Origin: Deltaproteobacteria bacterium
GTDB lineage: Bacteria > Desulfobacterota > Syntrophia > Syntrophales > UBA6807
Length of the DNA stretch: 64,000 nucleotides
Reading direction: 5' to 3'
Assembly: GCA_011056835.1 (NCBI GenBank)
Contig: DSDU01000243.1
Coordinates: 6,305-70,304 of the forward strand
In this document: positions 1 to 64,000 of the stretch, one piece after another
Layout of the letters: every line of letters begins with the position of its first letter
Numbering within the stretch: the stretch's first letter is position 1
Notes under the pieces: generated by a model
The model's input: the letters and a program-made list of their open reading frames with translations, nothing else
Databases searched by the model: none
Told to the model about the DNA's origin: nothing
Program-made: the position numbers and the translations under genes

Positions 1-55
1 TCATTTTTTTTAGAAAATCATAAAGTGCTTCTGAGTTTTTGACAACTTCCTTCAT
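1..55 (-). CDS. 5' end of an ORF running off the left edge (MKEVVKNSEALYDFLKKM...); product not callable from 18 codons
   Basis: Minus-strand ATG at 55..53 with AGAGG 6 nt upstream, 19 nt after the stop of the SDR gene. In FAS-II-type operons an acyl carrier protein often follows the ketoreductase, but that is positional inference only. Confidence 0.3.
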   Translation of the reverse strand, partial: MKEVVKNSEALYDFLKKM

Positions 56-74
56 TGCTAACCTCTAATTGTAT

Positions 75-815
75 TTATGTCAGGCCGCCATCTACGACCA
101 GAACCTGACCAGTGATATATCGTGCCCGCTCCGATGCCAGAAATAAAACTGCTTCTGCAACATCCCCGGGGTCGCCGAATCGCCCCATGGGAATCATCCT
201 GAGAAATTCATCCCTGGTTTTATCATCAAGATGTTCAGTCATCGGTGTGGCGATAACACCGGGACATACGGCATTGACAGTCACCCCGAATCGAGCCAGT
301 TCCCGCGCAAGCGATTTGGTAAATGAAATGATCCCGCCTTTTGAAGCCGAATAATTCGTCTGATATGGTCTCCCCGTCAGCGCGGAGGGTGATGTTACAT
401 TAATGATACGTCCGAATTTTCGCCCTATCATTAATCTGACAACGGAACGTGAACACAGGTAGGTACCTTTGAGATTCACGTCAAGAACACGATCCCAGTC
501 ATCCTCATTGAGAAACACAAGCAGTTTGTCCCTGATAATTCCAGCATTATTGATAAGAACGTCCACATACGCCCAGTGATGTAATATTTCTCTGATCATT
601 GCATCCACATCAGACCGGATTGAAACATCCGCCTTGATAAGCAGACACTCTTCCGTCAATGAACGTAATTCCATTTCCGTCTCAGCGGCACTTCTATCGT
701 CGGAAGAGTACGTTACCGCTACACGGGCACCTTCACGGGCAAAAGAAAGAGCCATGGTCTTACCTAATCCCCTGGTCCCGCCGGTAATGACAACACGTTT
801 ATCTCTGTATTCCAT
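75..815 (-). CDS. short-chain dehydrogenase/reductase, 3-oxoacyl-ACP reductase (FabG)-like
   Basis: 246-aa ORF with Rossmann motif TGGTRGLG, NNAG, and catalytic YSASK (YxxxK) after a Ser. This is the classic SDR ketoreductase pattern. Confidence 0.85.
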   Translation of the reverse strand: MEYRDKRVVITGGTRGLGKTMALSFAREGARVAVTYSSDDRSAAETEMELRSLTEECLLIKADVSIRSDVDAMIREILHHWAYVDVLINNAGIIRDKLLVFLNEDDWDRVLDVNLKGTYLCSRSVVRLMIGRKFGRIINVTSPSALTGRPYQTNYSASKGGIISFTKSLARELARFGVTVNAVCPGVIATPMTEHLDDKTRDEFLRMIPMGRFGDPGDVAEAVLFLASERARYITGQVLVVDGGLT

Positions 816-1250
816 ATTGAATGCCGTTACATCGCGCAGTAAATTATCAAAAGACTAATCGAAATGTTTAGCAGAGGAACGGCCTTTGCGCAAGGCTAAA
901 AAAGTATATGTATATCGGCAAGGTACGATCCCTGCAGCATTCATTGATATGTTTTCTGATACAAAGATATTCCCACCCTCAAAAAGAATCACCGGTCGAA
1001 GAAACAGGTGACAGATTCGTATAACCCTGTCATCTTCAGATCATGGTCATTCTGACCAATCAAGAATTTGATGCATCCTTCCCTTCTAAACGTCATGAAA
1101 TGTGTTGTCATCGTACCCATTGAAAATTTCGGGTCGGGAAGCAAACTTTTCACTTTGCAAAAAAACCGTGACGTATTATAGATTGCATTCTCATTGATAT
1201 CGTATAAAAAAACAACCGACGCAACTGTGCCACGCAACAATAAAGATAGA

Positions 1251-2429
1251 ATGAACTCAGACGTATTTATAACAGACGGACACTGGCGAAAATCCCTGGC
1301 AGCCGTAAGGGCTTTGGGAAAGAAGGGAATCAATGTTACGGTTGGTGAAAGCACCCGTCTCGCCACAGCCGTCTTTTCCCGATACTGCCATCGTTCTCTC
1401 GTCTATCCGTCACCGCTCATACAACCTGCTGAATTTATCGACGCCTTGGAAAAAGAACTGTCTCAACATTCATACCGGATGGTCCTGCCCATGGAAGATG
1501 AAACAACCGGCCTCATCTCGCAGCACCATTCGCTTCTGTCTCGACATGCCGCTATTCCTGTCGTTCCATATAAAAAATATTGTCTGGCCCGACGGAAAGA
1601 CGCTGTGCTCCGAATCGCGGAAGAGACAGGAATTCCTGTCCCGAAGACATGGTTTATCGACGATCTTTCACACATCGACCAGGTAAAAAACAGACTCCCC
1701 TATCCCGTCGTCATAAAACCGAGAATCGGGTCCGGCGCCGTCGGAATAACCTATCCCGAAAATGCCGATCAACTTATGGCATACTATCCGAAAATTCATC
1801 GCCATTTCCCCTACCCGTTGATCCAGGAACGCATACCCCGGGAAGGGCCGGGCTACGGGGTATCGCTCCTGTTTGATGAAAACGGTACCGTCAAGGCATC
1901 GTTTGTCCATAAACGCCTGCGGGAATACCCTGTCACCGGAGGTGCAAGCACACTCCGTGAAAGCGCCAGATACGATGACATTCTCGATATGGCGGTAACG
2001 CTGATGAAAAAACTTGACTGGTTCGGGATAGCCATGGTCGAATTCAAGATTGATCCCCGGGACGGAATCCCCAAGCTCATGGAAATCAATCCCCGGTTCT
2101 GGGGATCGCTTCATCTGTCAATCGTTGCGGGGGTGAATTTTCCATATCTCCTGTATCGCATGTCCCGGGGGGAAACATTCGGACCGGTTGAGCATTACAA
2201 ACTGGGGGTGCGGTGCCGCTGGATGCTCCCCGGGGACATTCTCCACTTTATTCACAACCCACGGCGGGCTTCTCTGATTCATGATTTTTTTCGCTTTCGG
2301 GATAATAATACAGCTTACGATATTCTGTCTCTTACCGACCCCCTGCCTGTTATTGGAAGACTGATGACGCCCCTTACATTCCTGTATGATCGGGACATGA
2401 AATACAGGCTCAAAAAGAGAAAGCGATGA
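1251..2429 (+). CDS. ATP-grasp domain protein (carboxylate-amine ligase type), substrate unknown
   Basis: ORF 1194..2429. The in-frame ATG at 1251 (MNSDVFITDGHW...) is preferred over the TTG at 1194. ATP-grasp-like core segments are VVIKPRIGSGAVGI and MVEFKIDPRDGIPKLMEINPRFWGS. The stop overlaps the next start (ATGA). Confidence 0.7.
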   Translation: MNSDVFITDGHWRKSLAAVRALGKKGINVTVGESTRLATAVFSRYCHRSLVYPSPLIQPAEFIDALEKELSQHSYRMVLPMEDETTGLISQHHSLLSRHAAIPVVPYKKYCLARRKDAVLRIAEETGIPVPKTWFIDDLSHIDQVKNRLPYPVVIKPRIGSGAVGITYPENADQLMAYYPKIHRHFPYPLIQERIPREGPGYGVSLLFDENGTVKASFVHKRLREYPVTGGASTLRESARYDDILDMAVTLMKKLDWFGIAMVEFKIDPRDGIPKLMEINPRFWGSLHLSIVAGVNFPYLLYRMSRGETFGPVEHYKLGVRCRWMLPGDILHFIHNPRRASLIHDFFRFRDNNTAYDILSLTDPLPVIGRLMTPLTFLYDRDMKYRLKKRKR

Positions 2430-3298
2430 GCGTACATAACATTCTGACCGTCGACCTCGAGGACTGGTATCACATCTGCGGCGTCGATCAAGTGCTCCCC
2501 GAAGCCGACTGGCCGGACCTTGAAAGTCGTGTGGAGCAGAACACTCTTAAAATACTCGATATTCTCCGCCGACGAACCATTACGGCGACTTTTTTCGTTC
2601 TTGGATACATCGCAGACCGTCATGGCGAGCTCATCAGAAAGATTCATCGTGACGGTCACGAAATCGCCACACACGGATATGCTCACCGGCGAGTCTACAC
2701 CATGACACAGGACGAGTTTCGCAGGGATCTGAAACAGGCGATTGATACCATCACCAGGATCACAGGACGCCCGATCAAGGGATACCGGGCGCCGGAATGG
2801 TCCGTCCGGAATGACTCGCTGTGGGCGCTTGACATTCTCAGGCAGGAGGGATTCGCATACGATTCGAGTATGGCGCCACTACCGATTATCGGTAATTCAG
2901 CCTATCCGAGAGCACCGCACAGACTGGTACTCAATGAGGGTCATATCTGGGAATTCCCGCCACTTACCGCATACACTCCTCTTATCAACCTGCCCGTGGG
3001 CGGAGGATGGGGACTCCGAGTATTTCCATATCGATTGATACACAGATCCATAGAAAAGTTCAACAGGAATGGTGAACCCGCCGTAATCTACGTCCATCCG
3101 CGGGAATTCGACCACAACCCGCCCCGCGTGAAGCTGCCGCTTTCCAAACTCTTTGTTCTGCATGCCCGTGTTGTCACGACGCCTGAGCGACTCGAACGCC
3201 TGCTCGACGATTTCCCCTTCACATCGATCTCCACCGTTCTCGAAAAGAAAACCGTTGCATTTCAGAGACGACATATGTATAAGGAAAAATTCAGCTAA
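2426..3298 (+). CDS. polysaccharide deacetylase family protein (NodB fold, DUF3473/PEP-CTERM-locus-like subfamily)
   Basis: 290 aa. The N-terminal ILTVDLEDWYH and FFVLG...HEIATHGYAH motifs are typical of this deacetylase subfamily. ATGA overlap with the upstream gene and TAATG overlap with the downstream gene. Confidence 0.75.
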   Translation: MSVHNILTVDLEDWYHICGVDQVLPEADWPDLESRVEQNTLKILDILRRRTITATFFVLGYIADRHGELIRKIHRDGHEIATHGYAHRRVYTMTQDEFRRDLKQAIDTITRITGRPIKGYRAPEWSVRNDSLWALDILRQEGFAYDSSMAPLPIIGNSAYPRAPHRLVLNEGHIWEFPPLTAYTPLINLPVGGGWGLRVFPYRLIHRSIEKFNRNGEPAVIYVHPREFDHNPPRVKLPLSKLFVLHARVVTTPERLERLLDDFPFTSISTVLEKKTVAFQRRHMYKEKFS

Positions 3299-3801
3299 TG
3301 ACTGAGATCGTGCTCTATTTAAAAAGCAACCTTGCAGATAACTTCGTTCTCTATTTCATCCCGCTCTATATCGTGGGAGGGAGACCCGTTGCCGTTCTCA
3401 GTGCGCAGTTATTAGGTTATACTGCATTATTTATTGTGCCTGTCGTCGTCATGCTGGACACGTTGCAGATACCAATGTTCTATTATCTTTACGGCGCGCT
3501 GTCTCAACGATTATTGGTACGGAAGCTCTCTGAAAGAGCCAGAAAGAAGGAACGGAAGCTTCACGAATCGCGTTTTTTTCGCTGGATGCAGGTCATGGGC
3601 GCCCCGGGTGTTGTGGCAATAACATTGCTTCCCATGAAAGGGTGCGGCATGTGGAGCGGTGTTCTTCTTTCAAAATTATTAAAGTATCCCAAACCTTACA
3701 GCTATCTGCTTCTGATTCTGGGCAGTACTTTGGGGTGCGCTATTCTGCTGGGAATCGGTGACTGCATCTTGAAGTTATGGTGGATATTAGCCGGCAGCTG
3801 A
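3298..3801 (+). CDS. small integral membrane protein, function unknown
   Basis: 167 aa with about four hydrophobic helices separated by a basic loop (RKLSERARKKERKLHESR). The start overlaps the upstream stop (TAATG). Confidence 0.6.
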   Translation: MTEIVLYLKSNLADNFVLYFIPLYIVGGRPVAVLSAQLLGYTALFIVPVVVMLDTLQIPMFYYLYGALSQRLLVRKLSERARKKERKLHESRFFRWMQVMGAPGVVAITLLPMKGCGMWSGVLLSKLLKYPKPYSYLLLILGSTLGCAILLGIGDCILKLWWILAGS

Positions 3802-3827
3802 AACATACAAAAAGGGGATTCTCACGA

Positions 3828-5198
3828 ATGGTATATACGCTCAAGAGCCGATTTTTAATATACTTGATTAATTTTCTCTTCATTCTTCTCTCGAACATAC
3901 GCAATGATCGATTATTCAGATGGATTTACACCGTATTGGCCTATCTGGCCGAAAAACTGGCTACCAAAGATTATTATGTGGAAAAAATCAAGTGGATCAA
4001 GAGGCTGTTTGACACCAACCACCCCAGCCTCGCCGTCACGAAGAAGATTCTCAGGGGAACAAACCCTCACCACCGGAAAACACTCATCAAGGCGGCAATT
4101 CTCAATCAGCTCCTTATCGGCACGAATAAACGGAAGGAGTTTTCCGAAAGAACCGGAATGCCCTATCCTCCCGGTTTCTTCGTCATCAGTCCAAGCATGA
4201 AATGCAACCTGAAGTGTTACGGATGTTATGCGGGCTCTTACGACAAGAGGGGCGAATTGTCATTTGAAGAAATCGACAGCACACTCACTCAGGCGAAGGA
4301 AATGGGAATGTTTTTCTGTGTCGTGTCCGGCGGGGAGCCCTTTTTTCATCCCCGGATTTTCGATATTTTCAGAAAACACAATGATGTCGTCTTTCACGTT
4401 TTCACCAACGGAACGTTGATCAATAAAGAAACCTGCCGGCGGCTTGTCGATGTCGGCAACATCATACCGGCCATCAGCATCGAAGGATACGAAGAAGAAA
4501 CAGACCTGCGCCGTGGTCGAGGACATTTCGGCAAAATCATGAAGGCGATGGAGCTGCTGAGAGAATCGAAAATACTGTTCGGCTTTTCCGGGACACTGAC
4601 TCGACGGAATACGGAGATTCTTAACAGTGACGAATTCATAGAATTTATGATCGACAAGGGATGTGTGCTGGGGTGGTACTTCATGTATGTTCCCATCGGA
4701 CGGGAACCGAACCTTGAACTCATGCAAACCCCTGAGCAGCGGGGATATCAGTATGAACGATTAACGTATCTCCGGGCAAGCAAACAGATTCTTCTGGCCG
4801 ACTTCTGGCATGATGGACCGTTGGTCGGAGGATGCATCGCCGGCGGCAGAAAATACTTTCACATCAATGCCAATGGAGACGTGGAACCATGTGTCTTCTG
4901 TCATTATGCCACCCACAATATCAGGGCAACCCCTCTGAAGGAGGCTATTTTTTCCCCCATGTTCCGATCGCTGTGTTCTCGACTTCCCCTGTATGACAAT
5001 CTTCTTCGACCATGCACACTTGTCGACAATCCTCAGGTCGGCCGTGATACCATCACGAAATTCGGAGCATATTTCACCCATGAGGGCGCAGAAATCATCT
5101 TTCAGGATCTGGCAGGTGAAATGGATGAGTACGCGCAAAAGTATGCGGTTGTTGCCGACAATCTCTGGAAAAAGTATTTCCCGGCCGAAAAGGGATAG
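3828..5198 (+). CDS. radical SAM enzyme with N-terminal hydrophobic/helical region and Cys-rich C-terminal (SPASM/twitch-like) extension
   Basis: CNLKCYGCYA is a CxxxCxxC cluster motif, followed by a GGEPF SAM-binding motif. The C-terminal part is GGCIAGGRKYFHINANGDVEPCVFCHY plus two further Cys. ATG 3828 (SD AAGGGGA 9 nt upstream) is preferred over ATG 3777, which would overlap the previous gene by 25 nt. Confidence 0.8.
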   Translation: MVYTLKSRFLIYLINFLFILLSNIRNDRLFRWIYTVLAYLAEKLATKDYYVEKIKWIKRLFDTNHPSLAVTKKILRGTNPHHRKTLIKAAILNQLLIGTNKRKEFSERTGMPYPPGFFVISPSMKCNLKCYGCYAGSYDKRGELSFEEIDSTLTQAKEMGMFFCVVSGGEPFFHPRIFDIFRKHNDVVFHVFTNGTLINKETCRRLVDVGNIIPAISIEGYEEETDLRRGRGHFGKIMKAMELLRESKILFGFSGTLTRRNTEILNSDEFIEFMIDKGCVLGWYFMYVPIGREPNLELMQTPEQRGYQYERLTYLRASKQILLADFWHDGPLVGGCIAGGRKYFHINANGDVEPCVFCHYATHNIRATPLKEAIFSPMFRSLCSRLPLYDNLLRPCTLVDNPQVGRDTITKFGAYFTHEGAEIIFQDLAGEMDEYAQKYAVVADNLWKKYFPAEKG

Positions 5199-5216
5199 AT
5201 CACGAGGTCATACCCC

Positions 5217-7754
5217 TTGCATCACATAATTTATCGATTCCACCGGCACATACTGATCCTGACGATCTGTATCACCGTACTGGCCGCAATGTTGGCATTT
5301 CGCCTTCAACTCGACATGAACTTCTACTCGCTCCTTCCCGATCACAATGAGGAAGTGCGGATTTTTTTCGATATCACCGACCGGATCGGGGAGCATTCCC
5401 TCCTGATTGCAGTCATTTCCATACCCTCACGTGACGAAGCCGAAACAGGTGAATCATTTATTGAAACATTTGCGGAGAATCTTGCCGGAAGCCCGCTCAT
5501 CAAAAATGTCACCTATAAGAATGACGGACGTGAATTCCCGTCCGTCTTCGGGACCTTGCTCGACTACCTCCCGCTTTTTCTTCAAGTCGAAGACCTGGAA
5601 CTCCTGGCATCTCATTTAACAGACGAGGAGATCCGTCATCAGGTGCAACAGAATAAACATCTTCTCATGACTCCCTTCGGCATGGCAGCACGAGACATCA
5701 TCGCCGCCGATCCCCTTGGTATTCGGGAACTCTTCGAACATCGGTTCACCTCCCCCGCGGCAAAACAGATAAACTCCGGAAGAACAGGGTTTTTCCGAAC
5801 CGACGACGGTTCAACCTACTTTATCTTCATAAGCCCGCACCGACCGCCTCAGGATCTTTCCTTCAGCAGAGACCTCATGAAAACAGTCGGTCATCTTGAA
5901 CAGTTGTCACTCGAAGACGTGGGGCTCGATTCACGAAGCGGGATTATCGTTTCGTACACGGGCGGATACCCAATTGCCGTTCGTGACGAGGCAACGACAA
6001 AGAAAGATATTGCCGTAACCATCCTGACATCTTTCCTGGCGGTTCTTATTCTATTCGGGATATCATTCAGAACAACACGGGTTCTTTTCTATGTCGCAGC
6101 TTCACTTGTCATAAGCATTCTGTGGACTCTCGGGTTCACCAGTATCATGTTTCACCATGTTAATGTCCTTACCTGCGTATTCTCATGTGTGTTGATCGGT
6201 CTTGGTATTGATTTTGCGATTCACATGGTTAATCGCTACTTTGGAAACGATAAAATCAATCTCCCACCGACACTTCGACTTAAAGAAACATTTCATGAAT
6301 CCGGAATGGGGATTGTAATCGGAGGAATCACAACAGCCGTTGCGTTTTATTCGATAGCCATATCTGATTTTCGCGGATTTCAAGAACTCGGCATTGTCAC
6401 GGGAACGGGAATCCTTATCTGCCTCGCCGTCATGCTGGTCGTCCTTCCCTGCCTTCTGATCTTTTTCTCGACGCAAACAAAAAGCGGACGACCGATTATG
6501 ATCAGTAGATTCGGACTCGAAAAGCCCATGCGCCTGTGCGCTTCATATCCGAAAACAATAATTGCTGCGTTCCTTTTTGTTACGGTTCTCCTTTCGCTCT
6601 CAGGATTTCGCGTCTCTTTCGATGATAATCTCAGGAATTTCCGCCCTGCCGACAGTGAAACTTTTCACCTCCAGGATATGGTCAGTCGCTGGATCGGGGG
6701 ATCGATGGCACAAACAATGATAGTCGTTCAAGGTCCTTCTGAAAAGGATGTCCTGAAAAAGAGCTCTCAAATATTCCATGCCATGAAAGATTTAAAACAA
6801 AACGGCAGGATTGGCGGATTCACTTCGCTGAACCGGTTTATTGCCTCTGCCGAGGAGCAGAAACTTACGGGGCAAATGATCCGAAGCGGGGGAATAGCCT
6901 TTGACCCGGACCGTATTCAGGAGACCTTTAACCGGGCCTGTGACGAAAACGGATTTGCCACGGCAGGTCTCTACGATGACTATTTCAATAAATTACGTAA
7001 AGTCCTGACATCAGAAGAGATAATTCTTCCATCGGCGCTTGGGGAGACTGCCCTCGCACCGCTGATTAAACCGTTTATGGCGGCCATGGAGAAAGACTAT
7101 ACGATAATAACATACATCTTTCCGTTGAAAGACCTCTGGCACCACACTGACACGACGGCATTCAGAGAAACGGTAACAGCCAAGCTGACAGAGGTCGGCC
7201 TGAATAAAGGCGACTACAAACTCACCGGACCAAACCTCCTTACGGGTGAATTGAAGCGGCTTATTATTTCCAACCTCGAATCGTCATTATTGTTGGCGCT
7301 GCTTGCCATTGCGGGAGTTCTCATTCTCTATTATCACTCCCTTGCCTTGTTCCTGCTCTCCATCGTTCCTCTTTTCATCGGACTGACCACTGTGGCAGGT
7401 ATCATGGTTCTTGCGAAACTCGATTTCAATTTCTTCAATATAATCATCCTGCCGATGATTGCGGGAATCGGCATTGACGACGGTATCCACCTCACCAACA
7501 CCTTTCGTCAGGTCACCGGTCATAACTTTTTGAGTGACATGGCACGAACGGGACGGGCGGTCGTCCTGACATCCCTGACAACCATGGCCGGCTTCGGTAC
7601 ACTGGCGCTCTCTCATTATCCGGGATTGAGAAGCATGGGATATGTGGCGGTTATCGGCATCAGCGCGTGCCTCATGGCATCGATTATTATACTTCCCGCG
7701 CTGTACACACTGATATTAAAGTGGAAAAAGCAGGCCAACGGAGCACCAAGCTGA
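5217..7754 (+). CDS. MMPL/RND-superfamily predicted lipid exporter (COG4258-like)
   Basis: 845 aa with a TTG start 9 nt after GAGG. There are two repeats, each a large soluble loop followed by a bundle of about 5-6 TM helices. This is the architecture of MMPL-type exporters found in specialised-lipid clusters. Confidence 0.75.
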   Translation: MHHIIYRFHRHILILTICITVLAAMLAFRLQLDMNFYSLLPDHNEEVRIFFDITDRIGEHSLLIAVISIPSRDEAETGESFIETFAENLAGSPLIKNVTYKNDGREFPSVFGTLLDYLPLFLQVEDLELLASHLTDEEIRHQVQQNKHLLMTPFGMAARDIIAADPLGIRELFEHRFTSPAAKQINSGRTGFFRTDDGSTYFIFISPHRPPQDLSFSRDLMKTVGHLEQLSLEDVGLDSRSGIIVSYTGGYPIAVRDEATTKKDIAVTILTSFLAVLILFGISFRTTRVLFYVAASLVISILWTLGFTSIMFHHVNVLTCVFSCVLIGLGIDFAIHMVNRYFGNDKINLPPTLRLKETFHESGMGIVIGGITTAVAFYSIAISDFRGFQELGIVTGTGILICLAVMLVVLPCLLIFFSTQTKSGRPIMISRFGLEKPMRLCASYPKTIIAAFLFVTVLLSLSGFRVSFDDNLRNFRPADSETFHLQDMVSRWIGGSMAQTMIVVQGPSEKDVLKKSSQIFHAMKDLKQNGRIGGFTSLNRFIASAEEQKLTGQMIRSGGIAFDPDRIQETFNRACDENGFATAGLYDDYFNKLRKVLTSEEIILPSALGETALAPLIKPFMAAMEKDYTIITYIFPLKDLWHHTDTTAFRETVTAKLTEVGLNKGDYKLTGPNLLTGELKRLIISNLESSLLLALLAIAGVLILYYHSLALFLLSIVPLFIGLTTVAGIMVLAKLDFNFFNIIILPMIAGIGIDDGIHLTNTFRQVTGHNFLSDMARTGRAVVLTSLTTMAGFGTLALSHYPGLRSMGYVAVIGISACLMASIIILPALYTLILKWKKQANGAPS

Positions 7755-7915
7755 ACTGAAAGGATTCTGCGCTTCACCTGAGTTCCATCTTTTTTCGCCG
7801 CGGCAGTGCCCTCACATTCGATATGGTGTCACCTCGGGCACAGAGAATAGATTAGCGGTTGTATTATTCAGTCAAATTGTTTAAACAAAACTGCAAATCA
7901 TGGGAGTGACACGAT

Positions 7916-8155
7916 ATGAGAAAAATCATATTCCTGCTGATTGTTGCAGCGGCTCCCGCCTTCGGCGTCATGAACTATCACGTCATCTTTCTTGACGACG
8001 GCGTAAAGATCCTGAAAAAAGCGGACCTTGCTCTCGACGACACATTCATTGATGCCCGGGGAGTAAAGCGGTTCAAGCTGATAACGAACCCGTCGTTGGT
8101 TAAATCAGGAGTGAAAAACTTGATCGATGATAAAAGTGCTTCAATACCAAAGTAA
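7916..8155 (+). CDS. small secreted protein, function unknown
   Basis: 79 aa with GGGAG 9 nt upstream of the ATG and a signal-peptide-like N-terminus, MRKIIFLLIVAAAPAFG. Confidence 0.5.
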   Translation: MRKIIFLLIVAAAPAFGVMNYHVIFLDDGVKILKKADLALDDTFIDARGVKRFKLITNPSLVKSGVKNLIDDKSASIPK

Positions 8156-8193
8156 GGTTTCATAAACAAATTCAAAAAAGGCGGATTGAAAAT

Positions 8194-8418
8194 ATGCGGT
8201 ATGTGTTCAGATCAAAGGTCGGTACGTTTTCCATAGAATCCGACGAAGTTCACTGGGACATGGTCCAGCTCTGTCTGGGCGGTCTCTGGCTCCGAACGGT
8301 GGAAACCGCCGAAGAAGCGGCACGGTTCGTATACGAACAGAAAACCGGACTGCATGAATGGGATACGCTCACCGAAATCGAGGCACCATCCGATCTCTCA
8401 GGATGGGAAACCGTATAA
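8194..8418 (+). CDS. small hypothetical protein
   Basis: 74 aa with globular-looking composition (MRYVFRSKVGTFSIESDE...) and a weak SD (AGGCGGA). An overlapping antisense ORF at 8250..8525 looks less protein-like. Confidence 0.45.
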   Translation: MRYVFRSKVGTFSIESDEVHWDMVQLCLGGLWLRTVETAEEAARFVYEQKTGLHEWDTLTEIEAPSDLSGWETV

Positions 8419-8569
8419 AGGCCGCAACTCAATGACCCGGTCATCAGCGGAACGTCATACCACGATGTATCGGGAACCCGGCAATGGAATGAACAACGCG
8501 GAGAAGTGACGATGATACAGTCCATGAACTATCCCCTGCAGCTTTCGGCTTACGCTGTTCCGTCATTGA

Positions 8570-9250
8570 TCACGAATACAACATCGACTTGCTTTTCTTC
8601 TGCTTCTGTCCGACTACCAGGCCGATCATGAGGCCGAAGAGGAGAACAAGCGCTCCCGCTAAGAACCATTTGATGGCGATTGTTGATTTTAACGATTTGT
8701 TCTCTTCGGTCAGATATGCCACAGTCTGTTGCGCCTGCTTCAGGGCTGATTTTGCGACCTCATGGGCTTCCTTGAGCTTCAAATAGTCTGCGGCACCTCC
8801 CTTCAGCTCGGCATAAGTCTTCTTCAGTTCCTCATAAGCCTTTGTCTGCTGTTTCAGCGTCGTCGTCACCTGCTGCAGCTGGGTGTTCGTTTCCTTCACC
8901 TTTCCATCAAGAAGGGGAACCCTTTCCTTTAATCTGCTGTTTTCTCTCAATAAGTATTCGGTCTGATTCTCCCACGGCATACGGGTCATGAGAAAGCGAG
9001 TCAGTACCCACCCTTCTTTATCCTCCGCTTTTCCCCCTTTGACGCGGATATGGGTCCAGTCACCACCTGCCTCCAGAACCTCAACCTTCTGACCTGATGG
9101 CAGCATGGATACGATTTTATTATTAGTGCTCGGTCCCGTGCGAAGCATTATTTCGAAAGAATCGGTGACATACATATCGGCGGTTATCCCCCGTTCCGCC
9201 CCTAGAGTTATGCTTACGGCAATAACAAGAATATACAAAAGTTTCTTCAT
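8570..9250 (-). CDS. SH3-domain protein with coiled coil and C-terminal membrane anchor (YgiM-like architecture)
   Basis: 226 aa. Signal peptide, bacterial SH3-like segment (LRTGPSTNNKIVSMLPSGQKVEVLEAGGDWTHIRV), a long heptad-rich region, then a TM helix WFLAGALVLLFGLMIGLVVG and a basic tail. Confidence 0.7.
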   Translation of the reverse strand: MKKLLYILVIAVSITLGAERGITADMYVTDSFEIMLRTGPSTNNKIVSMLPSGQKVEVLEAGGDWTHIRVKGGKAEDKEGWVLTRFLMTRMPWENQTEYLLRENSRLKERVPLLDGKVKETNTQLQQVTTTLKQQTKAYEELKKTYAELKGGAADYLKLKEAHEVAKSALKQAQQTVAYLTEENKSLKSTIAIKWFLAGALVLLFGLMIGLVVGQKQKKSKSMLYS

Positions 9251-9545
9251 GGTGCTCTCTACCTTTCAGGATGACGGTCTCATTCCGATCTCTATCAGAC
9301 GGTGCCCACAATAACAGGAATTAGGAAAGATTTCTATCATTTCTTGTTCAGGCATGCTGAGAAATCGACAGATTCATGCTCTAACAGTCCGTTAAAAAAG
9401 CTTGATCCCGATGCCGTTCACCGGAGTCCGCAGGCACGACCCTCCGAATCCCTGCATGATTCTGCTCACAGCCTGAAACACTGGACAATTCAGTGTGAGA
9501 AAAATCTTCAGACACCGGGAGATTTTCGACTGCACAAAAACTATT

Positions 9546-10391
9546 TCAAGAACACTTGAAAGCAGTTGTGGTTTTGCTCACGCCGGGCAGCATGAACTTT
9601 CCGTGAGACTGTCTACATACTATTTCGGCCAGCCTTCCAAATATCACCGATGGGATCCGGTAAGCCCGTTTTGATGGGCGGGTGGAGCCGCCGATGACGG
9701 TCTCGACATAACCAAATCCGGTATGGTGCAGCAGGGTCCTCATCGTATCAGGGGCAAAATCATAAAGGTGATAAGGTGTATGGTAGAGGTTGAGCTTTCT
9801 GCTCAGCGGCCCCAGGAGTTTCACAATAGGAGTTGAATGAGGCCACCTCAGCAAAATGAAACCTCCGGGCTTGAGAATCCGGTTGACTTCCAACAACAGT
9901 TTTATCGGATCATGCACGTGTTCAATGACGTAAAAGAGCGTAACGGCATCAAAGACGTTGTCAGTTAGTGAAAGTTCTTCAAGCGGTCGAATGTGAACGG
10001 GGATATCCCACCGATCCCGAATGTATTGAATGCCGGCAGGAGATATTTCGACCCCTTCGACCTGCCAGCCGCAATTTTTCATTTCCCGAAGGAAAAAACC
10101 GAATCCGCAACCGATGTCAAGCAATTTCCCGCCATCGGCGCCGGTCCTCGTTCTGATCAGATGTGCAGACGAACGAACAACCGGCATCATCATCCGGTCC
10201 CACGCGGCTATTTCTTCGTGATCCACCGGCAGATAATCTTTATATTGTTCAGAAAGTTCCGAAGGGGAAGGACGGGGGACAATCCATACAAGACCGCAGT
10301 TTTTACATTGAACATATCGCCACCGCTCCCTCCGGCACACTAATGTAGCATTTATCTCATGACATAAGATGCAGGAACAACATGTGTTCAT
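9546..10391 (-). CDS. class I SAM-dependent methyltransferase with N-terminal Cys4 zinc-ribbon
   Basis: 281 aa. CSCILCHE...CKNCG gives two CxxC pairs. SAM motif I is LLDIGCGFGFF, with a post-I acidic residue and a motif-II-like DAVTLFYVIEHV. The start abuts the stop of the upstream gene (10391/10392). Confidence 0.8.
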   Translation of the reverse strand: MNTCCSCILCHEINATLVCRRERWRYVQCKNCGLVWIVPRPSPSELSEQYKDYLPVDHEEIAAWDRMMMPVVRSSAHLIRTRTGADGGKLLDIGCGFGFFLREMKNCGWQVEGVEISPAGIQYIRDRWDIPVHIRPLEELSLTDNVFDAVTLFYVIEHVHDPIKLLLEVNRILKPGGFILLRWPHSTPIVKLLGPLSRKLNLYHTPYHLYDFAPDTMRTLLHHTGFGYVETVIGGSTRPSKRAYRIPSVIFGRLAEIVCRQSHGKFMLPGVSKTTTAFKCS

Positions 10392-10964
10392 TCATATGCC
10401 TTTCTGCGGCGATTCGGCCCGTTCCTTCAACTTATCGAGAAACGCTTCAACCATGACATTGTGCTTCAGCCTGATCTTGAGATTCCAGAATATACGACGG
10501 ATGTATCCCCTGGGCTCTACAATTATTGTCTGGATTACCAGCGTCCCCTCATCGACGCGCTCCAGTTCCCATAGTTCCGTTCCTCCGGCGAAGAAGCCGT
10601 CACGAAAACTTAACCGTATCCGATCACAGGGAGCAACCTCTTCAACGCGAGACGTCCAGCCAAGCTTGAATATATGTTCGATCTTCGTCGTAACAACGGT
10701 TCCCTGCTGATACGGCAGCAGCGGTTCGAAGCTCACCATGGTTCCGCTGGGACAGAACGTCTGAAACGTTTCTTCATTCGTCAGCAATTCAAAAATCCGT
10801 TTTTTATCCGCGTTGACGAACCTCTCATGTCGATTGATTTCTCCCGCATAACCATGATAGTCGGGAGCGTCAACCGTGTATTTCGTCGAACAGCCGACCA
10901 GGCAGATCATGATGAACATACACCATGTTTTTCGAAAGAGATGAATCGCAGTGTGCCGATGCAT
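10392..10964 (-). CDS. lipoprotein, possibly SRPBCC (START/polyketide-cyclase-like) fold
   Basis: 190 aa with lipobox LVGC after a hydrophobic leader. The size and alternating beta/helix pattern are compatible with an SRPBCC ligand-binding fold. The fold assignment is tentative. Confidence 0.5.
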   Translation of the reverse strand: MHRHTAIHLFRKTWCMFIMICLVGCSTKYTVDAPDYHGYAGEINRHERFVNADKKRIFELLTNEETFQTFCPSGTMVSFEPLLPYQQGTVVTTKIEHIFKLGWTSRVEEVAPCDRIRLSFRDGFFAGGTELWELERVDEGTLVIQTIIVEPRGYIRRIFWNLKIRLKHNVMVEAFLDKLKERAESPQKGI

Positions 10965-11199
10965 TTTGTTTATCCCGACGCCGCTCAGTTAACAATTAGA
11001 CTGCCGTGGAACCTGCGGGTAAAAGCCTCAAATTTGAGTTTGACTTTTTTTTCTGATATTTGTACACAGTTTTTCTTGCACTCAAGTATTCCACTGTTAC
11101 AGGAAAGCGAAATTAAACATACAATCAAATCAGTGTAAAGATTTTTTTATCCACGCAGGATTGCCGAACATCACGAATCCGATCGACAGCCCGGAGAGC

Positions 11200-11958
11200 A
11201 TGAAAATCATGAAGGTTCTTTTTTACTGGGTCCTCTACCCGTTAATACGTCCCTTTTATCTGATATCCGTTATCCTGAATACGCTTATCCTGGGCATCAT
11301 TGTGATTGTTATTTCTTTTTTTGATAAAAGAGGCACTGTTGTTCACTATATCGGCCGATTCTGGTCGCTTCTCAACGTTTATCTTTCCGGGACGCAGGTG
11401 AAAATCAAGGGTAAGGAAAAGATAGATACAAGCCGTTCATACATTGTCATGTCCAATCACCAGAGTTTATTCGACGTCTGGGTCCTGATAGGGAAGCTTC
11501 CGCTTCAAATCAGGTGGATTGTTAAAAAAGAAATCCGCAAGATCCCCGTCTTCGGCTATGCTCTCGAAAGAATGGGACACATTTATATCGACAGGGGCAA
11601 CCGAACAGATGCATACGCAGGGCTGAACGAAGCCGCCCGCAGAGTCAAAGAAGGAACATCAGTGATAATTTTTCCTGAAGGAACACGAAGCAAGGATGGC
11701 CGGTTACTGACGTTTCGCCTTGGGGGAGCGGTGCTGGCACTCAGATCAGGGGTTTCGATCCTGCCGGTTACGGTCAACGGCGGCCGTTTTGCCCTTCGAA
11801 AAGGAACGCTGGATCTGTTGCCGGGGAAAATGGAGATTGTTGTCGGCGATGAAATCGATCCGAAACGTTTCGGAGAGAATGACGGTGAAGCGCTGATGGA
11901 AACAGTGCGGTCATTTATTGAAAAGAATCTCGATCTCTCATACGGGGAAATCCCGTGA
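11200..11958 (+). CDS. 1-acyl-sn-glycerol-3-phosphate acyltransferase (PlsC/LPLAT) family protein
   Basis: HX4D motif NHQSLFD, FPEGTRS motif, and an N-terminal TM helix. The start is ambiguous: the track gives TTG 11161, and ATGs occur at 11200 and 11209. Confidence 0.8.
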   Translation: MKIMKVLFYWVLYPLIRPFYLISVILNTLILGIIVIVISFFDKRGTVVHYIGRFWSLLNVYLSGTQVKIKGKEKIDTSRSYIVMSNHQSLFDVWVLIGKLPLQIRWIVKKEIRKIPVFGYALERMGHIYIDRGNRTDAYAGLNEAARRVKEGTSVIIFPEGTRSKDGRLLTFRLGGAVLALRSGVSILPVTVNGGRFALRKGTLDLLPGKMEIVVGDEIDPKRFGENDGEALMETVRSFIEKNLDLSYGEIP

Positions 11959-11997
11959 GCACGTAACCACCATGAAAGGTTCGAACAATCTATCTCA

Positions 11998-12897
11998 ATG
12001 AGAAAACACGCCCTTGACAGCCCACTATCATATTATGCCATCTTCCTTACCGTCCGGTATTTGCCCGTCCGGCTTTGTCACTGGCTTGGAAAAATGGTGG
12101 TCCTGCTGGTGTACGCATTTTCCGACCGTGACCGGGACGGCCTCATGAACAATCTCTCGCTGGCTCTGAACAGACCACCGACCGATCCGCTTATACGGCG
12201 AACAGTCCGCGGAATATTTTTAAACTACGGACACTACATGGTCGATTTCTTCCTCATACCTCAGCTTCCACCTTCTAAAGTCCAAAAGTTCTTTGCCGAC
12301 ATTCAGGGGGAAAATGTTCTTAAAGAGGCACTGGCGAGAGGAAAGGGGGCCATTTTCGTATCAGCCCATGTGGGGAACTGGGAAATCGGAGGAAGCTTAC
12401 TCCGTCTTATGAATTACCCCCTGGCGGTCGTGGCGATATCCCATAATGCGGGAGCGACAAACACCCTCGTGAACCACCTCCGCCGGCACAGAGGAACCGA
12501 CATAATAGAAATGAACCCTCTGTCGCCGTTTTCGGGTCTTCAAATCCTGAAGCACCTCAGAATGAATAAAATCGTCGCCATGGTCGGAGACAAGGACTTT
12601 TTCGGGCGGGGAAAATCCGTGACATACTTCGGGGAAAAGGTGGATTTTCCCATCGGTCCTGCCATGGTGGCCATGAAATCGGGGGCACCGCTTATTCCCG
12701 TTTTCATAATAAAACAGCCTGACGGACGATATGTGGGCATTCTGGAAGAAGCAATTCCCGTTTCGGATCAAGGCAACGAAGAGATGGTTCTCGACACGAC
12801 CCTGAACAAACTGGCACGGGTGTTTGAATCATATATTCGCCGATATCCCGACCAGTGGTATTGTCCCGATCCCATCAGCAAAGGGGAAATGCCGTGA
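11998..12897 (+). CDS. lysophospholipid/lipid A-type acyltransferase (LpxL/HtrB family-like)
   Basis: 299 aa with an N-terminal hydrophobic segment. SAHVGNWEIGG resembles the HxGNWE active-site region of the lauroyl/myristoyl acyltransferase family. Confidence 0.65.
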   Translation: MRKHALDSPLSYYAIFLTVRYLPVRLCHWLGKMVVLLVYAFSDRDRDGLMNNLSLALNRPPTDPLIRRTVRGIFLNYGHYMVDFFLIPQLPPSKVQKFFADIQGENVLKEALARGKGAIFVSAHVGNWEIGGSLLRLMNYPLAVVAISHNAGATNTLVNHLRRHRGTDIIEMNPLSPFSGLQILKHLRMNKIVAMVGDKDFFGRGKSVTYFGEKVDFPIGPAMVAMKSGAPLIPVFIIKQPDGRYVGILEEAIPVSDQGNEEMVLDTTLNKLARVFESYIRRYPDQWYCPDPISKGEMP

Positions 12898-14171
12898 AAC
12901 TTCATTTGATCATACCAAAATGGCCCGCCGACAGTCTCTGGGGTCAGATTTACTTTCGATTCCCCTATCTCTCCGTAACGACCGTGGCGGGGTTGACCGG
13001 TGACAGCTGGGAGGTTTCTATCATCGACGAAAATGCTGAACCGCTGGACTTTTCCAATCCGCCGGACCTTGCGGCGATCTCGATCATGACTCCCCTGGCA
13101 ACGCGAGGATACGAAATCGCGGACACATTCAGGAAACGAGGCGTTCCCGTCATTATCGGCGGCATTCATGCAACAACGATGAAACATGAGGCGAAACGTC
13201 ATGCCGATTCCGTGGTGACGGGCGAGGCGGAAGACACGTGGCCCCGGGTTCTGTCAGACTTTCTTGAGGGAACCCTCCAGCCTTTTTATGAACCGCAGCA
13301 TTTTCATTCATTGGTGAATCTCCCCCTTCCGCGGCGAGACCTCCTCAATCGCAGGAAATATTTTTTCACCAACACAATTCAGACGACCCGTGGGTGCCCC
13401 TTCGACTGCGATTTCTGTTCGGTCACCTCGTTCTACGGCCGCACCTATCGCGTCCGGCCGATCAATGATGTTGTTGATGAAATCAGCCGGATGGAAAAGG
13501 GATTCCTGTTTTTTGTGGACGACAACATCGCGGGGAGACCCGCCTATGCAAAGGAACTGTTCAGGACCCTCATCCCGATGAAGATCAAATGGTTCAGCCA
13601 AGCATCACTGAACATTGTAAAAGACCGGGAATTGCTGGCGTTGGCACAGGACAGCGGATGTATGGGATTGTTCATCGGCTTTGAATCTCTATCGCAGGAA
13701 AACCTCAAAGCCATGGGAAAATCGATGAATCGTGCGGCGGAATACCGAAGCGCCATACAAACGATACACGACCATGGAATCGGTATCCAGGGTTCGTTTA
13801 TCTTCGGAACCGATTATGATGATAAAACCGTTTTTCCCGATGTGCTTCGATTCATTGAAAGAACCCGCATCGAGGCGGCCTTGTTTTCGATTCTGACACC
13901 ATATCCGGGAACCCGCGTCTACGAAGCACTTGTTCGGGAAAACAGGATCATCGACACAAACTGGGAGCACTACGATATGAATCACGTCGTTTTCACGCCG
14001 AAGAACATGACTGTGGACGAACTGCAGGACGGCTTCACATGGGCATATAAGCGTTTGTACGGTCTCCGCTCCATTGCGTTGAGACTTCTTCCATTGAATA
14101 AGAACAGTCTTTTTTTCGGCATACAGAACTACGGTTTTCGTCAAGCTTGGAAAAAAACGCTTCGGGGGTAG
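12894..14171 (+). CDS. B12-binding-domain radical SAM enzyme (class B)
   Basis: The N-terminal Rossmann-like B12-binding region (DLAAISIMTPLATRGYEIADTFRKRGVPVIIGGIHAT) is followed by CPFDCDFC (CxxxCxxC). GTG 12894 overlaps the upstream stop (GTGA). The track's longer ATG at 12855 would overlap the previous gene by 43 nt. Confidence 0.8.
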   Translation: MKLHLIIPKWPADSLWGQIYFRFPYLSVTTVAGLTGDSWEVSIIDENAEPLDFSNPPDLAAISIMTPLATRGYEIADTFRKRGVPVIIGGIHATTMKHEAKRHADSVVTGEAEDTWPRVLSDFLEGTLQPFYEPQHFHSLVNLPLPRRDLLNRRKYFFTNTIQTTRGCPFDCDFCSVTSFYGRTYRVRPINDVVDEISRMEKGFLFFVDDNIAGRPAYAKELFRTLIPMKIKWFSQASLNIVKDRELLALAQDSGCMGLFIGFESLSQENLKAMGKSMNRAAEYRSAIQTIHDHGIGIQGSFIFGTDYDDKTVFPDVLRFIERTRIEAALFSILTPYPGTRVYEALVRENRIIDTNWEHYDMNHVVFTPKNMTVDELQDGFTWAYKRLYGLRSIALRLLPLNKNSLFFGIQNYGFRQAWKKTLRG

Positions 14172-14172
14172 C

Positions 14173-14850
14173 ATGATTCGACGATACGGTACTTGTCTGC
14201 TCATTTTAATAGGTTTTCTCTTCATTCCACACAAGGGGATATCCTCGCCGGTTTCGAGCCAGGACGAGTCGGCGCGTATCGTACAGCAGTTGAAAGAACG
14301 GGAAAAATCCCTGAATACGCTCACCGCAACGTTCATACAGGTAAAATCAACCCGCCTGTTGAAAGAGCCGTTGCACTCCGAAGGAACGATTTACTTCCAG
14401 GCGCCGGGGATGATGCTCTGCAAAATTCTCAACCCGACACCGGTCACGTTGCTCTTTAAAAACAGGCTGTTCCTCGTGTATTATCCGAACACGGGGAAAA
14501 GCAAAGAACGATACCTGGGTAACAATATCCTTAAAGAATATTTCGGCATGGGAAAACCGGTCGAGGAATTTGAAAAGCATTATGCTTTTACCCTCGACTC
14601 TATCGGCAATGACGGCACATACCATCTGAAGCTGATCCCGAGACAGAAAAGAATGGCACAACGCATCGAAATAATTGAAATGGACATTGCCCCCGATCAA
14701 TGGCTGCCCCGCCGTATTGACATACTGGAAAAGAATGGTGATTTTACGTCAATACGCCTGGAGTTCACATCGATAAATGAACCACTGGCAGCGGAAATAT
14801 TTCTGGTCGATATCCCTGATGACGGGAGAGGCATGGGAAATGGAAAATAA
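14173..14850 (+). CDS. LolA-like outer-membrane lipoprotein carrier family protein
   Basis: 225 aa with a signal peptide. The pattern LTATFIQVKSTRLLKEPLHSEGTIYFQAPGMM is typical of LolA-fold proteins. ATG lies 1 nt after the upstream stop. Confidence 0.6.
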   Translation: MIRRYGTCLLILIGFLFIPHKGISSPVSSQDESARIVQQLKEREKSLNTLTATFIQVKSTRLLKEPLHSEGTIYFQAPGMMLCKILNPTPVTLLFKNRLFLVYYPNTGKSKERYLGNNILKEYFGMGKPVEEFEKHYAFTLDSIGNDGTYHLKLIPRQKRMAQRIEIIEMDIAPDQWLPRRIDILEKNGDFTSIRLEFTSINEPLAAEIFLVDIPDDGRGMGNGK

Positions 14851-15787
14851 CCTCATTTTTCTCTACCCCGGGCAGGGATCACACTACAGGGGCATGGGAT
14901 ATGACATCTACGAATCATTCCCGGAAGCCAGGAATATCTTTGATCGTGCCGACGGTCATCTGGATTTCTCCCTAAGACGACTCTGTTTCGAAGGTCCCGA
15001 CGAAGAACTGAATTCTGATCTGAATGCGCAACTCGCCGTGTATACCATCAGCTGTGCCATCACTGAAGTGTTACGGGCTCACCGTATCGAACCTCTTATA
15101 ACTTCCGGATACAGTTCAGGCTTCTATGCCGCTGCATATGCCGCCGGTTGCTTTGATTTTACGGATGGTCTTGACCTGGTAAAGCGGGCGGGGGAGATAC
15201 TTCTCGATGAGGGCGGGAATTTTGACGGATGTATGGCAGTTATTTTCGGACTCTCCGGTGAACAGACGGAGCTTATCTGCCGCCGGTCCGGCACGGTTCA
15301 GGTAGCAATCAGGAATACCTCCCGTCAGATTATTGTATCAGGTCTCCGTTCCTCCGTTTCCAAGGCCATGGAAATAGCTTGCGCAGAAGGGGCGCTGGAC
15401 GCGTATTTCCTGGCGGCAGAAACGGCATATCACTCTATATTGATGGCGAACAGCAGCCTCCGTTTTCACACGCATCTTAACACAATCAACGTAGCATCAC
15501 CCCGGGTCCCACTTCTTTCATACAGTTCACTCGACCTGGTAACCGACGGAGAAAAGCTGAAAAAAACAATGGCCGATCAGCTCAGCAGCCCTGTTCTCTG
15601 GGTTGACGTAATAAAGAAACTCCGTTTAAACGATAATTTTATATTCATAGAAGTCGGCCCCGGTTCCGTCATCTACAGAACCGTCAGGTGGATTGACCGA
15701 ACAATCGAAGCCATGATAACGGATAAAGTAAAGACCATTGAAACCATTATCGAAAAATTCGTTAAAAAACCAGGGTGTTGGCGGTGA
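14840..15787 (+). CDS. malonyl-CoA:ACP transacylase (FabD)-like acyltransferase
   Basis: MENNLIFLYPGQGSHY carries the GQGS motif. The nucleophile elbow is GYSSG, where the canonical form is GHSLG. Conserved Arg (KRAG) and His (AYHS) are present. ATG 14840 overlaps the upstream gene by 11 nt; the track's ATG at 14777 would be a 21-codon extension inside that gene. Confidence 0.75.
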   Translation: MENNLIFLYPGQGSHYRGMGYDIYESFPEARNIFDRADGHLDFSLRRLCFEGPDEELNSDLNAQLAVYTISCAITEVLRAHRIEPLITSGYSSGFYAAAYAAGCFDFTDGLDLVKRAGEILLDEGGNFDGCMAVIFGLSGEQTELICRRSGTVQVAIRNTSRQIIVSGLRSSVSKAMEIACAEGALDAYFLAAETAYHSILMANSSLRFHTHLNTINVASPRVPLLSYSSLDLVTDGEKLKKTMADQLSSPVLWVDVIKKLRLNDNFIFIEVGPGSVIYRTVRWIDRTIEAMITDKVKTIETIIEKFVKKPGCWR

Positions 15788-15793
15788 GAAAGG

Positions 15794-16270
15794 ATGACAG
15801 CCATGTTCGATCCGTATATATATGATCTCTCGGAGGTACAGGCGATCCTTCCCCATAGAAGTCCTTTTCTATTCATCGACGGGGTAGTAAGCTTTTCCAC
15901 GGGTAAGAGCATTGTCTGCATGAAACAGCTTCAGGCGGATGACTCGTTTTTTGCAGGTCATTTTCCGGAACGTCCCATCATGCCGGGTGTGCTGATATCG
16001 GAGGCACTTGCCCAGGCATGTGGTCTTTTGGTCGGTCTCACCCTGAAGCGTGACGCCGCCGTTCCCCGGAAAAGTAATTTAAATCTCGTCCTTGCCGGCG
16101 TCAACATGAAATTCATGACACCTGCAAAACCGGGGGATACGCTTCGTCTGGCGGCGCAGCTTCAAAAACAATACGGAAGTTTTTTTCTTTTCACCGTGGA
16201 GGCTTCCATTGAAGATATGAAGATTGCCGGGGGGACGCTGACACTTGCTGAGACGATGCAAAGTCCATAG
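15794..16270 (+). CDS. 3-hydroxyacyl-ACP dehydratase (FabZ/FabA hotdog)-like
   Basis: LPHRSPFLFIDGV and FFAGHFPERPIMPGVLISEALAQ match the FabZ signature. 158 aa. An alternative ATG lies at 15803. Confidence 0.85.
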   Translation: MTAMFDPYIYDLSEVQAILPHRSPFLFIDGVVSFSTGKSIVCMKQLQADDSFFAGHFPERPIMPGVLISEALAQACGLLVGLTLKRDAAVPRKSNLNLVLAGVNMKFMTPAKPGDTLRLAAQLQKQYGSFFLFTVEASIEDMKIAGGTLTLAETMQSP

Positions 16271-16366
16271 AAATACACTTTTGCCCTTCAACGAAGCTCA
16301 ATCCGTTGATATATCATTACTATCGAATATAAGAGTCGAATCAGGAACGATACTACGGGAGATCCA

Positions 16367-18016
16367 TCATTCCCGTGAAAATTTCTGGATACGGCAGTTC
16401 GCCGTATCGGCCACAAATATATTCCCTGCGTCATCGGCGCAAATACCATACGGTTTGATAAACTGGGCACTGCTGCTTCCAGCTCCTCCAAAAGTCATGA
16501 GAATCTGCCCGACCGGAGACATTTCCCAGAAAGAGTGACTTGCTCCATCGAGGACATACAGGTTGCCGCTGCTCTGATCGACAGTCACATCAACGGGATA
16601 CACCATTGTGCCGGTTATTGCATTTTTGAAGTTTCCCCGTGATCCGAAAACCTGCACCCGCTGCATCTTGCTGTCCGCCACATAGACGTTGCCGCTATTG
16701 TCAACCGTGATTCCCATGGGTGCCACGAAATTTCCCGTTTCCTTACCGGCCTGTCCCCACGATCGAAGATACCGTCCGTCACCATTAAAGACTTGAATCC
16801 TGTTCATTTTTGCGTCAGTGGTGTATACCGAACCTTCGGGACCGACCGCAACGCCGCTGAGAAAGGCAAACTCACTGATGCCGGCGCCCTTCCGCCCCCA
16901 CTGAAGAACGACCCTCCCCGAGGTATCGAACTTCTGAATCCGGAAATTATACGTATCGGCAACGTAAACATTTCCCTGTCGATCGACGGCGACGTCATAG
17001 GGCAGCAAGAGTTGTCCCTGACCAGTTCCCTTCTGCCCCCAACTTCTGAGGAAGGTTCCATTCGAATTGAAAACCTGAATACGATTGTTGTATGTATCCG
17101 CCACATAGACATGTCCTTCGGCATCCGCTGCGATCCCGTAGGGAAGATTAAAATCGGCCGTGCCGGTGCCTTTCCGCCCCCATGATTGGGAGTATCGAAG
17201 GGCGCCCGTTGATGATCTCGTGTATGTCGCGGGTACCGATTGGGAAGGACCCGTTACTGACAGTACCCGATTCCCGACGTCAATAGCCTGCTTCGGTTCC
17301 TTCTTTACCACCGAAGCGACAGCGATTTTCTCCTGAACATCGATAATCCTGATGAGACCAATGCGAATTTTTTCAGTTCCGAGGATCTCCCCGGTCATGG
17401 GGTGTTTAATAGGCTGCCCCTCCTGGTATACCTCAAAGTTCATGCCTTTTTTTACCCCTTCTTGTTTCCCCATATCAATGGTATAGGACTTTTCCTTTTT
17501 TTGAATAATAATACCTCTCAGGGGGAATTGATCGGTAATCTGCGACACAAAACCTGGGATTTTTCTGAATAGTTCCGACGAGGTTCCCGCCGACAGGCGA
17601 TCGGCAACTTTGATCGATGCACTCTCCGTTTCAACGATTTTGACAACAAGATCCATACCTCGGGGATAGCTGATGACGGAACCGGTAACGATATACGTGG
17701 CACCGAGAACACGCCCCAGTTGCGCCGCCGTATTGGCATCGACCAGTCCTGTGAGACCAAGTTGCTGCTCTTCGACTATCTTCTTCAATGCCTGTCGTTC
17801 AATTACATCAAAACGACCTCCTTTGACAAATTCAGCCGTCAGCAGTTGCGATGCCATTGTTCCGAGTTCATCTTCCTTCGCCTTATCACCCTGAGAATCA
17901 AGATCGACGACGGCTATTCTCGTCTTCTTCGCTGCGTACACCGGAGACATCCCCCCGATGCACACACACCAGGAAAGCACTACAACTAACAGGATTCTGC
18001 CTATTGATCGATGCAT
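16367..18016 (-). CDS. secreted protein: CsgG/LpoB-like N-terminal domain fused to a six-bladed NHL-repeat beta-propeller
   Basis: 549 aa with strong SD AAGGAG. Signal peptide, then IAVVDL...FDVIERQALKKIVEEQQLGLTGLV...GATYIVTGSV (CsgG-like pattern). This is followed by six repeats of the type YGIAADAEGHVYVADTYNNRIQVF. Confidence 0.8.
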   Translation of the reverse strand: MHRSIGRILLVVVLSWCVCIGGMSPVYAAKKTRIAVVDLDSQGDKAKEDELGTMASQLLTAEFVKGGRFDVIERQALKKIVEEQQLGLTGLVDANTAAQLGRVLGATYIVTGSVISYPRGMDLVVKIVETESASIKVADRLSAGTSSELFRKIPGFVSQITDQFPLRGIIIQKKEKSYTIDMGKQEGVKKGMNFEVYQEGQPIKHPMTGEILGTEKIRIGLIRIIDVQEKIAVASVVKKEPKQAIDVGNRVLSVTGPSQSVPATYTRSSTGALRYSQSWGRKGTGTADFNLPYGIAADAEGHVYVADTYNNRIQVFNSNGTFLRSWGQKGTGQGQLLLPYDVAVDRQGNVYVADTYNFRIQKFDTSGRVVLQWGRKGAGISEFAFLSGVAVGPEGSVYTTDAKMNRIQVFNGDGRYLRSWGQAGKETGNFVAPMGITVDNSGNVYVADSKMQRVQVFGSRGNFKNAITGTMVYPVDVTVDQSSGNLYVLDGASHSFWEMSPVGQILMTFGGAGSSSAQFIKPYGICADDAGNIFVADTANCRIQKFSRE

Positions 18017-18142
18017 TGATTTTTTCTCCTTTTAATTCATAAACCGTTTCGCTCGCTATTCCGGGGGTTAAGGCAGACACGACGGCATATTATACAATAC
18101 CTCCACTGTCTCTTTAGCCCCGCTCCTTGCTAACTCTCCGTA

Positions 18143-19009
18143 CTACCTTCCTGTCGCACTGTACCATGTGCTGTTGGGATACCGTGCAAGGCACTCGCCA
18201 CGGGCATCCTGCACCAGTTGAATCGTACTCGCCGCGTTGGCGTTGCCCATGCCCGCAGCTTCACGCAACAGTGGGAGAGCCGGATCTTCTATCAAGGCCA
18301 GGCATAAAGATGGACCGCCCATCACCTTCTTTCGGGCGACGGCCGGCAGCTTCGACATAAAACCGGAAAGGGGGCTGATGGATTCACCTGTCTTCCTGAT
18401 GAGGAGCTTCAGGAGTGTGGGATCACTCATCCATGCCCGGTCTTCCTGGCTCAGTGTTCCGCCATTCATTACAATCTCACGTTTGTTTTGCAGAATGGCA
18501 CATAAACCTCCCACCGCTCCCTTCGCAACCTCCGGCGCCGTGTTGCTCAGGTAAAAGAGGATTGCGCCCAGATAGAGTTCGTTACCCGCCTTTTCAAATG
18601 CGGCTTCAATGAAACTGTTGTTGATTTTCGCATTCCATGACGTTTGAGGCATCACAACAAGACGGGTCAGCACCGCAAGATTTGCTCCCGACAACCTGTT
18701 TATCACCATGTTGTACTGCTGCTTATAATAAGCAGCAGAGGCCCTGTTTTTTTCGAGGTAATATTTCTGGGCATGACTGAAATAAATAAAAACAGGAACA
18801 TTCCCGTTGGGGTCGCCGGTCTGTTCCTGGGCCATGGCAATAACTCTGTCGTAATTATTGACATCAAAGACCTCCAGCGCCCGTTTTTCCCATGCCAGCA
18901 AAGGCCTTTCTTCCCAGGTAACGGCACAGGCGGGACCGGGCCAGACCATGGAGATGACAATGAATCCCGCTATCACGATGGATGATATTTTTTTACCAGA
19001 AACGATCAT
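18143..19009 (-). CDS. secreted protein, function unknown (mostly helical)
   Basis: 288 aa with SD GGAGGA, and a signal peptide ending PGPACA. Confidence 0.55.
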   Translation of the reverse strand: MIVSGKKISSIVIAGFIVISMVWPGPACAVTWEERPLLAWEKRALEVFDVNNYDRVIAMAQEQTGDPNGNVPVFIYFSHAQKYYLEKNRASAAYYKQQYNMVINRLSGANLAVLTRLVVMPQTSWNAKINNSFIEAAFEKAGNELYLGAILFYLSNTAPEVAKGAVGGLCAILQNKREIVMNGGTLSQEDRAWMSDPTLLKLLIRKTGESISPLSGFMSKLPAVARKKVMGGPSLCLALIEDPALPLLREAAGMGNANAASTIQLVQDARGECLARYPNSTWYSATGR

Positions 19010-19304
19010 GAGTTCATTTCCTCCGTATTTCTGACACGATAATTCTTTGCGATTGACGATGAACTTTCCCGTTCACTCGGCTCATGACCATAGAAACTAT
19101 AATGTGAAAAGTCGGCATTTGATTCAGGACAACTCACGGCATATGCTGAAGATTTCAGAAAACCTTTCTCCGATATGGATTACCGCTTTGAGTATCCTCC
19201 TGTTTTCATAAAGAAACGCGATCCTTATGGGCAACTCCGGATCACGCTCCACTTGCACAACGGAAACGTCGTACCGGACGCCACCAATGGCCTTCGATCA
19301 TGCG

Positions 19305-19333
19305 ATTATAAAAACATGATCACCCGTTGTCAA
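19305..19333 (-). promoter_or_regulatory. candidate sigma70-type promoter with full consensus: TTGACA - 17 nt - TATAAT
   Basis: On the minus strand, TTGACA = 19333..19328 and TATAAT = 19310..19305, with a 17-nt spacer. It points toward the gene at 19009..18143, about 290 nt upstream of its ATG. Confidence 0.45.
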
Positions 19334-19569
19334 ATAATTTCACGGCATTCTCTTTAATTGCAAATATCGGCGATTGAGTTCCCATAGGGGGCAGAAAACC
19401 GGTCCGGTGACATTAAAGCGGACGTCGCCGTCCCGGCATACCATGTAGACACAACGGAGGCGGCAAGAGCCGAACCGATCAAACTTTCAAGCCGGCACAA
19501 CGATACAGATGAAGAATATGCTCAGATTCGATCTCGTCGTATTGTCACCCATAAGACCCTCACGTTCCA

Positions 19570-20982
19570 TCACGGATTAACCTGCATACTGTTGGACACC
19601 TGATCCATTTTACTGATTACATTCCGATGCGGCCGTATCATTTCATCCATGCATCGTTCGGAGAATATCTTTCGAACCGCCGGTATCTTAGTGAAGAGCA
19701 TCATTTTCCAGTTGAAAAACCGCATTTTATATCGCGACTGAGGGAAATCATATAATCCATGTTTCTTGTAGTACTGATGATCGACCTGAAAAGCGACTCT
19801 CAATCTTCCCCAGATATCGTCTCTGAATATTTTTCTTCCACCATGACCGAGAAAGGTTTCCGGTTTGACATAGTGACGGTCCGCACATTCGACGAGGCGC
19901 TCCGCCAGGCTTTGAAGCAAGTCGTCAATTTCCGACGAGTCTTCATACTCATCGGTAATATAATCCACAAGATTTGCCTGCTCCCACTCCGAGTAGGCAT
20001 CGAGAATCTGACGGAGATTAGGAATCCGACGGAGCGGGCCAGAGATGATGAATCCTATCTGTTTCCCCGTGAGCGACGGAATATGGGTATGAAAAAACCG
20101 CCGGTCAAAGAACTGTTTCCATTTCCACGATAAATATCGATCTCTGATTTCACCGGCAAAGACGAGGATGTCGGCATTCTTAACCTTCGAATTATAAAAA
20201 TCGATAAATTCATCTTTGCCGTCATATGTGCAGACACCGTCAAGACCGCACTGGCAGCACCCCAGACACCCCCCCTTGATATCTATATCCGACAGGGCAA
20301 CGGACTCGACACTACGGAGGTACGACCGCTTGAAGCGATCAACCATCTTCGTCAGGTTCGTCCCGGGTTGACTGTCATCGGTAAGGACGAGGATCTTTTT
20401 CTCTCCGGGATCTAACCGGTTTTCTACCTCTTTCGGCTCATATGAAATCGGATTGTATATGATCGGTGCAAAATGCTTCGATGTAACACGCCCGTTCTCG
20501 ACGGCCGAAAAAAAATCTTCCGTAAACCCGACCAATCGTTCCTGTTCCTTCCTCCGTATGAGGTCATACATATCCGGTGAAAATGCACCGACATAGTTCA
20601 TACCCAGATCGTCACAGACCGCGTTGAGATAGTTGCATGCCGTATGATCGAAAAAGTGGATAGATGTCACCAGGACGGCGGCGTATTTATTCTTGAAGAC
20701 CGATTTCCCATCCCGCTCGAAGATCAGTTCTATGAAACGCTTATACTGAGAGGGAACCAGCGTCACATAGACGGGCGTTGCCCACAGCACTCCGTCGGAT
20801 GAAGAGATGTTATTAATAATCTCCCGAAATGCCTTTTCGTCCTTCTCAATCCTGTTGATCCGCTGCGATATATCGATAATGTTCAGTTCATGGTGGGGAA
20901 ATTTTTTCTGAATATAATGAACGTAGTGCATGGTCGCACTTTTCTTTCCTTTCGGACTCCCATTCAGAACGGCAATCTTCAT
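19570..20982 (-). CDS. tandem flavodoxin-like NAD(P)H-dependent FMN reductase family protein, second half with Cys cluster (iron-sulfur flavoprotein-like)
   Basis: 470 aa. MKIAVLNGSPKGKKS is the typical N-terminus of FMN-reductase/flavodoxin_2 proteins. A second repeat begins KKILVLTDDSQPG and carries CLGCCQCGLDGVC. Confidence 0.65.
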   Translation of the reverse strand: MKIAVLNGSPKGKKSATMHYVHYIQKKFPHHELNIIDISQRINRIEKDEKAFREIINNISSSDGVLWATPVYVTLVPSQYKRFIELIFERDGKSVFKNKYAAVLVTSIHFFDHTACNYLNAVCDDLGMNYVGAFSPDMYDLIRRKEQERLVGFTEDFFSAVENGRVTSKHFAPIIYNPISYEPKEVENRLDPGEKKILVLTDDSQPGTNLTKMVDRFKRSYLRSVESVALSDIDIKGGCLGCCQCGLDGVCTYDGKDEFIDFYNSKVKNADILVFAGEIRDRYLSWKWKQFFDRRFFHTHIPSLTGKQIGFIISGPLRRIPNLRQILDAYSEWEQANLVDYITDEYEDSSEIDDLLQSLAERLVECADRHYVKPETFLGHGGRKIFRDDIWGRLRVAFQVDHQYYKKHGLYDFPQSRYKMRFFNWKMMLFTKIPAVRKIFSERCMDEMIRPHRNVISKMDQVSNSMQVNP

Positions 20983-21004
20983 CGACGGCTTCCTTTCGTC
21001 TCGA

Positions 21005-22216
21005 TCAGTCCCATAACTGAGAAATCAGCATCTCCAGTCCCATCAGACTGCAGGAACGCACGATCAGGTCATGCCGTTCGCAGACAGCCGTATATTTCAA
21101 CCCTCCGCCCGTAACGATGCAGACCACGGTATCATCATGGGCAATGATGTCCCGTTCCCGCAACTTTTTCACCGCGGCGAGCGGGACGGCGGCTTTCGGC
21201 TGCCCGAATATTCCCTCACAGGCGAGCTCCTTCTGAGCCTGCAGCATCTCGTCATCGGTAACGGCAACACACAGACCCCCGCCCTCTCTGAGTTTTCGCA
21301 ACACTTCATTACCACTGGGCGGATAGGGATTTTCGATGGCATGGGCTATTGTTTGGGGGTACTCCACCCGAGATATCATATCCTCATTGTTGATATACGC
21401 ATCATGTATGGGGGCACACCCCGCTGCCTGAGCGCAGACCATGGTGGGAATGTCCGAAATCAGCCCACACCGCCTGAATTCTTCAAATCCCTTGATAATT
21501 CCGCGGATATTGCCTCCGGAACTTGTGGGAACAATAACAAAATCGGGCACACCGAAATTCATCTGCTCGCAGATTTCAAATGCGATCGTTTTCGAACCTT
21601 CCACCCGGAGCGGCACATCGGAATTAATAAAATAAATACCTTTTCGCTTTCCTATTTCAATGCTGCGAAAGTAAAGATCACCATAGTCGCCTTCGACCTG
21701 AATCACCACAGCTCCATACACGGCTATGGGATTGAGCTTCTCCAATGGGATGGAAGTGCTCACCAGCGCATACGTTTTGAGACCTGCGCGGGCTCCATAG
21801 GCAGCAACTGAAACCGCCATATTTCCCGACGACACGGTTCCAATCCTCCGGTAGCCGAGGCTGAGGGCATGGTGAACACCGACAACAGTTCCCCGGTCTT
21901 TGAACGACCAAGTGGGATTTTCCGTTTCATTCTTGAAAAATATGTTGTTCACGGCAAGACGCGATGCGAGCCTCCTGGAGGGAACAAGCGGCGTAAACCC
22001 TTCGTAAAGTGACACATTCGAGTCGATCGCATCGAAAGGAAAAAAATCGGCGTAACGTTCAAGAATCGTCTGCCTGAGCGGATTGCCGTCGACGATGGTT
22101 CCCCATTCCGTCATTGCCATTTCGAGTGGCTCGTGACATACCACACATCGGGGATCAATCCTGCTTATATCATACGATTTCTTGCACTGTGTACAGAAAA
22201 GGTGCGTGTCTTTCAT
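21005..22216 (-). CDS. thrC: threonine synthase family PLP enzyme with N-terminal zinc ribbon
   Basis: 403 aa. CTQC...CVVC ribbon, NPTWSFKDRG (PLP-lysine motif), and a GNMAVS / TSSGGN glycine-rich phosphate loop. Assignment to threonine synthase proper rather than a paralogous beta-replacement enzyme is unverified. Confidence 0.75.
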   Translation of the reverse strand: MKDTHLFCTQCKKSYDISRIDPRCVVCHEPLEMAMTEWGTIVDGNPLRQTILERYADFFPFDAIDSNVSLYEGFTPLVPSRRLASRLAVNNIFFKNETENPTWSFKDRGTVVGVHHALSLGYRRIGTVSSGNMAVSVAAYGARAGLKTYALVSTSIPLEKLNPIAVYGAVVIQVEGDYGDLYFRSIEIGKRKGIYFINSDVPLRVEGSKTIAFEICEQMNFGVPDFVIVPTSSGGNIRGIIKGFEEFRRCGLISDIPTMVCAQAAGCAPIHDAYINNEDMISRVEYPQTIAHAIENPYPPSGNEVLRKLREGGGLCVAVTDDEMLQAQKELACEGIFGQPKAAVPLAAVKKLRERDIIAHDDTVVCIVTGGGLKYTAVCERHDLIVRSCSLMGLEMLISQLWD

Positions 22217-22312
22217 TTCATTGTGAACCGGAATGAGCGGAAGTATTCATAATGCATTGAGACGACAGGTCGCCGGATACCCATCCTCCGCTCCGGGACA
22301 GATCCTGTCAGC

Positions 22313-22747
22313 TTATTTTTTTACAACCAGGATCGGTATGTTGACTCGTTTTACCAGCTTATATGAGACTGATCCGAGCAGCATGCTGTCGATATTGCTT
22401 TTCCCGTGCGATCCGGCAATGATAACCGACACCTTTTCTTCATCTGCAACACGAAGAATTTCATCACAGGGTCCCCCTTTTTCGACTCTGACTTTGACCT
22501 TCAGGCCGACTCCCTTCAACTCTTCTTCGATGGGTCGGATCTCCCCCCTTGCCTTTTGTTCCATATCAACCAGAATGCCGGCGAAATCCTTCTTGGCAAA
22601 TCGAGACAGATCATTGAGTCCACGTCGATCGATTACATGGAGTATGACGACTTCTTGTGCCCCTGCCCCTTTCAGTTCCTTGATGTAATCTACCGCCTTA
22701 ACCGCCTCATCTGAGAAGTCCGTTGGATACAGGATTCTCTCATACAT
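22313..22747 (-). CDS. universal stress protein (UspA family)
   Basis: 144 aa with SD AAGGAGGG. MYERILYPTDFS...VILHV...IIAGSHGKSNIDSMLLGSVSYKLVKRVNIPILVV is the canonical USP ATP-binding pattern. Confidence 0.85.
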   Translation of the reverse strand: MYERILYPTDFSDEAVKAVDYIKELKGAGAQEVVILHVIDRRGLNDLSRFAKKDFAGILVDMEQKARGEIRPIEEELKGVGLKVKVRVEKGGPCDEILRVADEEKVSVIIAGSHGKSNIDSMLLGSVSYKLVKRVNIPILVVKK

Positions 22748-22920
22748 GACAACCCTCCTTTATCACCCAAGGTTAAACGATATAACCACCAACGCTGCTG
22801 CAAGGTATTTTCTCGTACTCATTGACATTAATCAAGGATAAACATCCCCGCTTCAACAGGATGAAACATGTAAATTCATAGTCCGAGTATCGAAACATCG
22901 GGAGTATTGACGTAAAGGCT

Positions 22921-23676
22921 CTATTGTTTCGTTTCCGACTCTTTATCGCCGCCGAAAGGCCATTTGAAGTTTTTTATTTTATCAGAGATATCCTTTTGAA
23001 TATTCATGAATGACCCTTCCTCACCCCCTTTTTCCGAGCCGGAGCCCTGTTCACCATCTGAAAACAGGGCAATCATATTTGATACCTTGGTGAAGCCGGC
23101 GGGAGCTTCGAACAAGTTTCCCGGCTGTTTCCCGATTTTTATATTCCGCAATTCCGTAAAGGATCCATCCTTCATCTGTGTTTTGAGCGGCATGTCAAAC
23201 CGATCCGATTCCCAGACTACGGACTCACTTTTACTCTTGATTCCCAGGAATGTCACCGTTGTTTCCACGCTCTTTTTCGTACACTTGAAGCCCTGGACTT
23301 TCTCCGTCCCCAGTATTTTCACAGAGCTGCCCGTTGACAGATTGAGGGCCTTGTTCATTTTCTCTTCATCAAATTGTTCCTCCAGATATTTTTTTGCCGC
23401 CGGATTCACCATCCAGAAGAGCTTTTTGTCTTTTCTGAAAATACTGATCATGTCTCCCTTGCCTTCGGGGGCGGCATACTCAACTCTGGCTCCCTTCGAA
23501 CTCATGTAAACCTTTCCCTCCGCAACGACCTTGCCGTTCGGATCCACGGATACCTGATCCGCCGAAAAATCGGTAACCTTGGCGCCATATCCTTTTGGAA
23601 CCAATCCCAGGAAAAGACATACAATCACTATCGTTACAAACGCCCATGCTTCTTTTTTCACTAGTTCCCGTGCCAT
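22921..23676 (-). CDS. secreted/membrane-anchored protein, function unknown (possibly DUF4412-like)
   Basis: Start moved to the ATG at 23676 (MARELVKKEAWAFVTIVIVCLFLG...) with SD GGGAGGA 8 nt upstream. The track's longer 302-aa version adds an implausible Arg/Phe-rich leader. Confidence 0.55.
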   Translation of the reverse strand: MARELVKKEAWAFVTIVIVCLFLGLVPKGYGAKVTDFSADQVSVDPNGKVVAEGKVYMSSKGARVEYAAPEGKGDMISIFRKDKKLFWMVNPAAKKYLEEQFDEEKMNKALNLSTGSSVKILGTEKVQGFKCTKKSVETTVTFLGIKSKSESVVWESDRFDMPLKTQMKDGSFTELRNIKIGKQPGNLFEAPAGFTKVSNMIALFSDGEQGSGSEKGGEEGSFMNIQKDISDKIKNFKWPFGGDKESETKQ

Positions 23677-24069
23677 TATTTCAATCCTCCCTGTTACAGC
23701 GTTACTATGTTGTCGGGGGAAGCATCCCCTGAAAGAGTAAAACCATTGGCGGACAGTTCCGCCGCAATCACTCCGGAAAAAATCGAAACGCCGGGGGAAT
23801 GATGCCGGAGATCCGATTCGCTCATGCAATCCCGCGGCCTGTTTAAGATATTGCAGCCACCGGGACGACCGAACCCCTGCAGCGATTCAGACCGGAGAGT
23901 AACCACCTTCTGCACAACCCGAATATCGCATTGTATACAATTACCAGGAAAAGAACAAGAATCTCTCGAATAATTTAAATAAACAGAAAAGAAGACGGGT
24001 AAGGTGAAAAAGAACTGTTGATTTTTCCTGTCGCAATGAGTGATAAAATACATACCATCAAAGGGGGGC

Positions 24070-24711
24070 ATGATGCTGATATATGCCGCAGCGGACATCC
24101 ACGGGCGGTTCGACAGACTTCAGACAATCAGGCGGAATATTGAAACGCACCGCCCCGACATACTGGTCCTCGCAGGGGATATAACCGGCCTCAGACATTC
24201 ACGGTTTTTCATTGATCAGATCAACACGCTGTCGATTCCGGTTCTTGCAGTCAGAGGCAACTCTGATCGTGAAAAGATTGACCGATTTATCGAAGCGTCC
24301 TCAATGATTTCATCCATCCATCTGAATCAACTATTGATAATGGAAATACCATTTATCGGTCTCAGTGGGACACTGCCGGTTCCGTTCAGATCGAGGATCT
24401 GTCTCAGAGAAAGAACCTGCATCGACCGGATCGAGCAGATAACGACAAGAGACTCTGTTCTCGTGGTACATCCGCCGCCGTGGGGATTTCTCGACAAAGT
24501 GTTCGGCAGGTTTCATGCAGGCTGCCGATCCATCGCATCTCTCATTTTACGAACCCGGCCGCGGCTGGTCATCTGCGGACACATTCACGAAGGAAGGGGG
24601 ACGGCCGCAATGGGAAATTCCATTATCGTGAACTGCAGTATCGGCAGAAACGGTGCAGGCACTCTTATAAAATATAATATCGATCGAATAGATACGATTG
24701 AACTCCCATAG
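24070..24711 (+). CDS. metallophosphoesterase (calcineurin-like)
   Basis: MMLIYAAADIHG (DxH), VLAGDITG (GD), VRGNSD (GN), GHIH. ATG 24070 lies just after AAGGGGGG; the track's GTG at 24040 is less likely. Confidence 0.8.
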   Translation: MMLIYAAADIHGRFDRLQTIRRNIETHRPDILVLAGDITGLRHSRFFIDQINTLSIPVLAVRGNSDREKIDRFIEASSMISSIHLNQLLIMEIPFIGLSGTLPVPFRSRICLRERTCIDRIEQITTRDSVLVVHPPPWGFLDKVFGRFHAGCRSIASLILRTRPRLVICGHIHEGRGTAAMGNSIIVNCSIGRNGAGTLIKYNIDRIDTIELP

Positions 24712-24931
24712 TTCCATATACCAAGGTGAAGCGGCAACAAAGGGCCCCCCCTGTCGGTTTGAAGCCGTTTTCCCGAGCCAAAGACGTTTACATCATACTG
24801 CGCAGCCGATTGTATGTGACCGTTTATGTTAAAATATTCCATTATTTTATTAAACGTGCAGGCGGGATGTACCGATTAGAATATTCGTAAAGACACTATG
24901 ACGTACCTAACCTGTTGCGTGGTTAATAAGA

Positions 24932-27900
24932 ATGAGCCATCGAAACAAAAACGAAAATCATCGCACCAAACGTCACACCGTCGCCGACCGATTCCATGCT
25001 CAACGAAGCGATCATATGAACAATGATTATCATGAAGGCGAGGTTCTTACTTCTCTCGCAGACATGATGCGGGATGCAATCGTCATTGTTGACTGGAACG
25101 GGTCTATCCTCTTCGCAAACCGTGCCGCCGCAGTGCTTGTGGGCTTCGAATCAGCCGATGAAGGCATCGGTCTGAATATGACGAATTTCATCCACCCGGA
25201 TTCGAGAGAATCGGTCATCCGAGACCTTAATCTCATCAAGGAAGGAAAACGGGGTTTTGATACGGACTATCGACTCTATAAGCTGATAACGAAACAGAAA
25301 GAAGAGAAATGGGTCGAGGCTCTCGGCACAAAGGTCACTTACAATGGAAAAGCCGTTGATCTTGTCACCATGAGAGATGTAACGGCCAGAAAAAAAGCGC
25401 AGGATTTTCTCATTCGCGAACGGAAGGCTTTCGGTATCATCACGGAAGCCTCTCTGAAGGAATCGACCGTTTCATCTCTGTGCCGCCACATCCTCGCCGG
25501 TCTGACCGAAATTCTCGGATTTGATTACGGCGTCGCTCATCTCTATGATCCAAAGGATGAGCGGCTTTACGTAACATCTACCGTCGGTACAATCGATGAT
25601 CTGCCGGACGGTTTTTTCCCGCCGGCGCACCTCGATGACAATTACATCATTGCCGCTGCGGTAGCGCGGAAATGGGAACCGATTTTCGCCCCCGACATCA
25701 GCAGACATCCCATTTATGTGACACATCGTCGACGCATCGGCGAGCTCGGTATCGGGGCAACCATATCATGGCCCATGGCAGGATCCACGGGAAACCTTCT
25801 GGGCGTCATCCACCTCATGGCAAAAACGCCCCGGAATATCGAAGAAGAAGACAGAAGTTTTTTCGAAACGGTGGCGGGAATGTTTGCAATCGCCCTTGAA
25901 CGGAGAAAAATGGAAGAGGAGTTGAGAGAGGCGGAAGAGAAATACAGAACGATCTTTGAGAACGCCACCATCGGCATTTTCCGGACAACTCCCGACGGGC
26001 GCTTTATCAGCGCCAATGAAGCGATAGCACACATCCACGGGTACGATTCAACCAAGGATATGATAAAATCCGTACGGAATATTGCCGAAGATATCTATGT
26101 CGATCCGTTACGACGAATCGAATATTCGCGACTCCTGGACAAACATGGTCACGTGGAGGACTTCGAGGTTGAAGGCCGTCAGAAGGACGGAAGCCTTAAC
26201 TGGTTTGCATTAACGTCTCAGGCAATCCGGAACGCGAGTGGAAACATTCAATACTACGAGGGAACCGTCCAAGACATCACAAAGCGCAAGCTGGCGGAAA
26301 AGGCACTGAAAGAAAGCGAAGAGAAGTATCGGATGATTTTTGAAACAACCGGTACGGCAACCGTGATTATCGAGGAAGATACGACGATTTCCCTTGCAAA
26401 CACCGAATTCGAAACGCTCACAGGCTACGACCGAGGGGAAATAGAAGGAAAAATGAGTTGGACCGAATTTGTCACACCACAGTATCTCGATATCATGAAA
26501 GAATATCACACCACACGGAGAGCATGCCTGCACTCCGCACCACGGACCTACGAGTACCAACTTATCGACAAGCACGGTGCCATAAGGGATATATCCGCCG
26601 TCGTGGATATGATCCCCGGGACAAAGCAGAGCATCGTTTCATCAACCGACGTCACCCACCGGAAAGAGGCCGAGCGTTTACTGAAAAAGAGTGAAGAACG
26701 GTACAGAAACCTGATGGAAGAAGCCCCGATCGGTCTGTGCAACATCGACATCGAAGGAAAGATTGGATACATCAACAGGCGACTCGAAGATTTGACGGGG
26801 TACACCAGAGATTCGTTGCTCGGCAGAAGCGGCTTGGAACTGCCTCTCTTCGACGATGAAACGAAACGAATCCTGAAAAAACGACTGGGAGAAAGGCTGA
26901 AAGGAGATGAATCGCGAGCGATTGAGGTACCGATCAGGAATAAAAACGGCAGCATCGTCTGGATTGAGGCAACCGCCCGCATCATCGAAGAAAATGATAT
27001 TCCGACAGGACTCCAAATTGTCTGCCGCGACATAACCGACCGGAAAAAAGCGGAAGAAGCGCTTCGGCACAGCGAAGAACGATACAGAGGCATATTCGAG
27101 ACAACCGGCACGGCCACCATTATCTACGGGGAAGATACCATCATCAAGATGGCAAATACAGAACTGGCGCATCTTTGGGGCTACTCGAAGGATGAAATCG
27201 AGGGAAAGAAAAGCTGGACAGAATTCATTTTTCATGAAGATCTTCCCATGATGCAGGGATTCCACAGGCAGAGAGGCGTCGAACCGAAATCCGTCCCGAA
27301 AAATTACGAGTTTAGATTTTGCGACCGCTTCGGCAACATAAAAAATATTTTCCTCACCGTTGACATGATCTCCGGAACATCTCTGAGAGTCGGGGCTCTG
27401 TTGGACATTACCGACATGAAACGTCTCGAAGCTCAGCTCCGGCGTTCCCGGAAGATGGAAGCGCTTGGAACGCTCGCCGGCGGCGTGGCCCACGACCTCA
27501 ATAATGTCCTTGGGGGACTTGTAAGCTATCCCGAGTTGTTACTAATGCAGATTCCCGACGACAGCCCCCTGCGAAAGCCGATTGCCACCATACAGAAATC
27601 AGGTCAGAGAGCGGCGGCTATCGTCCAGGACCTCCTTACACTGGCCAGGCGTGGTGTGGCCACCATGGAGGTGATCAATCTGAATCAGATACTGTCGGAT
27701 TATCTGAAAACGCCGGAATATGAAAAACTTCTATATTACCATCCGGGCATCACCATAAAGACTCACCTGGATAATAATCTGCTCAATATCGAAGGCTCGC
27801 CGGTTCACATCTCAAAGACAATCATGAATATCGTTTCAAATGCAGCTGAAGCGATGCCCTGCGGTGGAGCAATCGTCATTGCCACGGAAAACAGATACAT

Positions 27901-28602
27901 CGACAAGCCGACTCGCGAATATGACAACGTCGTGGAAGGAGATTATGCCGTCCTCACCGTATCGGACACAGGAATCGGGATTTCGGCGGATGACATGGAA
28001 CGGATATTCGAGCCATTCTACACGAAAAAAGTCATGGGAAGAAGCGGCACCGGTCTGGGAATGGCCGTCGTCTGGGGAACGGTGAAAGACCATAAGGCTA
28101 TATCGATGTTCAGAGCACCGAGGGCGCGGGAACAACCTTCACCCTTTACTTCCCCATCACAAGAAAGAAAACTCGCAGAATTCCGGATGAACGGCATACA
28201 CGCTCTTACCGGGGACATGGTGAAACCATTCTGGTGGTGGACGACGTGCGGGAACAGCGTGAAATCGCTACACACATGCTTGAAAGACTTGGGTATGTCG
28301 TTACCACCGTATCAAGCGGCGAAGAGGCCGTGGCATTTCTGAAGGATCGTTCCGTCGATCTCGTTATACTGGACATGATCATGGATCCCGGCATAGACGG
28401 GTTGGAAACATACCAACAAATCCTCTCCATACATCCCGATCAGAAAGCGATCATCGTCAGCGGCTTTTCAGAAACGCGACGGGTAAAGAAACTTCAGAGG
28501 CTCGGCGCGGGAGAGTACGTAAAAAAGCCGTATCTCATGGAGAAACTCGGCTCTGCAGTCAGAGATGCGCTGGACAGTACATCCCGGATAAACAAGAATT
28601 AA
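24932..28602 (+). pseudogene. hybrid sensor histidine kinase (PAS-GAF-4xPAS-HisKA-HATPase-REC) interrupted by a 1-nt frameshift at about 28096/28097
   Basis: Track ORFs are 24932..28342 (1136 aa) and 28234..28602 (122 aa). H-box GGVAHDLNNVLGG, N-box IMNIVSNAAEAM, G-boxes VSDTGIGI and GTGLGMAVV. After ...GTVKDHK the frame turns into nonsense, while the +1 frame from 28096 reads GYIDVQSTEGAGTTFTLYFP...ETILVVDDV...DLVILDMIMDPGIDG (end of HATPase plus receiver). Two PAS modules (EEKYRMIFETTGTATVI... and EERYRGIFETTGTATII...) are internal paralogs. Confidence 0.8.
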
Positions 28603-29312
28603 AAACCGATCGGTCGGCTTTTGAACCGGCAGCCCCTGCTCCGAAGTTTTTCAGCGGGAAACGATTCTCCATGGGCGGGAAATATCCTCTTCGCACCCAT
28701 ATCAAGAAGATCCGCCCAGCTCTTCAACAACACATTCACGTCCTCCGCAAAGGGCGGAAAATAAGGTCCCAGACCGAAGGGCAGGTAATTAATTGCAAGG
28801 TCTCCCACGAATGCTTCACCCGATGACAAGATAACGGTAACGGAACCTTCCGTATGACCTGGTGTATGAACGATAGAACCGGGAATGCCGAATTCTTCCA
28901 GCGTCATTCCGTCCGAAAGAATAATATCAGGATCGACCGGCTGAAATGAAAAAAAGGATGGGAAACGCCTTAATGCGCGTTTCCCCAGTGCCATGACAAC
29001 CCTGCCGAGAAAGGTGATCCCCGGAGGGAGGACGACCGTTCCCTCCTGCAGGAGATGAGCCTCCCGTTTGTGAACGGCGACGGGACACCGGCAGATATTT
29101 TGTATTGCTTGCAGGCTGCCCACATGATCGTAATGAACGTGAGTAATCACAATAAGCTCTATTTGACCGGGATCTATCCCTTTTTTCTTCAGAGCCGTGA
29201 AGAATCGTTTCTCTTTATGACAGTTGCCGGCATCAACAAGGATGCATCGACCGTCGTTTTCGATACAATAGGCGGCACTGGTTCCCAGTCCAATTTTCAC
29301 GTACCGTGTCAT
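28599..29312 (-). CDS. MBL-fold metallo-hydrolase
   Basis: HVHYDHVG (HxHxDH motif), later HTPGHT and a C-terminal His. The start is set at ATG 29312 (MTRYVKIGLG...) with SD GAGAGGGA. The track's longer form would overlap the upstream gene. Confidence 0.8.
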   Translation of the reverse strand: MTRYVKIGLGTSAAYCIENDGRCILVDAGNCHKEKRFFTALKKKGIDPGQIELIVITHVHYDHVGSLQAIQNICRCPVAVHKREAHLLQEGTVVLPPGITFLGRVVMALGKRALRRFPSFFSFQPVDPDIILSDGMTLEEFGIPGSIVHTPGHTEGSVTVILSSGEAFVGDLAINYLPFGLGPYFPPFAEDVNVLLKSWADLLDMGAKRIFPAHGESFPAEKLRSRGCRFKSRPIGF

Positions 29313-29358
29313 GCGCAGAATCCCTCTCAAAAACAGTCGATTACGACCCAGCGCGGCA

Positions 29359-30393
29359 TTACCCAAACCGGGAGAAAAACGGATCATCGAAATTCCCCGG
29401 AGAAATATCCTTTTCCCCGATTTCGATATCCTTGACAATTGAAATGATCATGTCATTGACGGGTGTAGGAATACCATATTTGGCCCCGTTGTCCGATATG
29501 TAGCCGTTCAGATAATCTATCTCCGTCGGTTTTCCCCGTTCGAGTGACTGAAGCATCGATGACTTCAACCGGCGATACTTGAACCCGACAAGACGAATCA
29601 TCAGATGGCGCCTCAGATGATCGAATAATCCCGCTCCGCTGAGCAGTTTGTAATAGTCAATCTTACCGGCATACACCTCCACGGAAATTCCCATGGCATC
29701 GGCAACGGAGATGGCCTCCCGCATGACCTCCACGAATATCTTCCGTATCTTTTTCACGGCGAGCATCTCCCCCAGATACAGGCCGCAGACGGCGCCGAGA
29801 GAGGTGATGCAGGAATTGATAATCAGCTTGGAATAGAGACTGCCCATAATGTTTCCGGAGATTTCCACGGGGAGGACGGCTTCGAGCATGTTCTTAATCG
29901 GAGGCAACCGCTCGTCAGGTTGATTGTCAATATTCCCGATAATAAACTCTCCGGTTGACGTTATTTCAAGTTCTGCCGGACGGTGCATCGTGCCACCCCA
30001 TCCCACGACACAGCCGATCGTGCGCTCCCTTCCCACGACTCGGGCCAGAGCATCTTCACAGATCCCGTTCTGCATTGAGACGACTACCGATGAGTTACTG
30101 AGAAACGGCAGAAGATCACGGGCCGCATCAAGCATATCCGTGGCCTTCGTGGCAAGAAATACAACGTCCTTCTTTTTATTCAGTTCAGAGATCCGGGCAA
30201 CCGCCGGCATGGACACCGTGAAATCGCCTTTGACACCAAATACATGAAGACCGGCGGTACGTATCGTGTCGGCCAGTTCCCGATGCTTGCACACGACTTC
30301 AACACTGTATCCCGCCTTCGCCATCAATGCCGCCGTGATCCCGCCGATCGCTCCGGCGCCGACAACGGCAATTCTGCTTTCCCTGTCAACCAT
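29359..30393 (-). CDS. panE: 2-dehydropantoate 2-reductase (ketopantoate reductase, PanE/ApbA family)
   Basis: IAVVGAGAIGG Rossmann N-terminus and C-terminal SMLQSLERGKPTEIDYLNGYI, typical of the family. The start is set at ATG 30393 after GGGAGGGAG. Confidence 0.75.
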   Translation of the reverse strand: MVDRESRIAVVGAGAIGGITAALMAKAGYSVEVVCKHRELADTIRTAGLHVFGVKGDFTVSMPAVARISELNKKKDVVFLATKATDMLDAARDLLPFLSNSSVVVSMQNGICEDALARVVGRERTIGCVVGWGGTMHRPAELEITSTGEFIIGNIDNQPDERLPPIKNMLEAVLPVEISGNIMGSLYSKLIINSCITSLGAVCGLYLGEMLAVKKIRKIFVEVMREAISVADAMGISVEVYAGKIDYYKLLSGAGLFDHLRRHLMIRLVGFKYRRLKSSMLQSLERGKPTEIDYLNGYISDNGAKYGIPTPVNDMIISIVKDIEIGEKDISPGNFDDPFFSRFG

Positions 30394-30508
30394 ACCCGCT
30401 CCCTCCCATAGTACTTCATAAACAGCCATACGTTTCGTATCCGATTGCAGCCCACCATGATTTATTATTCTATGCAAATGAAGCCAGGTTTATATCTGCG
30501 ATAACCGA

Positions 30509-31057
30509 TCACGTCGACCAGTCATCCCCGAAGCATGACCGTAACCACATGGGAATAATGTTGGATTCAAGTGAGCATCGAAGCTGTTCACACACCATGA
30601 GATCAGTCGGAAAGGCCATCGGCTCGGGCAGCGCATCGACAGGAAAAAACTTTACATCACCCGAATCGGTTCCGGGCTTCAATCCTCCCCCCATCCGAGT
30701 TCCCCAGAACCAGACTCCAACCGTCTGTTTTTGCGGATCATGGAAATTCGAATGAACGGCAAATACCGGTCCTATGGCAACATCAAGTCCCGTCTCTTCC
30801 CGGAATTCACGCCGTGCCGCATCCCGAATATCTTCATCCCACTCGACATGTCCGCAGGGAATGCACCACATCCCTTCATATGATCCGACGCGTTGTACCA
30901 GAAGGATCTCATTTCGCTCAACTACCACAACGGCAACGCCGACCGTGGGATTCCTGTATATAAATTCCCGACAGAGATTACAGTAAGGCCGATCGTGACC
31001 GTCGTCAGATTTTATTTCCAGACCTTTGCCGCATTGAGGACAATACAGAACCTTCAT
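30509..31057 (-). CDS. NUDIX hydrolase with N-terminal zinc ribbon
   Basis: CPQCG...CNLC ribbon. The Nudix box is [23 protein letters not shown] (GX5EX7REUXEEXGU). SD is GGAGAG. Confidence 0.85.
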
Positions 31058-31105
31058 AGTCTCTCCACTCGGTCACATGCATTCATTGGAACAACAGTGC
31101 ATTTA

Positions 31106-31267
31106 TCACTTTGATATCTTCGCTAGCATACAGAGCACCACAATCAGAAAAACGAAGGCACCTGCGAAGAAAAGGAAACCATATTGGAGAACCTGATCAA
31201 GACCGTTGTACCAGTCAAGAATCACATTGTAATAGTGATGATAAAGATTTTTCACTGTGTCTATCAT
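31106..31267 (-). CDS. 53-aa single-pass membrane protein, hypothetical (below the ORF-track length cutoff)
   Basis: Read by hand: ATG with AAGAGG 5 nt upstream. MIDTVKNLYHHYYNVILDWYNGLDQVLQYGFLFFAGAFVFLIVVLCMLAKISK, with one C-terminal TM helix. Confidence 0.35.
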   Translation of the reverse strand: MIDTVKNLYHHYYNVILDWYNGLDQVLQYGFLFFAGAFVFLIVVLCMLAKISK

Positions 31268-31460
31268 GGCAACCTCTTAATTGCATTGAAAAATGGAGTG
31301 AACGTCATGGTTCTACAGGGAAGCCACCAGTCGAATGGTATAATAAAGCTATTGTGGCATCGAGTAAAGACAAATGGTACAACGTCGCAAAAAGTCAGTG
31401 ATATCCTACATGTCCTTCGACGCTGCGGTCATACAACACCCGCCGGTCCTCTTATCGCCT

Positions 31461-31925
31461 CTACACATCGGTTTCATTTTTTATGTGCAACTCGGATACA
31501 TCCTGAAACCTGCATACCGCGAAATAGCGATCGACGTTTAAACTGATAAAGGCCGTTGAGGAAGCACTCATGAATTCTTCAAGCTGGGGATGCTTTGTGC
31601 GGTATAATGCCCTGAGTCGATCAACAGTGTCACCCGATAGAATTTCCGTCGTACCTGTAGCCGTCACAGCCATGGCATGGGCAATATCGTCCGGTCGGTT
31701 TGACCGGTCATCGATCAGCATGGCTGCACGGGCATCGGACATCAGGTTGGCGTATTTCCTTGTTGACCGATCCGTGGCAAACAGAAGCTGTTTCAAATCA
31801 TCAGTTGCAGCAAACGCCACGAGACTCGTATATGGCTGCCCGGCGTTCTGCGTGGCGAGAACGGCCAGATATTGCGTTCGAAACATATTTCTCAAAGTAT
31901 CTTCCAGTTTCTGTTCGCTTTTCAT
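31461..31925 (-). CDS. pyridoxamine 5'-phosphate oxidase-like FMN-binding split-barrel protein
   Basis: 154 aa with SD AAGGAGG. The pattern YLAVLATQNAGQPYTSLVAFAATDDLKQLLFATDRSTRKYANL is typical of the PNPOx-like family. Confidence 0.65.
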   Translation of the reverse strand: MKSEQKLEDTLRNMFRTQYLAVLATQNAGQPYTSLVAFAATDDLKQLLFATDRSTRKYANLMSDARAAMLIDDRSNRPDDIAHAMAVTATGTTEILSGDTVDRLRALYRTKHPQLEEFMSASSTAFISLNVDRYFAVCRFQDVSELHIKNETDV

Positions 31926-31985
31926 GGAACCTCCTTGTTTTCACTTTATAATGCATACTCTCTTATCATAAAAGTACGCGTGCAG

Positions 31986-32013
31986 TTGCTCAAACAAAAA
32001 TTAATTTGAGCAA
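31986..32013. promoter_or_regulatory. candidate operator: inverted repeat TTGCTCAAA - 10 nt - TTTGAGCAA
   Basis: Perfect 9-bp arms at 31986..31994 and 32005..32013, in the 284-bp divergent intergenic region between 31925(-) and 32210(+). It is AT-rich, so it is not a terminator-like hairpin. Confidence 0.3.
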
Positions 32014-32209
32014 TAACCTGTCAAACATCAATCGATCCATCGTTTTACAAACCGTGATGAATGCTCGCAGGAATCAACTATCATAATTCTGTTTTAAAAA
32101 AAACCACTCTCAGCGGGACAGGTTCAAATTAAACTTTTTCATATCCGTATCCGATGTTATTCAACACGGGCACAGCATTTCATAGACAGGCCAAGGAAAG
32201 GAGCATGAC

Positions 32210-32809
32210 ATGCAATATTCTGCACGGAAAGAATGGCTTGGTGCATTTGCACTTTCGTTTTTTTTACTACTCATAACGCCGGATTTTCTTCCTGCGCAAA
32301 CGGAATATGAAATCGTCCTCAAAAACGGTAATTCCATGATTACATCCGGATACCGCGAGATAAACGATACTATCTATATAAGAAAATACGGGGGAACCAT
32401 CGGTATTTCAAAAGGAGACATCAAGGAAATTAAGGTGCGCGACGAATATTGCGATGCAGAGGTTATAGAATATTCGGGAAAGAAAGAAGATACCGGCACG
32501 GATGTCAGTTCTCAGTACGGCAGACAAAAACCGAGCAAGGCCACATTGACCAACCTAGAGAGACGGAAATTATACGGCGAACTCACACAATGCGAACAGA
32601 AATTGCGGGTTCTTCGAGCTGAAGGTCCAAGAGTAATAAGCGGCCATGAAAAAATGGTAGCGGCAAGGAAAGCAGTCCAGTTCGGGGGACCGTTGCTTAA
32701 TGATCAAGAACTTTATCAGCAACGCCTGAGAATGCAGGAATCGAAATGTCAGAGAATCAGGAGCAGGATTGATGGGCGTATCGTTCAGGAACCGAGGAGC
32801 CTTGATTAA
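32210..32809 (+). CDS. secreted protein, function unknown (C-terminal coiled-coil-like region)
   Basis: 199 aa with SD AAGGAAAGGAG 6 nt upstream and signal peptide WLGAFALSFFLLLITPDFLPAQ. It is the last gene before the palindrome apex. Confidence 0.55.
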   Translation: MQYSARKEWLGAFALSFFLLLITPDFLPAQTEYEIVLKNGNSMITSGYREINDTIYIRKYGGTIGISKGDIKEIKVRDEYCDAEVIEYSGKKEDTGTDVSSQYGRQKPSKATLTNLERRKLYGELTQCEQKLRVLRAEGPRVISGHEKMVAARKAVQFGGPLLNDQELYQQRLRMQESKCQRIRSRIDGRIVQEPRSLD

Positions 32810-33289
32810 ATAAAGGGTGGCAGAATCAGTCGGCTGTACATAACGCTCTCGACCGGTGGGCTTTCGCGTTGTTGCAGTTCCGCCGGCTTCACTAATTGAA
32901 GAACGGAAAGGAAGTGCCGCGAACCGTGGGCAATGAACTCCGTAGCAATGATTCCCCTAATCACGCCCATGATCCTGTTACGGTAGGTAGTCACATCGGA
33001 TCTACCGCCTCTTCTGTTTTTTGAGATGTTCGCCGTCTCACCGGTTGAAGAGCGCAAACCACCACAATCACCATACCGTTCATGATAGCATGATGGAACG
33101 ATTCATGCCGGCTCACATAGACAACGCAGTCTAACTCTACCAGCATTCATGCGCGAGACATTCCCTTATCTTTCATTGGTTTGCATGATACAGGAATACC
33201 TCATCTTTTTCTGATCATGATGAGTGTACCCTCATTCAAGAACAAAGAATCCGTCCCCGGGCCAAGGCAACAATGCTGTAATCCGTGCG

Positions 33290-33323
33290 GATCGATCGGA
33301 GAGGCTAGCCTCTCCGATCGATC
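33290..33323. repeat. palindrome apex: GATCGATC GGAGAGGCT|AGCCTCTCC GATCGATC, dyad between 33306 and 33307
   Basis: Read directly. The centre is GCTAGC (NheI site) inside GGCTAGCC. There are no unpaired spacer bases and no recognisable sequencing adapter. Confidence 0.95.
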
Positions 33324-33803
33324 CGCACGGATTACAGCATTGTTGCCTTGGCCCGGGGACGGATTCTTTGTTCTTGAATGAGGGTACACTCATCATGATC
33401 AGAAAAAGATGAGGTATTCCTGTATCATGCAAACCAATGAAAGATAAGGGAATGTCTCGCGCATGAATGCTGGTAGAGTTAGACTGCGTTGTCTATGTGA
33501 GCCGGCATGAATCGTTCCATCATGCTATCATGAACGGTATGGTGATTGTGGTGGTTTGCGCTCTTCAACCGGTGAGACGGCGAACATCTCAAAAAACAGA
33601 AGAGGCGGTAGATCCGATGTGACTACCTACCGTAACAGGATCATGGGCGTGATTAGGGGAATCATTGCTACGGAGTTCATTGCCCACGGTTCGCGGCACT
33701 TCCTTTCCGTTCTTCAATTAGTGAAGCCGGCGGAACTGCAACAACGCGAAAGCCCACCGGTCGAGAGCGTTATGTACAGCCGACTGATTCTGCCACCCTT
33801 TAT

Positions 33804-34403
33804 TTAATCAAGGCTCCTCGGTTCCTGAACGATACGCCCATCAATCCTGCTCCTGATTCTCTGACATTTCGATTCCTGCATTCTCAGGCGTTGCTGATAA
33901 AGTTCTTGATCATTAAGCAACGGTCCCCCGAACTGGACTGCTTTCCTTGCCGCTACCATTTTTTCATGGCCGCTTATTACTCTTGGACCTTCAGCTCGAA
34001 GAACCCGCAATTTCTGTTCGCATTGTGTGAGTTCGCCGTATAATTTCCGTCTCTCTAGGTTGGTCAATGTGGCCTTGCTCGGTTTTTGTCTGCCGTACTG
34101 AGAACTGACATCCGTGCCGGTATCTTCTTTCTTTCCCGAATATTCTATAACCTCTGCATCGCAATATTCGTCGCGCACCTTAATTTCCTTGATGTCTCCT
34201 TTTGAAATACCGATGGTTCCCCCGTATTTTCTTATATAGATAGTATCGTTTATCTCGCGGTATCCGGATGTAATCATGGAATTACCGTTTTTGAGGACGA
34301 TTTCATATTCCGTTTGCGCAGGAAGAAAATCCGGCGTTATGAGTAGTAAAAAAAACGAAAGTGCAAATGCACCAAGCCATTCTTTCCGTGCAGAATATTG
34401 CAT
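33804..34403 (-). CDS. mirror copy: secreted protein, function unknown
   Basis: Mirror of 32210..32809(+); identical 199-aa translation in the track. Confidence 0.55.
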   Translation of the reverse strand: MQYSARKEWLGAFALSFFLLLITPDFLPAQTEYEIVLKNGNSMITSGYREINDTIYIRKYGGTIGISKGDIKEIKVRDEYCDAEVIEYSGKKEDTGTDVSSQYGRQKPSKATLTNLERRKLYGELTQCEQKLRVLRAEGPRVISGHEKMVAARKAVQFGGPLLNDQELYQQRLRMQESKCQRIRSRIDGRIVQEPRSLD

Positions 34404-34599
34404 GTCATGCTCCTTTCCTTGGCCTGTCTATGAAATGCTGTGCCCGTGTTGAATAACATCGGATACGGATATGAAAAAGTTTAATTTGAACCTGTCCCGC
34501 TGAGAGTGGTTTTTTTTAAAACAGAATTATGATAGTTGATTCCTGCGAGCATTCATCACGGTTTGTAAAACGATGGATCGATTGATGTTTGACAGGTTA

Positions 34600-34627
34600 T
34601 TGCTCAAATTAATTTTTGTTTGAGCAA
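34600..34627. promoter_or_regulatory. mirror copy: candidate operator TTGCTCAAA - 10 nt - TTTGAGCAA
   Basis: Mirror of 31986..32013; checked by eye. Confidence 0.3.
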
Positions 34628-34687
34628 CTGCACGCGTACTTTTATGATAAGAGAGTATGCATTATAAAGTGAAAACAAGGAGGTTCC

Positions 34688-35152
34688 ATGAAAAGCGAAC
34701 AGAAACTGGAAGATACTTTGAGAAATATGTTTCGAACGCAATATCTGGCCGTTCTCGCCACGCAGAACGCCGGGCAGCCATATACGAGTCTCGTGGCGTT
34801 TGCTGCAACTGATGATTTGAAACAGCTTCTGTTTGCCACGGATCGGTCAACAAGGAAATACGCCAACCTGATGTCCGATGCCCGTGCAGCCATGCTGATC
34901 GATGACCGGTCAAACCGACCGGACGATATTGCCCATGCCATGGCTGTGACGGCTACAGGTACGACGGAAATTCTATCGGGTGACACTGTTGATCGACTCA
35001 GGGCATTATACCGCACAAAGCATCCCCAGCTTGAAGAATTCATGAGTGCTTCCTCAACGGCCTTTATCAGTTTAAACGTCGATCGCTATTTCGCGGTATG
35101 CAGGTTTCAGGATGTATCCGAGTTGCACATAAAAAATGAAACCGATGTGTAG
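34688..35152 (+). CDS. mirror copy: PNPOx-like FMN-binding protein
   Basis: Mirror of 31461..31925(-); identical 154 aa. Confidence 0.65.
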   Translation: MKSEQKLEDTLRNMFRTQYLAVLATQNAGQPYTSLVAFAATDDLKQLLFATDRSTRKYANLMSDARAAMLIDDRSNRPDDIAHAMAVTATGTTEILSGDTVDRLRALYRTKHPQLEEFMSASSTAFISLNVDRYFAVCRFQDVSELHIKNETDV

Positions 35153-35345
35153 AGGCGATAAGAGGACCGGCGGGTGTTGTATGACCGCAGCGTCGAAGGA
35201 CATGTAGGATATCACTGACTTTTTGCGACGTTGTACCATTTGTCTTTACTCGATGCCACAATAGCTTTATTATACCATTCGACTGGTGGCTTCCCTGTAG
35301 AACCATGACGTTCACTCCATTTTTCAATGCAATTAAGAGGTTGCC

Positions 35346-35507
35346 ATGATAGACACAGTGAAAAATCTTTATCATCACTATTACAATGTGATTCTTGACT
35401 GGTACAACGGTCTTGATCAGGTTCTCCAATATGGTTTCCTTTTCTTCGCAGGTGCCTTCGTTTTTCTGATTGTGGTGCTCTGTATGCTAGCGAAGATATC
35501 AAAGTGA
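35346..35507 (+). CDS. mirror copy: 53-aa single-pass membrane protein, hypothetical
   Basis: Mirror of 31106..31267(-); read by hand on this arm. Confidence 0.35.
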   Translation: MIDTVKNLYHHYYNVILDWYNGLDQVLQYGFLFFAGAFVFLIVVLCMLAKISK

Positions 35508-35555
35508 TAAATGCACTGTTGTTCCAATGAATGCATGTGACCGAGTGGAGAGACT

Positions 35556-36104
35556 ATGAAGGTTCTGTATTGTCCTCAATGCGGCAAAGGTCTGGAAATA
35601 AAATCTGACGACGGTCACGATCGGCCTTACTGTAATCTCTGTCGGGAATTTATATACAGGAATCCCACGGTCGGCGTTGCCGTTGTGGTAGTTGAGCGAA
35701 ATGAGATCCTTCTGGTACAACGCGTCGGATCATATGAAGGGATGTGGTGCATTCCCTGCGGACATGTCGAGTGGGATGAAGATATTCGGGATGCGGCACG
35801 GCGTGAATTCCGGGAAGAGACGGGACTTGATGTTGCCATAGGACCGGTATTTGCCGTTCATTCGAATTTCCATGATCCGCAAAAACAGACGGTTGGAGTC
35901 TGGTTCTGGGGAACTCGGATGGGGGGAGGATTGAAGCCCGGAACCGATTCGGGTGATGTAAAGTTTTTTCCTGTCGATGCGCTGCCCGAGCCGATGGCCT
36001 TTCCGACTGATCTCATGGTGTGTGAACAGCTTCGATGCTCACTTGAATCCAACATTATTCCCATGTGGTTACGGTCATGCTTCGGGGATGACTGGTCGAC
36101 GTGA
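35556..36104 (+). CDS. mirror copy: NUDIX hydrolase with zinc ribbon
   Basis: Mirror of 30509..31057(-); identical 182 aa. Confidence 0.85.
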
Positions 36105-36219
36105 TCGGTTATCGCAGATATAAACCTGGCTTCATTTGCATAGAATAATAAATCATGGTGGGCTGCAATCGGATACGAAACGTATGGCTGTTTATGAAGT
36201 ACTATGGGAGGGAGCGGGT

Positions 36220-37254
36220 ATGGTTGACAGGGAAAGCAGAATTGCCGTTGTCGGCGCCGGAGCGATCGGCGGGATCACGGCGGCATTGATGGCGAAGGCG
36301 GGATACAGTGTTGAAGTCGTGTGCAAGCATCGGGAACTGGCCGACACGATACGTACCGCCGGTCTTCATGTATTTGGTGTCAAAGGCGATTTCACGGTGT
36401 CCATGCCGGCGGTTGCCCGGATCTCTGAACTGAATAAAAAGAAGGACGTTGTATTTCTTGCCACGAAGGCCACGGATATGCTTGATGCGGCCCGTGATCT
36501 TCTGCCGTTTCTCAGTAACTCATCGGTAGTCGTCTCAATGCAGAACGGGATCTGTGAAGATGCTCTGGCCCGAGTCGTGGGAAGGGAGCGCACGATCGGC
36601 TGTGTCGTGGGATGGGGTGGCACGATGCACCGTCCGGCAGAACTTGAAATAACGTCAACCGGAGAGTTTATTATCGGGAATATTGACAATCAACCTGACG
36701 AGCGGTTGCCTCCGATTAAGAACATGCTCGAAGCCGTCCTCCCCGTGGAAATCTCCGGAAACATTATGGGCAGTCTCTATTCCAAGCTGATTATCAATTC
36801 CTGCATCACCTCTCTCGGCGCCGTCTGCGGCCTGTATCTGGGGGAGATGCTCGCCGTGAAAAAGATACGGAAGATATTCGTGGAGGTCATGCGGGAGGCC
36901 ATCTCCGTTGCCGATGCCATGGGAATTTCCGTGGAGGTGTATGCCGGTAAGATTGACTATTACAAACTGCTCAGCGGAGCGGGATTATTCGATCATCTGA
37001 GGCGCCATCTGATGATTCGTCTTGTCGGGTTCAAGTATCGCCGGTTGAAGTCATCGATGCTTCAGTCACTCGAACGGGGAAAACCGACGGAGATAGATTA
37101 TCTGAACGGCTACATATCGGACAACGGGGCCAAATATGGTATTCCTACACCCGTCAATGACATGATCATTTCAATTGTCAAGGATATCGAAATCGGGGAA
37201 AAGGATATTTCTCCGGGGAATTTCGATGATCCGTTTTTCTCCCGGTTTGGGTAA
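36220..37254 (+). CDS. panE: mirror copy: ketopantoate reductase family protein
   Basis: Mirror of 29359..30393(-); ATG at 36220 after GGGAGGGAG. Confidence 0.75.
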   Translation: MVDRESRIAVVGAGAIGGITAALMAKAGYSVEVVCKHRELADTIRTAGLHVFGVKGDFTVSMPAVARISELNKKKDVVFLATKATDMLDAARDLLPFLSNSSVVVSMQNGICEDALARVVGRERTIGCVVGWGGTMHRPAELEITSTGEFIIGNIDNQPDERLPPIKNMLEAVLPVEISGNIMGSLYSKLIINSCITSLGAVCGLYLGEMLAVKKIRKIFVEVMREAISVADAMGISVEVYAGKIDYYKLLSGAGLFDHLRRHLMIRLVGFKYRRLKSSMLQSLERGKPTEIDYLNGYISDNGAKYGIPTPVNDMIISIVKDIEIGEKDISPGNFDDPFFSRFG

Positions 37255-37300
37255 TGCCGCGCTGGGTCGTAATCGACTGTTTTTGAGAGGGATTCTGCGC

Positions 37301-38014
37301 ATGACACGGTACGTGAAAATTGGACTGGGAACCAGTGCCGCCTATTGTATCGAAAACGACGGTCGATGCATCCTTGTTGATGCCGGCAACTGTCATAAAG
37401 AGAAACGATTCTTCACGGCTCTGAAGAAAAAAGGGATAGATCCCGGTCAAATAGAGCTTATTGTGATTACTCACGTTCATTACGATCATGTGGGCAGCCT
37501 GCAAGCAATACAAAATATCTGCCGGTGTCCCGTCGCCGTTCACAAACGGGAGGCTCATCTCCTGCAGGAGGGAACGGTCGTCCTCCCTCCGGGGATCACC
37601 TTTCTCGGCAGGGTTGTCATGGCACTGGGGAAACGCGCATTAAGGCGTTTCCCATCCTTTTTTTCATTTCAGCCGGTCGATCCTGATATTATTCTTTCGG
37701 ACGGAATGACGCTGGAAGAATTCGGCATTCCCGGTTCTATCGTTCATACACCAGGTCATACGGAAGGTTCCGTTACCGTTATCTTGTCATCGGGTGAAGC
37801 ATTCGTGGGAGACCTTGCAATTAATTACCTGCCCTTCGGTCTGGGACCTTATTTTCCGCCCTTTGCGGAGGACGTGAATGTGTTGTTGAAGAGCTGGGCG
37901 GATCTTCTTGATATGGGTGCGAAGAGGATATTTCCCGCCCATGGAGAATCGTTTCCCGCTGAAAAACTTCGGAGCAGGGGCTGCCGGTTCAAAAGCCGAC
38001 CGATCGGTTTTTAA
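37301..38014 (+). CDS. mirror copy: MBL-fold metallo-hydrolase
   Basis: Mirror of 28599..29312(-); ATG at 37301. Confidence 0.8.
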   Translation: MTRYVKIGLGTSAAYCIENDGRCILVDAGNCHKEKRFFTALKKKGIDPGQIELIVITHVHYDHVGSLQAIQNICRCPVAVHKREAHLLQEGTVVLPPGITFLGRVVMALGKRALRRFPSFFSFQPVDPDIILSDGMTLEEFGIPGSIVHTPGHTEGSVTVILSSGEAFVGDLAINYLPFGLGPYFPPFAEDVNVLLKSWADLLDMGAKRIFPAHGESFPAEKLRSRGCRFKSRPIGF

Positions 38015-41000
38015 TTCTTGTTTATCCGGGATGTACTGTCCAGCGCATCTCTGACTGCAGAGCCGAGTTTCTCCATGAGATACGGCTTTTTTACGTACTC
38101 TCCCGCGCCGAGCCTCTGAAGTTTCTTTACCCGTCGCGTTTCTGAAAAGCCGCTGACGATGATCGCTTTCTGATCGGGATGTATGGAGAGGATTTGTTGG
38201 TATGTTTCCAACCCGTCTATGCCGGGATCCATGATCATGTCCAGTATAACGAGATCGACGGAACGATCCTTCAGAAATGCCACGGCCTCTTCGCCGCTTG
38301 ATACGGTGGTAACGACATACCCAAGTCTTTCAAGCATGTGTGTAGCGATTTCACGCTGTTCCCGCACGTCGTCCACCACCAGAATGGTTTCACCATGTCC
38401 CCGGTAAGAGCGTGTATGCCGTTCATCCGGAATTCTGCGAGTTTTCTTTCTTGTGATGGGGAAGTAAAGGGTGAAGGTTGTTCCCGCGCCCTCGGTGCTC
38501 TGAACATCGATATAGCCTTATGGTCTTTCACCGTTCCCCAGACGACGGCCATTCCCAGACCGGTGCCGCTTCTTCCCATGACTTTTTTCGTGTAGAATGG
38601 CTCGAATATCCGTTCCATGTCATCCGCCGAAATCCCGATTCCTGTGTCCGATACGGTGAGGACGGCATAATCTCCTTCCACGACGTTGTCATATTCGCGA
38701 GTCGGCTTGTCGATGTATCTGTTTTCCGTGGCAATGACGATTGCTCCACCGCAGGGCATCGCTTCAGCTGCATTTGAAACGATATTCATGATTGTCTTTG
38801 AGATGTGAACCGGCGAGCCTTCGATATTGAGCAGATTATTATCCAGGTGAGTCTTTATGGTGATGCCCGGATGGTAATATAGAAGTTTTTCATATTCCGG
38901 CGTTTTCAGATAATCCGACAGTATCTGATTCAGATTGATCACCTCCATGGTGGCCACACCACGCCTGGCCAGTGTAAGGAGGTCCTGGACGATAGCCGCC
39001 GCTCTCTGACCTGATTTCTGTATGGTGGCAATCGGCTTTCGCAGGGGGCTGTCGTCGGGAATCTGCATTAGTAACAACTCGGGATAGCTTACAAGTCCCC
39101 CAAGGACATTATTGAGGTCGTGGGCCACGCCGCCGGCGAGCGTTCCAAGCGCTTCCATCTTCCGGGAACGCCGGAGCTGAGCTTCGAGACGTTTCATGTC
39201 GGTAATGTCCAACAGAGCCCCGACTCTCAGAGATGTTCCGGAGATCATGTCAACGGTGAGGAAAATATTTTTTATGTTGCCGAAGCGGTCGCAAAATCTA
39301 AACTCGTAATTTTTCGGGACGGATTTCGGTTCGACGCCTCTCTGCCTGTGGAATCCCTGCATCATGGGAAGATCTTCATGAAAAATGAATTCTGTCCAGC
39401 TTTTCTTTCCCTCGATTTCATCCTTCGAGTAGCCCCAAAGATGCGCCAGTTCTGTATTTGCCATCTTGATGATGGTATCTTCCCCGTAGATAATGGTGGC
39501 CGTGCCGGTTGTCTCGAATATGCCTCTGTATCGTTCTTCGCTGTGCCGAAGCGCTTCTTCCGCTTTTTTCCGGTCGGTTATGTCGCGGCAGACAATTTGG
39601 AGTCCTGTCGGAATATCATTTTCTTCGATGATGCGGGCGGTTGCCTCAATCCAGACGATGCTGCCGTTTTTATTCCTGATCGGTACCTCAATCGCTCGCG
39701 ATTCATCTCCTTTCAGCCTTTCTCCCAGTCGTTTTTTCAGGATTCGTTTCGTTTCATCGTCGAAGAGAGGCAGTTCCAAGCCGCTTCTGCCGAGCAACGA
39801 ATCTCTGGTGTACCCCGTCAAATCTTCGAGTCGCCTGTTGATGTATCCAATCTTTCCTTCGATGTCGATGTTGCACAGACCGATCGGGGCTTCTTCCATC
39901 AGGTTTCTGTACCGTTCTTCACTCTTTTTCAGTAAACGCTCGGCCTCTTTCCGGTGGGTGACGTCGGTTGATGAAACGATGCTCTGCTTTGTCCCGGGGA
40001 TCATATCCACGACGGCGGATATATCCCTTATGGCACCGTGCTTGTCGATAAGTTGGTACTCGTAGGTCCGTGGTGCGGAGTGCAGGCATGCTCTCCGTGT
40101 GGTGTGATATTCTTTCATGATATCGAGATACTGTGGTGTGACAAATTCGGTCCAACTCATTTTTCCTTCTATTTCCCCTCGGTCGTAGCCTGTGAGCGTT
40201 TCGAATTCGGTGTTTGCAAGGGAAATCGTCGTATCTTCCTCGATAATCACGGTTGCCGTACCGGTTGTTTCAAAAATCATCCGATACTTCTCTTCGCTTT
40301 CTTTCAGTGCCTTTTCCGCCAGCTTGCGCTTTGTGATGTCTTGGACGGTTCCCTCGTAGTATTGAATGTTTCCACTCGCGTTCCGGATTGCCTGAGACGT
40401 TAATGCAAACCAGTTAAGGCTTCCGTCCTTCTGACGGCCTTCAACCTCGAAGTCCTCCACGTGACCATGTTTGTCCAGGAGTCGCGAATATTCGATTCGT
40501 CGTAACGGATCGACATAGATATCTTCGGCAATATTCCGTACGGATTTTATCATATCCTTGGTTGAATCGTACCCGTGGATGTGTGCTATCGCTTCATTGG
40601 CGCTGATAAAGCGCCCGTCGGGAGTTGTCCGGAAAATGCCGATGGTGGCGTTCTCAAAGATCGTTCTGTATTTCTCTTCCGCCTCTCTCAACTCCTCTTC
40701 CATTTTTCTCCGTTCAAGGGCGATTGCAAACATTCCCGCCACCGTTTCGAAAAAACTTCTGTCTTCTTCTTCGATATTCCGGGGCGTTTTTGCCATGAGG
40801 TGGATGACGCCCAGAAGGTTTCCCGTGGATCCTGCCATGGGCCATGATATGGTTGCCCCGATACCGAGCTCGCCGATGCGTCGACGATGTGTCACATAAA
40901 TGGGATGTCTGCTGATGTCGGGGGCGAAAATCGGTTCCCATTTCCGCGCTACCGCAGCGGCAATGATGTAATTGTCATCGAGGTGCGCCGGCGGGAAAAA

Positions 41001-41681
41001 ACCGTCCGGCAGATCATCGATTGTACCGACGGTAGATGTTACGTAAAGCCGCTCATCCTTTGGATCATAGAGATGAGCGACGCCGTAATCAAATCCGAGA
41101 ATTTCGGTCAGACCGGCGAGGATGTGGCGGCACAGAGATGAAACGGTCGATTCCTTCAGAGAGGCTTCCGTGATGATACCGAAAGCCTTCCGTTCGCGAA
41201 TGAGAAAATCCTGCGCTTTTTTTCTGGCCGTTACATCTCTCATGGTGACAAGATCAACGGCTTTTCCATTGTAAGTGACCTTTGTGCCGAGAGCCTCGAC
41301 CCATTTCTCTTCTTTCTGTTTCGTTATCAGCTTATAGAGTCGATAGTCCGTATCAAAACCCCGTTTTCCTTCCTTGATGAGATTAAGGTCTCGGATGACC
41401 GATTCTCTCGAATCCGGGTGGATGAAATTCGTCATATTCAGACCGATGCCTTCATCGGCTGATTCGAAGCCCACAAGCACTGCGGCGGCACGGTTTGCGA
41501 AGAGGATAGACCCGTTCCAGTCAACAATGACGATTGCATCCCGCATCATGTCTGCGAGAGAAGTAAGAACCTCGCCTTCATGATAATCATTGTTCATATG
41601 ATCGCTTCGTTGAGCATGGAATCGGTCGGCGACGGTGTGACGTTTGGTGCGATGATTTTCGTTTTTGTTTCGATGGCTCAT
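38011..41681 (-). pseudogene. mirror copy: frameshifted hybrid sensor histidine kinase
   Basis: Mirror of 24932..28602(+). The identical frameshift at about 38516/38517 was checked by eye. Confidence 0.8.
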
Positions 41682-41901
41682 TCTTATTAACCACGCAACA
41701 GGTTAGGTACGTCATAGTGTCTTTACGAATATTCTAATCGGTACATCCCGCCTGCACGTTTAATAAAATAATGGAATATTTTAACATAAACGGTCACATA
41801 CAATCGGCTGCGCAGTATGATGTAAACGTCTTTGGCTCGGGAAAACGGCTTCAAACCGACAGGGGGGGCCCTTTGTTGCCGCTTCACCTTGGTATATGGA
41901 A

Positions 41902-42543
41902 CTATGGGAGTTCAATCGTATCTATTCGATCGATATTATATTTTATAAGAGTGCCTGCACCGTTTCTGCCGATACTGCAGTTCACGATAATGGAATTTCC
42001 CATTGCGGCCGTCCCCCTTCCTTCGTGAATGTGTCCGCAGATGACCAGCCGCGGCCGGGTTCGTAAAATGAGAGATGCGATGGATCGGCAGCCTGCATGA
42101 AACCTGCCGAACACTTTGTCGAGAAATCCCCACGGCGGCGGATGTACCACGAGAACAGAGTCTCTTGTCGTTATCTGCTCGATCCGGTCGATGCAGGTTC
42201 TTTCTCTGAGACAGATCCTCGATCTGAACGGAACCGGCAGTGTCCCACTGAGACCGATAAATGGTATTTCCATTATCAATAGTTGATTCAGATGGATGGA
42301 TGAAATCATTGAGGACGCTTCGATAAATCGGTCAATCTTTTCACGATCAGAGTTGCCTCTGACTGCAAGAACCGGAATCGACAGCGTGTTGATCTGATCA
42401 ATGAAAAACCGTGAATGTCTGAGGCCGGTTATATCCCCTGCGAGGACCAGTATGTCGGGGCGGTGCGTTTCAATATTCCGCCTGATTGTCTGAAGTCTGT
42501 CGAACCGCCCGTGGATGTCCGCTGCGGCATATATCAGCATCAT
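41902..42543 (-). CDS. mirror copy: metallophosphoesterase
   Basis: Mirror of 24070..24711(+). Confidence 0.8.
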   Translation of the reverse strand: MMLIYAAADIHGRFDRLQTIRRNIETHRPDILVLAGDITGLRHSRFFIDQINTLSIPVLAVRGNSDREKIDRFIEASSMISSIHLNQLLIMEIPFIGLSGTLPVPFRSRICLRERTCIDRIEQITTRDSVLVVHPPPWGFLDKVFGRFHAGCRSIASLILRTRPRLVICGHIHEGRGTAAMGNSIIVNCSIGRNGAGTLIKYNIDRIDTIELP

Positions 42544-42936
42544 GCCCCCCTTTGATGGTATGTATTTTATCACTCATTGCGACAGGAAAAATCAACAGTT
42601 CTTTTTCACCTTACCCGTCTTCTTTTCTGTTTATTTAAATTATTCGAGAGATTCTTGTTCTTTTCCTGGTAATTGTATACAATGCGATATTCGGGTTGTG
42701 CAGAAGGTGGTTACTCTCCGGTCTGAATCGCTGCAGGGGTTCGGTCGTCCCGGTGGCTGCAATATCTTAAACAGGCCGCGGGATTGCATGAGCGAATCGG
42801 ATCTCCGGCATCATTCCCCCGGCGTTTCGATTTTTTCCGGAGTGATTGCGGCGGAACTGTCCGCCAATGGTTTTACTCTTTCAGGGGATGCTTCCCCCGA
42901 CAACATAGTAACGCTGTAACAGGGAGGATTGAAATA

Positions 42937-43692
42937 ATGGCACGGGAACTAGTGAAAAAAGAAGCATGGGCGTTTGTAACGATAGTGATTGTATGTCTTT
43001 TCCTGGGATTGGTTCCAAAAGGATATGGCGCCAAGGTTACCGATTTTTCGGCGGATCAGGTATCCGTGGATCCGAACGGCAAGGTCGTTGCGGAGGGAAA
43101 GGTTTACATGAGTTCGAAGGGAGCCAGAGTTGAGTATGCCGCCCCCGAAGGCAAGGGAGACATGATCAGTATTTTCAGAAAAGACAAAAAGCTCTTCTGG
43201 ATGGTGAATCCGGCGGCAAAAAAATATCTGGAGGAACAATTTGATGAAGAGAAAATGAACAAGGCCCTCAATCTGTCAACGGGCAGCTCTGTGAAAATAC
43301 TGGGGACGGAGAAAGTCCAGGGCTTCAAGTGTACGAAAAAGAGCGTGGAAACAACGGTGACATTCCTGGGAATCAAGAGTAAAAGTGAGTCCGTAGTCTG
43401 GGAATCGGATCGGTTTGACATGCCGCTCAAAACACAGATGAAGGATGGATCCTTTACGGAATTGCGGAATATAAAAATCGGGAAACAGCCGGGAAACTTG
43501 TTCGAAGCTCCCGCCGGCTTCACCAAGGTATCAAATATGATTGCCCTGTTTTCAGATGGTGAACAGGGCTCCGGCTCGGAAAAAGGGGGTGAGGAAGGGT
43601 CATTCATGAATATTCAAAAGGATATCTCTGATAAAATAAAAAACTTCAAATGGCCTTTCGGCGGCGATAAAGAGTCGGAAACGAAACAATAG
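42937..43692 (+). CDS. mirror copy: secreted/membrane-anchored protein, function unknown
   Basis: Mirror of 22921..23676(-); ATG 42937 after GGGAGGA. Confidence 0.55.
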   Translation: MARELVKKEAWAFVTIVIVCLFLGLVPKGYGAKVTDFSADQVSVDPNGKVVAEGKVYMSSKGARVEYAAPEGKGDMISIFRKDKKLFWMVNPAAKKYLEEQFDEEKMNKALNLSTGSSVKILGTEKVQGFKCTKKSVETTVTFLGIKSKSESVVWESDRFDMPLKTQMKDGSFTELRNIKIGKQPGNLFEAPAGFTKVSNMIALFSDGEQGSGSEKGGEEGSFMNIQKDISDKIKNFKWPFGGDKESETKQ

Positions 43693-43865
43693 AGCCTTTA
43701 CGTCAATACTCCCGATGTTTCGATACTCGGACTATGAATTTACATGTTTCATCCTGTTGAAGCGGGGATGTTTATCCTTGATTAATGTCAATGAGTACGA
43801 GAAAATACCTTGCAGCAGCGTTGGTGGTTATATCGTTTAACCTTGGGTGATAAAGGAGGGTTGTC

Positions 43866-44300
43866 ATGTATGAGAGAATCCTGTATCCAACGGACTTCTC
43901 AGATGAGGCGGTTAAGGCGGTAGATTACATCAAGGAACTGAAAGGGGCAGGGGCACAAGAAGTCGTCATACTCCATGTAATCGATCGACGTGGACTCAAT
44001 GATCTGTCTCGATTTGCCAAGAAGGATTTCGCCGGCATTCTGGTTGATATGGAACAAAAGGCAAGGGGGGAGATCCGACCCATCGAAGAAGAGTTGAAGG
44101 GAGTCGGCCTGAAGGTCAAAGTCAGAGTCGAAAAAGGGGGACCCTGTGATGAAATTCTTCGTGTTGCAGATGAAGAAAAGGTGTCGGTTATCATTGCCGG
44201 ATCGCACGGGAAAAGCAATATCGACAGCATGCTGCTCGGATCAGTCTCATATAAGCTGGTAAAACGAGTCAACATACCGATCCTGGTTGTAAAAAAATAA
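43866..44300 (+). CDS. mirror copy: universal stress protein
   Basis: Mirror of 22313..22747(-); identical 144 aa. Confidence 0.85.
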   Translation: MYERILYPTDFSDEAVKAVDYIKELKGAGAQEVVILHVIDRRGLNDLSRFAKKDFAGILVDMEQKARGEIRPIEEELKGVGLKVKVRVEKGGPCDEILRVADEEKVSVIIAGSHGKSNIDSMLLGSVSYKLVKRVNIPILVVKK

Positions 44301-44396
44301 GCTGACAGGATCTGTCCCGGAGCGGAGGATGGGTATCCGGCGACCTGTCGTCTCAATGCATTATGAATACTTCCGCTCATTCCGGTTCACAATGAA

Positions 44397-45608
44397 ATGA
44401 AAGACACGCACCTTTTCTGTACACAGTGCAAGAAATCGTATGATATAAGCAGGATTGATCCCCGATGTGTGGTATGTCACGAGCCACTCGAAATGGCAAT
44501 GACGGAATGGGGAACCATCGTCGACGGCAATCCGCTCAGGCAGACGATTCTTGAACGTTACGCCGATTTTTTTCCTTTCGATGCGATCGACTCGAATGTG
44601 TCACTTTACGAAGGGTTTACGCCGCTTGTTCCCTCCAGGAGGCTCGCATCGCGTCTTGCCGTGAACAACATATTTTTCAAGAATGAAACGGAAAATCCCA
44701 CTTGGTCGTTCAAAGACCGGGGAACTGTTGTCGGTGTTCACCATGCCCTCAGCCTCGGCTACCGGAGGATTGGAACCGTGTCGTCGGGAAATATGGCGGT
44801 TTCAGTTGCTGCCTATGGAGCCCGCGCAGGTCTCAAAACGTATGCGCTGGTGAGCACTTCCATCCCATTGGAGAAGCTCAATCCCATAGCCGTGTATGGA
44901 GCTGTGGTGATTCAGGTCGAAGGCGACTATGGTGATCTTTACTTTCGCAGCATTGAAATAGGAAAGCGAAAAGGTATTTATTTTATTAATTCCGATGTGC
45001 CGCTCCGGGTGGAAGGTTCGAAAACGATCGCATTTGAAATCTGCGAGCAGATGAATTTCGGTGTGCCCGATTTTGTTATTGTTCCCACAAGTTCCGGAGG
45101 CAATATCCGCGGAATTATCAAGGGATTTGAAGAATTCAGGCGGTGTGGGCTGATTTCGGACATTCCCACCATGGTCTGCGCTCAGGCAGCGGGGTGTGCC
45201 CCCATACATGATGCGTATATCAACAATGAGGATATGATATCTCGGGTGGAGTACCCCCAAACAATAGCCCATGCCATCGAAAATCCCTATCCGCCCAGTG
45301 GTAATGAAGTGTTGCGAAAACTCAGAGAGGGCGGGGGTCTGTGTGTTGCCGTTACCGATGACGAGATGCTGCAGGCTCAGAAGGAGCTCGCCTGTGAGGG
45401 AATATTCGGGCAGCCGAAAGCCGCCGTCCCGCTCGCCGCGGTGAAAAAGTTGCGGGAACGGGACATCATTGCCCATGATGATACCGTGGTCTGCATCGTT
45501 ACGGGCGGAGGGTTGAAATATACGGCTGTCTGCGAACGGCATGACCTGATCGTGCGTTCCTGCAGTCTGATGGGACTGGAGATGCTGATTTCTCAGTTAT
45601 GGGACTGA
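44397..45608 (+). CDS. thrC: mirror copy: threonine synthase family PLP enzyme
   Basis: Mirror of 21005..22216(-); identical 403 aa. Confidence 0.75.
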   Translation: MKDTHLFCTQCKKSYDISRIDPRCVVCHEPLEMAMTEWGTIVDGNPLRQTILERYADFFPFDAIDSNVSLYEGFTPLVPSRRLASRLAVNNIFFKNETENPTWSFKDRGTVVGVHHALSLGYRRIGTVSSGNMAVSVAAYGARAGLKTYALVSTSIPLEKLNPIAVYGAVVIQVEGDYGDLYFRSIEIGKRKGIYFINSDVPLRVEGSKTIAFEICEQMNFGVPDFVIVPTSSGGNIRGIIKGFEEFRRCGLISDIPTMVCAQAAGCAPIHDAYINNEDMISRVEYPQTIAHAIENPYPPSGNEVLRKLREGGGLCVAVTDDEMLQAQKELACEGIFGQPKAAVPLAAVKKLRERDIIAHDDTVVCIVTGGGLKYTAVCERHDLIVRSCSLMGLEMLISQLWD

Positions 45609-45630
45609 TCGAGACGAAAGGAAGCCGTCG

Positions 45631-47043
45631 ATGAAGATTGCCGTTCTGAATGGGAGTCCGAAAGGAAAGAAAAGTGCGACCATGCACTACGTTCATTATA
45701 TTCAGAAAAAATTTCCCCACCATGAACTGAACATTATCGATATATCGCAGCGGATCAACAGGATTGAGAAGGACGAAAAGGCATTTCGGGAGATTATTAA
45801 TAACATCTCTTCATCCGACGGAGTGCTGTGGGCAACGCCCGTCTATGTGACGCTGGTTCCCTCTCAGTATAAGCGTTTCATAGAACTGATCTTCGAGCGG
45901 GATGGGAAATCGGTCTTCAAGAATAAATACGCCGCCGTCCTGGTGACATCTATCCACTTTTTCGATCATACGGCATGCAACTATCTCAACGCGGTCTGTG
46001 ACGATCTGGGTATGAACTATGTCGGTGCATTTTCACCGGATATGTATGACCTCATACGGAGGAAGGAACAGGAACGATTGGTCGGGTTTACGGAAGATTT
46101 TTTTTCGGCCGTCGAGAACGGGCGTGTTACATCGAAGCATTTTGCACCGATCATATACAATCCGATTTCATATGAGCCGAAAGAGGTAGAAAACCGGTTA
46201 GATCCCGGAGAGAAAAAGATCCTCGTCCTTACCGATGACAGTCAACCCGGGACGAACCTGACGAAGATGGTTGATCGCTTCAAGCGGTCGTACCTCCGTA
46301 GTGTCGAGTCCGTTGCCCTGTCGGATATAGATATCAAGGGGGGGTGTCTGGGGTGCTGCCAGTGCGGTCTTGACGGTGTCTGCACATATGACGGCAAAGA
46401 TGAATTTATCGATTTTTATAATTCGAAGGTTAAGAATGCCGACATCCTCGTCTTTGCCGGTGAAATCAGAGATCGATATTTATCGTGGAAATGGAAACAG
46501 TTCTTTGACCGGCGGTTTTTTCATACCCATATTCCGTCGCTCACGGGGAAACAGATAGGATTCATCATCTCTGGCCCGCTCCGTCGGATTCCTAATCTCC
46601 GTCAGATTCTCGATGCCTACTCGGAGTGGGAGCAGGCAAATCTTGTGGATTATATTACCGATGAGTATGAAGACTCGTCGGAAATTGACGACTTGCTTCA
46701 AAGCCTGGCGGAGCGCCTCGTCGAATGTGCGGACCGTCACTATGTCAAACCGGAAACCTTTCTCGGTCATGGTGGAAGAAAAATATTCAGAGACGATATC
46801 TGGGGAAGATTGAGAGTCGCTTTTCAGGTCGATCATCAGTACTACAAGAAACATGGATTATATGATTTCCCTCAGTCGCGATATAAAATGCGGTTTTTCA
46901 ACTGGAAAATGATGCTCTTCACTAAGATACCGGCGGTTCGAAAGATATTCTCCGAACGATGCATGGATGAAATGATACGGCCGCATCGGAATGTAATCAG
47001 TAAAATGGATCAGGTGTCCAACAGTATGCAGGTTAATCCGTGA
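45631..47043 (+). CDS. mirror copy: tandem flavodoxin-like FMN reductase family protein
   Basis: Mirror of 19570..20982(-); identical 470 aa. Confidence 0.65.
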   Translation: MKIAVLNGSPKGKKSATMHYVHYIQKKFPHHELNIIDISQRINRIEKDEKAFREIINNISSSDGVLWATPVYVTLVPSQYKRFIELIFERDGKSVFKNKYAAVLVTSIHFFDHTACNYLNAVCDDLGMNYVGAFSPDMYDLIRRKEQERLVGFTEDFFSAVENGRVTSKHFAPIIYNPISYEPKEVENRLDPGEKKILVLTDDSQPGTNLTKMVDRFKRSYLRSVESVALSDIDIKGGCLGCCQCGLDGVCTYDGKDEFIDFYNSKVKNADILVFAGEIRDRYLSWKWKQFFDRRFFHTHIPSLTGKQIGFIISGPLRRIPNLRQILDAYSEWEQANLVDYITDEYEDSSEIDDLLQSLAERLVECADRHYVKPETFLGHGGRKIFRDDIWGRLRVAFQVDHQYYKKHGLYDFPQSRYKMRFFNWKMMLFTKIPAVRKIFSERCMDEMIRPHRNVISKMDQVSNSMQVNP

Positions 47044-47279
47044 TGGAACGTGAGGGTCTTATGGGTGACAATACGACGAGATCGAATCTGAGCATATTCT
47101 TCATCTGTATCGTTGTGCCGGCTTGAAAGTTTGATCGGTTCGGCTCTTGCCGCCTCCGTTGTGTCTACATGGTATGCCGGGACGGCGACGTCCGCTTTAA
47201 TGTCACCGGACCGGTTTTCTGCCCCCTATGGGAACTCAATCGCCGATATTTGCAATTAAAGAGAATGCCGTGAAATTAT

Positions 47280-47308
47280 TTGACAACGGGTGATCATGTT
47301 TTTATAAT
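47280..47308 (+). promoter_or_regulatory. mirror copy: consensus TTGACA - 17 nt - TATAAT promoter candidate
   Basis: TTGACA 47280..47285 and TATAAT 47303..47308, about 290 nt upstream of the ATG at 47604. Confidence 0.45.
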
Positions 47309-47603
47309 CGCATGATCGAAGGCCATTGGTGGCGTCCGGTACGACGTTTCCGTTGTGCAAGTGGAGCGTGATCCGGAGTTGCCCATAAGGATCGCGTTTC
47401 TTTATGAAAACAGGAGGATACTCAAAGCGGTAATCCATATCGGAGAAAGGTTTTCTGAAATCTTCAGCATATGCCGTGAGTTGTCCTGAATCAAATGCCG
47501 ACTTTTCACATTATAGTTTCTATGGTCATGAGCCGAGTGAACGGGAAAGTTCATCGTCAATCGCAAAGAATTATCGTGTCAGAAATACGGAGGAAATGAA
47601 CTC

Positions 47604-48470
47604 ATGATCGTTTCTGGTAAAAAAATATCATCCATCGTGATAGCGGGATTCATTGTCATCTCCATGGTCTGGCCCGGTCCCGCCTGTGCCGTTACCTGGG
47701 AAGAAAGGCCTTTGCTGGCATGGGAAAAACGGGCGCTGGAGGTCTTTGATGTCAATAATTACGACAGAGTTATTGCCATGGCCCAGGAACAGACCGGCGA
47801 CCCCAACGGGAATGTTCCTGTTTTTATTTATTTCAGTCATGCCCAGAAATATTACCTCGAAAAAAACAGGGCCTCTGCTGCTTATTATAAGCAGCAGTAC
47901 AACATGGTGATAAACAGGTTGTCGGGAGCAAATCTTGCGGTGCTGACCCGTCTTGTTGTGATGCCTCAAACGTCATGGAATGCGAAAATCAACAACAGTT
48001 TCATTGAAGCCGCATTTGAAAAGGCGGGTAACGAACTCTATCTGGGCGCAATCCTCTTTTACCTGAGCAACACGGCGCCGGAGGTTGCGAAGGGAGCGGT
48101 GGGAGGTTTATGTGCCATTCTGCAAAACAAACGTGAGATTGTAATGAATGGCGGAACACTGAGCCAGGAAGACCGGGCATGGATGAGTGATCCCACACTC
48201 CTGAAGCTCCTCATCAGGAAGACAGGTGAATCCATCAGCCCCCTTTCCGGTTTTATGTCGAAGCTGCCGGCCGTCGCCCGAAAGAAGGTGATGGGCGGTC
48301 CATCTTTATGCCTGGCCTTGATAGAAGATCCGGCTCTCCCACTGTTGCGTGAAGCTGCGGGCATGGGCAACGCCAACGCGGCGAGTACGATTCAACTGGT
48401 GCAGGATGCCCGTGGCGAGTGCCTTGCACGGTATCCCAACAGCACATGGTACAGTGCGACAGGAAGGTAG
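47604..48470 (+). CDS. mirror copy: secreted protein, function unknown
   Basis: Mirror of 18143..19009(-); identical 288 aa. Confidence 0.55.
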   Translation: MIVSGKKISSIVIAGFIVISMVWPGPACAVTWEERPLLAWEKRALEVFDVNNYDRVIAMAQEQTGDPNGNVPVFIYFSHAQKYYLEKNRASAAYYKQQYNMVINRLSGANLAVLTRLVVMPQTSWNAKINNSFIEAAFEKAGNELYLGAILFYLSNTAPEVAKGAVGGLCAILQNKREIVMNGGTLSQEDRAWMSDPTLLKLLIRKTGESISPLSGFMSKLPAVARKKVMGGPSLCLALIEDPALPLLREAAGMGNANAASTIQLVQDARGECLARYPNSTWYSATGR

Positions 48471-48596
48471 TACGGAGAGTTAGCAAGGAGCGGGGCTAAA
48501 GAGACAGTGGAGGTATTGTATAATATGCCGTCGTGTCTGCCTTAACCCCCGGAATAGCGAGCGAAACGGTTTATGAATTAAAAGGAGAAAAAATCA

Positions 48597-50246
48597 ATGC
48601 ATCGATCAATAGGCAGAATCCTGTTAGTTGTAGTGCTTTCCTGGTGTGTGTGCATCGGGGGGATGTCTCCGGTGTACGCAGCGAAGAAGACGAGAATAGC
48701 CGTCGTCGATCTTGATTCTCAGGGTGATAAGGCGAAGGAAGATGAACTCGGAACAATGGCATCGCAACTGCTGACGGCTGAATTTGTCAAAGGAGGTCGT
48801 TTTGATGTAATTGAACGACAGGCATTGAAGAAGATAGTCGAAGAGCAGCAACTTGGTCTCACAGGACTGGTCGATGCCAATACGGCGGCGCAACTGGGGC
48901 GTGTTCTCGGTGCCACGTATATCGTTACCGGTTCCGTCATCAGCTATCCCCGAGGTATGGATCTTGTTGTCAAAATCGTTGAAACGGAGAGTGCATCGAT
49001 CAAAGTTGCCGATCGCCTGTCGGCGGGAACCTCGTCGGAACTATTCAGAAAAATCCCAGGTTTTGTGTCGCAGATTACCGATCAATTCCCCCTGAGAGGT
49101 ATTATTATTCAAAAAAAGGAAAAGTCCTATACCATTGATATGGGGAAACAAGAAGGGGTAAAAAAAGGCATGAACTTTGAGGTATACCAGGAGGGGCAGC
49201 CTATTAAACACCCCATGACCGGGGAGATCCTCGGAACTGAAAAAATTCGCATTGGTCTCATCAGGATTATCGATGTTCAGGAGAAAATCGCTGTCGCTTC
49301 GGTGGTAAAGAAGGAACCGAAGCAGGCTATTGACGTCGGGAATCGGGTACTGTCAGTAACGGGTCCTTCCCAATCGGTACCCGCGACATACACGAGATCA
49401 TCAACGGGCGCCCTTCGATACTCCCAATCATGGGGGCGGAAAGGCACCGGCACGGCCGATTTTAATCTTCCCTACGGGATCGCAGCGGATGCCGAAGGAC
49501 ATGTCTATGTGGCGGATACATACAACAATCGTATTCAGGTTTTCAATTCGAATGGAACCTTCCTCAGAAGTTGGGGGCAGAAGGGAACTGGTCAGGGACA
49601 ACTCTTGCTGCCCTATGACGTCGCCGTCGATCGACAGGGAAATGTTTACGTTGCCGATACGTATAATTTCCGGATTCAGAAGTTCGATACCTCGGGGAGG
49701 GTCGTTCTTCAGTGGGGGCGGAAGGGCGCCGGCATCAGTGAGTTTGCCTTTCTCAGCGGCGTTGCGGTCGGTCCCGAAGGTTCGGTATACACCACTGACG
49801 CAAAAATGAACAGGATTCAAGTCTTTAATGGTGACGGACGGTATCTTCGATCGTGGGGACAGGCCGGTAAGGAAACGGGAAATTTCGTGGCACCCATGGG
49901 AATCACGGTTGACAATAGCGGCAACGTCTATGTGGCGGACAGCAAGATGCAGCGGGTGCAGGTTTTCGGATCACGGGGAAACTTCAAAAATGCAATAACC
50001 GGCACAATGGTGTATCCCGTTGATGTGACTGTCGATCAGAGCAGCGGCAACCTGTATGTCCTCGATGGAGCAAGTCACTCTTTCTGGGAAATGTCTCCGG
50101 TCGGGCAGATTCTCATGACTTTTGGAGGAGCTGGAAGCAGCAGTGCCCAGTTTATCAAACCGTATGGTATTTGCGCCGATGACGCAGGGAATATATTTGT
50201 GGCCGATACGGCGAACTGCCGTATCCAGAAATTTTCACGGGAATGA
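48597..50246 (+). CDS. mirror copy: CsgG-like domain / NHL-repeat propeller protein
   Basis: Mirror of 16367..18016(-); identical 549 aa. Confidence 0.8.
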   Translation: MHRSIGRILLVVVLSWCVCIGGMSPVYAAKKTRIAVVDLDSQGDKAKEDELGTMASQLLTAEFVKGGRFDVIERQALKKIVEEQQLGLTGLVDANTAAQLGRVLGATYIVTGSVISYPRGMDLVVKIVETESASIKVADRLSAGTSSELFRKIPGFVSQITDQFPLRGIIIQKKEKSYTIDMGKQEGVKKGMNFEVYQEGQPIKHPMTGEILGTEKIRIGLIRIIDVQEKIAVASVVKKEPKQAIDVGNRVLSVTGPSQSVPATYTRSSTGALRYSQSWGRKGTGTADFNLPYGIAADAEGHVYVADTYNNRIQVFNSNGTFLRSWGQKGTGQGQLLLPYDVAVDRQGNVYVADTYNFRIQKFDTSGRVVLQWGRKGAGISEFAFLSGVAVGPEGSVYTTDAKMNRIQVFNGDGRYLRSWGQAGKETGNFVAPMGITVDNSGNVYVADSKMQRVQVFGSRGNFKNAITGTMVYPVDVTVDQSSGNLYVLDGASHSFWEMSPVGQILMTFGGAGSSSAQFIKPYGICADDAGNIFVADTANCRIQKFSRE

Positions 50247-50342
50247 TGGATCTCCCGTAGTATCGTTCCTGATTCGACTCTTATATTCGATAGTAATGAT
50301 ATATCAACGGATTGAGCTTCGTTGAAGGGCAAAAGTGTATTT

Positions 50343-50819
50343 CTATGGACTTTGCATCGTCTCAGCAAGTGTCAGCGTCCCCCCGGCAATCTTCATATCT
50401 TCAATGGAAGCCTCCACGGTGAAAAGAAAAAAACTTCCGTATTGTTTTTGAAGCTGCGCCGCCAGACGAAGCGTATCCCCCGGTTTTGCAGGTGTCATGA
50501 ATTTCATGTTGACGCCGGCAAGGACGAGATTTAAATTACTTTTCCGGGGAACGGCGGCGTCACGCTTCAGGGTGAGACCGACCAAAAGACCACATGCCTG
50601 GGCAAGTGCCTCCGATATCAGCACACCCGGCATGATGGGACGTTCCGGAAAATGACCTGCAAAAAACGAGTCATCCGCCTGAAGCTGTTTCATGCAGACA
50701 ATGCTCTTACCCGTGGAAAAGCTTACTACCCCGTCGATGAATAGAAAAGGACTTCTATGGGGAAGGATCGCCTGTACCTCCGAGAGATCATATATATACG
50801 GATCGAACATGGCTGTCAT
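50343..50819 (-). CDS. mirror copy: FabZ-like dehydratase
   Basis: Mirror of 15794..16270(+); identical 158 aa. Confidence 0.85.
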   Translation of the reverse strand: MTAMFDPYIYDLSEVQAILPHRSPFLFIDGVVSFSTGKSIVCMKQLQADDSFFAGHFPERPIMPGVLISEALAQACGLLVGLTLKRDAAVPRKSNLNLVLAGVNMKFMTPAKPGDTLRLAAQLQKQYGSFFLFTVEASIEDMKIAGGTLTLAETMQSP

Positions 50820-50825
50820 CCTTTC

Positions 50826-51773
50826 TCACCGCCAACACCCTGGTTTTTTAACGAATTTTTCGATAATGGTTTCAATGGTCTTTACTTTATCCGTTATCAT
50901 GGCTTCGATTGTTCGGTCAATCCACCTGACGGTTCTGTAGATGACGGAACCGGGGCCGACTTCTATGAATATAAAATTATCGTTTAAACGGAGTTTCTTT
51001 ATTACGTCAACCCAGAGAACAGGGCTGCTGAGCTGATCGGCCATTGTTTTTTTCAGCTTTTCTCCGTCGGTTACCAGGTCGAGTGAACTGTATGAAAGAA
51101 GTGGGACCCGGGGTGATGCTACGTTGATTGTGTTAAGATGCGTGTGAAAACGGAGGCTGCTGTTCGCCATCAATATAGAGTGATATGCCGTTTCTGCCGC
51201 CAGGAAATACGCGTCCAGCGCCCCTTCTGCGCAAGCTATTTCCATGGCCTTGGAAACGGAGGAACGGAGACCTGATACAATAATCTGACGGGAGGTATTC
51301 CTGATTGCTACCTGAACCGTGCCGGACCGGCGGCAGATAAGCTCCGTCTGTTCACCGGAGAGTCCGAAAATAACTGCCATACATCCGTCAAAATTCCCGC
51401 CCTCATCGAGAAGTATCTCCCCCGCCCGCTTTACCAGGTCAAGACCATCCGTAAAATCAAAGCAACCGGCGGCATATGCAGCGGCATAGAAGCCTGAACT
51501 GTATCCGGAAGTTATAAGAGGTTCGATACGGTGAGCCCGTAACACTTCAGTGATGGCACAGCTGATGGTATACACGGCGAGTTGCGCATTCAGATCAGAA
51601 TTCAGTTCTTCGTCGGGACCTTCGAAACAGAGTCGTCTTAGGGAGAAATCCAGATGACCGTCGGCACGATCAAAGATATTCCTGGCTTCCGGGAATGATT
51701 CGTAGATGTCATATCCCATGCCCCTGTAGTGTGATCCCTGCCCGGGGTAGAGAAAAATGAGGTTATTTTCCAT
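50826..51773 (-). CDS. mirror copy: FabD-like acyltransferase
   Basis: Mirror of 14840..15787(+). Confidence 0.75.
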   Translation of the reverse strand: MENNLIFLYPGQGSHYRGMGYDIYESFPEARNIFDRADGHLDFSLRRLCFEGPDEELNSDLNAQLAVYTISCAITEVLRAHRIEPLITSGYSSGFYAAAYAAGCFDFTDGLDLVKRAGEILLDEGGNFDGCMAVIFGLSGEQTELICRRSGTVQVAIRNTSRQIIVSGLRSSVSKAMEIACAEGALDAYFLAAETAYHSILMANSSLRFHTHLNTINVASPRVPLLSYSSLDLVTDGEKLKKTMADQLSSPVLWVDVIKKLRLNDNFIFIEVGPGSVIYRTVRWIDRTIEAMITDKVKTIETIIEKFVKKPGCWR

Positions 51774-52440
51774 TTCCCATGCCTCTCCCGTCATCAGGGA
51801 TATCGACCAGAAATATTTCCGCTGCCAGTGGTTCATTTATCGATGTGAACTCCAGGCGTATTGACGTAAAATCACCATTCTTTTCCAGTATGTCAATACG
51901 GCGGGGCAGCCATTGATCGGGGGCAATGTCCATTTCAATTATTTCGATGCGTTGTGCCATTCTTTTCTGTCTCGGGATCAGCTTCAGATGGTATGTGCCG
52001 TCATTGCCGATAGAGTCGAGGGTAAAAGCATAATGCTTTTCAAATTCCTCGACCGGTTTTCCCATGCCGAAATATTCTTTAAGGATATTGTTACCCAGGT
52101 ATCGTTCTTTGCTTTTCCCCGTGTTCGGATAATACACGAGGAACAGCCTGTTTTTAAAGAGCAACGTGACCGGTGTCGGGTTGAGAATTTTGCAGAGCAT
52201 CATCCCCGGCGCCTGGAAGTAAATCGTTCCTTCGGAGTGCAACGGCTCTTTCAACAGGCGGGTTGATTTTACCTGTATGAACGTTGCGGTGAGCGTATTC
52301 AGGGATTTTTCCCGTTCTTTCAACTGCTGTACGATACGCGCCGACTCGTCCTGGCTCGAAACCGGCGAGGATATCCCCTTGTGTGGAATGAAGAGAAAAC
52401 CTATTAAAATGAGCAGACAAGTACCGTATCGTCGAATCAT
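51763..52440 (-). CDS. mirror copy: LolA-like carrier protein
   Basis: Mirror of 14173..14850(+); identical 225 aa. Confidence 0.6.
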   Translation of the reverse strand: MIRRYGTCLLILIGFLFIPHKGISSPVSSQDESARIVQQLKEREKSLNTLTATFIQVKSTRLLKEPLHSEGTIYFQAPGMMLCKILNPTPVTLLFKNRLFLVYYPNTGKSKERYLGNNILKEYFGMGKPVEEFEKHYAFTLDSIGNDGTYHLKLIPRQKRMAQRIEIIEMDIAPDQWLPRRIDILEKNGDFTSIRLEFTSINEPLAAEIFLVDIPDDGRGMGNGK

Positions 52441-52441
52441 G

Positions 52442-53719
52442 CTACCCCCGAAGCGTTTTTTTCCAAGCTTGACGAAAACCGTAGTTCTGTATGCCGAAAA
52501 AAAGACTGTTCTTATTCAATGGAAGAAGTCTCAACGCAATGGAGCGGAGACCGTACAAACGCTTATATGCCCATGTGAAGCCGTCCTGCAGTTCGTCCAC
52601 AGTCATGTTCTTCGGCGTGAAAACGACGTGATTCATATCGTAGTGCTCCCAGTTTGTGTCGATGATCCTGTTTTCCCGAACAAGTGCTTCGTAGACGCGG
52701 GTTCCCGGATATGGTGTCAGAATCGAAAACAAGGCCGCCTCGATGCGGGTTCTTTCAATGAATCGAAGCACATCGGGAAAAACGGTTTTATCATCATAAT
52801 CGGTTCCGAAGATAAACGAACCCTGGATACCGATTCCATGGTCGTGTATCGTTTGTATGGCGCTTCGGTATTCCGCCGCACGATTCATCGATTTTCCCAT
52901 GGCTTTGAGGTTTTCCTGCGATAGAGATTCAAAGCCGATGAACAATCCCATACATCCGCTGTCCTGTGCCAACGCCAGCAATTCCCGGTCTTTTACAATG
53001 TTCAGTGATGCTTGGCTGAACCATTTGATCTTCATCGGGATGAGGGTCCTGAACAGTTCCTTTGCATAGGCGGGTCTCCCCGCGATGTTGTCGTCCACAA
53101 AAAACAGGAATCCCTTTTCCATCCGGCTGATTTCATCAACAACATCATTGATCGGCCGGACGCGATAGGTGCGGCCGTAGAACGAGGTGACCGAACAGAA
53201 ATCGCAGTCGAAGGGGCACCCACGGGTCGTCTGAATTGTGTTGGTGAAAAAATATTTCCTGCGATTGAGGAGGTCTCGCCGCGGAAGGGGGAGATTCACC
53301 AATGAATGAAAATGCTGCGGTTCATAAAAAGGCTGGAGGGTTCCCTCAAGAAAGTCTGACAGAACCCGGGGCCACGTGTCTTCCGCCTCGCCCGTCACCA
53401 CGGAATCGGCATGACGTTTCGCCTCATGTTTCATCGTTGTTGCATGAATGCCGCCGATAATGACGGGAACGCCTCGTTTCCTGAATGTGTCCGCGATTTC
53501 GTATCCTCGCGTTGCCAGGGGAGTCATGATCGAGATCGCCGCAAGGTCCGGCGGATTGGAAAAGTCCAGCGGTTCAGCATTTTCGTCGATGATAGAAACC
53601 TCCCAGCTGTCACCGGTCAACCCCGCCACGGTCGTTACGGAGAGATAGGGGAATCGAAAGTAAATCTGACCCCAGAGACTGTCGGCGGGCCATTTTGGTA
53701 TGATCAAATGAAGTTTCAC
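52442..53719 (-). CDS. mirror copy: B12-binding radical SAM enzyme
   Basis: Mirror of 12894..14171(+). Confidence 0.8.
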   Translation of the reverse strand: MKLHLIIPKWPADSLWGQIYFRFPYLSVTTVAGLTGDSWEVSIIDENAEPLDFSNPPDLAAISIMTPLATRGYEIADTFRKRGVPVIIGGIHATTMKHEAKRHADSVVTGEAEDTWPRVLSDFLEGTLQPFYEPQHFHSLVNLPLPRRDLLNRRKYFFTNTIQTTRGCPFDCDFCSVTSFYGRTYRVRPINDVVDEISRMEKGFLFFVDDNIAGRPAYAKELFRTLIPMKIKWFSQASLNIVKDRELLALAQDSGCMGLFIGFESLSQENLKAMGKSMNRAAEYRSAIQTIHDHGIGIQGSFIFGTDYDDKTVFPDVLRFIERTRIEAALFSILTPYPGTRVYEALVRENRIIDTNWEHYDMNHVVFTPKNMTVDELQDGFTWAYKRLYGLRSIALRLLPLNKNSLFFGIQNYGFRQAWKKTLRG

Positions 53720-54615
53720 GGCATTTCCCCTTTGCTGATGGGATCGGGACAATACCACTGGTCGGGATATCGGCGAATATATGATTCAAACACCCGTGCC
53801 AGTTTGTTCAGGGTCGTGTCGAGAACCATCTCTTCGTTGCCTTGATCCGAAACGGGAATTGCTTCTTCCAGAATGCCCACATATCGTCCGTCAGGCTGTT
53901 TTATTATGAAAACGGGAATAAGCGGTGCCCCCGATTTCATGGCCACCATGGCAGGACCGATGGGAAAATCCACCTTTTCCCCGAAGTATGTCACGGATTT
54001 TCCCCGCCCGAAAAAGTCCTTGTCTCCGACCATGGCGACGATTTTATTCATTCTGAGGTGCTTCAGGATTTGAAGACCCGAAAACGGCGACAGAGGGTTC
54101 ATTTCTATTATGTCGGTTCCTCTGTGCCGGCGGAGGTGGTTCACGAGGGTGTTTGTCGCTCCCGCATTATGGGATATCGCCACGACCGCCAGGGGGTAAT
54201 TCATAAGACGGAGTAAGCTTCCTCCGATTTCCCAGTTCCCCACATGGGCTGATACGAAAATGGCCCCCTTTCCTCTCGCCAGTGCCTCTTTAAGAACATT
54301 TTCCCCCTGAATGTCGGCAAAGAACTTTTGGACTTTAGAAGGTGGAAGCTGAGGTATGAGGAAGAAATCGACCATGTAGTGTCCGTAGTTTAAAAATATT
54401 CCGCGGACTGTTCGCCGTATAAGCGGATCGGTCGGTGGTCTGTTCAGAGCCAGCGAGAGATTGTTCATGAGGCCGTCCCGGTCACGGTCGGAAAATGCGT
54501 ACACCAGCAGGACCACCATTTTTCCAAGCCAGTGACAAAGCCGGACGGGCAAATACCGGACGGTAAGGAAGATGGCATAATATGATAGTGGGCTGTCAAG
54601 GGCGTGTTTTCTCAT
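53716..54615 (-). CDS. mirror copy: LpxL/HtrB-family-like acyltransferase
   Basis: Mirror of 11998..12897(+); identical 299 aa. Confidence 0.65.
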   Translation of the reverse strand: MRKHALDSPLSYYAIFLTVRYLPVRLCHWLGKMVVLLVYAFSDRDRDGLMNNLSLALNRPPTDPLIRRTVRGIFLNYGHYMVDFFLIPQLPPSKVQKFFADIQGENVLKEALARGKGAIFVSAHVGNWEIGGSLLRLMNYPLAVVAISHNAGATNTLVNHLRRHRGTDIIEMNPLSPFSGLQILKHLRMNKIVAMVGDKDFFGRGKSVTYFGEKVDFPIGPAMVAMKSGAPLIPVFIIKQPDGRYVGILEEAIPVSDQGNEEMVLDTTLNKLARVFESYIRRYPDQWYCPDPISKGEMP

Positions 54616-54654
54616 TGAGATAGATTGTTCGAACCTTTCATGGTGGTTACGTGC

Positions 54655-55413
54655 TCACGGGATTTCCCCGTATGAGAGATCGAGATTCTTTTCAATAAAT
54701 GACCGCACTGTTTCCATCAGCGCTTCACCGTCATTCTCTCCGAAACGTTTCGGATCGATTTCATCGCCGACAACAATCTCCATTTTCCCCGGCAACAGAT
54801 CCAGCGTTCCTTTTCGAAGGGCAAAACGGCCGCCGTTGACCGTAACCGGCAGGATCGAAACCCCTGATCTGAGTGCCAGCACCGCTCCCCCAAGGCGAAA
54901 CGTCAGTAACCGGCCATCCTTGCTTCGTGTTCCTTCAGGAAAAATTATCACTGATGTTCCTTCTTTGACTCTGCGGGCGGCTTCGTTCAGCCCTGCGTAT
55001 GCATCTGTTCGGTTGCCCCTGTCGATATAAATGTGTCCCATTCTTTCGAGAGCATAGCCGAAGACGGGGATCTTGCGGATTTCTTTTTTAACAATCCACC
55101 TGATTTGAAGCGGAAGCTTCCCTATCAGGACCCAGACGTCGAATAAACTCTGGTGATTGGACATGACAATGTATGAACGGCTTGTATCTATCTTTTCCTT
55201 ACCCTTGATTTTCACCTGCGTCCCGGAAAGATAAACGTTGAGAAGCGACCAGAATCGGCCGATATAGTGAACAACAGTGCCTCTTTTATCAAAAAAAGAA
55301 ATAACAATCACAATGATGCCCAGGATAAGCGTATTCAGGATAACGGATATCAGATAAAAGGGACGTATTAACGGGTAGAGGACCCAGTAAAAAAGAACCT
55401 TCATGATTTTCAT
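54655..55413 (-). CDS. mirror copy: PlsC/LPLAT-family acyltransferase
   Basis: Mirror of 11200..11958(+). Confidence 0.8.
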   Translation of the reverse strand: MKIMKVLFYWVLYPLIRPFYLISVILNTLILGIIVIVISFFDKRGTVVHYIGRFWSLLNVYLSGTQVKIKGKEKIDTSRSYIVMSNHQSLFDVWVLIGKLPLQIRWIVKKEIRKIPVFGYALERMGHIYIDRGNRTDAYAGLNEAARRVKEGTSVIIFPEGTRSKDGRLLTFRLGGAVLALRSGVSILPVTVNGGRFALRKGTLDLLPGKMEIVVGDEIDPKRFGENDGEALMETVRSFIEKNLDLSYGEIP

Positions 55414-55648
55414 GCTCTCCGGGCTGTCGATCGGATTCGTGATGTTCGGCAATCCTGCGTGGATAAAAAAATCTTTACACTGATTTGATTGTATGTTTAA
55501 TTTCGCTTTCCTGTAACAGTGGAATACTTGAGTGCAAGAAAAACTGTGTACAAATATCAGAAAAAAAAGTCAAACTCAAATTTGAGGCTTTTACCCGCAG
55601 GTTCCACGGCAGTCTAATTGTTAACTGAGCGGCGTCGGGATAAACAAA

Positions 55649-56221
55649 ATGCATCGGCACACTGCGATTCATCTCTTTCGAAAAACATGGTGTATGTTCA
55701 TCATGATCTGCCTGGTCGGCTGTTCGACGAAATACACGGTTGACGCTCCCGACTATCATGGTTATGCGGGAGAAATCAATCGACATGAGAGGTTCGTCAA
55801 CGCGGATAAAAAACGGATTTTTGAATTGCTGACGAATGAAGAAACGTTTCAGACGTTCTGTCCCAGCGGAACCATGGTGAGCTTCGAACCGCTGCTGCCG
55901 TATCAGCAGGGAACCGTTGTTACGACGAAGATCGAACATATATTCAAGCTTGGCTGGACGTCTCGCGTTGAAGAGGTTGCTCCCTGTGATCGGATACGGT
56001 TAAGTTTTCGTGACGGCTTCTTCGCCGGAGGAACGGAACTATGGGAACTGGAGCGCGTCGATGAGGGGACGCTGGTAATCCAGACAATAATTGTAGAGCC
56101 CAGGGGATACATCCGTCGTATATTCTGGAATCTCAAGATCAGGCTGAAGCACAATGTCATGGTTGAAGCGTTTCTCGATAAGTTGAAGGAACGGGCCGAA
56201 TCGCCGCAGAAAGGCATATGA
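55649..56221 (+). CDS. mirror copy: lipoprotein, possibly SRPBCC fold
   Basis: Mirror of 10392..10964(-); identical 190 aa. Confidence 0.5.
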   Translation: MHRHTAIHLFRKTWCMFIMICLVGCSTKYTVDAPDYHGYAGEINRHERFVNADKKRIFELLTNEETFQTFCPSGTMVSFEPLLPYQQGTVVTTKIEHIFKLGWTSRVEEVAPCDRIRLSFRDGFFAGGTELWELERVDEGTLVIQTIIVEPRGYIRRIFWNLKIRLKHNVMVEAFLDKLKERAESPQKGI

Positions 56222-57067
56222 ATGAACACATGTTGTTCCTGCATCTTATGTCATGAGATAAATGCTACATTAGTGTGCCGGAGGGAGCGGTGGCGATATG
56301 TTCAATGTAAAAACTGCGGTCTTGTATGGATTGTCCCCCGTCCTTCCCCTTCGGAACTTTCTGAACAATATAAAGATTATCTGCCGGTGGATCACGAAGA
56401 AATAGCCGCGTGGGACCGGATGATGATGCCGGTTGTTCGTTCGTCTGCACATCTGATCAGAACGAGGACCGGCGCCGATGGCGGGAAATTGCTTGACATC
56501 GGTTGCGGATTCGGTTTTTTCCTTCGGGAAATGAAAAATTGCGGCTGGCAGGTCGAAGGGGTCGAAATATCTCCTGCCGGCATTCAATACATTCGGGATC
56601 GGTGGGATATCCCCGTTCACATTCGACCGCTTGAAGAACTTTCACTAACTGACAACGTCTTTGATGCCGTTACGCTCTTTTACGTCATTGAACACGTGCA
56701 TGATCCGATAAAACTGTTGTTGGAAGTCAACCGGATTCTCAAGCCCGGAGGTTTCATTTTGCTGAGGTGGCCTCATTCAACTCCTATTGTGAAACTCCTG
56801 GGGCCGCTGAGCAGAAAGCTCAACCTCTACCATACACCTTATCACCTTTATGATTTTGCCCCTGATACGATGAGGACCCTGCTGCACCATACCGGATTTG
56901 GTTATGTCGAGACCGTCATCGGCGGCTCCACCCGCCCATCAAAACGGGCTTACCGGATCCCATCGGTGATATTTGGAAGGCTGGCCGAAATAGTATGTAG
57001 ACAGTCTCACGGAAAGTTCATGCTGCCCGGCGTGAGCAAAACCACAACTGCTTTCAAGTGTTCTTGA
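56222..57067 (+). CDS. mirror copy: SAM-dependent methyltransferase with zinc ribbon
   Basis: Mirror of 9546..10391(-); identical 281 aa. Confidence 0.8.
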   Translation: MNTCCSCILCHEINATLVCRRERWRYVQCKNCGLVWIVPRPSPSELSEQYKDYLPVDHEEIAAWDRMMMPVVRSSAHLIRTRTGADGGKLLDIGCGFGFFLREMKNCGWQVEGVEISPAGIQYIRDRWDIPVHIRPLEELSLTDNVFDAVTLFYVIEHVHDPIKLLLEVNRILKPGGFILLRWPHSTPIVKLLGPLSRKLNLYHTPYHLYDFAPDTMRTLLHHTGFGYVETVIGGSTRPSKRAYRIPSVIFGRLAEIVCRQSHGKFMLPGVSKTTTAFKCS

Positions 57068-57362
57068 AATAGTTTTTGTGCAGTCGAAAATCTCCCGGTG
57101 TCTGAAGATTTTTCTCACACTGAATTGTCCAGTGTTTCAGGCTGTGAGCAGAATCATGCAGGGATTCGGAGGGTCGTGCCTGCGGACTCCGGTGAACGGC
57201 ATCGGGATCAAGCTTTTTTAACGGACTGTTAGAGCATGAATCTGTCGATTTCTCAGCATGCCTGAACAAGAAATGATAGAAATCTTTCCTAATTCCTGTT
57301 ATTGTGGGCACCGTCTGATAGAGATCGGAATGAGACCGTCATCCTGAAAGGTAGAGAGCACC

Positions 57363-58043
57363 ATGAAGAAACTTTTGTATATTCTTGTTATTGCCGTAAG
57401 CATAACTCTAGGGGCGGAACGGGGGATAACCGCCGATATGTATGTCACCGATTCTTTCGAAATAATGCTTCGCACGGGACCGAGCACTAATAATAAAATC
57501 GTATCCATGCTGCCATCAGGTCAGAAGGTTGAGGTTCTGGAGGCAGGTGGTGACTGGACCCATATCCGCGTCAAAGGGGGAAAAGCGGAGGATAAAGAAG
57601 GGTGGGTACTGACTCGCTTTCTCATGACCCGTATGCCGTGGGAGAATCAGACCGAATACTTATTGAGAGAAAACAGCAGATTAAAGGAAAGGGTTCCCCT
57701 TCTTGATGGAAAGGTGAAGGAAACGAACACCCAGCTGCAGCAGGTGACGACGACGCTGAAACAGCAGACAAAGGCTTATGAGGAACTGAAGAAGACTTAT
57801 GCCGAGCTGAAGGGAGGTGCCGCAGACTATTTGAAGCTCAAGGAAGCCCATGAGGTCGCAAAATCAGCCCTGAAGCAGGCGCAACAGACTGTGGCATATC
57901 TGACCGAAGAGAACAAATCGTTAAAATCAACAATCGCCATCAAATGGTTCTTAGCGGGAGCGCTTGTTCTCCTCTTCGGCCTCATGATCGGCCTGGTAGT
58001 CGGACAGAAGCAGAAGAAAAGCAAGTCGATGTTGTATTCGTGA
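57363..58043 (+). CDS. mirror copy: SH3-domain / coiled-coil / membrane-anchor protein
   Basis: Mirror of 8570..9250(-); identical 226 aa. Confidence 0.7.
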   Translation: MKKLLYILVIAVSITLGAERGITADMYVTDSFEIMLRTGPSTNNKIVSMLPSGQKVEVLEAGGDWTHIRVKGGKAEDKEGWVLTRFLMTRMPWENQTEYLLRENSRLKERVPLLDGKVKETNTQLQQVTTTLKQQTKAYEELKKTYAELKGGAADYLKLKEAHEVAKSALKQAQQTVAYLTEENKSLKSTIAIKWFLAGALVLLFGLMIGLVVGQKQKKSKSMLYS

Positions 58044-58194
58044 TCAATGACGGAACAGCGTAAGCCGAAAGCTGCAGGGGATAGTTCATGGACTGTATCA
58101 TCGTCACTTCTCCGCGTTGTTCATTCCATTGCCGGGTTCCCGATACATCGTGGTATGACGTTCCGCTGATGACCGGGTCATTGAGTTGCGGCCT

Positions 58195-58419
58195 TTATAC
58201 GGTTTCCCATCCTGAGAGATCGGATGGTGCCTCGATTTCGGTGAGCGTATCCCATTCATGCAGTCCGGTTTTCTGTTCGTATACGAACCGTGCCGCTTCT
58301 TCGGCGGTTTCCACCGTTCGGAGCCAGAGACCGCCCAGACAGAGCTGGACCATGTCCCAGTGAACTTCGTCGGATTCTATGGAAAACGTACCGACCTTTG
58401 ATCTGAACACATACCGCAT
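58195..58419 (-). CDS. mirror copy: small hypothetical protein
   Basis: Mirror of 8194..8418(+). Confidence 0.45.
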   Translation of the reverse strand: MRYVFRSKVGTFSIESDEVHWDMVQLCLGGLWLRTVETAEEAARFVYEQKTGLHEWDTLTEIEAPSDLSGWETV

Positions 58420-58457
58420 ATTTTCAATCCGCCTTTTTTGAATTTGTTTATGAAACC

Positions 58458-58697
58458 TTACTTTGGTATTGAAGCACTTTTATCATCGATCAAGTTTTTC
58501 ACTCCTGATTTAACCAACGACGGGTTCGTTATCAGCTTGAACCGCTTTACTCCCCGGGCATCAATGAATGTGTCGTCGAGAGCAAGGTCCGCTTTTTTCA
58601 GGATCTTTACGCCGTCGTCAAGAAAGATGACGTGATAGTTCATGACGCCGAAGGCGGGAGCCGCTGCAACAATCAGCAGGAATATGATTTTTCTCAT
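58458..58697 (-). CDS. mirror copy: small secreted protein
   Basis: Mirror of 7916..8155(+). Confidence 0.5.
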   Translation of the reverse strand: MRKIIFLLIVAAAPAFGVMNYHVIFLDDGVKILKKADLALDDTFIDARGVKRFKLITNPSLVKSGVKNLIDDKSASIPK

Positions 58698-58858
58698 ATC
58701 GTGTCACTCCCATGATTTGCAGTTTTGTTTAAACAATTTGACTGAATAATACAACCGCTAATCTATTCTCTGTGCCCGAGGTGACACCATATCGAATGTG
58801 AGGGCACTGCCGCGGCGAAAAAAGATGGAACTCAGGTGAAGCGCAGAATCCTTTCAGT

Positions 58859-61396
58859 TCAGCTTGGTGCTCCGTTGGCCTGCTTTTTCCACTTTAATAT
58901 CAGTGTGTACAGCGCGGGAAGTATAATAATCGATGCCATGAGGCACGCGCTGATGCCGATAACCGCCACATATCCCATGCTTCTCAATCCCGGATAATGA
59001 GAGAGCGCCAGTGTACCGAAGCCGGCCATGGTTGTCAGGGATGTCAGGACGACCGCCCGTCCCGTTCGTGCCATGTCACTCAAAAAGTTATGACCGGTGA
59101 CCTGACGAAAGGTGTTGGTGAGGTGGATACCGTCGTCAATGCCGATTCCCGCAATCATCGGCAGGATGATTATATTGAAGAAATTGAAATCGAGTTTCGC
59201 AAGAACCATGATACCTGCCACAGTGGTCAGTCCGATGAAAAGAGGAACGATGGAGAGCAGGAACAAGGCAAGGGAGTGATAATAGAGAATGAGAACTCCC
59301 GCAATGGCAAGCAGCGCCAACAATAATGACGATTCGAGGTTGGAAATAATAAGCCGCTTCAATTCACCCGTAAGGAGGTTTGGTCCGGTGAGTTTGTAGT
59401 CGCCTTTATTCAGGCCGACCTCTGTCAGCTTGGCTGTTACCGTTTCTCTGAATGCCGTCGTGTCAGTGTGGTGCCAGAGGTCTTTCAACGGAAAGATGTA
59501 TGTTATTATCGTATAGTCTTTCTCCATGGCCGCCATAAACGGTTTAATCAGCGGTGCGAGGGCAGTCTCCCCAAGCGCCGATGGAAGAATTATCTCTTCT
59601 GATGTCAGGACTTTACGTAATTTATTGAAATAGTCATCGTAGAGACCTGCCGTGGCAAATCCGTTTTCGTCACAGGCCCGGTTAAAGGTCTCCTGAATAC
59701 GGTCCGGGTCAAAGGCTATTCCCCCGCTTCGGATCATTTGCCCCGTAAGTTTCTGCTCCTCGGCAGAGGCAATAAACCGGTTCAGCGAAGTGAATCCGCC
59801 AATCCTGCCGTTTTGTTTTAAATCTTTCATGGCATGGAATATTTGAGAGCTCTTTTTCAGGACATCCTTTTCAGAAGGACCTTGAACGACTATCATTGTT
59901 TGTGCCATCGATCCCCCGATCCAGCGACTGACCATATCCTGGAGGTGAAAAGTTTCACTGTCGGCAGGGCGGAAATTCCTGAGATTATCATCGAAAGAGA
60001 CGCGAAATCCTGAGAGCGAAAGGAGAACCGTAACAAAAAGGAACGCAGCAATTATTGTTTTCGGATATGAAGCGCACAGGCGCATGGGCTTTTCGAGTCC
60101 GAATCTACTGATCATAATCGGTCGTCCGCTTTTTGTTTGCGTCGAGAAAAAGATCAGAAGGCAGGGAAGGACGACCAGCATGACGGCGAGGCAGATAAGG
60201 ATTCCCGTTCCCGTGACAATGCCGAGTTCTTGAAATCCGCGAAAATCAGATATGGCTATCGAATAAAACGCAACGGCTGTTGTGATTCCTCCGATTACAA
60301 TCCCCATTCCGGATTCATGAAATGTTTCTTTAAGTCGAAGTGTCGGTGGGAGATTGATTTTATCGTTTCCAAAGTAGCGATTAACCATGTGAATCGCAAA
60401 ATCAATACCAAGACCGATCAACACACATGAGAATACGCAGGTAAGGACATTAACATGGTGAAACATGATACTGGTGAACCCGAGAGTCCACAGAATGCTT
60501 ATGACAAGTGAAGCTGCGACATAGAAAAGAACCCGTGTTGTTCTGAATGATATCCCGAATAGAATAAGAACCGCCAGGAAAGATGTCAGGATGGTTACGG
60601 CAATATCTTTCTTTGTCGTTGCCTCGTCACGAACGGCAATTGGGTATCCGCCCGTGTACGAAACGATAATCCCGCTTCGTGAATCGAGCCCCACGTCTTC
60701 GAGTGACAACTGTTCAAGATGACCGACTGTTTTCATGAGGTCTCTGCTGAAGGAAAGATCCTGAGGCGGTCGGTGCGGGCTTATGAAGATAAAGTAGGTT
60801 GAACCGTCGTCGGTTCGGAAAAACCCTGTTCTTCCGGAGTTTATCTGTTTTGCCGCGGGGGAGGTGAACCGATGTTCGAAGAGTTCCCGAATACCAAGGG
60901 GATCGGCGGCGATGATGTCTCGTGCTGCCATGCCGAAGGGAGTCATGAGAAGATGTTTATTCTGTTGCACCTGATGACGGATCTCCTCGTCTGTTAAATG
61001 AGATGCCAGGAGTTCCAGGTCTTCGACTTGAAGAAAAAGCGGGAGGTAGTCGAGCAAGGTCCCGAAGACGGACGGGAATTCACGTCCGTCATTCTTATAG
61101 GTGACATTTTTGATGAGCGGGCTTCCGGCAAGATTCTCCGCAAATGTTTCAATAAATGATTCACCTGTTTCGGCTTCGTCACGTGAGGGTATGGAAATGA
61201 CTGCAATCAGGAGGGAATGCTCCCCGATCCGGTCGGTGATATCGAAAAAAATCCGCACTTCCTCATTGTGATCGGGAAGGAGCGAGTAGAAGTTCATGTC
61301 GAGTTGAAGGCGAAATGCCAACATTGCGGCCAGTACGGTGATACAGATCGTCAGGATCAGTATGTGCCGGTGGAATCGATAAATTATGTGATGCAA
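58859..61396 (-). CDS. mirror copy: MMPL/RND-type predicted lipid exporter
   Basis: Mirror of 5217..7754(+); identical 845 aa. Confidence 0.75.
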   Translation of the reverse strand: MHHIIYRFHRHILILTICITVLAAMLAFRLQLDMNFYSLLPDHNEEVRIFFDITDRIGEHSLLIAVISIPSRDEAETGESFIETFAENLAGSPLIKNVTYKNDGREFPSVFGTLLDYLPLFLQVEDLELLASHLTDEEIRHQVQQNKHLLMTPFGMAARDIIAADPLGIRELFEHRFTSPAAKQINSGRTGFFRTDDGSTYFIFISPHRPPQDLSFSRDLMKTVGHLEQLSLEDVGLDSRSGIIVSYTGGYPIAVRDEATTKKDIAVTILTSFLAVLILFGISFRTTRVLFYVAASLVISILWTLGFTSIMFHHVNVLTCVFSCVLIGLGIDFAIHMVNRYFGNDKINLPPTLRLKETFHESGMGIVIGGITTAVAFYSIAISDFRGFQELGIVTGTGILICLAVMLVVLPCLLIFFSTQTKSGRPIMISRFGLEKPMRLCASYPKTIIAAFLFVTVLLSLSGFRVSFDDNLRNFRPADSETFHLQDMVSRWIGGSMAQTMIVVQGPSEKDVLKKSSQIFHAMKDLKQNGRIGGFTSLNRFIASAEEQKLTGQMIRSGGIAFDPDRIQETFNRACDENGFATAGLYDDYFNKLRKVLTSEEIILPSALGETALAPLIKPFMAAMEKDYTIITYIFPLKDLWHHTDTTAFRETVTAKLTEVGLNKGDYKLTGPNLLTGELKRLIISNLESSLLLALLAIAGVLILYYHSLALFLLSIVPLFIGLTTVAGIMVLAKLDFNFFNIIILPMIAGIGIDDGIHLTNTFRQVTGHNFLSDMARTGRAVVLTSLTTMAGFGTLALSHYPGLRSMGYVAVIGISACLMASIIILPALYTLILKWKKQANGAPS

Positions 61397-61414
61397 GGGG
61401 TATGACCTCGTGAT

Positions 61415-62785
61415 CTATCCCTTTTCGGCCGGGAAATACTTTTTCCAGAGATTGTCGGCAACAACCGCATACTTTTGCGCGTACTCATCCATTTCACCTG
61501 CCAGATCCTGAAAGATGATTTCTGCGCCCTCATGGGTGAAATATGCTCCGAATTTCGTGATGGTATCACGGCCGACCTGAGGATTGTCGACAAGTGTGCA
61601 TGGTCGAAGAAGATTGTCATACAGGGGAAGTCGAGAACACAGCGATCGGAACATGGGGGAAAAAATAGCCTCCTTCAGAGGGGTTGCCCTGATATTGTGG
61701 GTGGCATAATGACAGAAGACACATGGTTCCACGTCTCCATTGGCATTGATGTGAAAGTATTTTCTGCCGCCGGCGATGCATCCTCCGACCAACGGTCCAT
61801 CATGCCAGAAGTCGGCCAGAAGAATCTGTTTGCTTGCCCGGAGATACGTTAATCGTTCATACTGATATCCCCGCTGCTCAGGGGTTTGCATGAGTTCAAG
61901 GTTCGGTTCCCGTCCGATGGGAACATACATGAAGTACCACCCCAGCACACATCCCTTGTCGATCATAAATTCTATGAATTCGTCACTGTTAAGAATCTCC
62001 GTATTCCGTCGAGTCAGTGTCCCGGAAAAGCCGAACAGTATTTTCGATTCTCTCAGCAGCTCCATCGCCTTCATGATTTTGCCGAAATGTCCTCGACCAC
62101 GGCGCAGGTCTGTTTCTTCTTCGTATCCTTCGATGCTGATGGCCGGTATGATGTTGCCGACATCGACAAGCCGCCGGCAGGTTTCTTTATTGATCAACGT
62201 TCCGTTGGTGAAAACGTGAAAGACGACATCATTGTGTTTTCTGAAAATATCGAAAATCCGGGGATGAAAAAAGGGCTCCCCGCCGGACACGACACAGAAA
62301 AACATTCCCATTTCCTTCGCCTGAGTGAGTGTGCTGTCGATTTCTTCAAATGACAATTCGCCCCTCTTGTCGTAAGAGCCCGCATAACATCCGTAACACT
62401 TCAGGTTGCATTTCATGCTTGGACTGATGACGAAGAAACCGGGAGGATAGGGCATTCCGGTTCTTTCGGAAAACTCCTTCCGTTTATTCGTGCCGATAAG
62501 GAGCTGATTGAGAATTGCCGCCTTGATGAGTGTTTTCCGGTGGTGAGGGTTTGTTCCCCTGAGAATCTTCTTCGTGACGGCGAGGCTGGGGTGGTTGGTG
62601 TCAAACAGCCTCTTGATCCACTTGATTTTTTCCACATAATAATCTTTGGTAGCCAGTTTTTCGGCCAGATAGGCCAATACGGTGTAAATCCATCTGAATA
62701 ATCGATCATTGCGTATGTTCGAGAGAAGAATGAAGAGAAAATTAATCAAGTATATTAAAAATCGGCTCTTGAGCGTATATACCAT
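61415..62785 (-). CDS. mirror copy: radical SAM enzyme with Cys-rich C-terminal extension
   Basis: Mirror of 3828..5198(+). Confidence 0.8.
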   Translation of the reverse strand: MVYTLKSRFLIYLINFLFILLSNIRNDRLFRWIYTVLAYLAEKLATKDYYVEKIKWIKRLFDTNHPSLAVTKKILRGTNPHHRKTLIKAAILNQLLIGTNKRKEFSERTGMPYPPGFFVISPSMKCNLKCYGCYAGSYDKRGELSFEEIDSTLTQAKEMGMFFCVVSGGEPFFHPRIFDIFRKHNDVVFHVFTNGTLINKETCRRLVDVGNIIPAISIEGYEEETDLRRGRGHFGKIMKAMELLRESKILFGFSGTLTRRNTEILNSDEFIEFMIDKGCVLGWYFMYVPIGREPNLELMQTPEQRGYQYERLTYLRASKQILLADFWHDGPLVGGCIAGGRKYFHINANGDVEPCVFCHYATHNIRATPLKEAIFSPMFRSLCSRLPLYDNLLRPCTLVDNPQVGRDTITKFGAYFTHEGAEIIFQDLAGEMDEYAQKYAVVADNLWKKYFPAEKG

Positions 62786-62811
62786 TCGTGAGAATCCCCT
62801 TTTTGTATGTT

Positions 62812-63315
62812 TCAGCTGCCGGCTAATATCCACCATAACTTCAAGATGCAGTCACCGATTCCCAGCAGAATAGCGCACCCCAAAGTACTGCCCAGAATCA
62901 GAAGCAGATAGCTGTAAGGTTTGGGATACTTTAATAATTTTGAAAGAAGAACACCGCTCCACATGCCGCACCCTTTCATGGGAAGCAATGTTATTGCCAC
63001 AACACCCGGGGCGCCCATGACCTGCATCCAGCGAAAAAAACGCGATTCGTGAAGCTTCCGTTCCTTCTTTCTGGCTCTTTCAGAGAGCTTCCGTACCAAT
63101 AATCGTTGAGACAGCGCGCCGTAAAGATAATAGAACATTGGTATCTGCAACGTGTCCAGCATGACGACGACAGGCACAATAAATAATGCAGTATAACCTA
63201 ATAACTGCGCACTGAGAACGGCAACGGGTCTCCCTCCCACGATATAGAGCGGGATGAAATAGAGAACGAAGTTATCTGCAAGGTTGCTTTTTAAATAGAG
63301 CACGATCTCAGTCAT
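62812..63315 (-). CDS. mirror copy: small integral membrane protein
   Basis: Mirror of 3298..3801(+); identical 167 aa. Confidence 0.6.
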   Translation of the reverse strand: MTEIVLYLKSNLADNFVLYFIPLYIVGGRPVAVLSAQLLGYTALFIVPVVVMLDTLQIPMFYYLYGALSQRLLVRKLSERARKKERKLHESRFFRWMQVMGAPGVVAITLLPMKGCGMWSGVLLSKLLKYPKPYSYLLLILGSTLGCAILLGIGDCILKLWWILAGS

Positions 63316-64000
63316 TAGCTGAATTTTTCCTTATACATATGTCGTCTCTGAAATGCAACGGTTTTCTTTTCGAGAACGGTGGAGATCGATGTGAAGGGGA
63401 AATCGTCGAGCAGGCGTTCGAGTCGCTCAGGCGTCGTGACAACACGGGCATGCAGAACAAAGAGTTTGGAAAGCGGCAGCTTCACGCGGGGCGGGTTGTG
63501 GTCGAATTCCCGCGGATGGACGTAGATTACGGCGGGTTCACCATTCCTGTTGAACTTTTCTATGGATCTGTGTATCAATCGATATGGAAATACTCGGAGT
63601 CCCCATCCTCCGCCCACGGGCAGGTTGATAAGAGGAGTGTATGCGGTAAGTGGCGGGAATTCCCAGATATGACCCTCATTGAGTACCAGTCTGTGCGGTG
63701 CTCTCGGATAGGCTGAATTACCGATAATCGGTAGTGGCGCCATACTCGAATCGTATGCGAATCCCTCCTGCCTGAGAATGTCAAGCGCCCACAGCGAGTC
63801 ATTCCGGACGGACCATTCCGGCGCCCGGTATCCCTTGATCGGGCGTCCTGTGATCCTGGTGATGGTATCAATCGCCTGTTTCAGATCCCTGCGAAACTCG
63901 TCCTGTGTCATGGTGTAGACTCGCCGGTGAGCATATCCGTGTGTGGCGATTTCGTGACCGTCACGATGAATCTTTCTGATGAGCTCGCCATGACGGTCTG
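63315..64000 (-). CDS. mirror copy, 5'-truncated by the window edge: polysaccharide deacetylase family protein
   Basis: Mirror of 2426..3298(+). The start would be at 64187, outside the window. Confidence 0.75.
   Translation of the reverse strand, partial: DRHGELIRKIHRDGHEIATHGYAHRRVYTMTQDEFRRDLKQAIDTITRITGRPIKGYRAPEWSVRNDSLWALDILRQEGFAYDSSMAPLPIIGNSAYPRAPHRLVLNEGHIWEFPPLTAYTPLINLPVGGGWGLRVFPYRLIHRSIEKFNRNGEPAVIYVHPREFDHNPPRVKLPLSKLFVLHARVVTTPERLERLLDDFPFTSISTVLEKKTVAFQRRHMYKEKFS

Follow-up and report, generated by a model that had tools for sequence, protein, structure and literature searches.

A conserved FAS-II-like and radical SAM gene cluster of Desulfobacterota with a probable role in outer-membrane lipid synthesis

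Organization and extent of the cluster

The window, which is the whole stretch of 64,000 nucleotides that was analyzed, derives from an uncultured bacterium of the sulfate-reducer type and holds a cluster that is real and conserved on a Desulfobacterota contig. Families were assigned by ORF calls and by Pfam and NCBIfam profile searches, which recovered all the genes described in the original prediction at their positions and in their families (Table 1). The protein described there as an SRPBCC-like lipoprotein does carry a lipobox, but its SRPBCC match is weak and stays below the cutoff. The two plus-strand operons are tightly packed, with gaps of -4, -1, 26 and 90 nt in the first and 39, -43, 1, -11 and 6 nt in the second. 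Between them (7916-9250) are two small ORFs and an SH3-anchor gene that are not conserved with the cluster; this interval was missing from the earlier description.

The conserved system spans approximately 24 kb; it begins about 6.3 kb left of the window and ends near 18.0 kb. In at least five independent assemblies of the same organism, the left flank has the gene order ACP, 4HBT thioesterase, GT2, KS, CLF, B12 radical SAM and lipoprotein. The short ORF start noticed left of the SDR gene is real and comprises the first 18 codons of the dedicated ACP (window 55..1, minus strand); its translation, MKEVVKNSEALYDFLKKM, agrees in every residue with the first part of a 94-aa PP-binding protein in L001. 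The suggestion that KS/CLF, ACP and starter genes may lie left of position 1 is therefore borne out for KS, CLF and ACP, but not for an aryl-starter enzyme.

Self-BLAST reveals that 2613..64000 is a reverse-complement palindrome of 61388 bp at 100.000% identity, with its axis at 33306/33307 (AGAGGCT/AGCCTCT) and no loop. Two independent contigs of 45-46 kb (L087 and L088) are identical to the window through 33306 and diverge from 33307 into other genes. Because the foldback is perfect and independent contigs run past the axis, 33307..64000 is an assembly artefact with no biology; the mirror copy reported at 50343..64000 is present in the window sequence, but only as part of this artefact.

Table 1. 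Features of the window, with strand and principal profile match
Position	Strand	Feature	Match or remark
1..55	-	Dedicated ACP gene, 5' end, 18 codons	Translation MKEVVKNSEALYDFLKKM; remainder left of window
75..815	-	FabG-type 3-ketoacyl-ACP reductase (KR)	adh_short_C2 227 bits
1227..2429	+	ATP-grasp ligase, carbamoyl-phosphate-synthase-like PRK12767 type	ATPgrasp_Ter 46.9, ATP-grasp_3 38.3 bits; start 1251 in original prediction
2426..3298	+	NodB-type carbohydrate de-N-acetylase + DUF3473	Polysacc_deac_1 80 bits, DUF3473 106 bits
3298..3801	+	Small polytopic membrane protein (PF06695, Sm_multidrug_ex)	43.8 bits
3828..5198	+	Radical SAM + partial SPASM/twitch C-terminus	Radical_SAM 71 bits, SPASM 25.7 bits
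5289..7754	+	MMPL/HpnN-like RND lipid exporter	MMPL 85 bits; longest ORF from 5217
9546..10391	-	Class I SAM methyltransferase, N-terminal Cys4 (Zn-ribbon-like)	Methyltransf_23 80 bits
10392..10964	-	Lipoprotein, lipobox LVGC, weakly SRPBCC-like	Polyketide_cyc2 18.8 bits < 27.4 cutoff
11200..11958	+	PlsC-type lysophospholipid acyltransferase (ApeD-like)	Acyltransferase 103 bits; longest ORF from 11161
11998..12897	+	LpxL/PatA-type acyltransferase	Lip_A_acyltrans 121.5 bits
12855..14171	+	B12-binding radical SAM, R-type (BchE/HpnR-like)	B12-binding 41.6, Radical_SAM 54.7 bits
14173..14850	+	LolA-like periplasmic lipid or lipoprotein carrier	LolA 33.8 bits
14840..15787	+	Divergent FabD-like acyltransferase	Acyl_transf_1 89 bits; longest ORF from 14777
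15794..16270	+	FabZ-type 3-hydroxyacyl-ACP dehydratase	FabA 78 bits
16367..18016	-	CsgG-N / six-NHL-repeat envelope lipoprotein	NHL 159, CsgG 62.5 bits
33307..64000	.	Reverse-complement duplicate of 2613..33306	Foldback assembly error; holds 50343..64000

Chain-building genes

The assignments in this section are made by homology and motifs, and similarities to Ape proteins throughout were obtained by comparing the proteins directly with the APE cluster of E. coli CFT073 in BLASTP. The dedicated ACP contains the DSL phosphopantetheine site and shares 45% identity with ApeE; it passes NF006617 (73.7 versus 70) and falls below the AcpP equivalog cutoff (43.5 versus 70.45). The FabG-type SDR, whose gene is the first full one of the leftward chain-building operon, shares 38% identity with ApeQ. 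It passes the FabG subfamily model NF009466 (256 > 222), scores just below the cutoff of TIGR01830 (291.5 versus 297.75) and reaches 250 with FlxB. The presence of TGxxxGxG, NAG and YxxxK and the absence of Yx6K indicate a ketoreductase rather than an enoyl reductase.

The FabF equivalog cutoff of 493.75 is missed, with a score of 398. KSa retains the Cys-His-His triad. KSb carries Glu/Ser/Asp at the triad positions and is, judged by these residues, a catalytically dead FabF-like partner (CLF). The best PDB matches of the pair both fall on a single heterodimer, with 307 bits for 9s5h_B and 178 bits for 9s5h_C, and chain C also lacks the catalytic triad; we take 9s5h to be a KS and dead-KS heterodimer, presumably that of anammox bacteria. 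In the FabD-like protein, which reaches 217 with TIGR00128 (cutoff 260.9), GYSSG takes the place of GHSLG and GQGSH that of GQGSQ. The catalytic motif of FabZ (HFPERPIMPG) is intact; the protein passes NF000582 (122 > 113), stays below TIGR01750 (123 < 155) and matches 1u1z (92 bits) and 8ayc (91 bits) in the PDB. Neither homology nor motifs revealed an enoyl reductase in the extended cluster.

Radical SAM enzymes

The rSAM/SPASM enzyme contains CX3CX2C at 126-133 and invariant cysteines at 279, 336, 355 and 396. Its AF2 model (pLDDT 87.4) shows a hydrophobic helix at the N-terminus and, as N-domain, a unique bundle of five helices that is not an RRE-like fold. Among solved structures, the nearest folds are SuiB, SkfB, anSME and PqqE, which are peptide-modifying maturases. 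A conserved small precursor-peptide ORF beside the gene was not found in the neighborhoods of the window and its relatives. The enzyme belongs to a widespread, uncharacterized family, with orthologs of 50-85% identity in Desulfobacterota and Nitrospirota and further members in Actinomycetota (Hydromicrobium, Solincola), Dehalococcoidales, Planctomycetota, Omnitrophota, Patescibacteria, Atribacterota, Armatimonadota, Bacteroidales and Clostridia. Because the family also occurs without lipid genes, for example in Actinomycetota between thrS and infC-rplT-pheST, its substrate need not be the cluster product.

The two B12-binding enzymes belong to distinct orthogroups, which co-occur in 19 loci. 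The R-type enzyme scores 106.9 with BchE, 100.1 with HpnR and only 73.9 bits with TIGR04072; the left-flank enzyme, the third radical SAM protein, passes the TIGR04072 equivalog (369.4 versus 360), a family that is named for lipid biosynthesis.

Head-group, attachment and export genes

The ATP-grasp ligase scores 97.8 with NF009402, under the cutoff, and may serve amide ligation on the head group; its gene adjoins the cluster in 13 of the 76-80 loci surveyed below. The NodB deacetylase scores 255.8 with TIGR03006 (cutoff 276.2), and in 21 of 76 loci its gene lies at most three genes from that for rSAM/SPASM. The PF06695 gene, directly upstream of the rSAM/SPASM gene, is kept in 7 close relatives. 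The PlsC-type enzyme passes TIGR00530 (112 > 103), has an intact HX4D motif and is 28% identical to ApeD (1e-14). The LpxL-like enzyme, with its catalytic motif intact, stays under the cutoff of every LpxL model and has a PIM acyltransferase as its best NCBIfam match (117 bits, under cutoff); it matches the C-terminal half of ApeJ (1e-10), and in 15 of 76 loci its gene immediately adjoins that for rSAM/SPASM. GT2 and the 4HBT thioesterase are encoded in the left flank, outside the window. The methyltransferase, which begins with CCSCILC...CKNC (CxxC...CxxC), is kept with the cluster in L007, L008, L009, L012 and L053; the SRPBCC-like lipoprotein gene translationally abuts it and lies next to it in L008, L009 and L012.

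The MMPL/RND protein reaches 276 with HpnN (TIGR03480) and 187 with BstA, both under their cutoffs, is weakly similar to ApeM (3e-8) and is encoded in 9-10 related loci. The LolA-like protein has a signal peptide, scores 73.2 with LolA2_flexi (cutoff 125) and is weakly similar to ApeL (5e-4). The CsgG/NHL protein, which lies outside the range of the original prediction, is probably an accessory member of the system; its ortholog (58-60% identity) is encoded directly downstream of rSAM/SPASM in L009, L010, L011 and L012. A further lipoprotein gene follows the third radical SAM gene in the left flank.

Conservation and likeness to known systems

Two Desulfobacterota MAGs (L007 and L008) are collinear with the cluster, and more than 20 genomes of Desulfobacterota and Nitrospirota carry its core in linkage with the rSAM/SPASM gene. 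Because the same gene set is linked in so many genomes of several orders, the association is far beyond chance. In 76-80 loci around the rSAM/SPASM gene, surveyed with 10 kb flanks, B12-rSAM genes occur in 43, GT2 in 35-37, LpxL-like in 24-33, the deacetylase in 23-25, FabD-like in 22-24, the KS pair in 21 and ACP in 18-33; GT2 is the immediate neighbor of the rSAM/SPASM gene in 25. The MMPL, LolA, PlsC, methyltransferase and SRPBCC lipoprotein genes are seen in only 3-10 related loci, partly because of the flank length. The deacetylase, ATP-grasp and radical SAM genes, which had been regarded as unusual, are instead a conserved hallmark of this cluster type.

Homologs of 11 of the 18 E. coli CFT073 Ape proteins are encoded in the extended cluster, including those of ApeR/O (33% identity), ApeK (33%) and the N-terminal half of ApeJ (30%), with a weaker match to ApeP; BLASTP with the CFT073 proteins found no homologs of ApeN and ApeG. 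The two halves of E. coli ApeJ correspond here to separate GT2 and LpxL-like genes. The proposed kinship with aryl-polyene and ladderane-like FAS-II clusters thus holds, but the cluster is not an aryl polyene cluster, because the extended cluster lacks the aryl-starter enzyme of those systems. It is best read as an aryl-less relative of APE clusters that corresponds, in Desulfobacterota, to the 'ladderane' FAS-II/rSAM clusters of anammox bacteria. The inventories of Kuenenia kuste3603-3608 and kuste3335-3352 match it (PMC2649909; PMC4790861; bioRxiv 10.64898/2026.05.19.726425), and the latter unites a deacetylase-like protein, a GT, rSAMs and FAS genes (PMC2649909; PMC4790861). In contrast, both anammox clusters include a phytoene-desaturase-like gene that the present cluster lacks. 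Kuenenia homologs expressed in E. coli yielded no new lipid (PMC4790861); the cluster type has been noticed since 2009, and no product is on record for any member.

A proposed pathway and its alternatives

The data support the original reading of a specialized FAS-II-like system for lipid biosynthesis and export, and co-localization in relatives, whose absence would have spoken against that reading, is conserved. We favor, with moderate confidence, a pathway similar to that of APE lipids, the product of which would be a phospho-aminosugar lipid of the outer membrane whose acyl chains are modified by radical SAM enzymes. The ACP, the active KS with its dead CLF, KR, FabZ and the FabD-like enzyme would assemble an acyl chain bound to this ACP; since the cluster encodes no enoyl reductase, the product chain may remain unsaturated as in aryl-polyene systems, unless a housekeeping FabI is borrowed. 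The 4HBT thioesterase would serve chain proofreading or release. The two B12-rSAMs and rSAM/SPASM could alter unactivated carbons without oxygen, by C-methylation, cyclization or C-C coupling; for the rSAM/SPASM enzyme, the assembled lipid is a likelier substrate than acyl-ACP, because the enzyme's gene has its tightest linkage to those for head group and attachment.

By analogy with the solved aryl-polyene lipid, for which the roles of ApeD, ApeJ, ApeM and ApeL and a glycerol-phosphate-GalNAc scaffold are described (bioRxiv 10.1101/2020.12.19.423268; PMC8253772), the PlsC/ApeD-like enzyme would place the cluster-made chain on a lysophospholipid, GT2 would add HexNAc to the phosphate, and O-acylation of the sugar would fall to the LpxL-like enzyme. 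The NodB deacetylase may then free the sugar amine for re-amidation by the ATP-grasp ligase, which would complete a putative head-group chemistry, drawn from analogy at the family level, of HexNAc transfer, de-N-acetylation and amidation. We infer the lipid nature of the product and its export to the outer membrane, to which the MMPL/RND pump, the LolA-like carrier and the lipoproteins would carry it. On this pathway, a special fatty chain is probably altered by radical chemistry, joined to a sugar-phosphate lipid and sent to the outer membrane.

The Mss enzyme of Thermotoga and Thermoanaerobacter couples two fatty acyl tails to form diabolic acids. An unlikely alternative, for which Mss was compared by its description, is that rSAM/SPASM is such a coupler and the B12-rSAMs add methyl branches, yielding branched, dimerized bola-type lipids. 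The auxiliary-cluster domain, hydrophobic N-terminal helix and helical N-domain of rSAM/SPASM are consistent with this, as are the kinship of the R-type enzyme with the lipid C-methylase HpnR and a phyletic spread closely matching the phyla reported to have Mss homologs (PMC13159169; PMC11868695). PlsA/PlsR/Ger-like genes (BcrAD_BadFG and DUF2229/HGD-D) adjoin the rSAM/SPASM gene in 8-9 relatives, but the cluster of the window organism lacks Ger-like genes. Against this alternative, the hydrophobic regions of Mss are described near the C-terminus and not at the N-terminus as here, the best 120 matches of a search seeded with a Clostridia member include no Thermoanaerobacter or Thermotoga protein, and the likeness to the archaeal tail-coupling GDGT-MAS is only generic (24 bits, Foldseek rank 42). 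Furthermore, diabolic-acid-type lipids need no dedicated KS/CLF and ApeD/ApeJ-like module.

We consider it doubtful that the first operon modifies and exports an exopolysaccharide or peptide and merely lies beside a specialized FAS-II operon. In favor of this view, the deacetylase is nearest to the XrtA/PEP-CTERM exopolysaccharide deacetylase family TIGR03006, SPASM enzymes are typically peptide maturases (top fold matches SuiB and SkfB), an unrelated SH3-anchor gene and two small ORFs separate the plus-strand operons, and many phyla have the rSAM/SPASM gene without FAS genes. However, rSAM/SPASM, deacetylase, GT2, LpxL-like, B12-rSAM, KS/CLF, ACP and FabD-like genes stay linked despite extensive rearrangement of gene order across Desulfatiglandales-like, Syntrophobacteraceae, Geobacterales, Desulfuromonadales and Nitrospirota genomes. 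The missing precursor-peptide ORF, the N-domain fold and the similar assembly in kuste3335-3352 also argue against mere juxtaposition.

A true ladderane (concatenated cyclobutane) pathway outside anammox bacteria is highly improbable. The present cluster has the KS/dead-KS pair, the dedicated ACP, FabZ and a TIGR04072 B12-rSAM in common with the candidate anammox cluster kuste3603-3608, and genome-mining tools label such clusters 'ladderane' (PMC9902471). Yet the anammox cluster is itself not established as the ladderane maker, the phytoene-desaturase-like gene is absent here, the closest genomes are Desulfobacterota, and ladderanes are known only from anammox Planctomycetota, with none in Desulfotalea despite a syntenic cluster (PMC2649909).

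That these are the ordinary housekeeping fatty-acid, phospholipid and lipid-A genes is equally remote: FabZ, the SDR and PlsC pass cutoffs (NF000582, NF009466, TIGR00530), but most enzymes miss their equivalog cutoffs (FabG, FabD, FabF, AcpP and every LpxL model) and the FabD-like protein has GYSSG for GHSLG, which argues against their being the sole such genes of the organism, one KS is dead, no FabH, FabI, Acc, PlsX/Y or LpxA/C/D was found in the cluster, and the genes are interspersed with those for an RND pump, a GT2 and three rSAM enzymes. Kuenenia has its canonical FAS-II set in a separate cluster, kustd1386-1391 (PMC4790861).

The locus is a single cluster that extends beyond the window

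Self-comparison revealed that positions 2613..64000 form a perfect reverse-complement palindrome (61,388 bp, 100.000% identity), with an axis between positions 33306 and 33307 (AGAGGCT/AGCCTCT) and zero loop. Two independent contigs, SRR7787793_65 (45 kb) and JGI Ga0212126_1000292 (46 kb), are the same as the window up to 33306 and diverge from 33307; past the axis, both carry hemerythrin, a thioredoxin-reductase-like gene, HhH-GPD, rplU, rpmA and obg. Because these contigs run beyond the axis, only 1..33306 is real and 33307..64000 is a foldback assembly artefact, in which any feature duplicates one in 2613..33306. A true inverted duplication of the cluster was rejected on the perfect palindrome, the loop-free axis and the contigs that continue past 33306. 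The stretch 50343..64000, which had been taken for a mirror copy of the cluster, is therefore an assembly error, and the locus is a single cluster that is not duplicated.

The exact SDR protein was looked up in public assemblies, which returned leftward-extending contigs from at least five samples. One of them, L001, from another assembly of the same organism, differs from window positions 1..10815 by one base. The ACP, whose beginning had been noticed as a short ORF start, passes NF006617. The ketosynthase KSa keeps the Cys-His-His triad (TACSS, HGTAT and GHCLG); its partner KSb has Glu, Ser and Asp at the triad positions and is thus CLF-like. The left B12-binding radical SAM enzyme, encoded ~4–5.3 kb left of window position 1, passes TIGR04072 (369.4, cutoff 360), a curated equivalog named 'lipid biosynthesis B12-binding/radical SAM protein' (rSAM_ladder_B12). 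This enzyme and the B12-binding enzyme inside the window belong to separate orthogroups, which co-occur in 19 related loci. The cluster thus extended encodes a dedicated ACP, FabZ and FabG. The original prediction was that ketosynthase, ACP and starter genes may lie left of position 1: the leftward extension contains a KS, a CLF-like KS and the ACP, and no aryl-starter enzyme.

Within the window, the ORF list, Pfam and NCBIfam recovered every predicted gene in its place. The intergenic gaps are -4, -1, 26 and 90 nt in operon 1 and 39, -43, 1, -11 and 6 nt in operon 2, and the motifs of the SDR identify it as a ketoreductase, not an enoyl reductase. In the FabD-like protein, GYSSG replaces the canonical GHSLG nucleophile elbow and GQGSH replaces GQGSQ; judged by its sequence, this protein may load a substrate other than malonyl-CoA.

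Features of the extended cluster and of the linked loci in relatives
Feature	Position	Strand	Remarks
ACP, 94 aa	left of window position 1		first 18 codons are window 55..1
4HBT thioesterase	left flank, after ACP		
GT2 glycosyltransferase, 235 aa	left flank, after 4HBT		
Two ketosynthases, 406 aa each	left flank, after GT2		KSa and KSb
B12-binding radical SAM enzyme, 458 aa	L001:14733-16109		left flank, after ketosynthases
Lipoprotein, 264 aa	left-flank end		followed by L001 contig end
FabG-type SDR	75-815	minus	TGxxxGxG, NAG, YxxxK; no Yx6K
ATP-grasp ligase	1227-2429	plus	operon 1; the originally predicted start, 1251, is the second ATG
NodB deacetylase + DUF3473	2426-3298	plus	operon 1; TIGR03006 255.8, cutoff 276.2
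Small PF06695 membrane protein	3298-3801	plus	operon 1
Radical SAM/SPASM enzyme	3828-5198	plus	operon 1
MMPL/HpnN-like RND transporter	5217/5289-7754	plus	operon 1
Two small ORFs (79 aa with signal peptide; 74 aa) and SH3-anchor gene	7916-9250		between the two plus-strand operons
Methyltransferase	9546-10391	minus	N-terminal Cys4 motif; abuts lipoprotein
Lipoprotein	10392-10964	minus	weak SRPBCC match, 18.8 bits, cutoff 27.4
PlsC	11161/11200-11958	plus	operon 2
LpxL-like acyltransferase	11998-12897	plus	operon 2
B12-binding radical SAM enzyme	12855-14171	plus	operon 2; TIGR04072 only 73.9 bits; nearer BchE and HpnR
LolA-like protein	14173-14850	plus	operon 2
FabD-like protein	14777/14840-15787	plus	operon 2
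FabZ	15794-16270	plus	operon 2
CsgG/NHL protein	16367-18016	minus	unusual fusion of signal peptide, CsgG-like N-domain, FlgT_C-like segment and six NHL repeats
BcrAD_BadFG and DUF2229/HGD-D neighbours of radical SAM/SPASM gene in relatives	L009 16001-19228; L010 13026-16219; L037 11332-14374		also L012, L014, L031, L047

The cluster resembles the aryl polyene lipid pathway

The cluster proteins were compared by BLASTP with the aryl polyene (APE) cluster of E. coli CFT073 (L091, 23728-38749), in which 11 of the 18 Ape proteins have homologs in our cluster. The ACP matches ApeE (45%), the SDR matches the ketoreductase ApeQ (38%), the 4HBT protein matches the thioesterase ApeK (33%, 3e-16) and PlsC matches ApeD (28%, 1e-14). 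KSa is related to ApeR/ApeO (33%) and KSb to ApeR (27%); there is no match to the short CLF ApeC, and the CLF of the cluster is instead a full-length dead FabF. FabZ and the MMPL protein show weaker matches to the dehydratase ApeP (1e-5) and the RND protein ApeM (3e-8), respectively, and the LolA-like protein weakly resembles ApeL (5e-4). The N-terminal half of the 558-aa ApeJ matches the cluster GT2 (30%, 8e-26) and its C-terminal half matches the LpxL-like protein (1e-10), which indicates that ApeJ is split into two genes in the cluster. The E. coli apeJ gene (L091 31213-32889), annotated only as 'glycosyltransferase family 2 protein', encodes a GT2 and LpxL-like fusion, a two-part architecture that fits the proposed dual role in glycosyl and acyl transfer.

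The APE-type core of KS, CLF, ACP, KR, DH and RND transporter is therefore present together with the ApeD, ApeJ and ApeK attachment module, and the overall logic is common to both systems: a type-II KS/CLF set without enoyl reductase, lipid attachment and then RND/LolA export. No homolog of ApeH, ApeB, ApeG (COG4648), ApeN (DUF3261), ApeI, ApeC or ApeA was detected in the cluster by BLASTP. For activation of an aryl starter, by the aryl-ACP synthetase ApeH or through a tyrosine ammonia-lyase/4-HBA route, the extended cluster has no ApeH match and no AMP-binding or lyase domain. The dehydratase is of the FabZ type, with Pfam scores below threshold for ApeP-like (18.4 < 27) and ApeI-like (18.9 < 28.5), and the flexirubin equivalogs also fall below cutoff (FlxB 250 < 340; LolA2_flexi 73 < 125). 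Compared with APE clusters, our cluster has three radical SAM enzymes, the deacetylase, the ATP-grasp ligase, the FabD-like enzyme and the CsgG/NHL protein in addition, and instead of ApeN and ApeG it carries other lipoproteins (SRPBCC-like, the 264-aa protein and CsgG/NHL).

Proposed pathway

In Xenorhabdus (X. doucetiae), the finished APE lipid is built on a glycerol-phosphate-GalNAc backbone: ApeD transfers the conjugated acyl chain made by the cluster to a lysophospholipid, ApeJ attaches GalNAc and subsequently acylates this sugar, and ApeM, ApeL and ApeN are the proposed exporters to the outer membrane (bioRxiv 10.1101/2020.12.19.423268; PMC8253772). Our cluster contains a type-II chain-building set with intact catalytic motifs (ACP, KS/CLF, KR, FabZ-type DH and the divergent FabD-like acyltransferase), three radical SAM enzymes, an ApeD/ApeJ/ApeK-like set for attachment and an RND/LolA-like set for export. 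It encodes no enoyl reductase.

In the proposed pathway, an acyl chain would be built on the dedicated ACP and may stay unsaturated, and the B12-binding radical SAM enzymes and the radical SAM/SPASM enzyme would act on unactivated carbons under anaerobic conditions, through methylation, cyclisation or C-C coupling. PlsC would load the chain onto a lysophospholipid, GT2 would add HexNAc and the LpxL-like enzyme would acylate the sugar. The NodB enzyme would take off the N-acetyl group, and the ATP-grasp ligase would amidate the freed amine. The RND pump, the LolA-like carrier and the lipoproteins would deliver the lipid to the outer membrane. The cluster thus probably specifies an APE-lipid-like pathway that places radical-SAM-modified chains in a phospho-aminosugar lipid of the outer membrane; the specific head-group chemistry (HexNAc, de-N-acetylation and amidation) is less certain than this overall reading. 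The original interpretation, a specialised lipid biosynthesis and export cluster, is supported by the leftward extension, the Ape homologs and the conserved synteny.

The radical SAM/SPASM enzyme and its possible link to membrane-lipid remodelling

The radical SAM/SPASM enzyme contains a CX3CX2C motif at residues 126–133 and further invariant Cys residues at 279, 336, 355 and 396, which point to a partial SPASM/twitch domain. Its AlphaFold model (pLDDT 87.4, pTM 0.89) has an N-terminal five-helix domain (residues 1–110) with a hydrophobic first helix. Searches of the PDB by sequence and fold returned only generic SPASM/twitch enzymes (SkfB, SuiB, anSME and PqqE). Tes/GDGT-MAS (PDB 7TOL/7TOM) was rejected as an identity, as it matches with 24 bits over the radical SAM core only and ranks 42–46 in Foldseek (TM 0.40), under generic SPASM enzymes.

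The enzyme has many uncharacterised orthologs. Sixteen of them were aligned, 80 loci were fetched from species-representative genomes, and 25 cluster proteins were searched in these loci by tblastn, together with gene maps; flanks were 10 kb and neighbour counts were made on 76 loci. The closest relatives are one MAG each of Desulfatiglandales (72%) and 'Deltaproteobacteria' (68%), which indicates that the host is an uncultured Desulfobacterota bacterium without a close genome representative. Beyond Desulfobacterota and Nitrospirota, the gene stands without FAS genes in uninformative neighbourhoods. In Zixibacteria and Planctomycetota it adjoins only a B12-binding radical SAM gene. In anaerobic Actinomycetota (L057, L060, L062, L065, L069 and L070; ~48% identity) the order is thrS - radical SAM/SPASM - infC - rplT - pheS - pheT, and no lipid genes lie near the gene in these six loci; such a housekeeping neighbourhood suggests that the substrate may be common to many anaerobes.

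In 8–9 relatives, the radical SAM/SPASM gene has neighbours that encode a BcrAD_BadFG ATPase and a DUF2229/HGD-D protein. These are domain families of the plasmalogen/ether-lipid enzymes PlsA/PlsR and Ger (PMC13159169), which links the radical SAM/SPASM family to membrane-lipid remodelling. An alternative to the proposed pathway, which overlaps it in everything but the chemistry, is that the enzyme couples lipid tails like the bacterial membrane-spanning lipid synthase (Mss), giving branched or membrane-spanning lipids. Mss, from strict anaerobes, is a radical SAM enzyme too and works on fatty-acyl lipids. The comparison draws on circumstantial evidence: the CxxxCxxC motif, the Ger/PlsA-like neighbours and a phylum distribution that closely follows the one published for Mss homologs (PMC13159169; PMC11868695). 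However, the hydrophobic segment is N-terminal in our enzyme and reported near the C-terminus in Mss, and Ger-like (BcrAD/DUF2229) genes are absent from the window and L001, unlike in the 8–9 relatives. In addition, Mss is a stand-alone gene product acting on ordinary membrane fatty acids, whereas the radical SAM/SPASM gene lies amid dedicated FAS, B12-binding radical SAM and APE-like attachment genes. The confirmed Mss proteins are WP_129545148.1 and Tmari_0825, with a published homology criterion of E <= 1e-50 and coverage >= 30%; a homolog search seeded with a Clostridia member of our family gave no named Thermotoga or Thermoanaerobacter protein among the best 120 matches. We regard Mss-like coupling as unlikely.

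A wider proposal is more doubtful: the radical SAM/SPASM enzyme would couple lipid tails in the Mss manner or form C-C bonds in lipids in some other way, and the two B12-binding enzymes would be chain C-methylases. If true, this widespread cluster, with the Ger/PlsA-like genes seen beside the radical SAM/SPASM gene in relatives, would give Desulfobacterota and Nitrospirota an anaerobic pathway dedicated to envelope lipids that are methyl-branched, cross-linked or membrane-spanning. Such a pathway would also allow a genetic search for the still unidentified anaerobes that make branched GDGT-type biomarker lipids, and for the equally unidentified methylases. According to a 2026 review, radical SAM modification of fatty-acyl lipids has been proposed only for ladderanes and jawsamycin (PMC13459092); beyond these two, the pathway would be the first case in which radical SAM enzymes tailor a fatty-acyl (non-isoprenoid) lipid.

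Co-localisation is conserved in relatives

The gene arrangement of the proposed envelope-lipid cluster is conserved. Among the related loci, L008 is collinear with the cluster from the left B12-binding radical SAM gene through LolA, and L007 is collinear over its full 12.5-kb contig. Within 10 kb of the radical SAM/SPASM gene, a B12-binding radical SAM gene is found in 43 loci, GT2 in 35–37, LpxL-like in 24–33, the deacetylase in 23–25, 4HBT in 22–30, FabD-like in 22–24, the KS pair in 21, the SDR in 19–21 and the ACP in 18–33. The commonest immediate neighbours are GT2 (25/76 loci) and LpxL-like genes (15/76), and within three genes lie a B12-binding radical SAM gene (27 loci), the deacetylase (21) and the ATP-grasp ligase (13). 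The linkage is kept despite heavy rearrangement in Syntrophobacteraceae, Geobacterales, Desulfuromonadales and Nitrospirota. A lack of conserved co-localisation in relatives would have refuted the original prediction; co-localisation holds across Desulfobacterota and Nitrospirota loci. This synteny contradicts the view that unrelated operons merely lie side by side, which we consider improbable. The MMPL, LolA, PlsC, methyltransferase and SRPBCC-like lipoprotein genes were seen in the closest relatives only, in part because their positions are close to the 10-kb flank limit or outside it.

The CsgG/NHL protein, closest in NCBIfam to the scytonemin protein ScyF (209 bits, under cutoff), is a probable cluster member; its ortholog (58–60% identity) directly follows the radical SAM/SPASM gene in four relatives (L009-L012).

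Comparison with anammox 'ladderane' clusters and housekeeping genes

Among solved structures, 9s5h is the closest to both ketosynthases, through chain B for KSa (307 bits) and chain C for KSb (178 bits). It is a heterodimer of a KS and a dead KS, and the catalytic Cys and His are missing from chain C too. This entry is presumably the Brocadia amxFabF2/amxFabFmut complex of bioRxiv 10.64898/2026.05.19.726425. In Kuenenia stuttgartiensis, which has two candidate 'ladderane' clusters (Javidpour 2016), kuste3603-3608 encode an ACP, FabZ, FabF, a non-canonical FabF, a phytoene desaturase and a radical SAM enzyme, and kuste3335-3352 encode a glycosyltransferase, FabZ, two ACPs, FabG, two radical SAM enzymes, three FabF (one non-canonical), two SAM methylases, a deacetylase-like protein, a phytoene desaturase and a phenylacetyl-CoA ligase (PMC4790861). 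At the family level, and as judged from published inventories, our cluster shares with these a dedicated ACP, FabZ, FabG, an active and a triad-less FabF, a TIGR04072-family B12-binding radical SAM enzyme plus further radical SAM enzymes, a glycosyltransferase, a polysaccharide-deacetylase-like protein and a SAM methyltransferase. In contrast, the ATP-grasp ligase, MMPL pump, LolA-like carrier, PlsC and LpxL-like acyltransferases are extra in our cluster, the phenylacetyl-CoA-ligase-like gene is absent, and the host is a Desulfobacterota bacterium rather than an anammox planctomycete.

No phytoene-desaturase (kuste3607/kuste3336) or amine-oxidase domain was detected from the left end of L001 to window position 19009, which sets the cluster apart from the anammox-specific version, not from the deltaproteobacterial type. 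Syntenic clusters occur in Desulfotalea, Geobacter and Pelobacter, and ladderanes were not found in Desulfotalea (Rattray 2009, PMC2649909); the literature reports no ladderane (cyclobutane) lipids outside anammox bacteria (PMC2649909; PMC9902471). True ladderane synthesis, for which the shared gene families might argue, is thus extremely improbable. Equally hard to sustain is the idea that these are housekeeping FAS-II, PlsC and LpxL genes: only FabZ passes, on NF000582; equivalog cutoffs are missed for FabG (291.5 < 297.75), FabD (217 < 260.9), FabF (398 < 493.75) and AcpP (43.5 < 70.45), every LpxL model is under cutoff, and the elbow of the FabD-like protein is not GHSLG.

The locus is a further instance, from an uncultured organism, of a cluster type described in 2009 and routinely flagged by genome-mining tools. 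Metagenome surveys of anoxic habitats report expressed 'ladderane' calls on FAS-II and radical SAM clusters in Desulfobacterota and many other phyla, with no assigned function (PMC9902471); a literature search for TIGR04072 or 'ladderane-like' found nothing relevant. What the locus adds is the complete gene inventory for a Desulfobacterota version, an explicit mapping of homologs onto the structurally solved aryl polyene lipid pathway (ApeJ as GT2 plus LpxL-like; ApeD as PlsC), and an uncharacterised radical SAM/SPASM family that travels with GT2, LpxL-like, deacetylase and B12-binding radical SAM genes. Inventory, map and linkage together point to a phospho-aminosugar glycerolipid with radically modified chains as a hypothetical product, for which cultivable Geobacter relatives are experimental entry points.

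Genes beside the cluster

The SH3-anchor protein encoded between the operons passes TIGR04211 (155 bits, cutoff 65). This gene and the 79-aa, 74-aa, 154-aa and 288-aa ORFs were rejected as cluster members, as they lack a Pfam link to the system and none has a homolog among the 80 related loci. The genes at 7916-9250, absent from all related loci examined, look like an insertion into the cluster. No Rfam element, including cobalamin riboswitches, matched in 1-33400. A scan for sigma-70 promoters and intrinsic terminators gave counts equal to those of shuffled controls (25 vs 23.5 and 22 vs 20) and is uninformative on operon boundaries.

Positions 19570-33306 resemble ordinary chromosome, with no mobile-element genes seen. 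They encode an FMN-reductase-domain protein, a PLP enzyme, a universal stress protein, DUF4412, a metallophosphoesterase, a 1136-aa GAF/PAS histidine kinase, a metallo-beta-lactamase-fold protein, a PanE-like reductase and a NUDIX protein. The MAG of one uncultured deltaproteobacterium (L016, 16581-18941) has genes for a DUF4197 protein and the type VI secretion protein TssG after the cluster, which probably belong to a mere neighbouring system.

Follow-up and report, generated by a model that had tools for sequence, protein, structure and literature searches.

Features of the palindromic window

The window analyzed here (the whole stretch of 64,000 nucleotides) runs from a gene at its head (75..815) through a kinase gene to a gene for a 199-aa protein (32210..32809) and an intergenic region, and then returns in mirrored order through the genes that lie from 2613 onward (Table 1). 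Base-by-base matching of the two arms gave 0 mismatches and 0 indels over 30,694 bp, and the dyad has a spacer of 0, so that the perfect zero-spacer palindrome claimed by an earlier reading of this DNA, made from the sequence only, stands. An origin of such exact mirroring by chance is impossible. In the window head, 1..2612, no 20-mer is mirrored or repeated elsewhere in the window, because the window stops at 64000. The kinase frameshift pointed out in the same reading is real: a 1-bp deletion turns GGG into GG near 28096, as judged against strains whose 1223-aa protein is intact. Scans of the arm for tRNAs and against Rfam returned no match, including at and near the breakpoint, and a search for synteny in other species found no relative of the apex-proximal 199-aa protein among genome contigs.

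Table 1. Coordinates of the features in the window.
Feature	Position	Strand	Description
Left arm	1..33306	+	True chromosomal DNA; the window's portion of the 39,610-bp unit X
Right arm	33307..64000	-	Exact reverse-complement copy of 2613..33306; artefactual
Fold-back junction	33304..33309	.	GCTAGC, dyad at 33306/33307
Natural intergenic region upstream of the breakpoint	32810..33306	+	From the gene tables of L001, L002 and L039

The symmetry spans the whole source contig

The window belongs to a 79,220-bp contig, the longest recorded, of a GenBank TPA MAG named "Deltaproteobacteria bacterium" (locus tag ENO00_). Its protein accessions, HEU20518 to HEU20595, form mirrored pairs that each sum to 41113 in the last five digits; eight pairs were checked, including the outermost one, HEU20518/HEU20595, which is a 264-aa gene. 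The gene at the window head carries two accessions of this kind (HEU20525 and HEU20588), and the genes upstream of the window start are paired as well (20518/20595, 20519/20594, 20520/20593 and 20524/20589). As all the pairs keep the same sum up to the outermost gene, the entire contig is therefore a unit X followed by its reverse complement, about 2 x 39,610 bp, a conclusion drawn from the accession pairs together with the length arithmetic (half of 79,220 bp is 39,610 bp). Unit X begins about 6.3 kb before the window does, and the earlier estimate of probably 2 x 33.3 kb has to be replaced by 2 x 39.6 kb. With this half-length, the outer end of X falls 19 bp away from where an independent MEGAHIT contig of 55,225 bp begins.

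Independent assemblies read through the dyad

Contigs that reach the dyad were available from independent assemblies in Logan, JGI and ENA (Logan SRR7787793_65, JGI Ga0212126_1000292, eight contigs from ENA ERZ272522xx and JGI Ga03348xx, and JGI Ga0334892_1008573). All of them, 11 of 11, continue past the dyad with the non-mirrored sequence TTCATATTCGCACCG. The natural junction thus reads GGAGAGGCT followed directly by TTCATATTCGCACCG, where the window has GGAGAGGCT followed by AGCCTCTCC. The natural sequence and the palindrome already differ in the first base past the dyad, and the microhomology at the fold-back junction is zero. The NheI site was correctly said to cut on the dyad, and this GCTAGC owes its existence solely to the false join. 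None of the 11 contigs has the right arm, in agreement with the sequence-only reading that the right-arm genes are not independent paralogs; these genes are not paralogues, and they do not represent a second physical copy either.

All 30 of the 31-mers across the junction were missing from the 40 retrieved loci. A degenerate 31-mer covering both the junction and the natural form had no match in genome contigs and none in viral contigs, and a single match, of the natural type, in metagenome contigs. Neither of the two dyad-spanning ORFs is on record.

The left arm is 99.99-100% identical to contigs of the same strain, namely Logan SRR7787793_65 and _120, JGI Ga0212126_1000292 and _1004910, and ENA ERZ27245514 k141_94236, and about 99% identical to some 20 contigs from other strains. 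Identity to same-strain DNA was 100% over 12,798 bp in one locus (L010), with one mismatch in 18,375 bp (L039) and one in 13,298 bp (L030) in two others. SNPs relative to the same-strain contigs lie at 2629, 18193 and 30990; the source population is polymorphic, and minority genotypes are therefore present in it. The same-strain Logan (45 kb) and JGI (46 kb) contigs pass the dyad, and the same-strain ENA contig (55 kb) does so judging by its length. The same bacterium, an uncultured member of the Desulfobacterota ('Deltaproteobacteria'), occurs in JGI metagenome 3300022547, where a MAG was named 'wilburensis' in one paper.

Beyond the dyad, the independent contigs carry 15 kb or more of conserved genes. 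In the real genome the intergenic region listed in Table 1 separates the gene of the 199-aa protein from a hemerythrin gene, which is followed by genes for a pyridine-nucleotide-disulfide oxidoreductase and a MutY-like glycosylase and by rplU (L21), rpmA (L27), obg and proB. This order, including rplU, rpmA, obg and proB, is conserved among the read-through contigs. The downstream genes also have GenBank entries, HEU19360 to HEU19369, which are single-copy, with consecutive accessions and in the natural order; HEU19369 sits on a separate contig of 15,715 bp. By the accession numbering, that contig is apparently part of the same MAG as the palindrome. The JGI contig (and, by length, the ENA contig) ends 15,596 bp past the dyad, which is 119 bp short of 15,715 bp. 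By this arithmetic the 15,715-bp contig would begin some 119 bp before the dyad, and the fold-back thus probably coincides with the edge of a contig in the source assembly.

The breakpoint lacks the marks of a telomere or of an in vivo palindrome

If a linear replicon ended here in a covalently closed hairpin, reading around the tip, or across the head-to-head junction of the replicated form, would give a perfect spacer-less palindrome, as at the sites of Borrelia ResT, phage N15 TelN/telRL and Agrobacterium TelA, the last from a linear chromosome. However, the replicon does not end at the apex. The unique, non-mirrored DNA past about 33300 that the sequence-only reading had named as evidence against a biological hairpin is found in 11 contigs, which run on into conserved housekeeping genes that are apparently in the same MAG. 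An unresolved resolvase site is palindromic, whereas the natural sequence here, GGAGAGGCT continuing into TTCATATTC, shows no dyad symmetry. An inverted-repeat search at the natural breakpoint returned pairs of 8-12 nt at chance level, none of them at the dyad. According to the gene tables, no resolvase, transposase or integrase is encoded in the arm or in the 15 kb past it. The window had been read as free of a telomere resolvase; looking for members of the TelA/ResT/TelN type, we found none there, none in about 22 kb of natural flank and none in an annotated neighbourhood of about 55 kb. The lack of an inverted repeat at the breakpoint and of such enzymes nearby, together with the read-through contigs that refute the hairpin end proposed earlier, effectively rules out a telomere, and we regard its probability as vanishingly small.

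The inverted-repeat search bears also on two other proposals. A turn-around of the assembly graph at a short natural inverted repeat, offered as one variant of an artefact, was rejected, as the sequences diverge at the first base past the dyad and no repeat above chance level is present at the breakpoint. The other proposal is a real fold-back in vivo: in a subpopulation the chromosome would have broken here, the broken end would have been capped by a hairpin or have primed its own synthesis, and replication would have turned it into a large inverted duplication, whose minority junction was then assembled. Such a process would supply the junction k-mers, which need some source and yet are missing from the natural genome, and the SNPs show that minority genotypes exist. 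Inverted duplications seeded in vivo by short inverted repeats resemble the palindrome in being head-to-head and tens of kb long, but their mechanism involves a short inverted repeat at the start and an asymmetric spacer, and neither was found here. Three same-strain assemblies from different pipelines run through the site, the ENA one by its length, which further argues against a fold-back in the cell. Perfect spacer-less palindromes of such size are known to be cut by SbcCD and not to persist. The contig moreover consists of X and its reverse complement alone, with no outer junction to the chromosome, which is the pattern of a walk through a graph. We therefore consider it very unlikely that the junction records a real rare molecule, that is, a broken chromosome end sealed or self-primed to a hairpin, copied to a giant inverted dimer and caught by chance in a metagenome. 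The in vivo palindrome of the sequence-only reading accordingly found no support, and its rare-subpopulation form is equally improbable.

A fold-back in the assembly graph as the probable origin of the palindrome

The feature does not reflect biology but an error of assembly in a public MAG. Very probably it arose as a misassembly in a de Bruijn graph, in which the assembler ran the 39,610-bp chromosomal X into its reverse complement. A fold-back artefact had been ranked first in the sequence-only reading, and the natural read-through in 11 contigs supports this ranking. In the assembly, the true link from X to the downstream contig may have been absent or pruned, and a fold-back edge would have tied the last k-mer of X to its reverse complement. 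A non-branching walk would then have gone along X and returned along its reverse complement; with both arms taken from one graph path, they are identical by construction. The false join would thus have produced the 79,220-bp contig, which was then binned into the public TPA MAG.

Palindromic unitigs are output whole by SPAdes and MEGAHIT (PMC9528984), and in another data set exactly mirrored contigs were recognized as artefacts of assembly and taken out (PMC12755884). The present contig shares with palindromic de Bruijn contigs the exactly mirrored halves, the lack of a spacer, the symmetry across the whole contig, the two ends that represent one genomic position, and, apparently, a true continuation elsewhere. 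Nothing essential sets it apart, although at 79 kb it is a large example, present in GenBank as 39 duplicated protein pairs. Its junction does not lie at a natural palindrome, so that non-genomic k-mers are needed.

Since the fold-back k-mers are missing from the natural genome, one or a few chimeric snap-back reads of library preparation would be their most likely source. By computation, one fold-back read centered on the junction gives a count of at least 2 for every junction k-mer at k = 31 to 145. As each canonical k-mer spanning the junction would be counted twice, even a single chimeric read could pass an error filter of the 'seen at least twice' kind. The palindromic artefacts of Illumina library preparation described by Star et al. 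(2014; PMC3946424) are interrupted palindromes at the read ends of degraded DNA. Such artefacts are reverse-complement fold-backs made in vitro, and they are a plausible source of junction k-mers, but they are interrupted whereas our junction, compared at the assembly level, is spacer-less. The origin of the junction k-mers is the weakest step of the explanation, because zero spacer combined with zero microhomology is unusual for snap-back priming. Snap-back priming normally leaves a loop.

The reads could also have been long. Template and complement do stand in one molecule in fold-back reads from PacBio or Nanopore sequencing in which an adapter was missed or trimmed, and in inverted chimeras from MDA; polishing both arms with the same reads could make them identical. 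However, one TPA MAG project with known methods used short Illumina reads, assembled with MEGAHIT v1.1.2 at k up to 145 or taken over as IMG assemblies (PMC6946796), and the palindromic MAG is likely a product of this pipeline, judging by its accession type and a neighbouring SRR number. With a short-read de Bruijn-graph pipeline as the likely source, the long-read and adapter-trimming variants put forward earlier are unlikely. The boundaries of X point in the same direction: its outer end lies at most 19 bp from the start of the independent MEGAHIT contig, and its fold-back end apparently falls where another contig of this MAG begins, so that boundaries of graph nodes fit better than random fragment ends. 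MDA chimeras, in addition, usually join displaced positions and not the same base. Altogether, a long-read or amplification artefact has little chance of being the origin. Later MEGAHIT versions fold palindromic unitigs before output, a routine that v1.1.2 may lack. A literature search for MEGAHIT combined with 'palindromic' returned CRISPR subjects only.

Consequences for the public genome

The palindrome has no biological significance and matters only as a flag of data quality. In the public MAG, 39.6 kb of sequence and 39 proteins (HEU20557-HEU20595, mirroring HEU20518-HEU20556) are phantom duplicates that could be misread as paralogues, as a giant inverted repeat or as a hairpin telomere. 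The false duplication raises the genome size and the estimates of duplication and contamination, and the apparent true neighbour, the 15.7-kb contig that begins with the hemerythrin gene, was left unjoined. When a genome scan of short-read metagenome assemblies flags a long perfect palindrome, the first thing to establish is whether the mirror image takes up the entire contig.

Extent of the palindrome

Direct comparison showed that positions 33307..64000 are the exact reverse complement of 2613..33306, with 0 mismatches and 0 indels over 30,694 bp and no spacer at the dyad, which lies between 33306 and 33307. This bears out the sequence-only reading of a perfect zero-spacer palindrome at 2613-64000, and a chance origin of such a mirror is impossible. 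GC skew and AT skew are mirror images around the centre, as required of a palindrome, and a GCTAGC site on the dyad is created by the junction. Neither a repeat nor a mirror of the first 2,612 bases occurs within the window, but only because the window ends at 64000.

In cluster look-ups every window protein appeared under two GenBank accessions, both from a single TPA MAG ('Deltaproteobacteria bacterium', locus tag ENO00_), and the pairs always total 41113 (20549+20564, 20555+20558, 20527+20586), including that of the head gene at 75..815 (20525+20588). The longest contig bearing paired accessions is 79,220 bp. Genes upstream of the window start, taken from the same-strain ENA contig and then looked up, were mirrored as well (20524/20589, 20520/20593, 20519/20594 and, outermost, 20518/20595). 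Therefore, the whole contig consists of a 39,610-bp unit, X, and its reverse complement, rc(X), with 78 CDS in 39 pairs; the exact mirror of the earlier reading stands, while its size is enlarged to 2 x 39.6 kb. From this arm size the outer end of X falls at window coordinate -6303, 19 bp from the start (-6322) of the independent 55,225-bp ENA contig, and such a near-coincidence of ends is unlikely without true contig symmetry.

Read-through at the dyad in independent assemblies

Exact-protein look-ups brought up a large number of independent contigs with the apex-proximal genes, and one more was obtained by a pattern scan. All eleven contigs reaching the dyad followed the left arm as far as base 33306 (ten in one alignment, plus Ga0334892_1008573) and then read TTCATATTCGCACCGTTG... 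in place of the window's AGCCTCTCCGATCG...; they part from the window at the first base past the dyad, and thus there is no microhomology. The natural genome continues past this point with genes for a hemerythrin-like protein, a 540-aa pyridine-nucleotide-disulfide oxidoreductase and a MutY-like glycosylase, followed further on by ribosomal proteins L21 and L27, Obg, ProB, O6-methylguanine methyltransferase and RadC; the dyad position is mid-chromosome and not a chromosome end. A search of the 40 fetched loci for the window's 30 junction-spanning 31-mers gave no occurrence. The genome does not turn round at 33306, and the non-mirrored sequence onward from about 33300 that the sequence-only reading had proposed to look for was found in eleven contigs from independent assemblies.

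The hairpin telomere of a linear replicon, which that reading had offered as an alternative, is refuted, as the replicon continues past the dyad, the natural site lacks dyad symmetry and no resolvase is seen nearby (the arm and its visible flanks hold no tRNA, Rfam match, transposase, integrase or telomere resolvase). An in vivo palindromic duplication carried by a minority of cells is highly improbable: there is neither a seeding inverted repeat nor a spacer, the contig has no outer junction, and three other same-strain assemblies ignore the fold-back. The eleven read-through contigs and the whole-contig symmetry instead support an artefact, the explanation initially ranked first. Of the two arms, X is genuine and rc(X) duplicates it, and the junction is non-genomic. 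The 79,220-bp palindrome is not a real genomic feature. It is of use only to flag a public MAG and to remind analysts to check the whole-contig symmetry of long perfect palindromes in short-read metagenome assemblies.

Proposed origin of the fold-back

Each downstream gene has one accession, and these run consecutively in the natural gene order (HEU19360, 19361, 19363, 19366, 19368, 19369); HEU19369 is carried by a 15,715-bp contig. These genes apparently belong to the same MAG as the palindrome, with which the numbering is compatible (ENO00_14470 is roughly the 2,894th gene, and the downstream-gene accessions are ~1,200 lower). Past the dyad the JGI contig runs for another 15,596 bp, as does the ENA contig by its length; since 15,715 - 15,596 = 119, the start of the 15.7-kb contig is probably ~119 bp short of the dyad. 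In that case the fold-back coincides with the edge of a contig in the source assembly, a position predicted by a graph error and not by a biological palindrome.

We infer that the edge truly leading from X into the downstream contig was missing from the de Bruijn graph of the source assembler, and that a fold-back edge joined X at its end to rc(X). An unbranched walk would then spell X followed by rc(X), which would make arm identity automatic. The seed was likely a chimeric fold-back read, because the junction k-mers are absent from the genome; such a read contains each junction-spanning canonical k-mer twice, and one centred read is enough to clear a minimum-count-2 filter, whatever the k from 31 to 145. 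The palindromes described from library preparation (PMC3946424) are interrupted, whereas the junction here is spacer-less, a weak point of this seed.

The MAG may stem from the MEGAHIT pipeline of PRJNA480137, judging by its accession type and by how close SRR7787793 lies to SRR7786998, a run cited for one MAG in PMC6946796. PRJNA480137 was the sole TPA MAG project with methods found; there, short reads were assembled with MEGAHIT v1.1.2 (k up to 145 where reads were 150 bp long), or existing IMG assemblies were taken over (PMC6946796). A 150-bp read at k = 145 yields only six k-mers, and true links are therefore easily lost. A long-read fold-back or MDA chimera is unlikely, since the pipeline inferred for this MAG uses short reads and since both the fold-back and the outer end appear to fall on graph contig boundaries. 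Palindromic unitigs are emitted whole by SPAdes and MEGAHIT (Rahman and Medvedev, PMC9528984), and in a single-cell genome study exactly mirrored contigs were identified as assembly artefacts and removed (PMC12755884).

Gene content and strain variation

The arm genes are ordinary chromosomal ones. In the lipid cluster the pairing with radical-SAM enzymes is unusual. A pattern search found no relatives of the 199-aa protein in GTDB species-representative genomes, and so none in other species for synteny comparison; the spring metagenome contigs carrying it show >90% identity.

Features of the arm, read-through contigs and strain-variable loci
Feature	Position	Details
Fatty-acid or aryl-polyene-like lipid cluster	1..16270, plus ~6.3 kb upstream (1..6323 of ENA ERZ27245514 k141_94236)	FabG-like reductase, ACP, 4HBT thioesterase, GT2 glycosyltransferase, two ketosynthases; several B12-binding/SPASM radical-SAM enzymes, ATP-grasp, PEP-CTERM-associated polysaccharide deacetylase; MMPL exporter, lipid A-type acyltransferases, methyltransferase, FabD-like acyltransferase, ApeP/ApeI-like dehydratase
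CsgG/NHL lipoprotein	 	
PLP enzyme	 	
Large PAS/GAF hybrid histidine kinase	24932..28602	mirrored at 38011..41681
Metallo-beta-lactamase-fold protein, ketopantoate reductase, NUDIX hydrolase, PNPOx-like protein	 	
199-aa apex-proximal protein	32210..32809	no Pfam match
Read-through contig, Logan SRR7787793_65	 	45.3 kb
Read-through contig, JGI 3300022547 Ga0212126_1000292	 	46.4 kb
Read-through contigs (n=8)	 	ENA ERZ272522xx MEGAHIT assemblies and JGI Ga03348xx samples
Read-through contig, JGI Ga0334892_1008573	 	from the pattern scan
Stem-loop in one strain (ENA ERZ27252296)	2503..2524 of that locus	ATATTCGCA-CCGT-TGCGAATAT
Transposase and efflux operon in another strain (ENA ERZ27252295 k141_91929)	2394..3977 of that locus	IS-type DDE transposase (DUF772/DDE_Tnp_1_2), MFS/RND efflux operon

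Three contig sets (Logan, JGI and ENA) are of the same strain as the window. Logan showed 0 mismatches in 12,798 bp and in 2,969 bp and 1 in 18,375 bp, JGI 1-2 mismatches, and ENA ERZ27245514 k141_94236 1 in 13,298 bp. The differences are limited to 2629 (G in the window, A in ENA ERZ27245514 and JGI), 18193 (A in the window, G in Logan and JGI) and 30990 (C in the window, A in JGI). Polymorphism within the sample is suggested at 2629, because this position falls within the 2503..2642 overlap where the JGI assembly splits into two contigs.

As the sequence-only reading had noted, the kinase is frameshifted: a 1-bp deletion (GGG to GG) near 28096 splits it into 1136-aa and about 122-166-aa products, while it is intact at 1223 aa in other strains. 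The same-strain Logan and JGI contigs carry the same deletion, which marks it as a feature of the strain (or a read-level error common to them all) and as unrelated to the palindrome.

One strain has a perfect hairpin with a 9-bp stem and a 4-nt loop just downstream of the breakpoint, 5-26 bp past the natural genome's dyad position; the 3' arm of this hairpin reads TGTGAGTGT in other strains. Lying 19 bp past the dyad, this strain-variable site could interrupt de Bruijn-graph paths nearby. In another strain the transposase and efflux operon follow the metallo-beta-lactamase-fold gene, at the kinase's place in the window, a strain-level rearrangement ~4.7 kb from the breakpoint.
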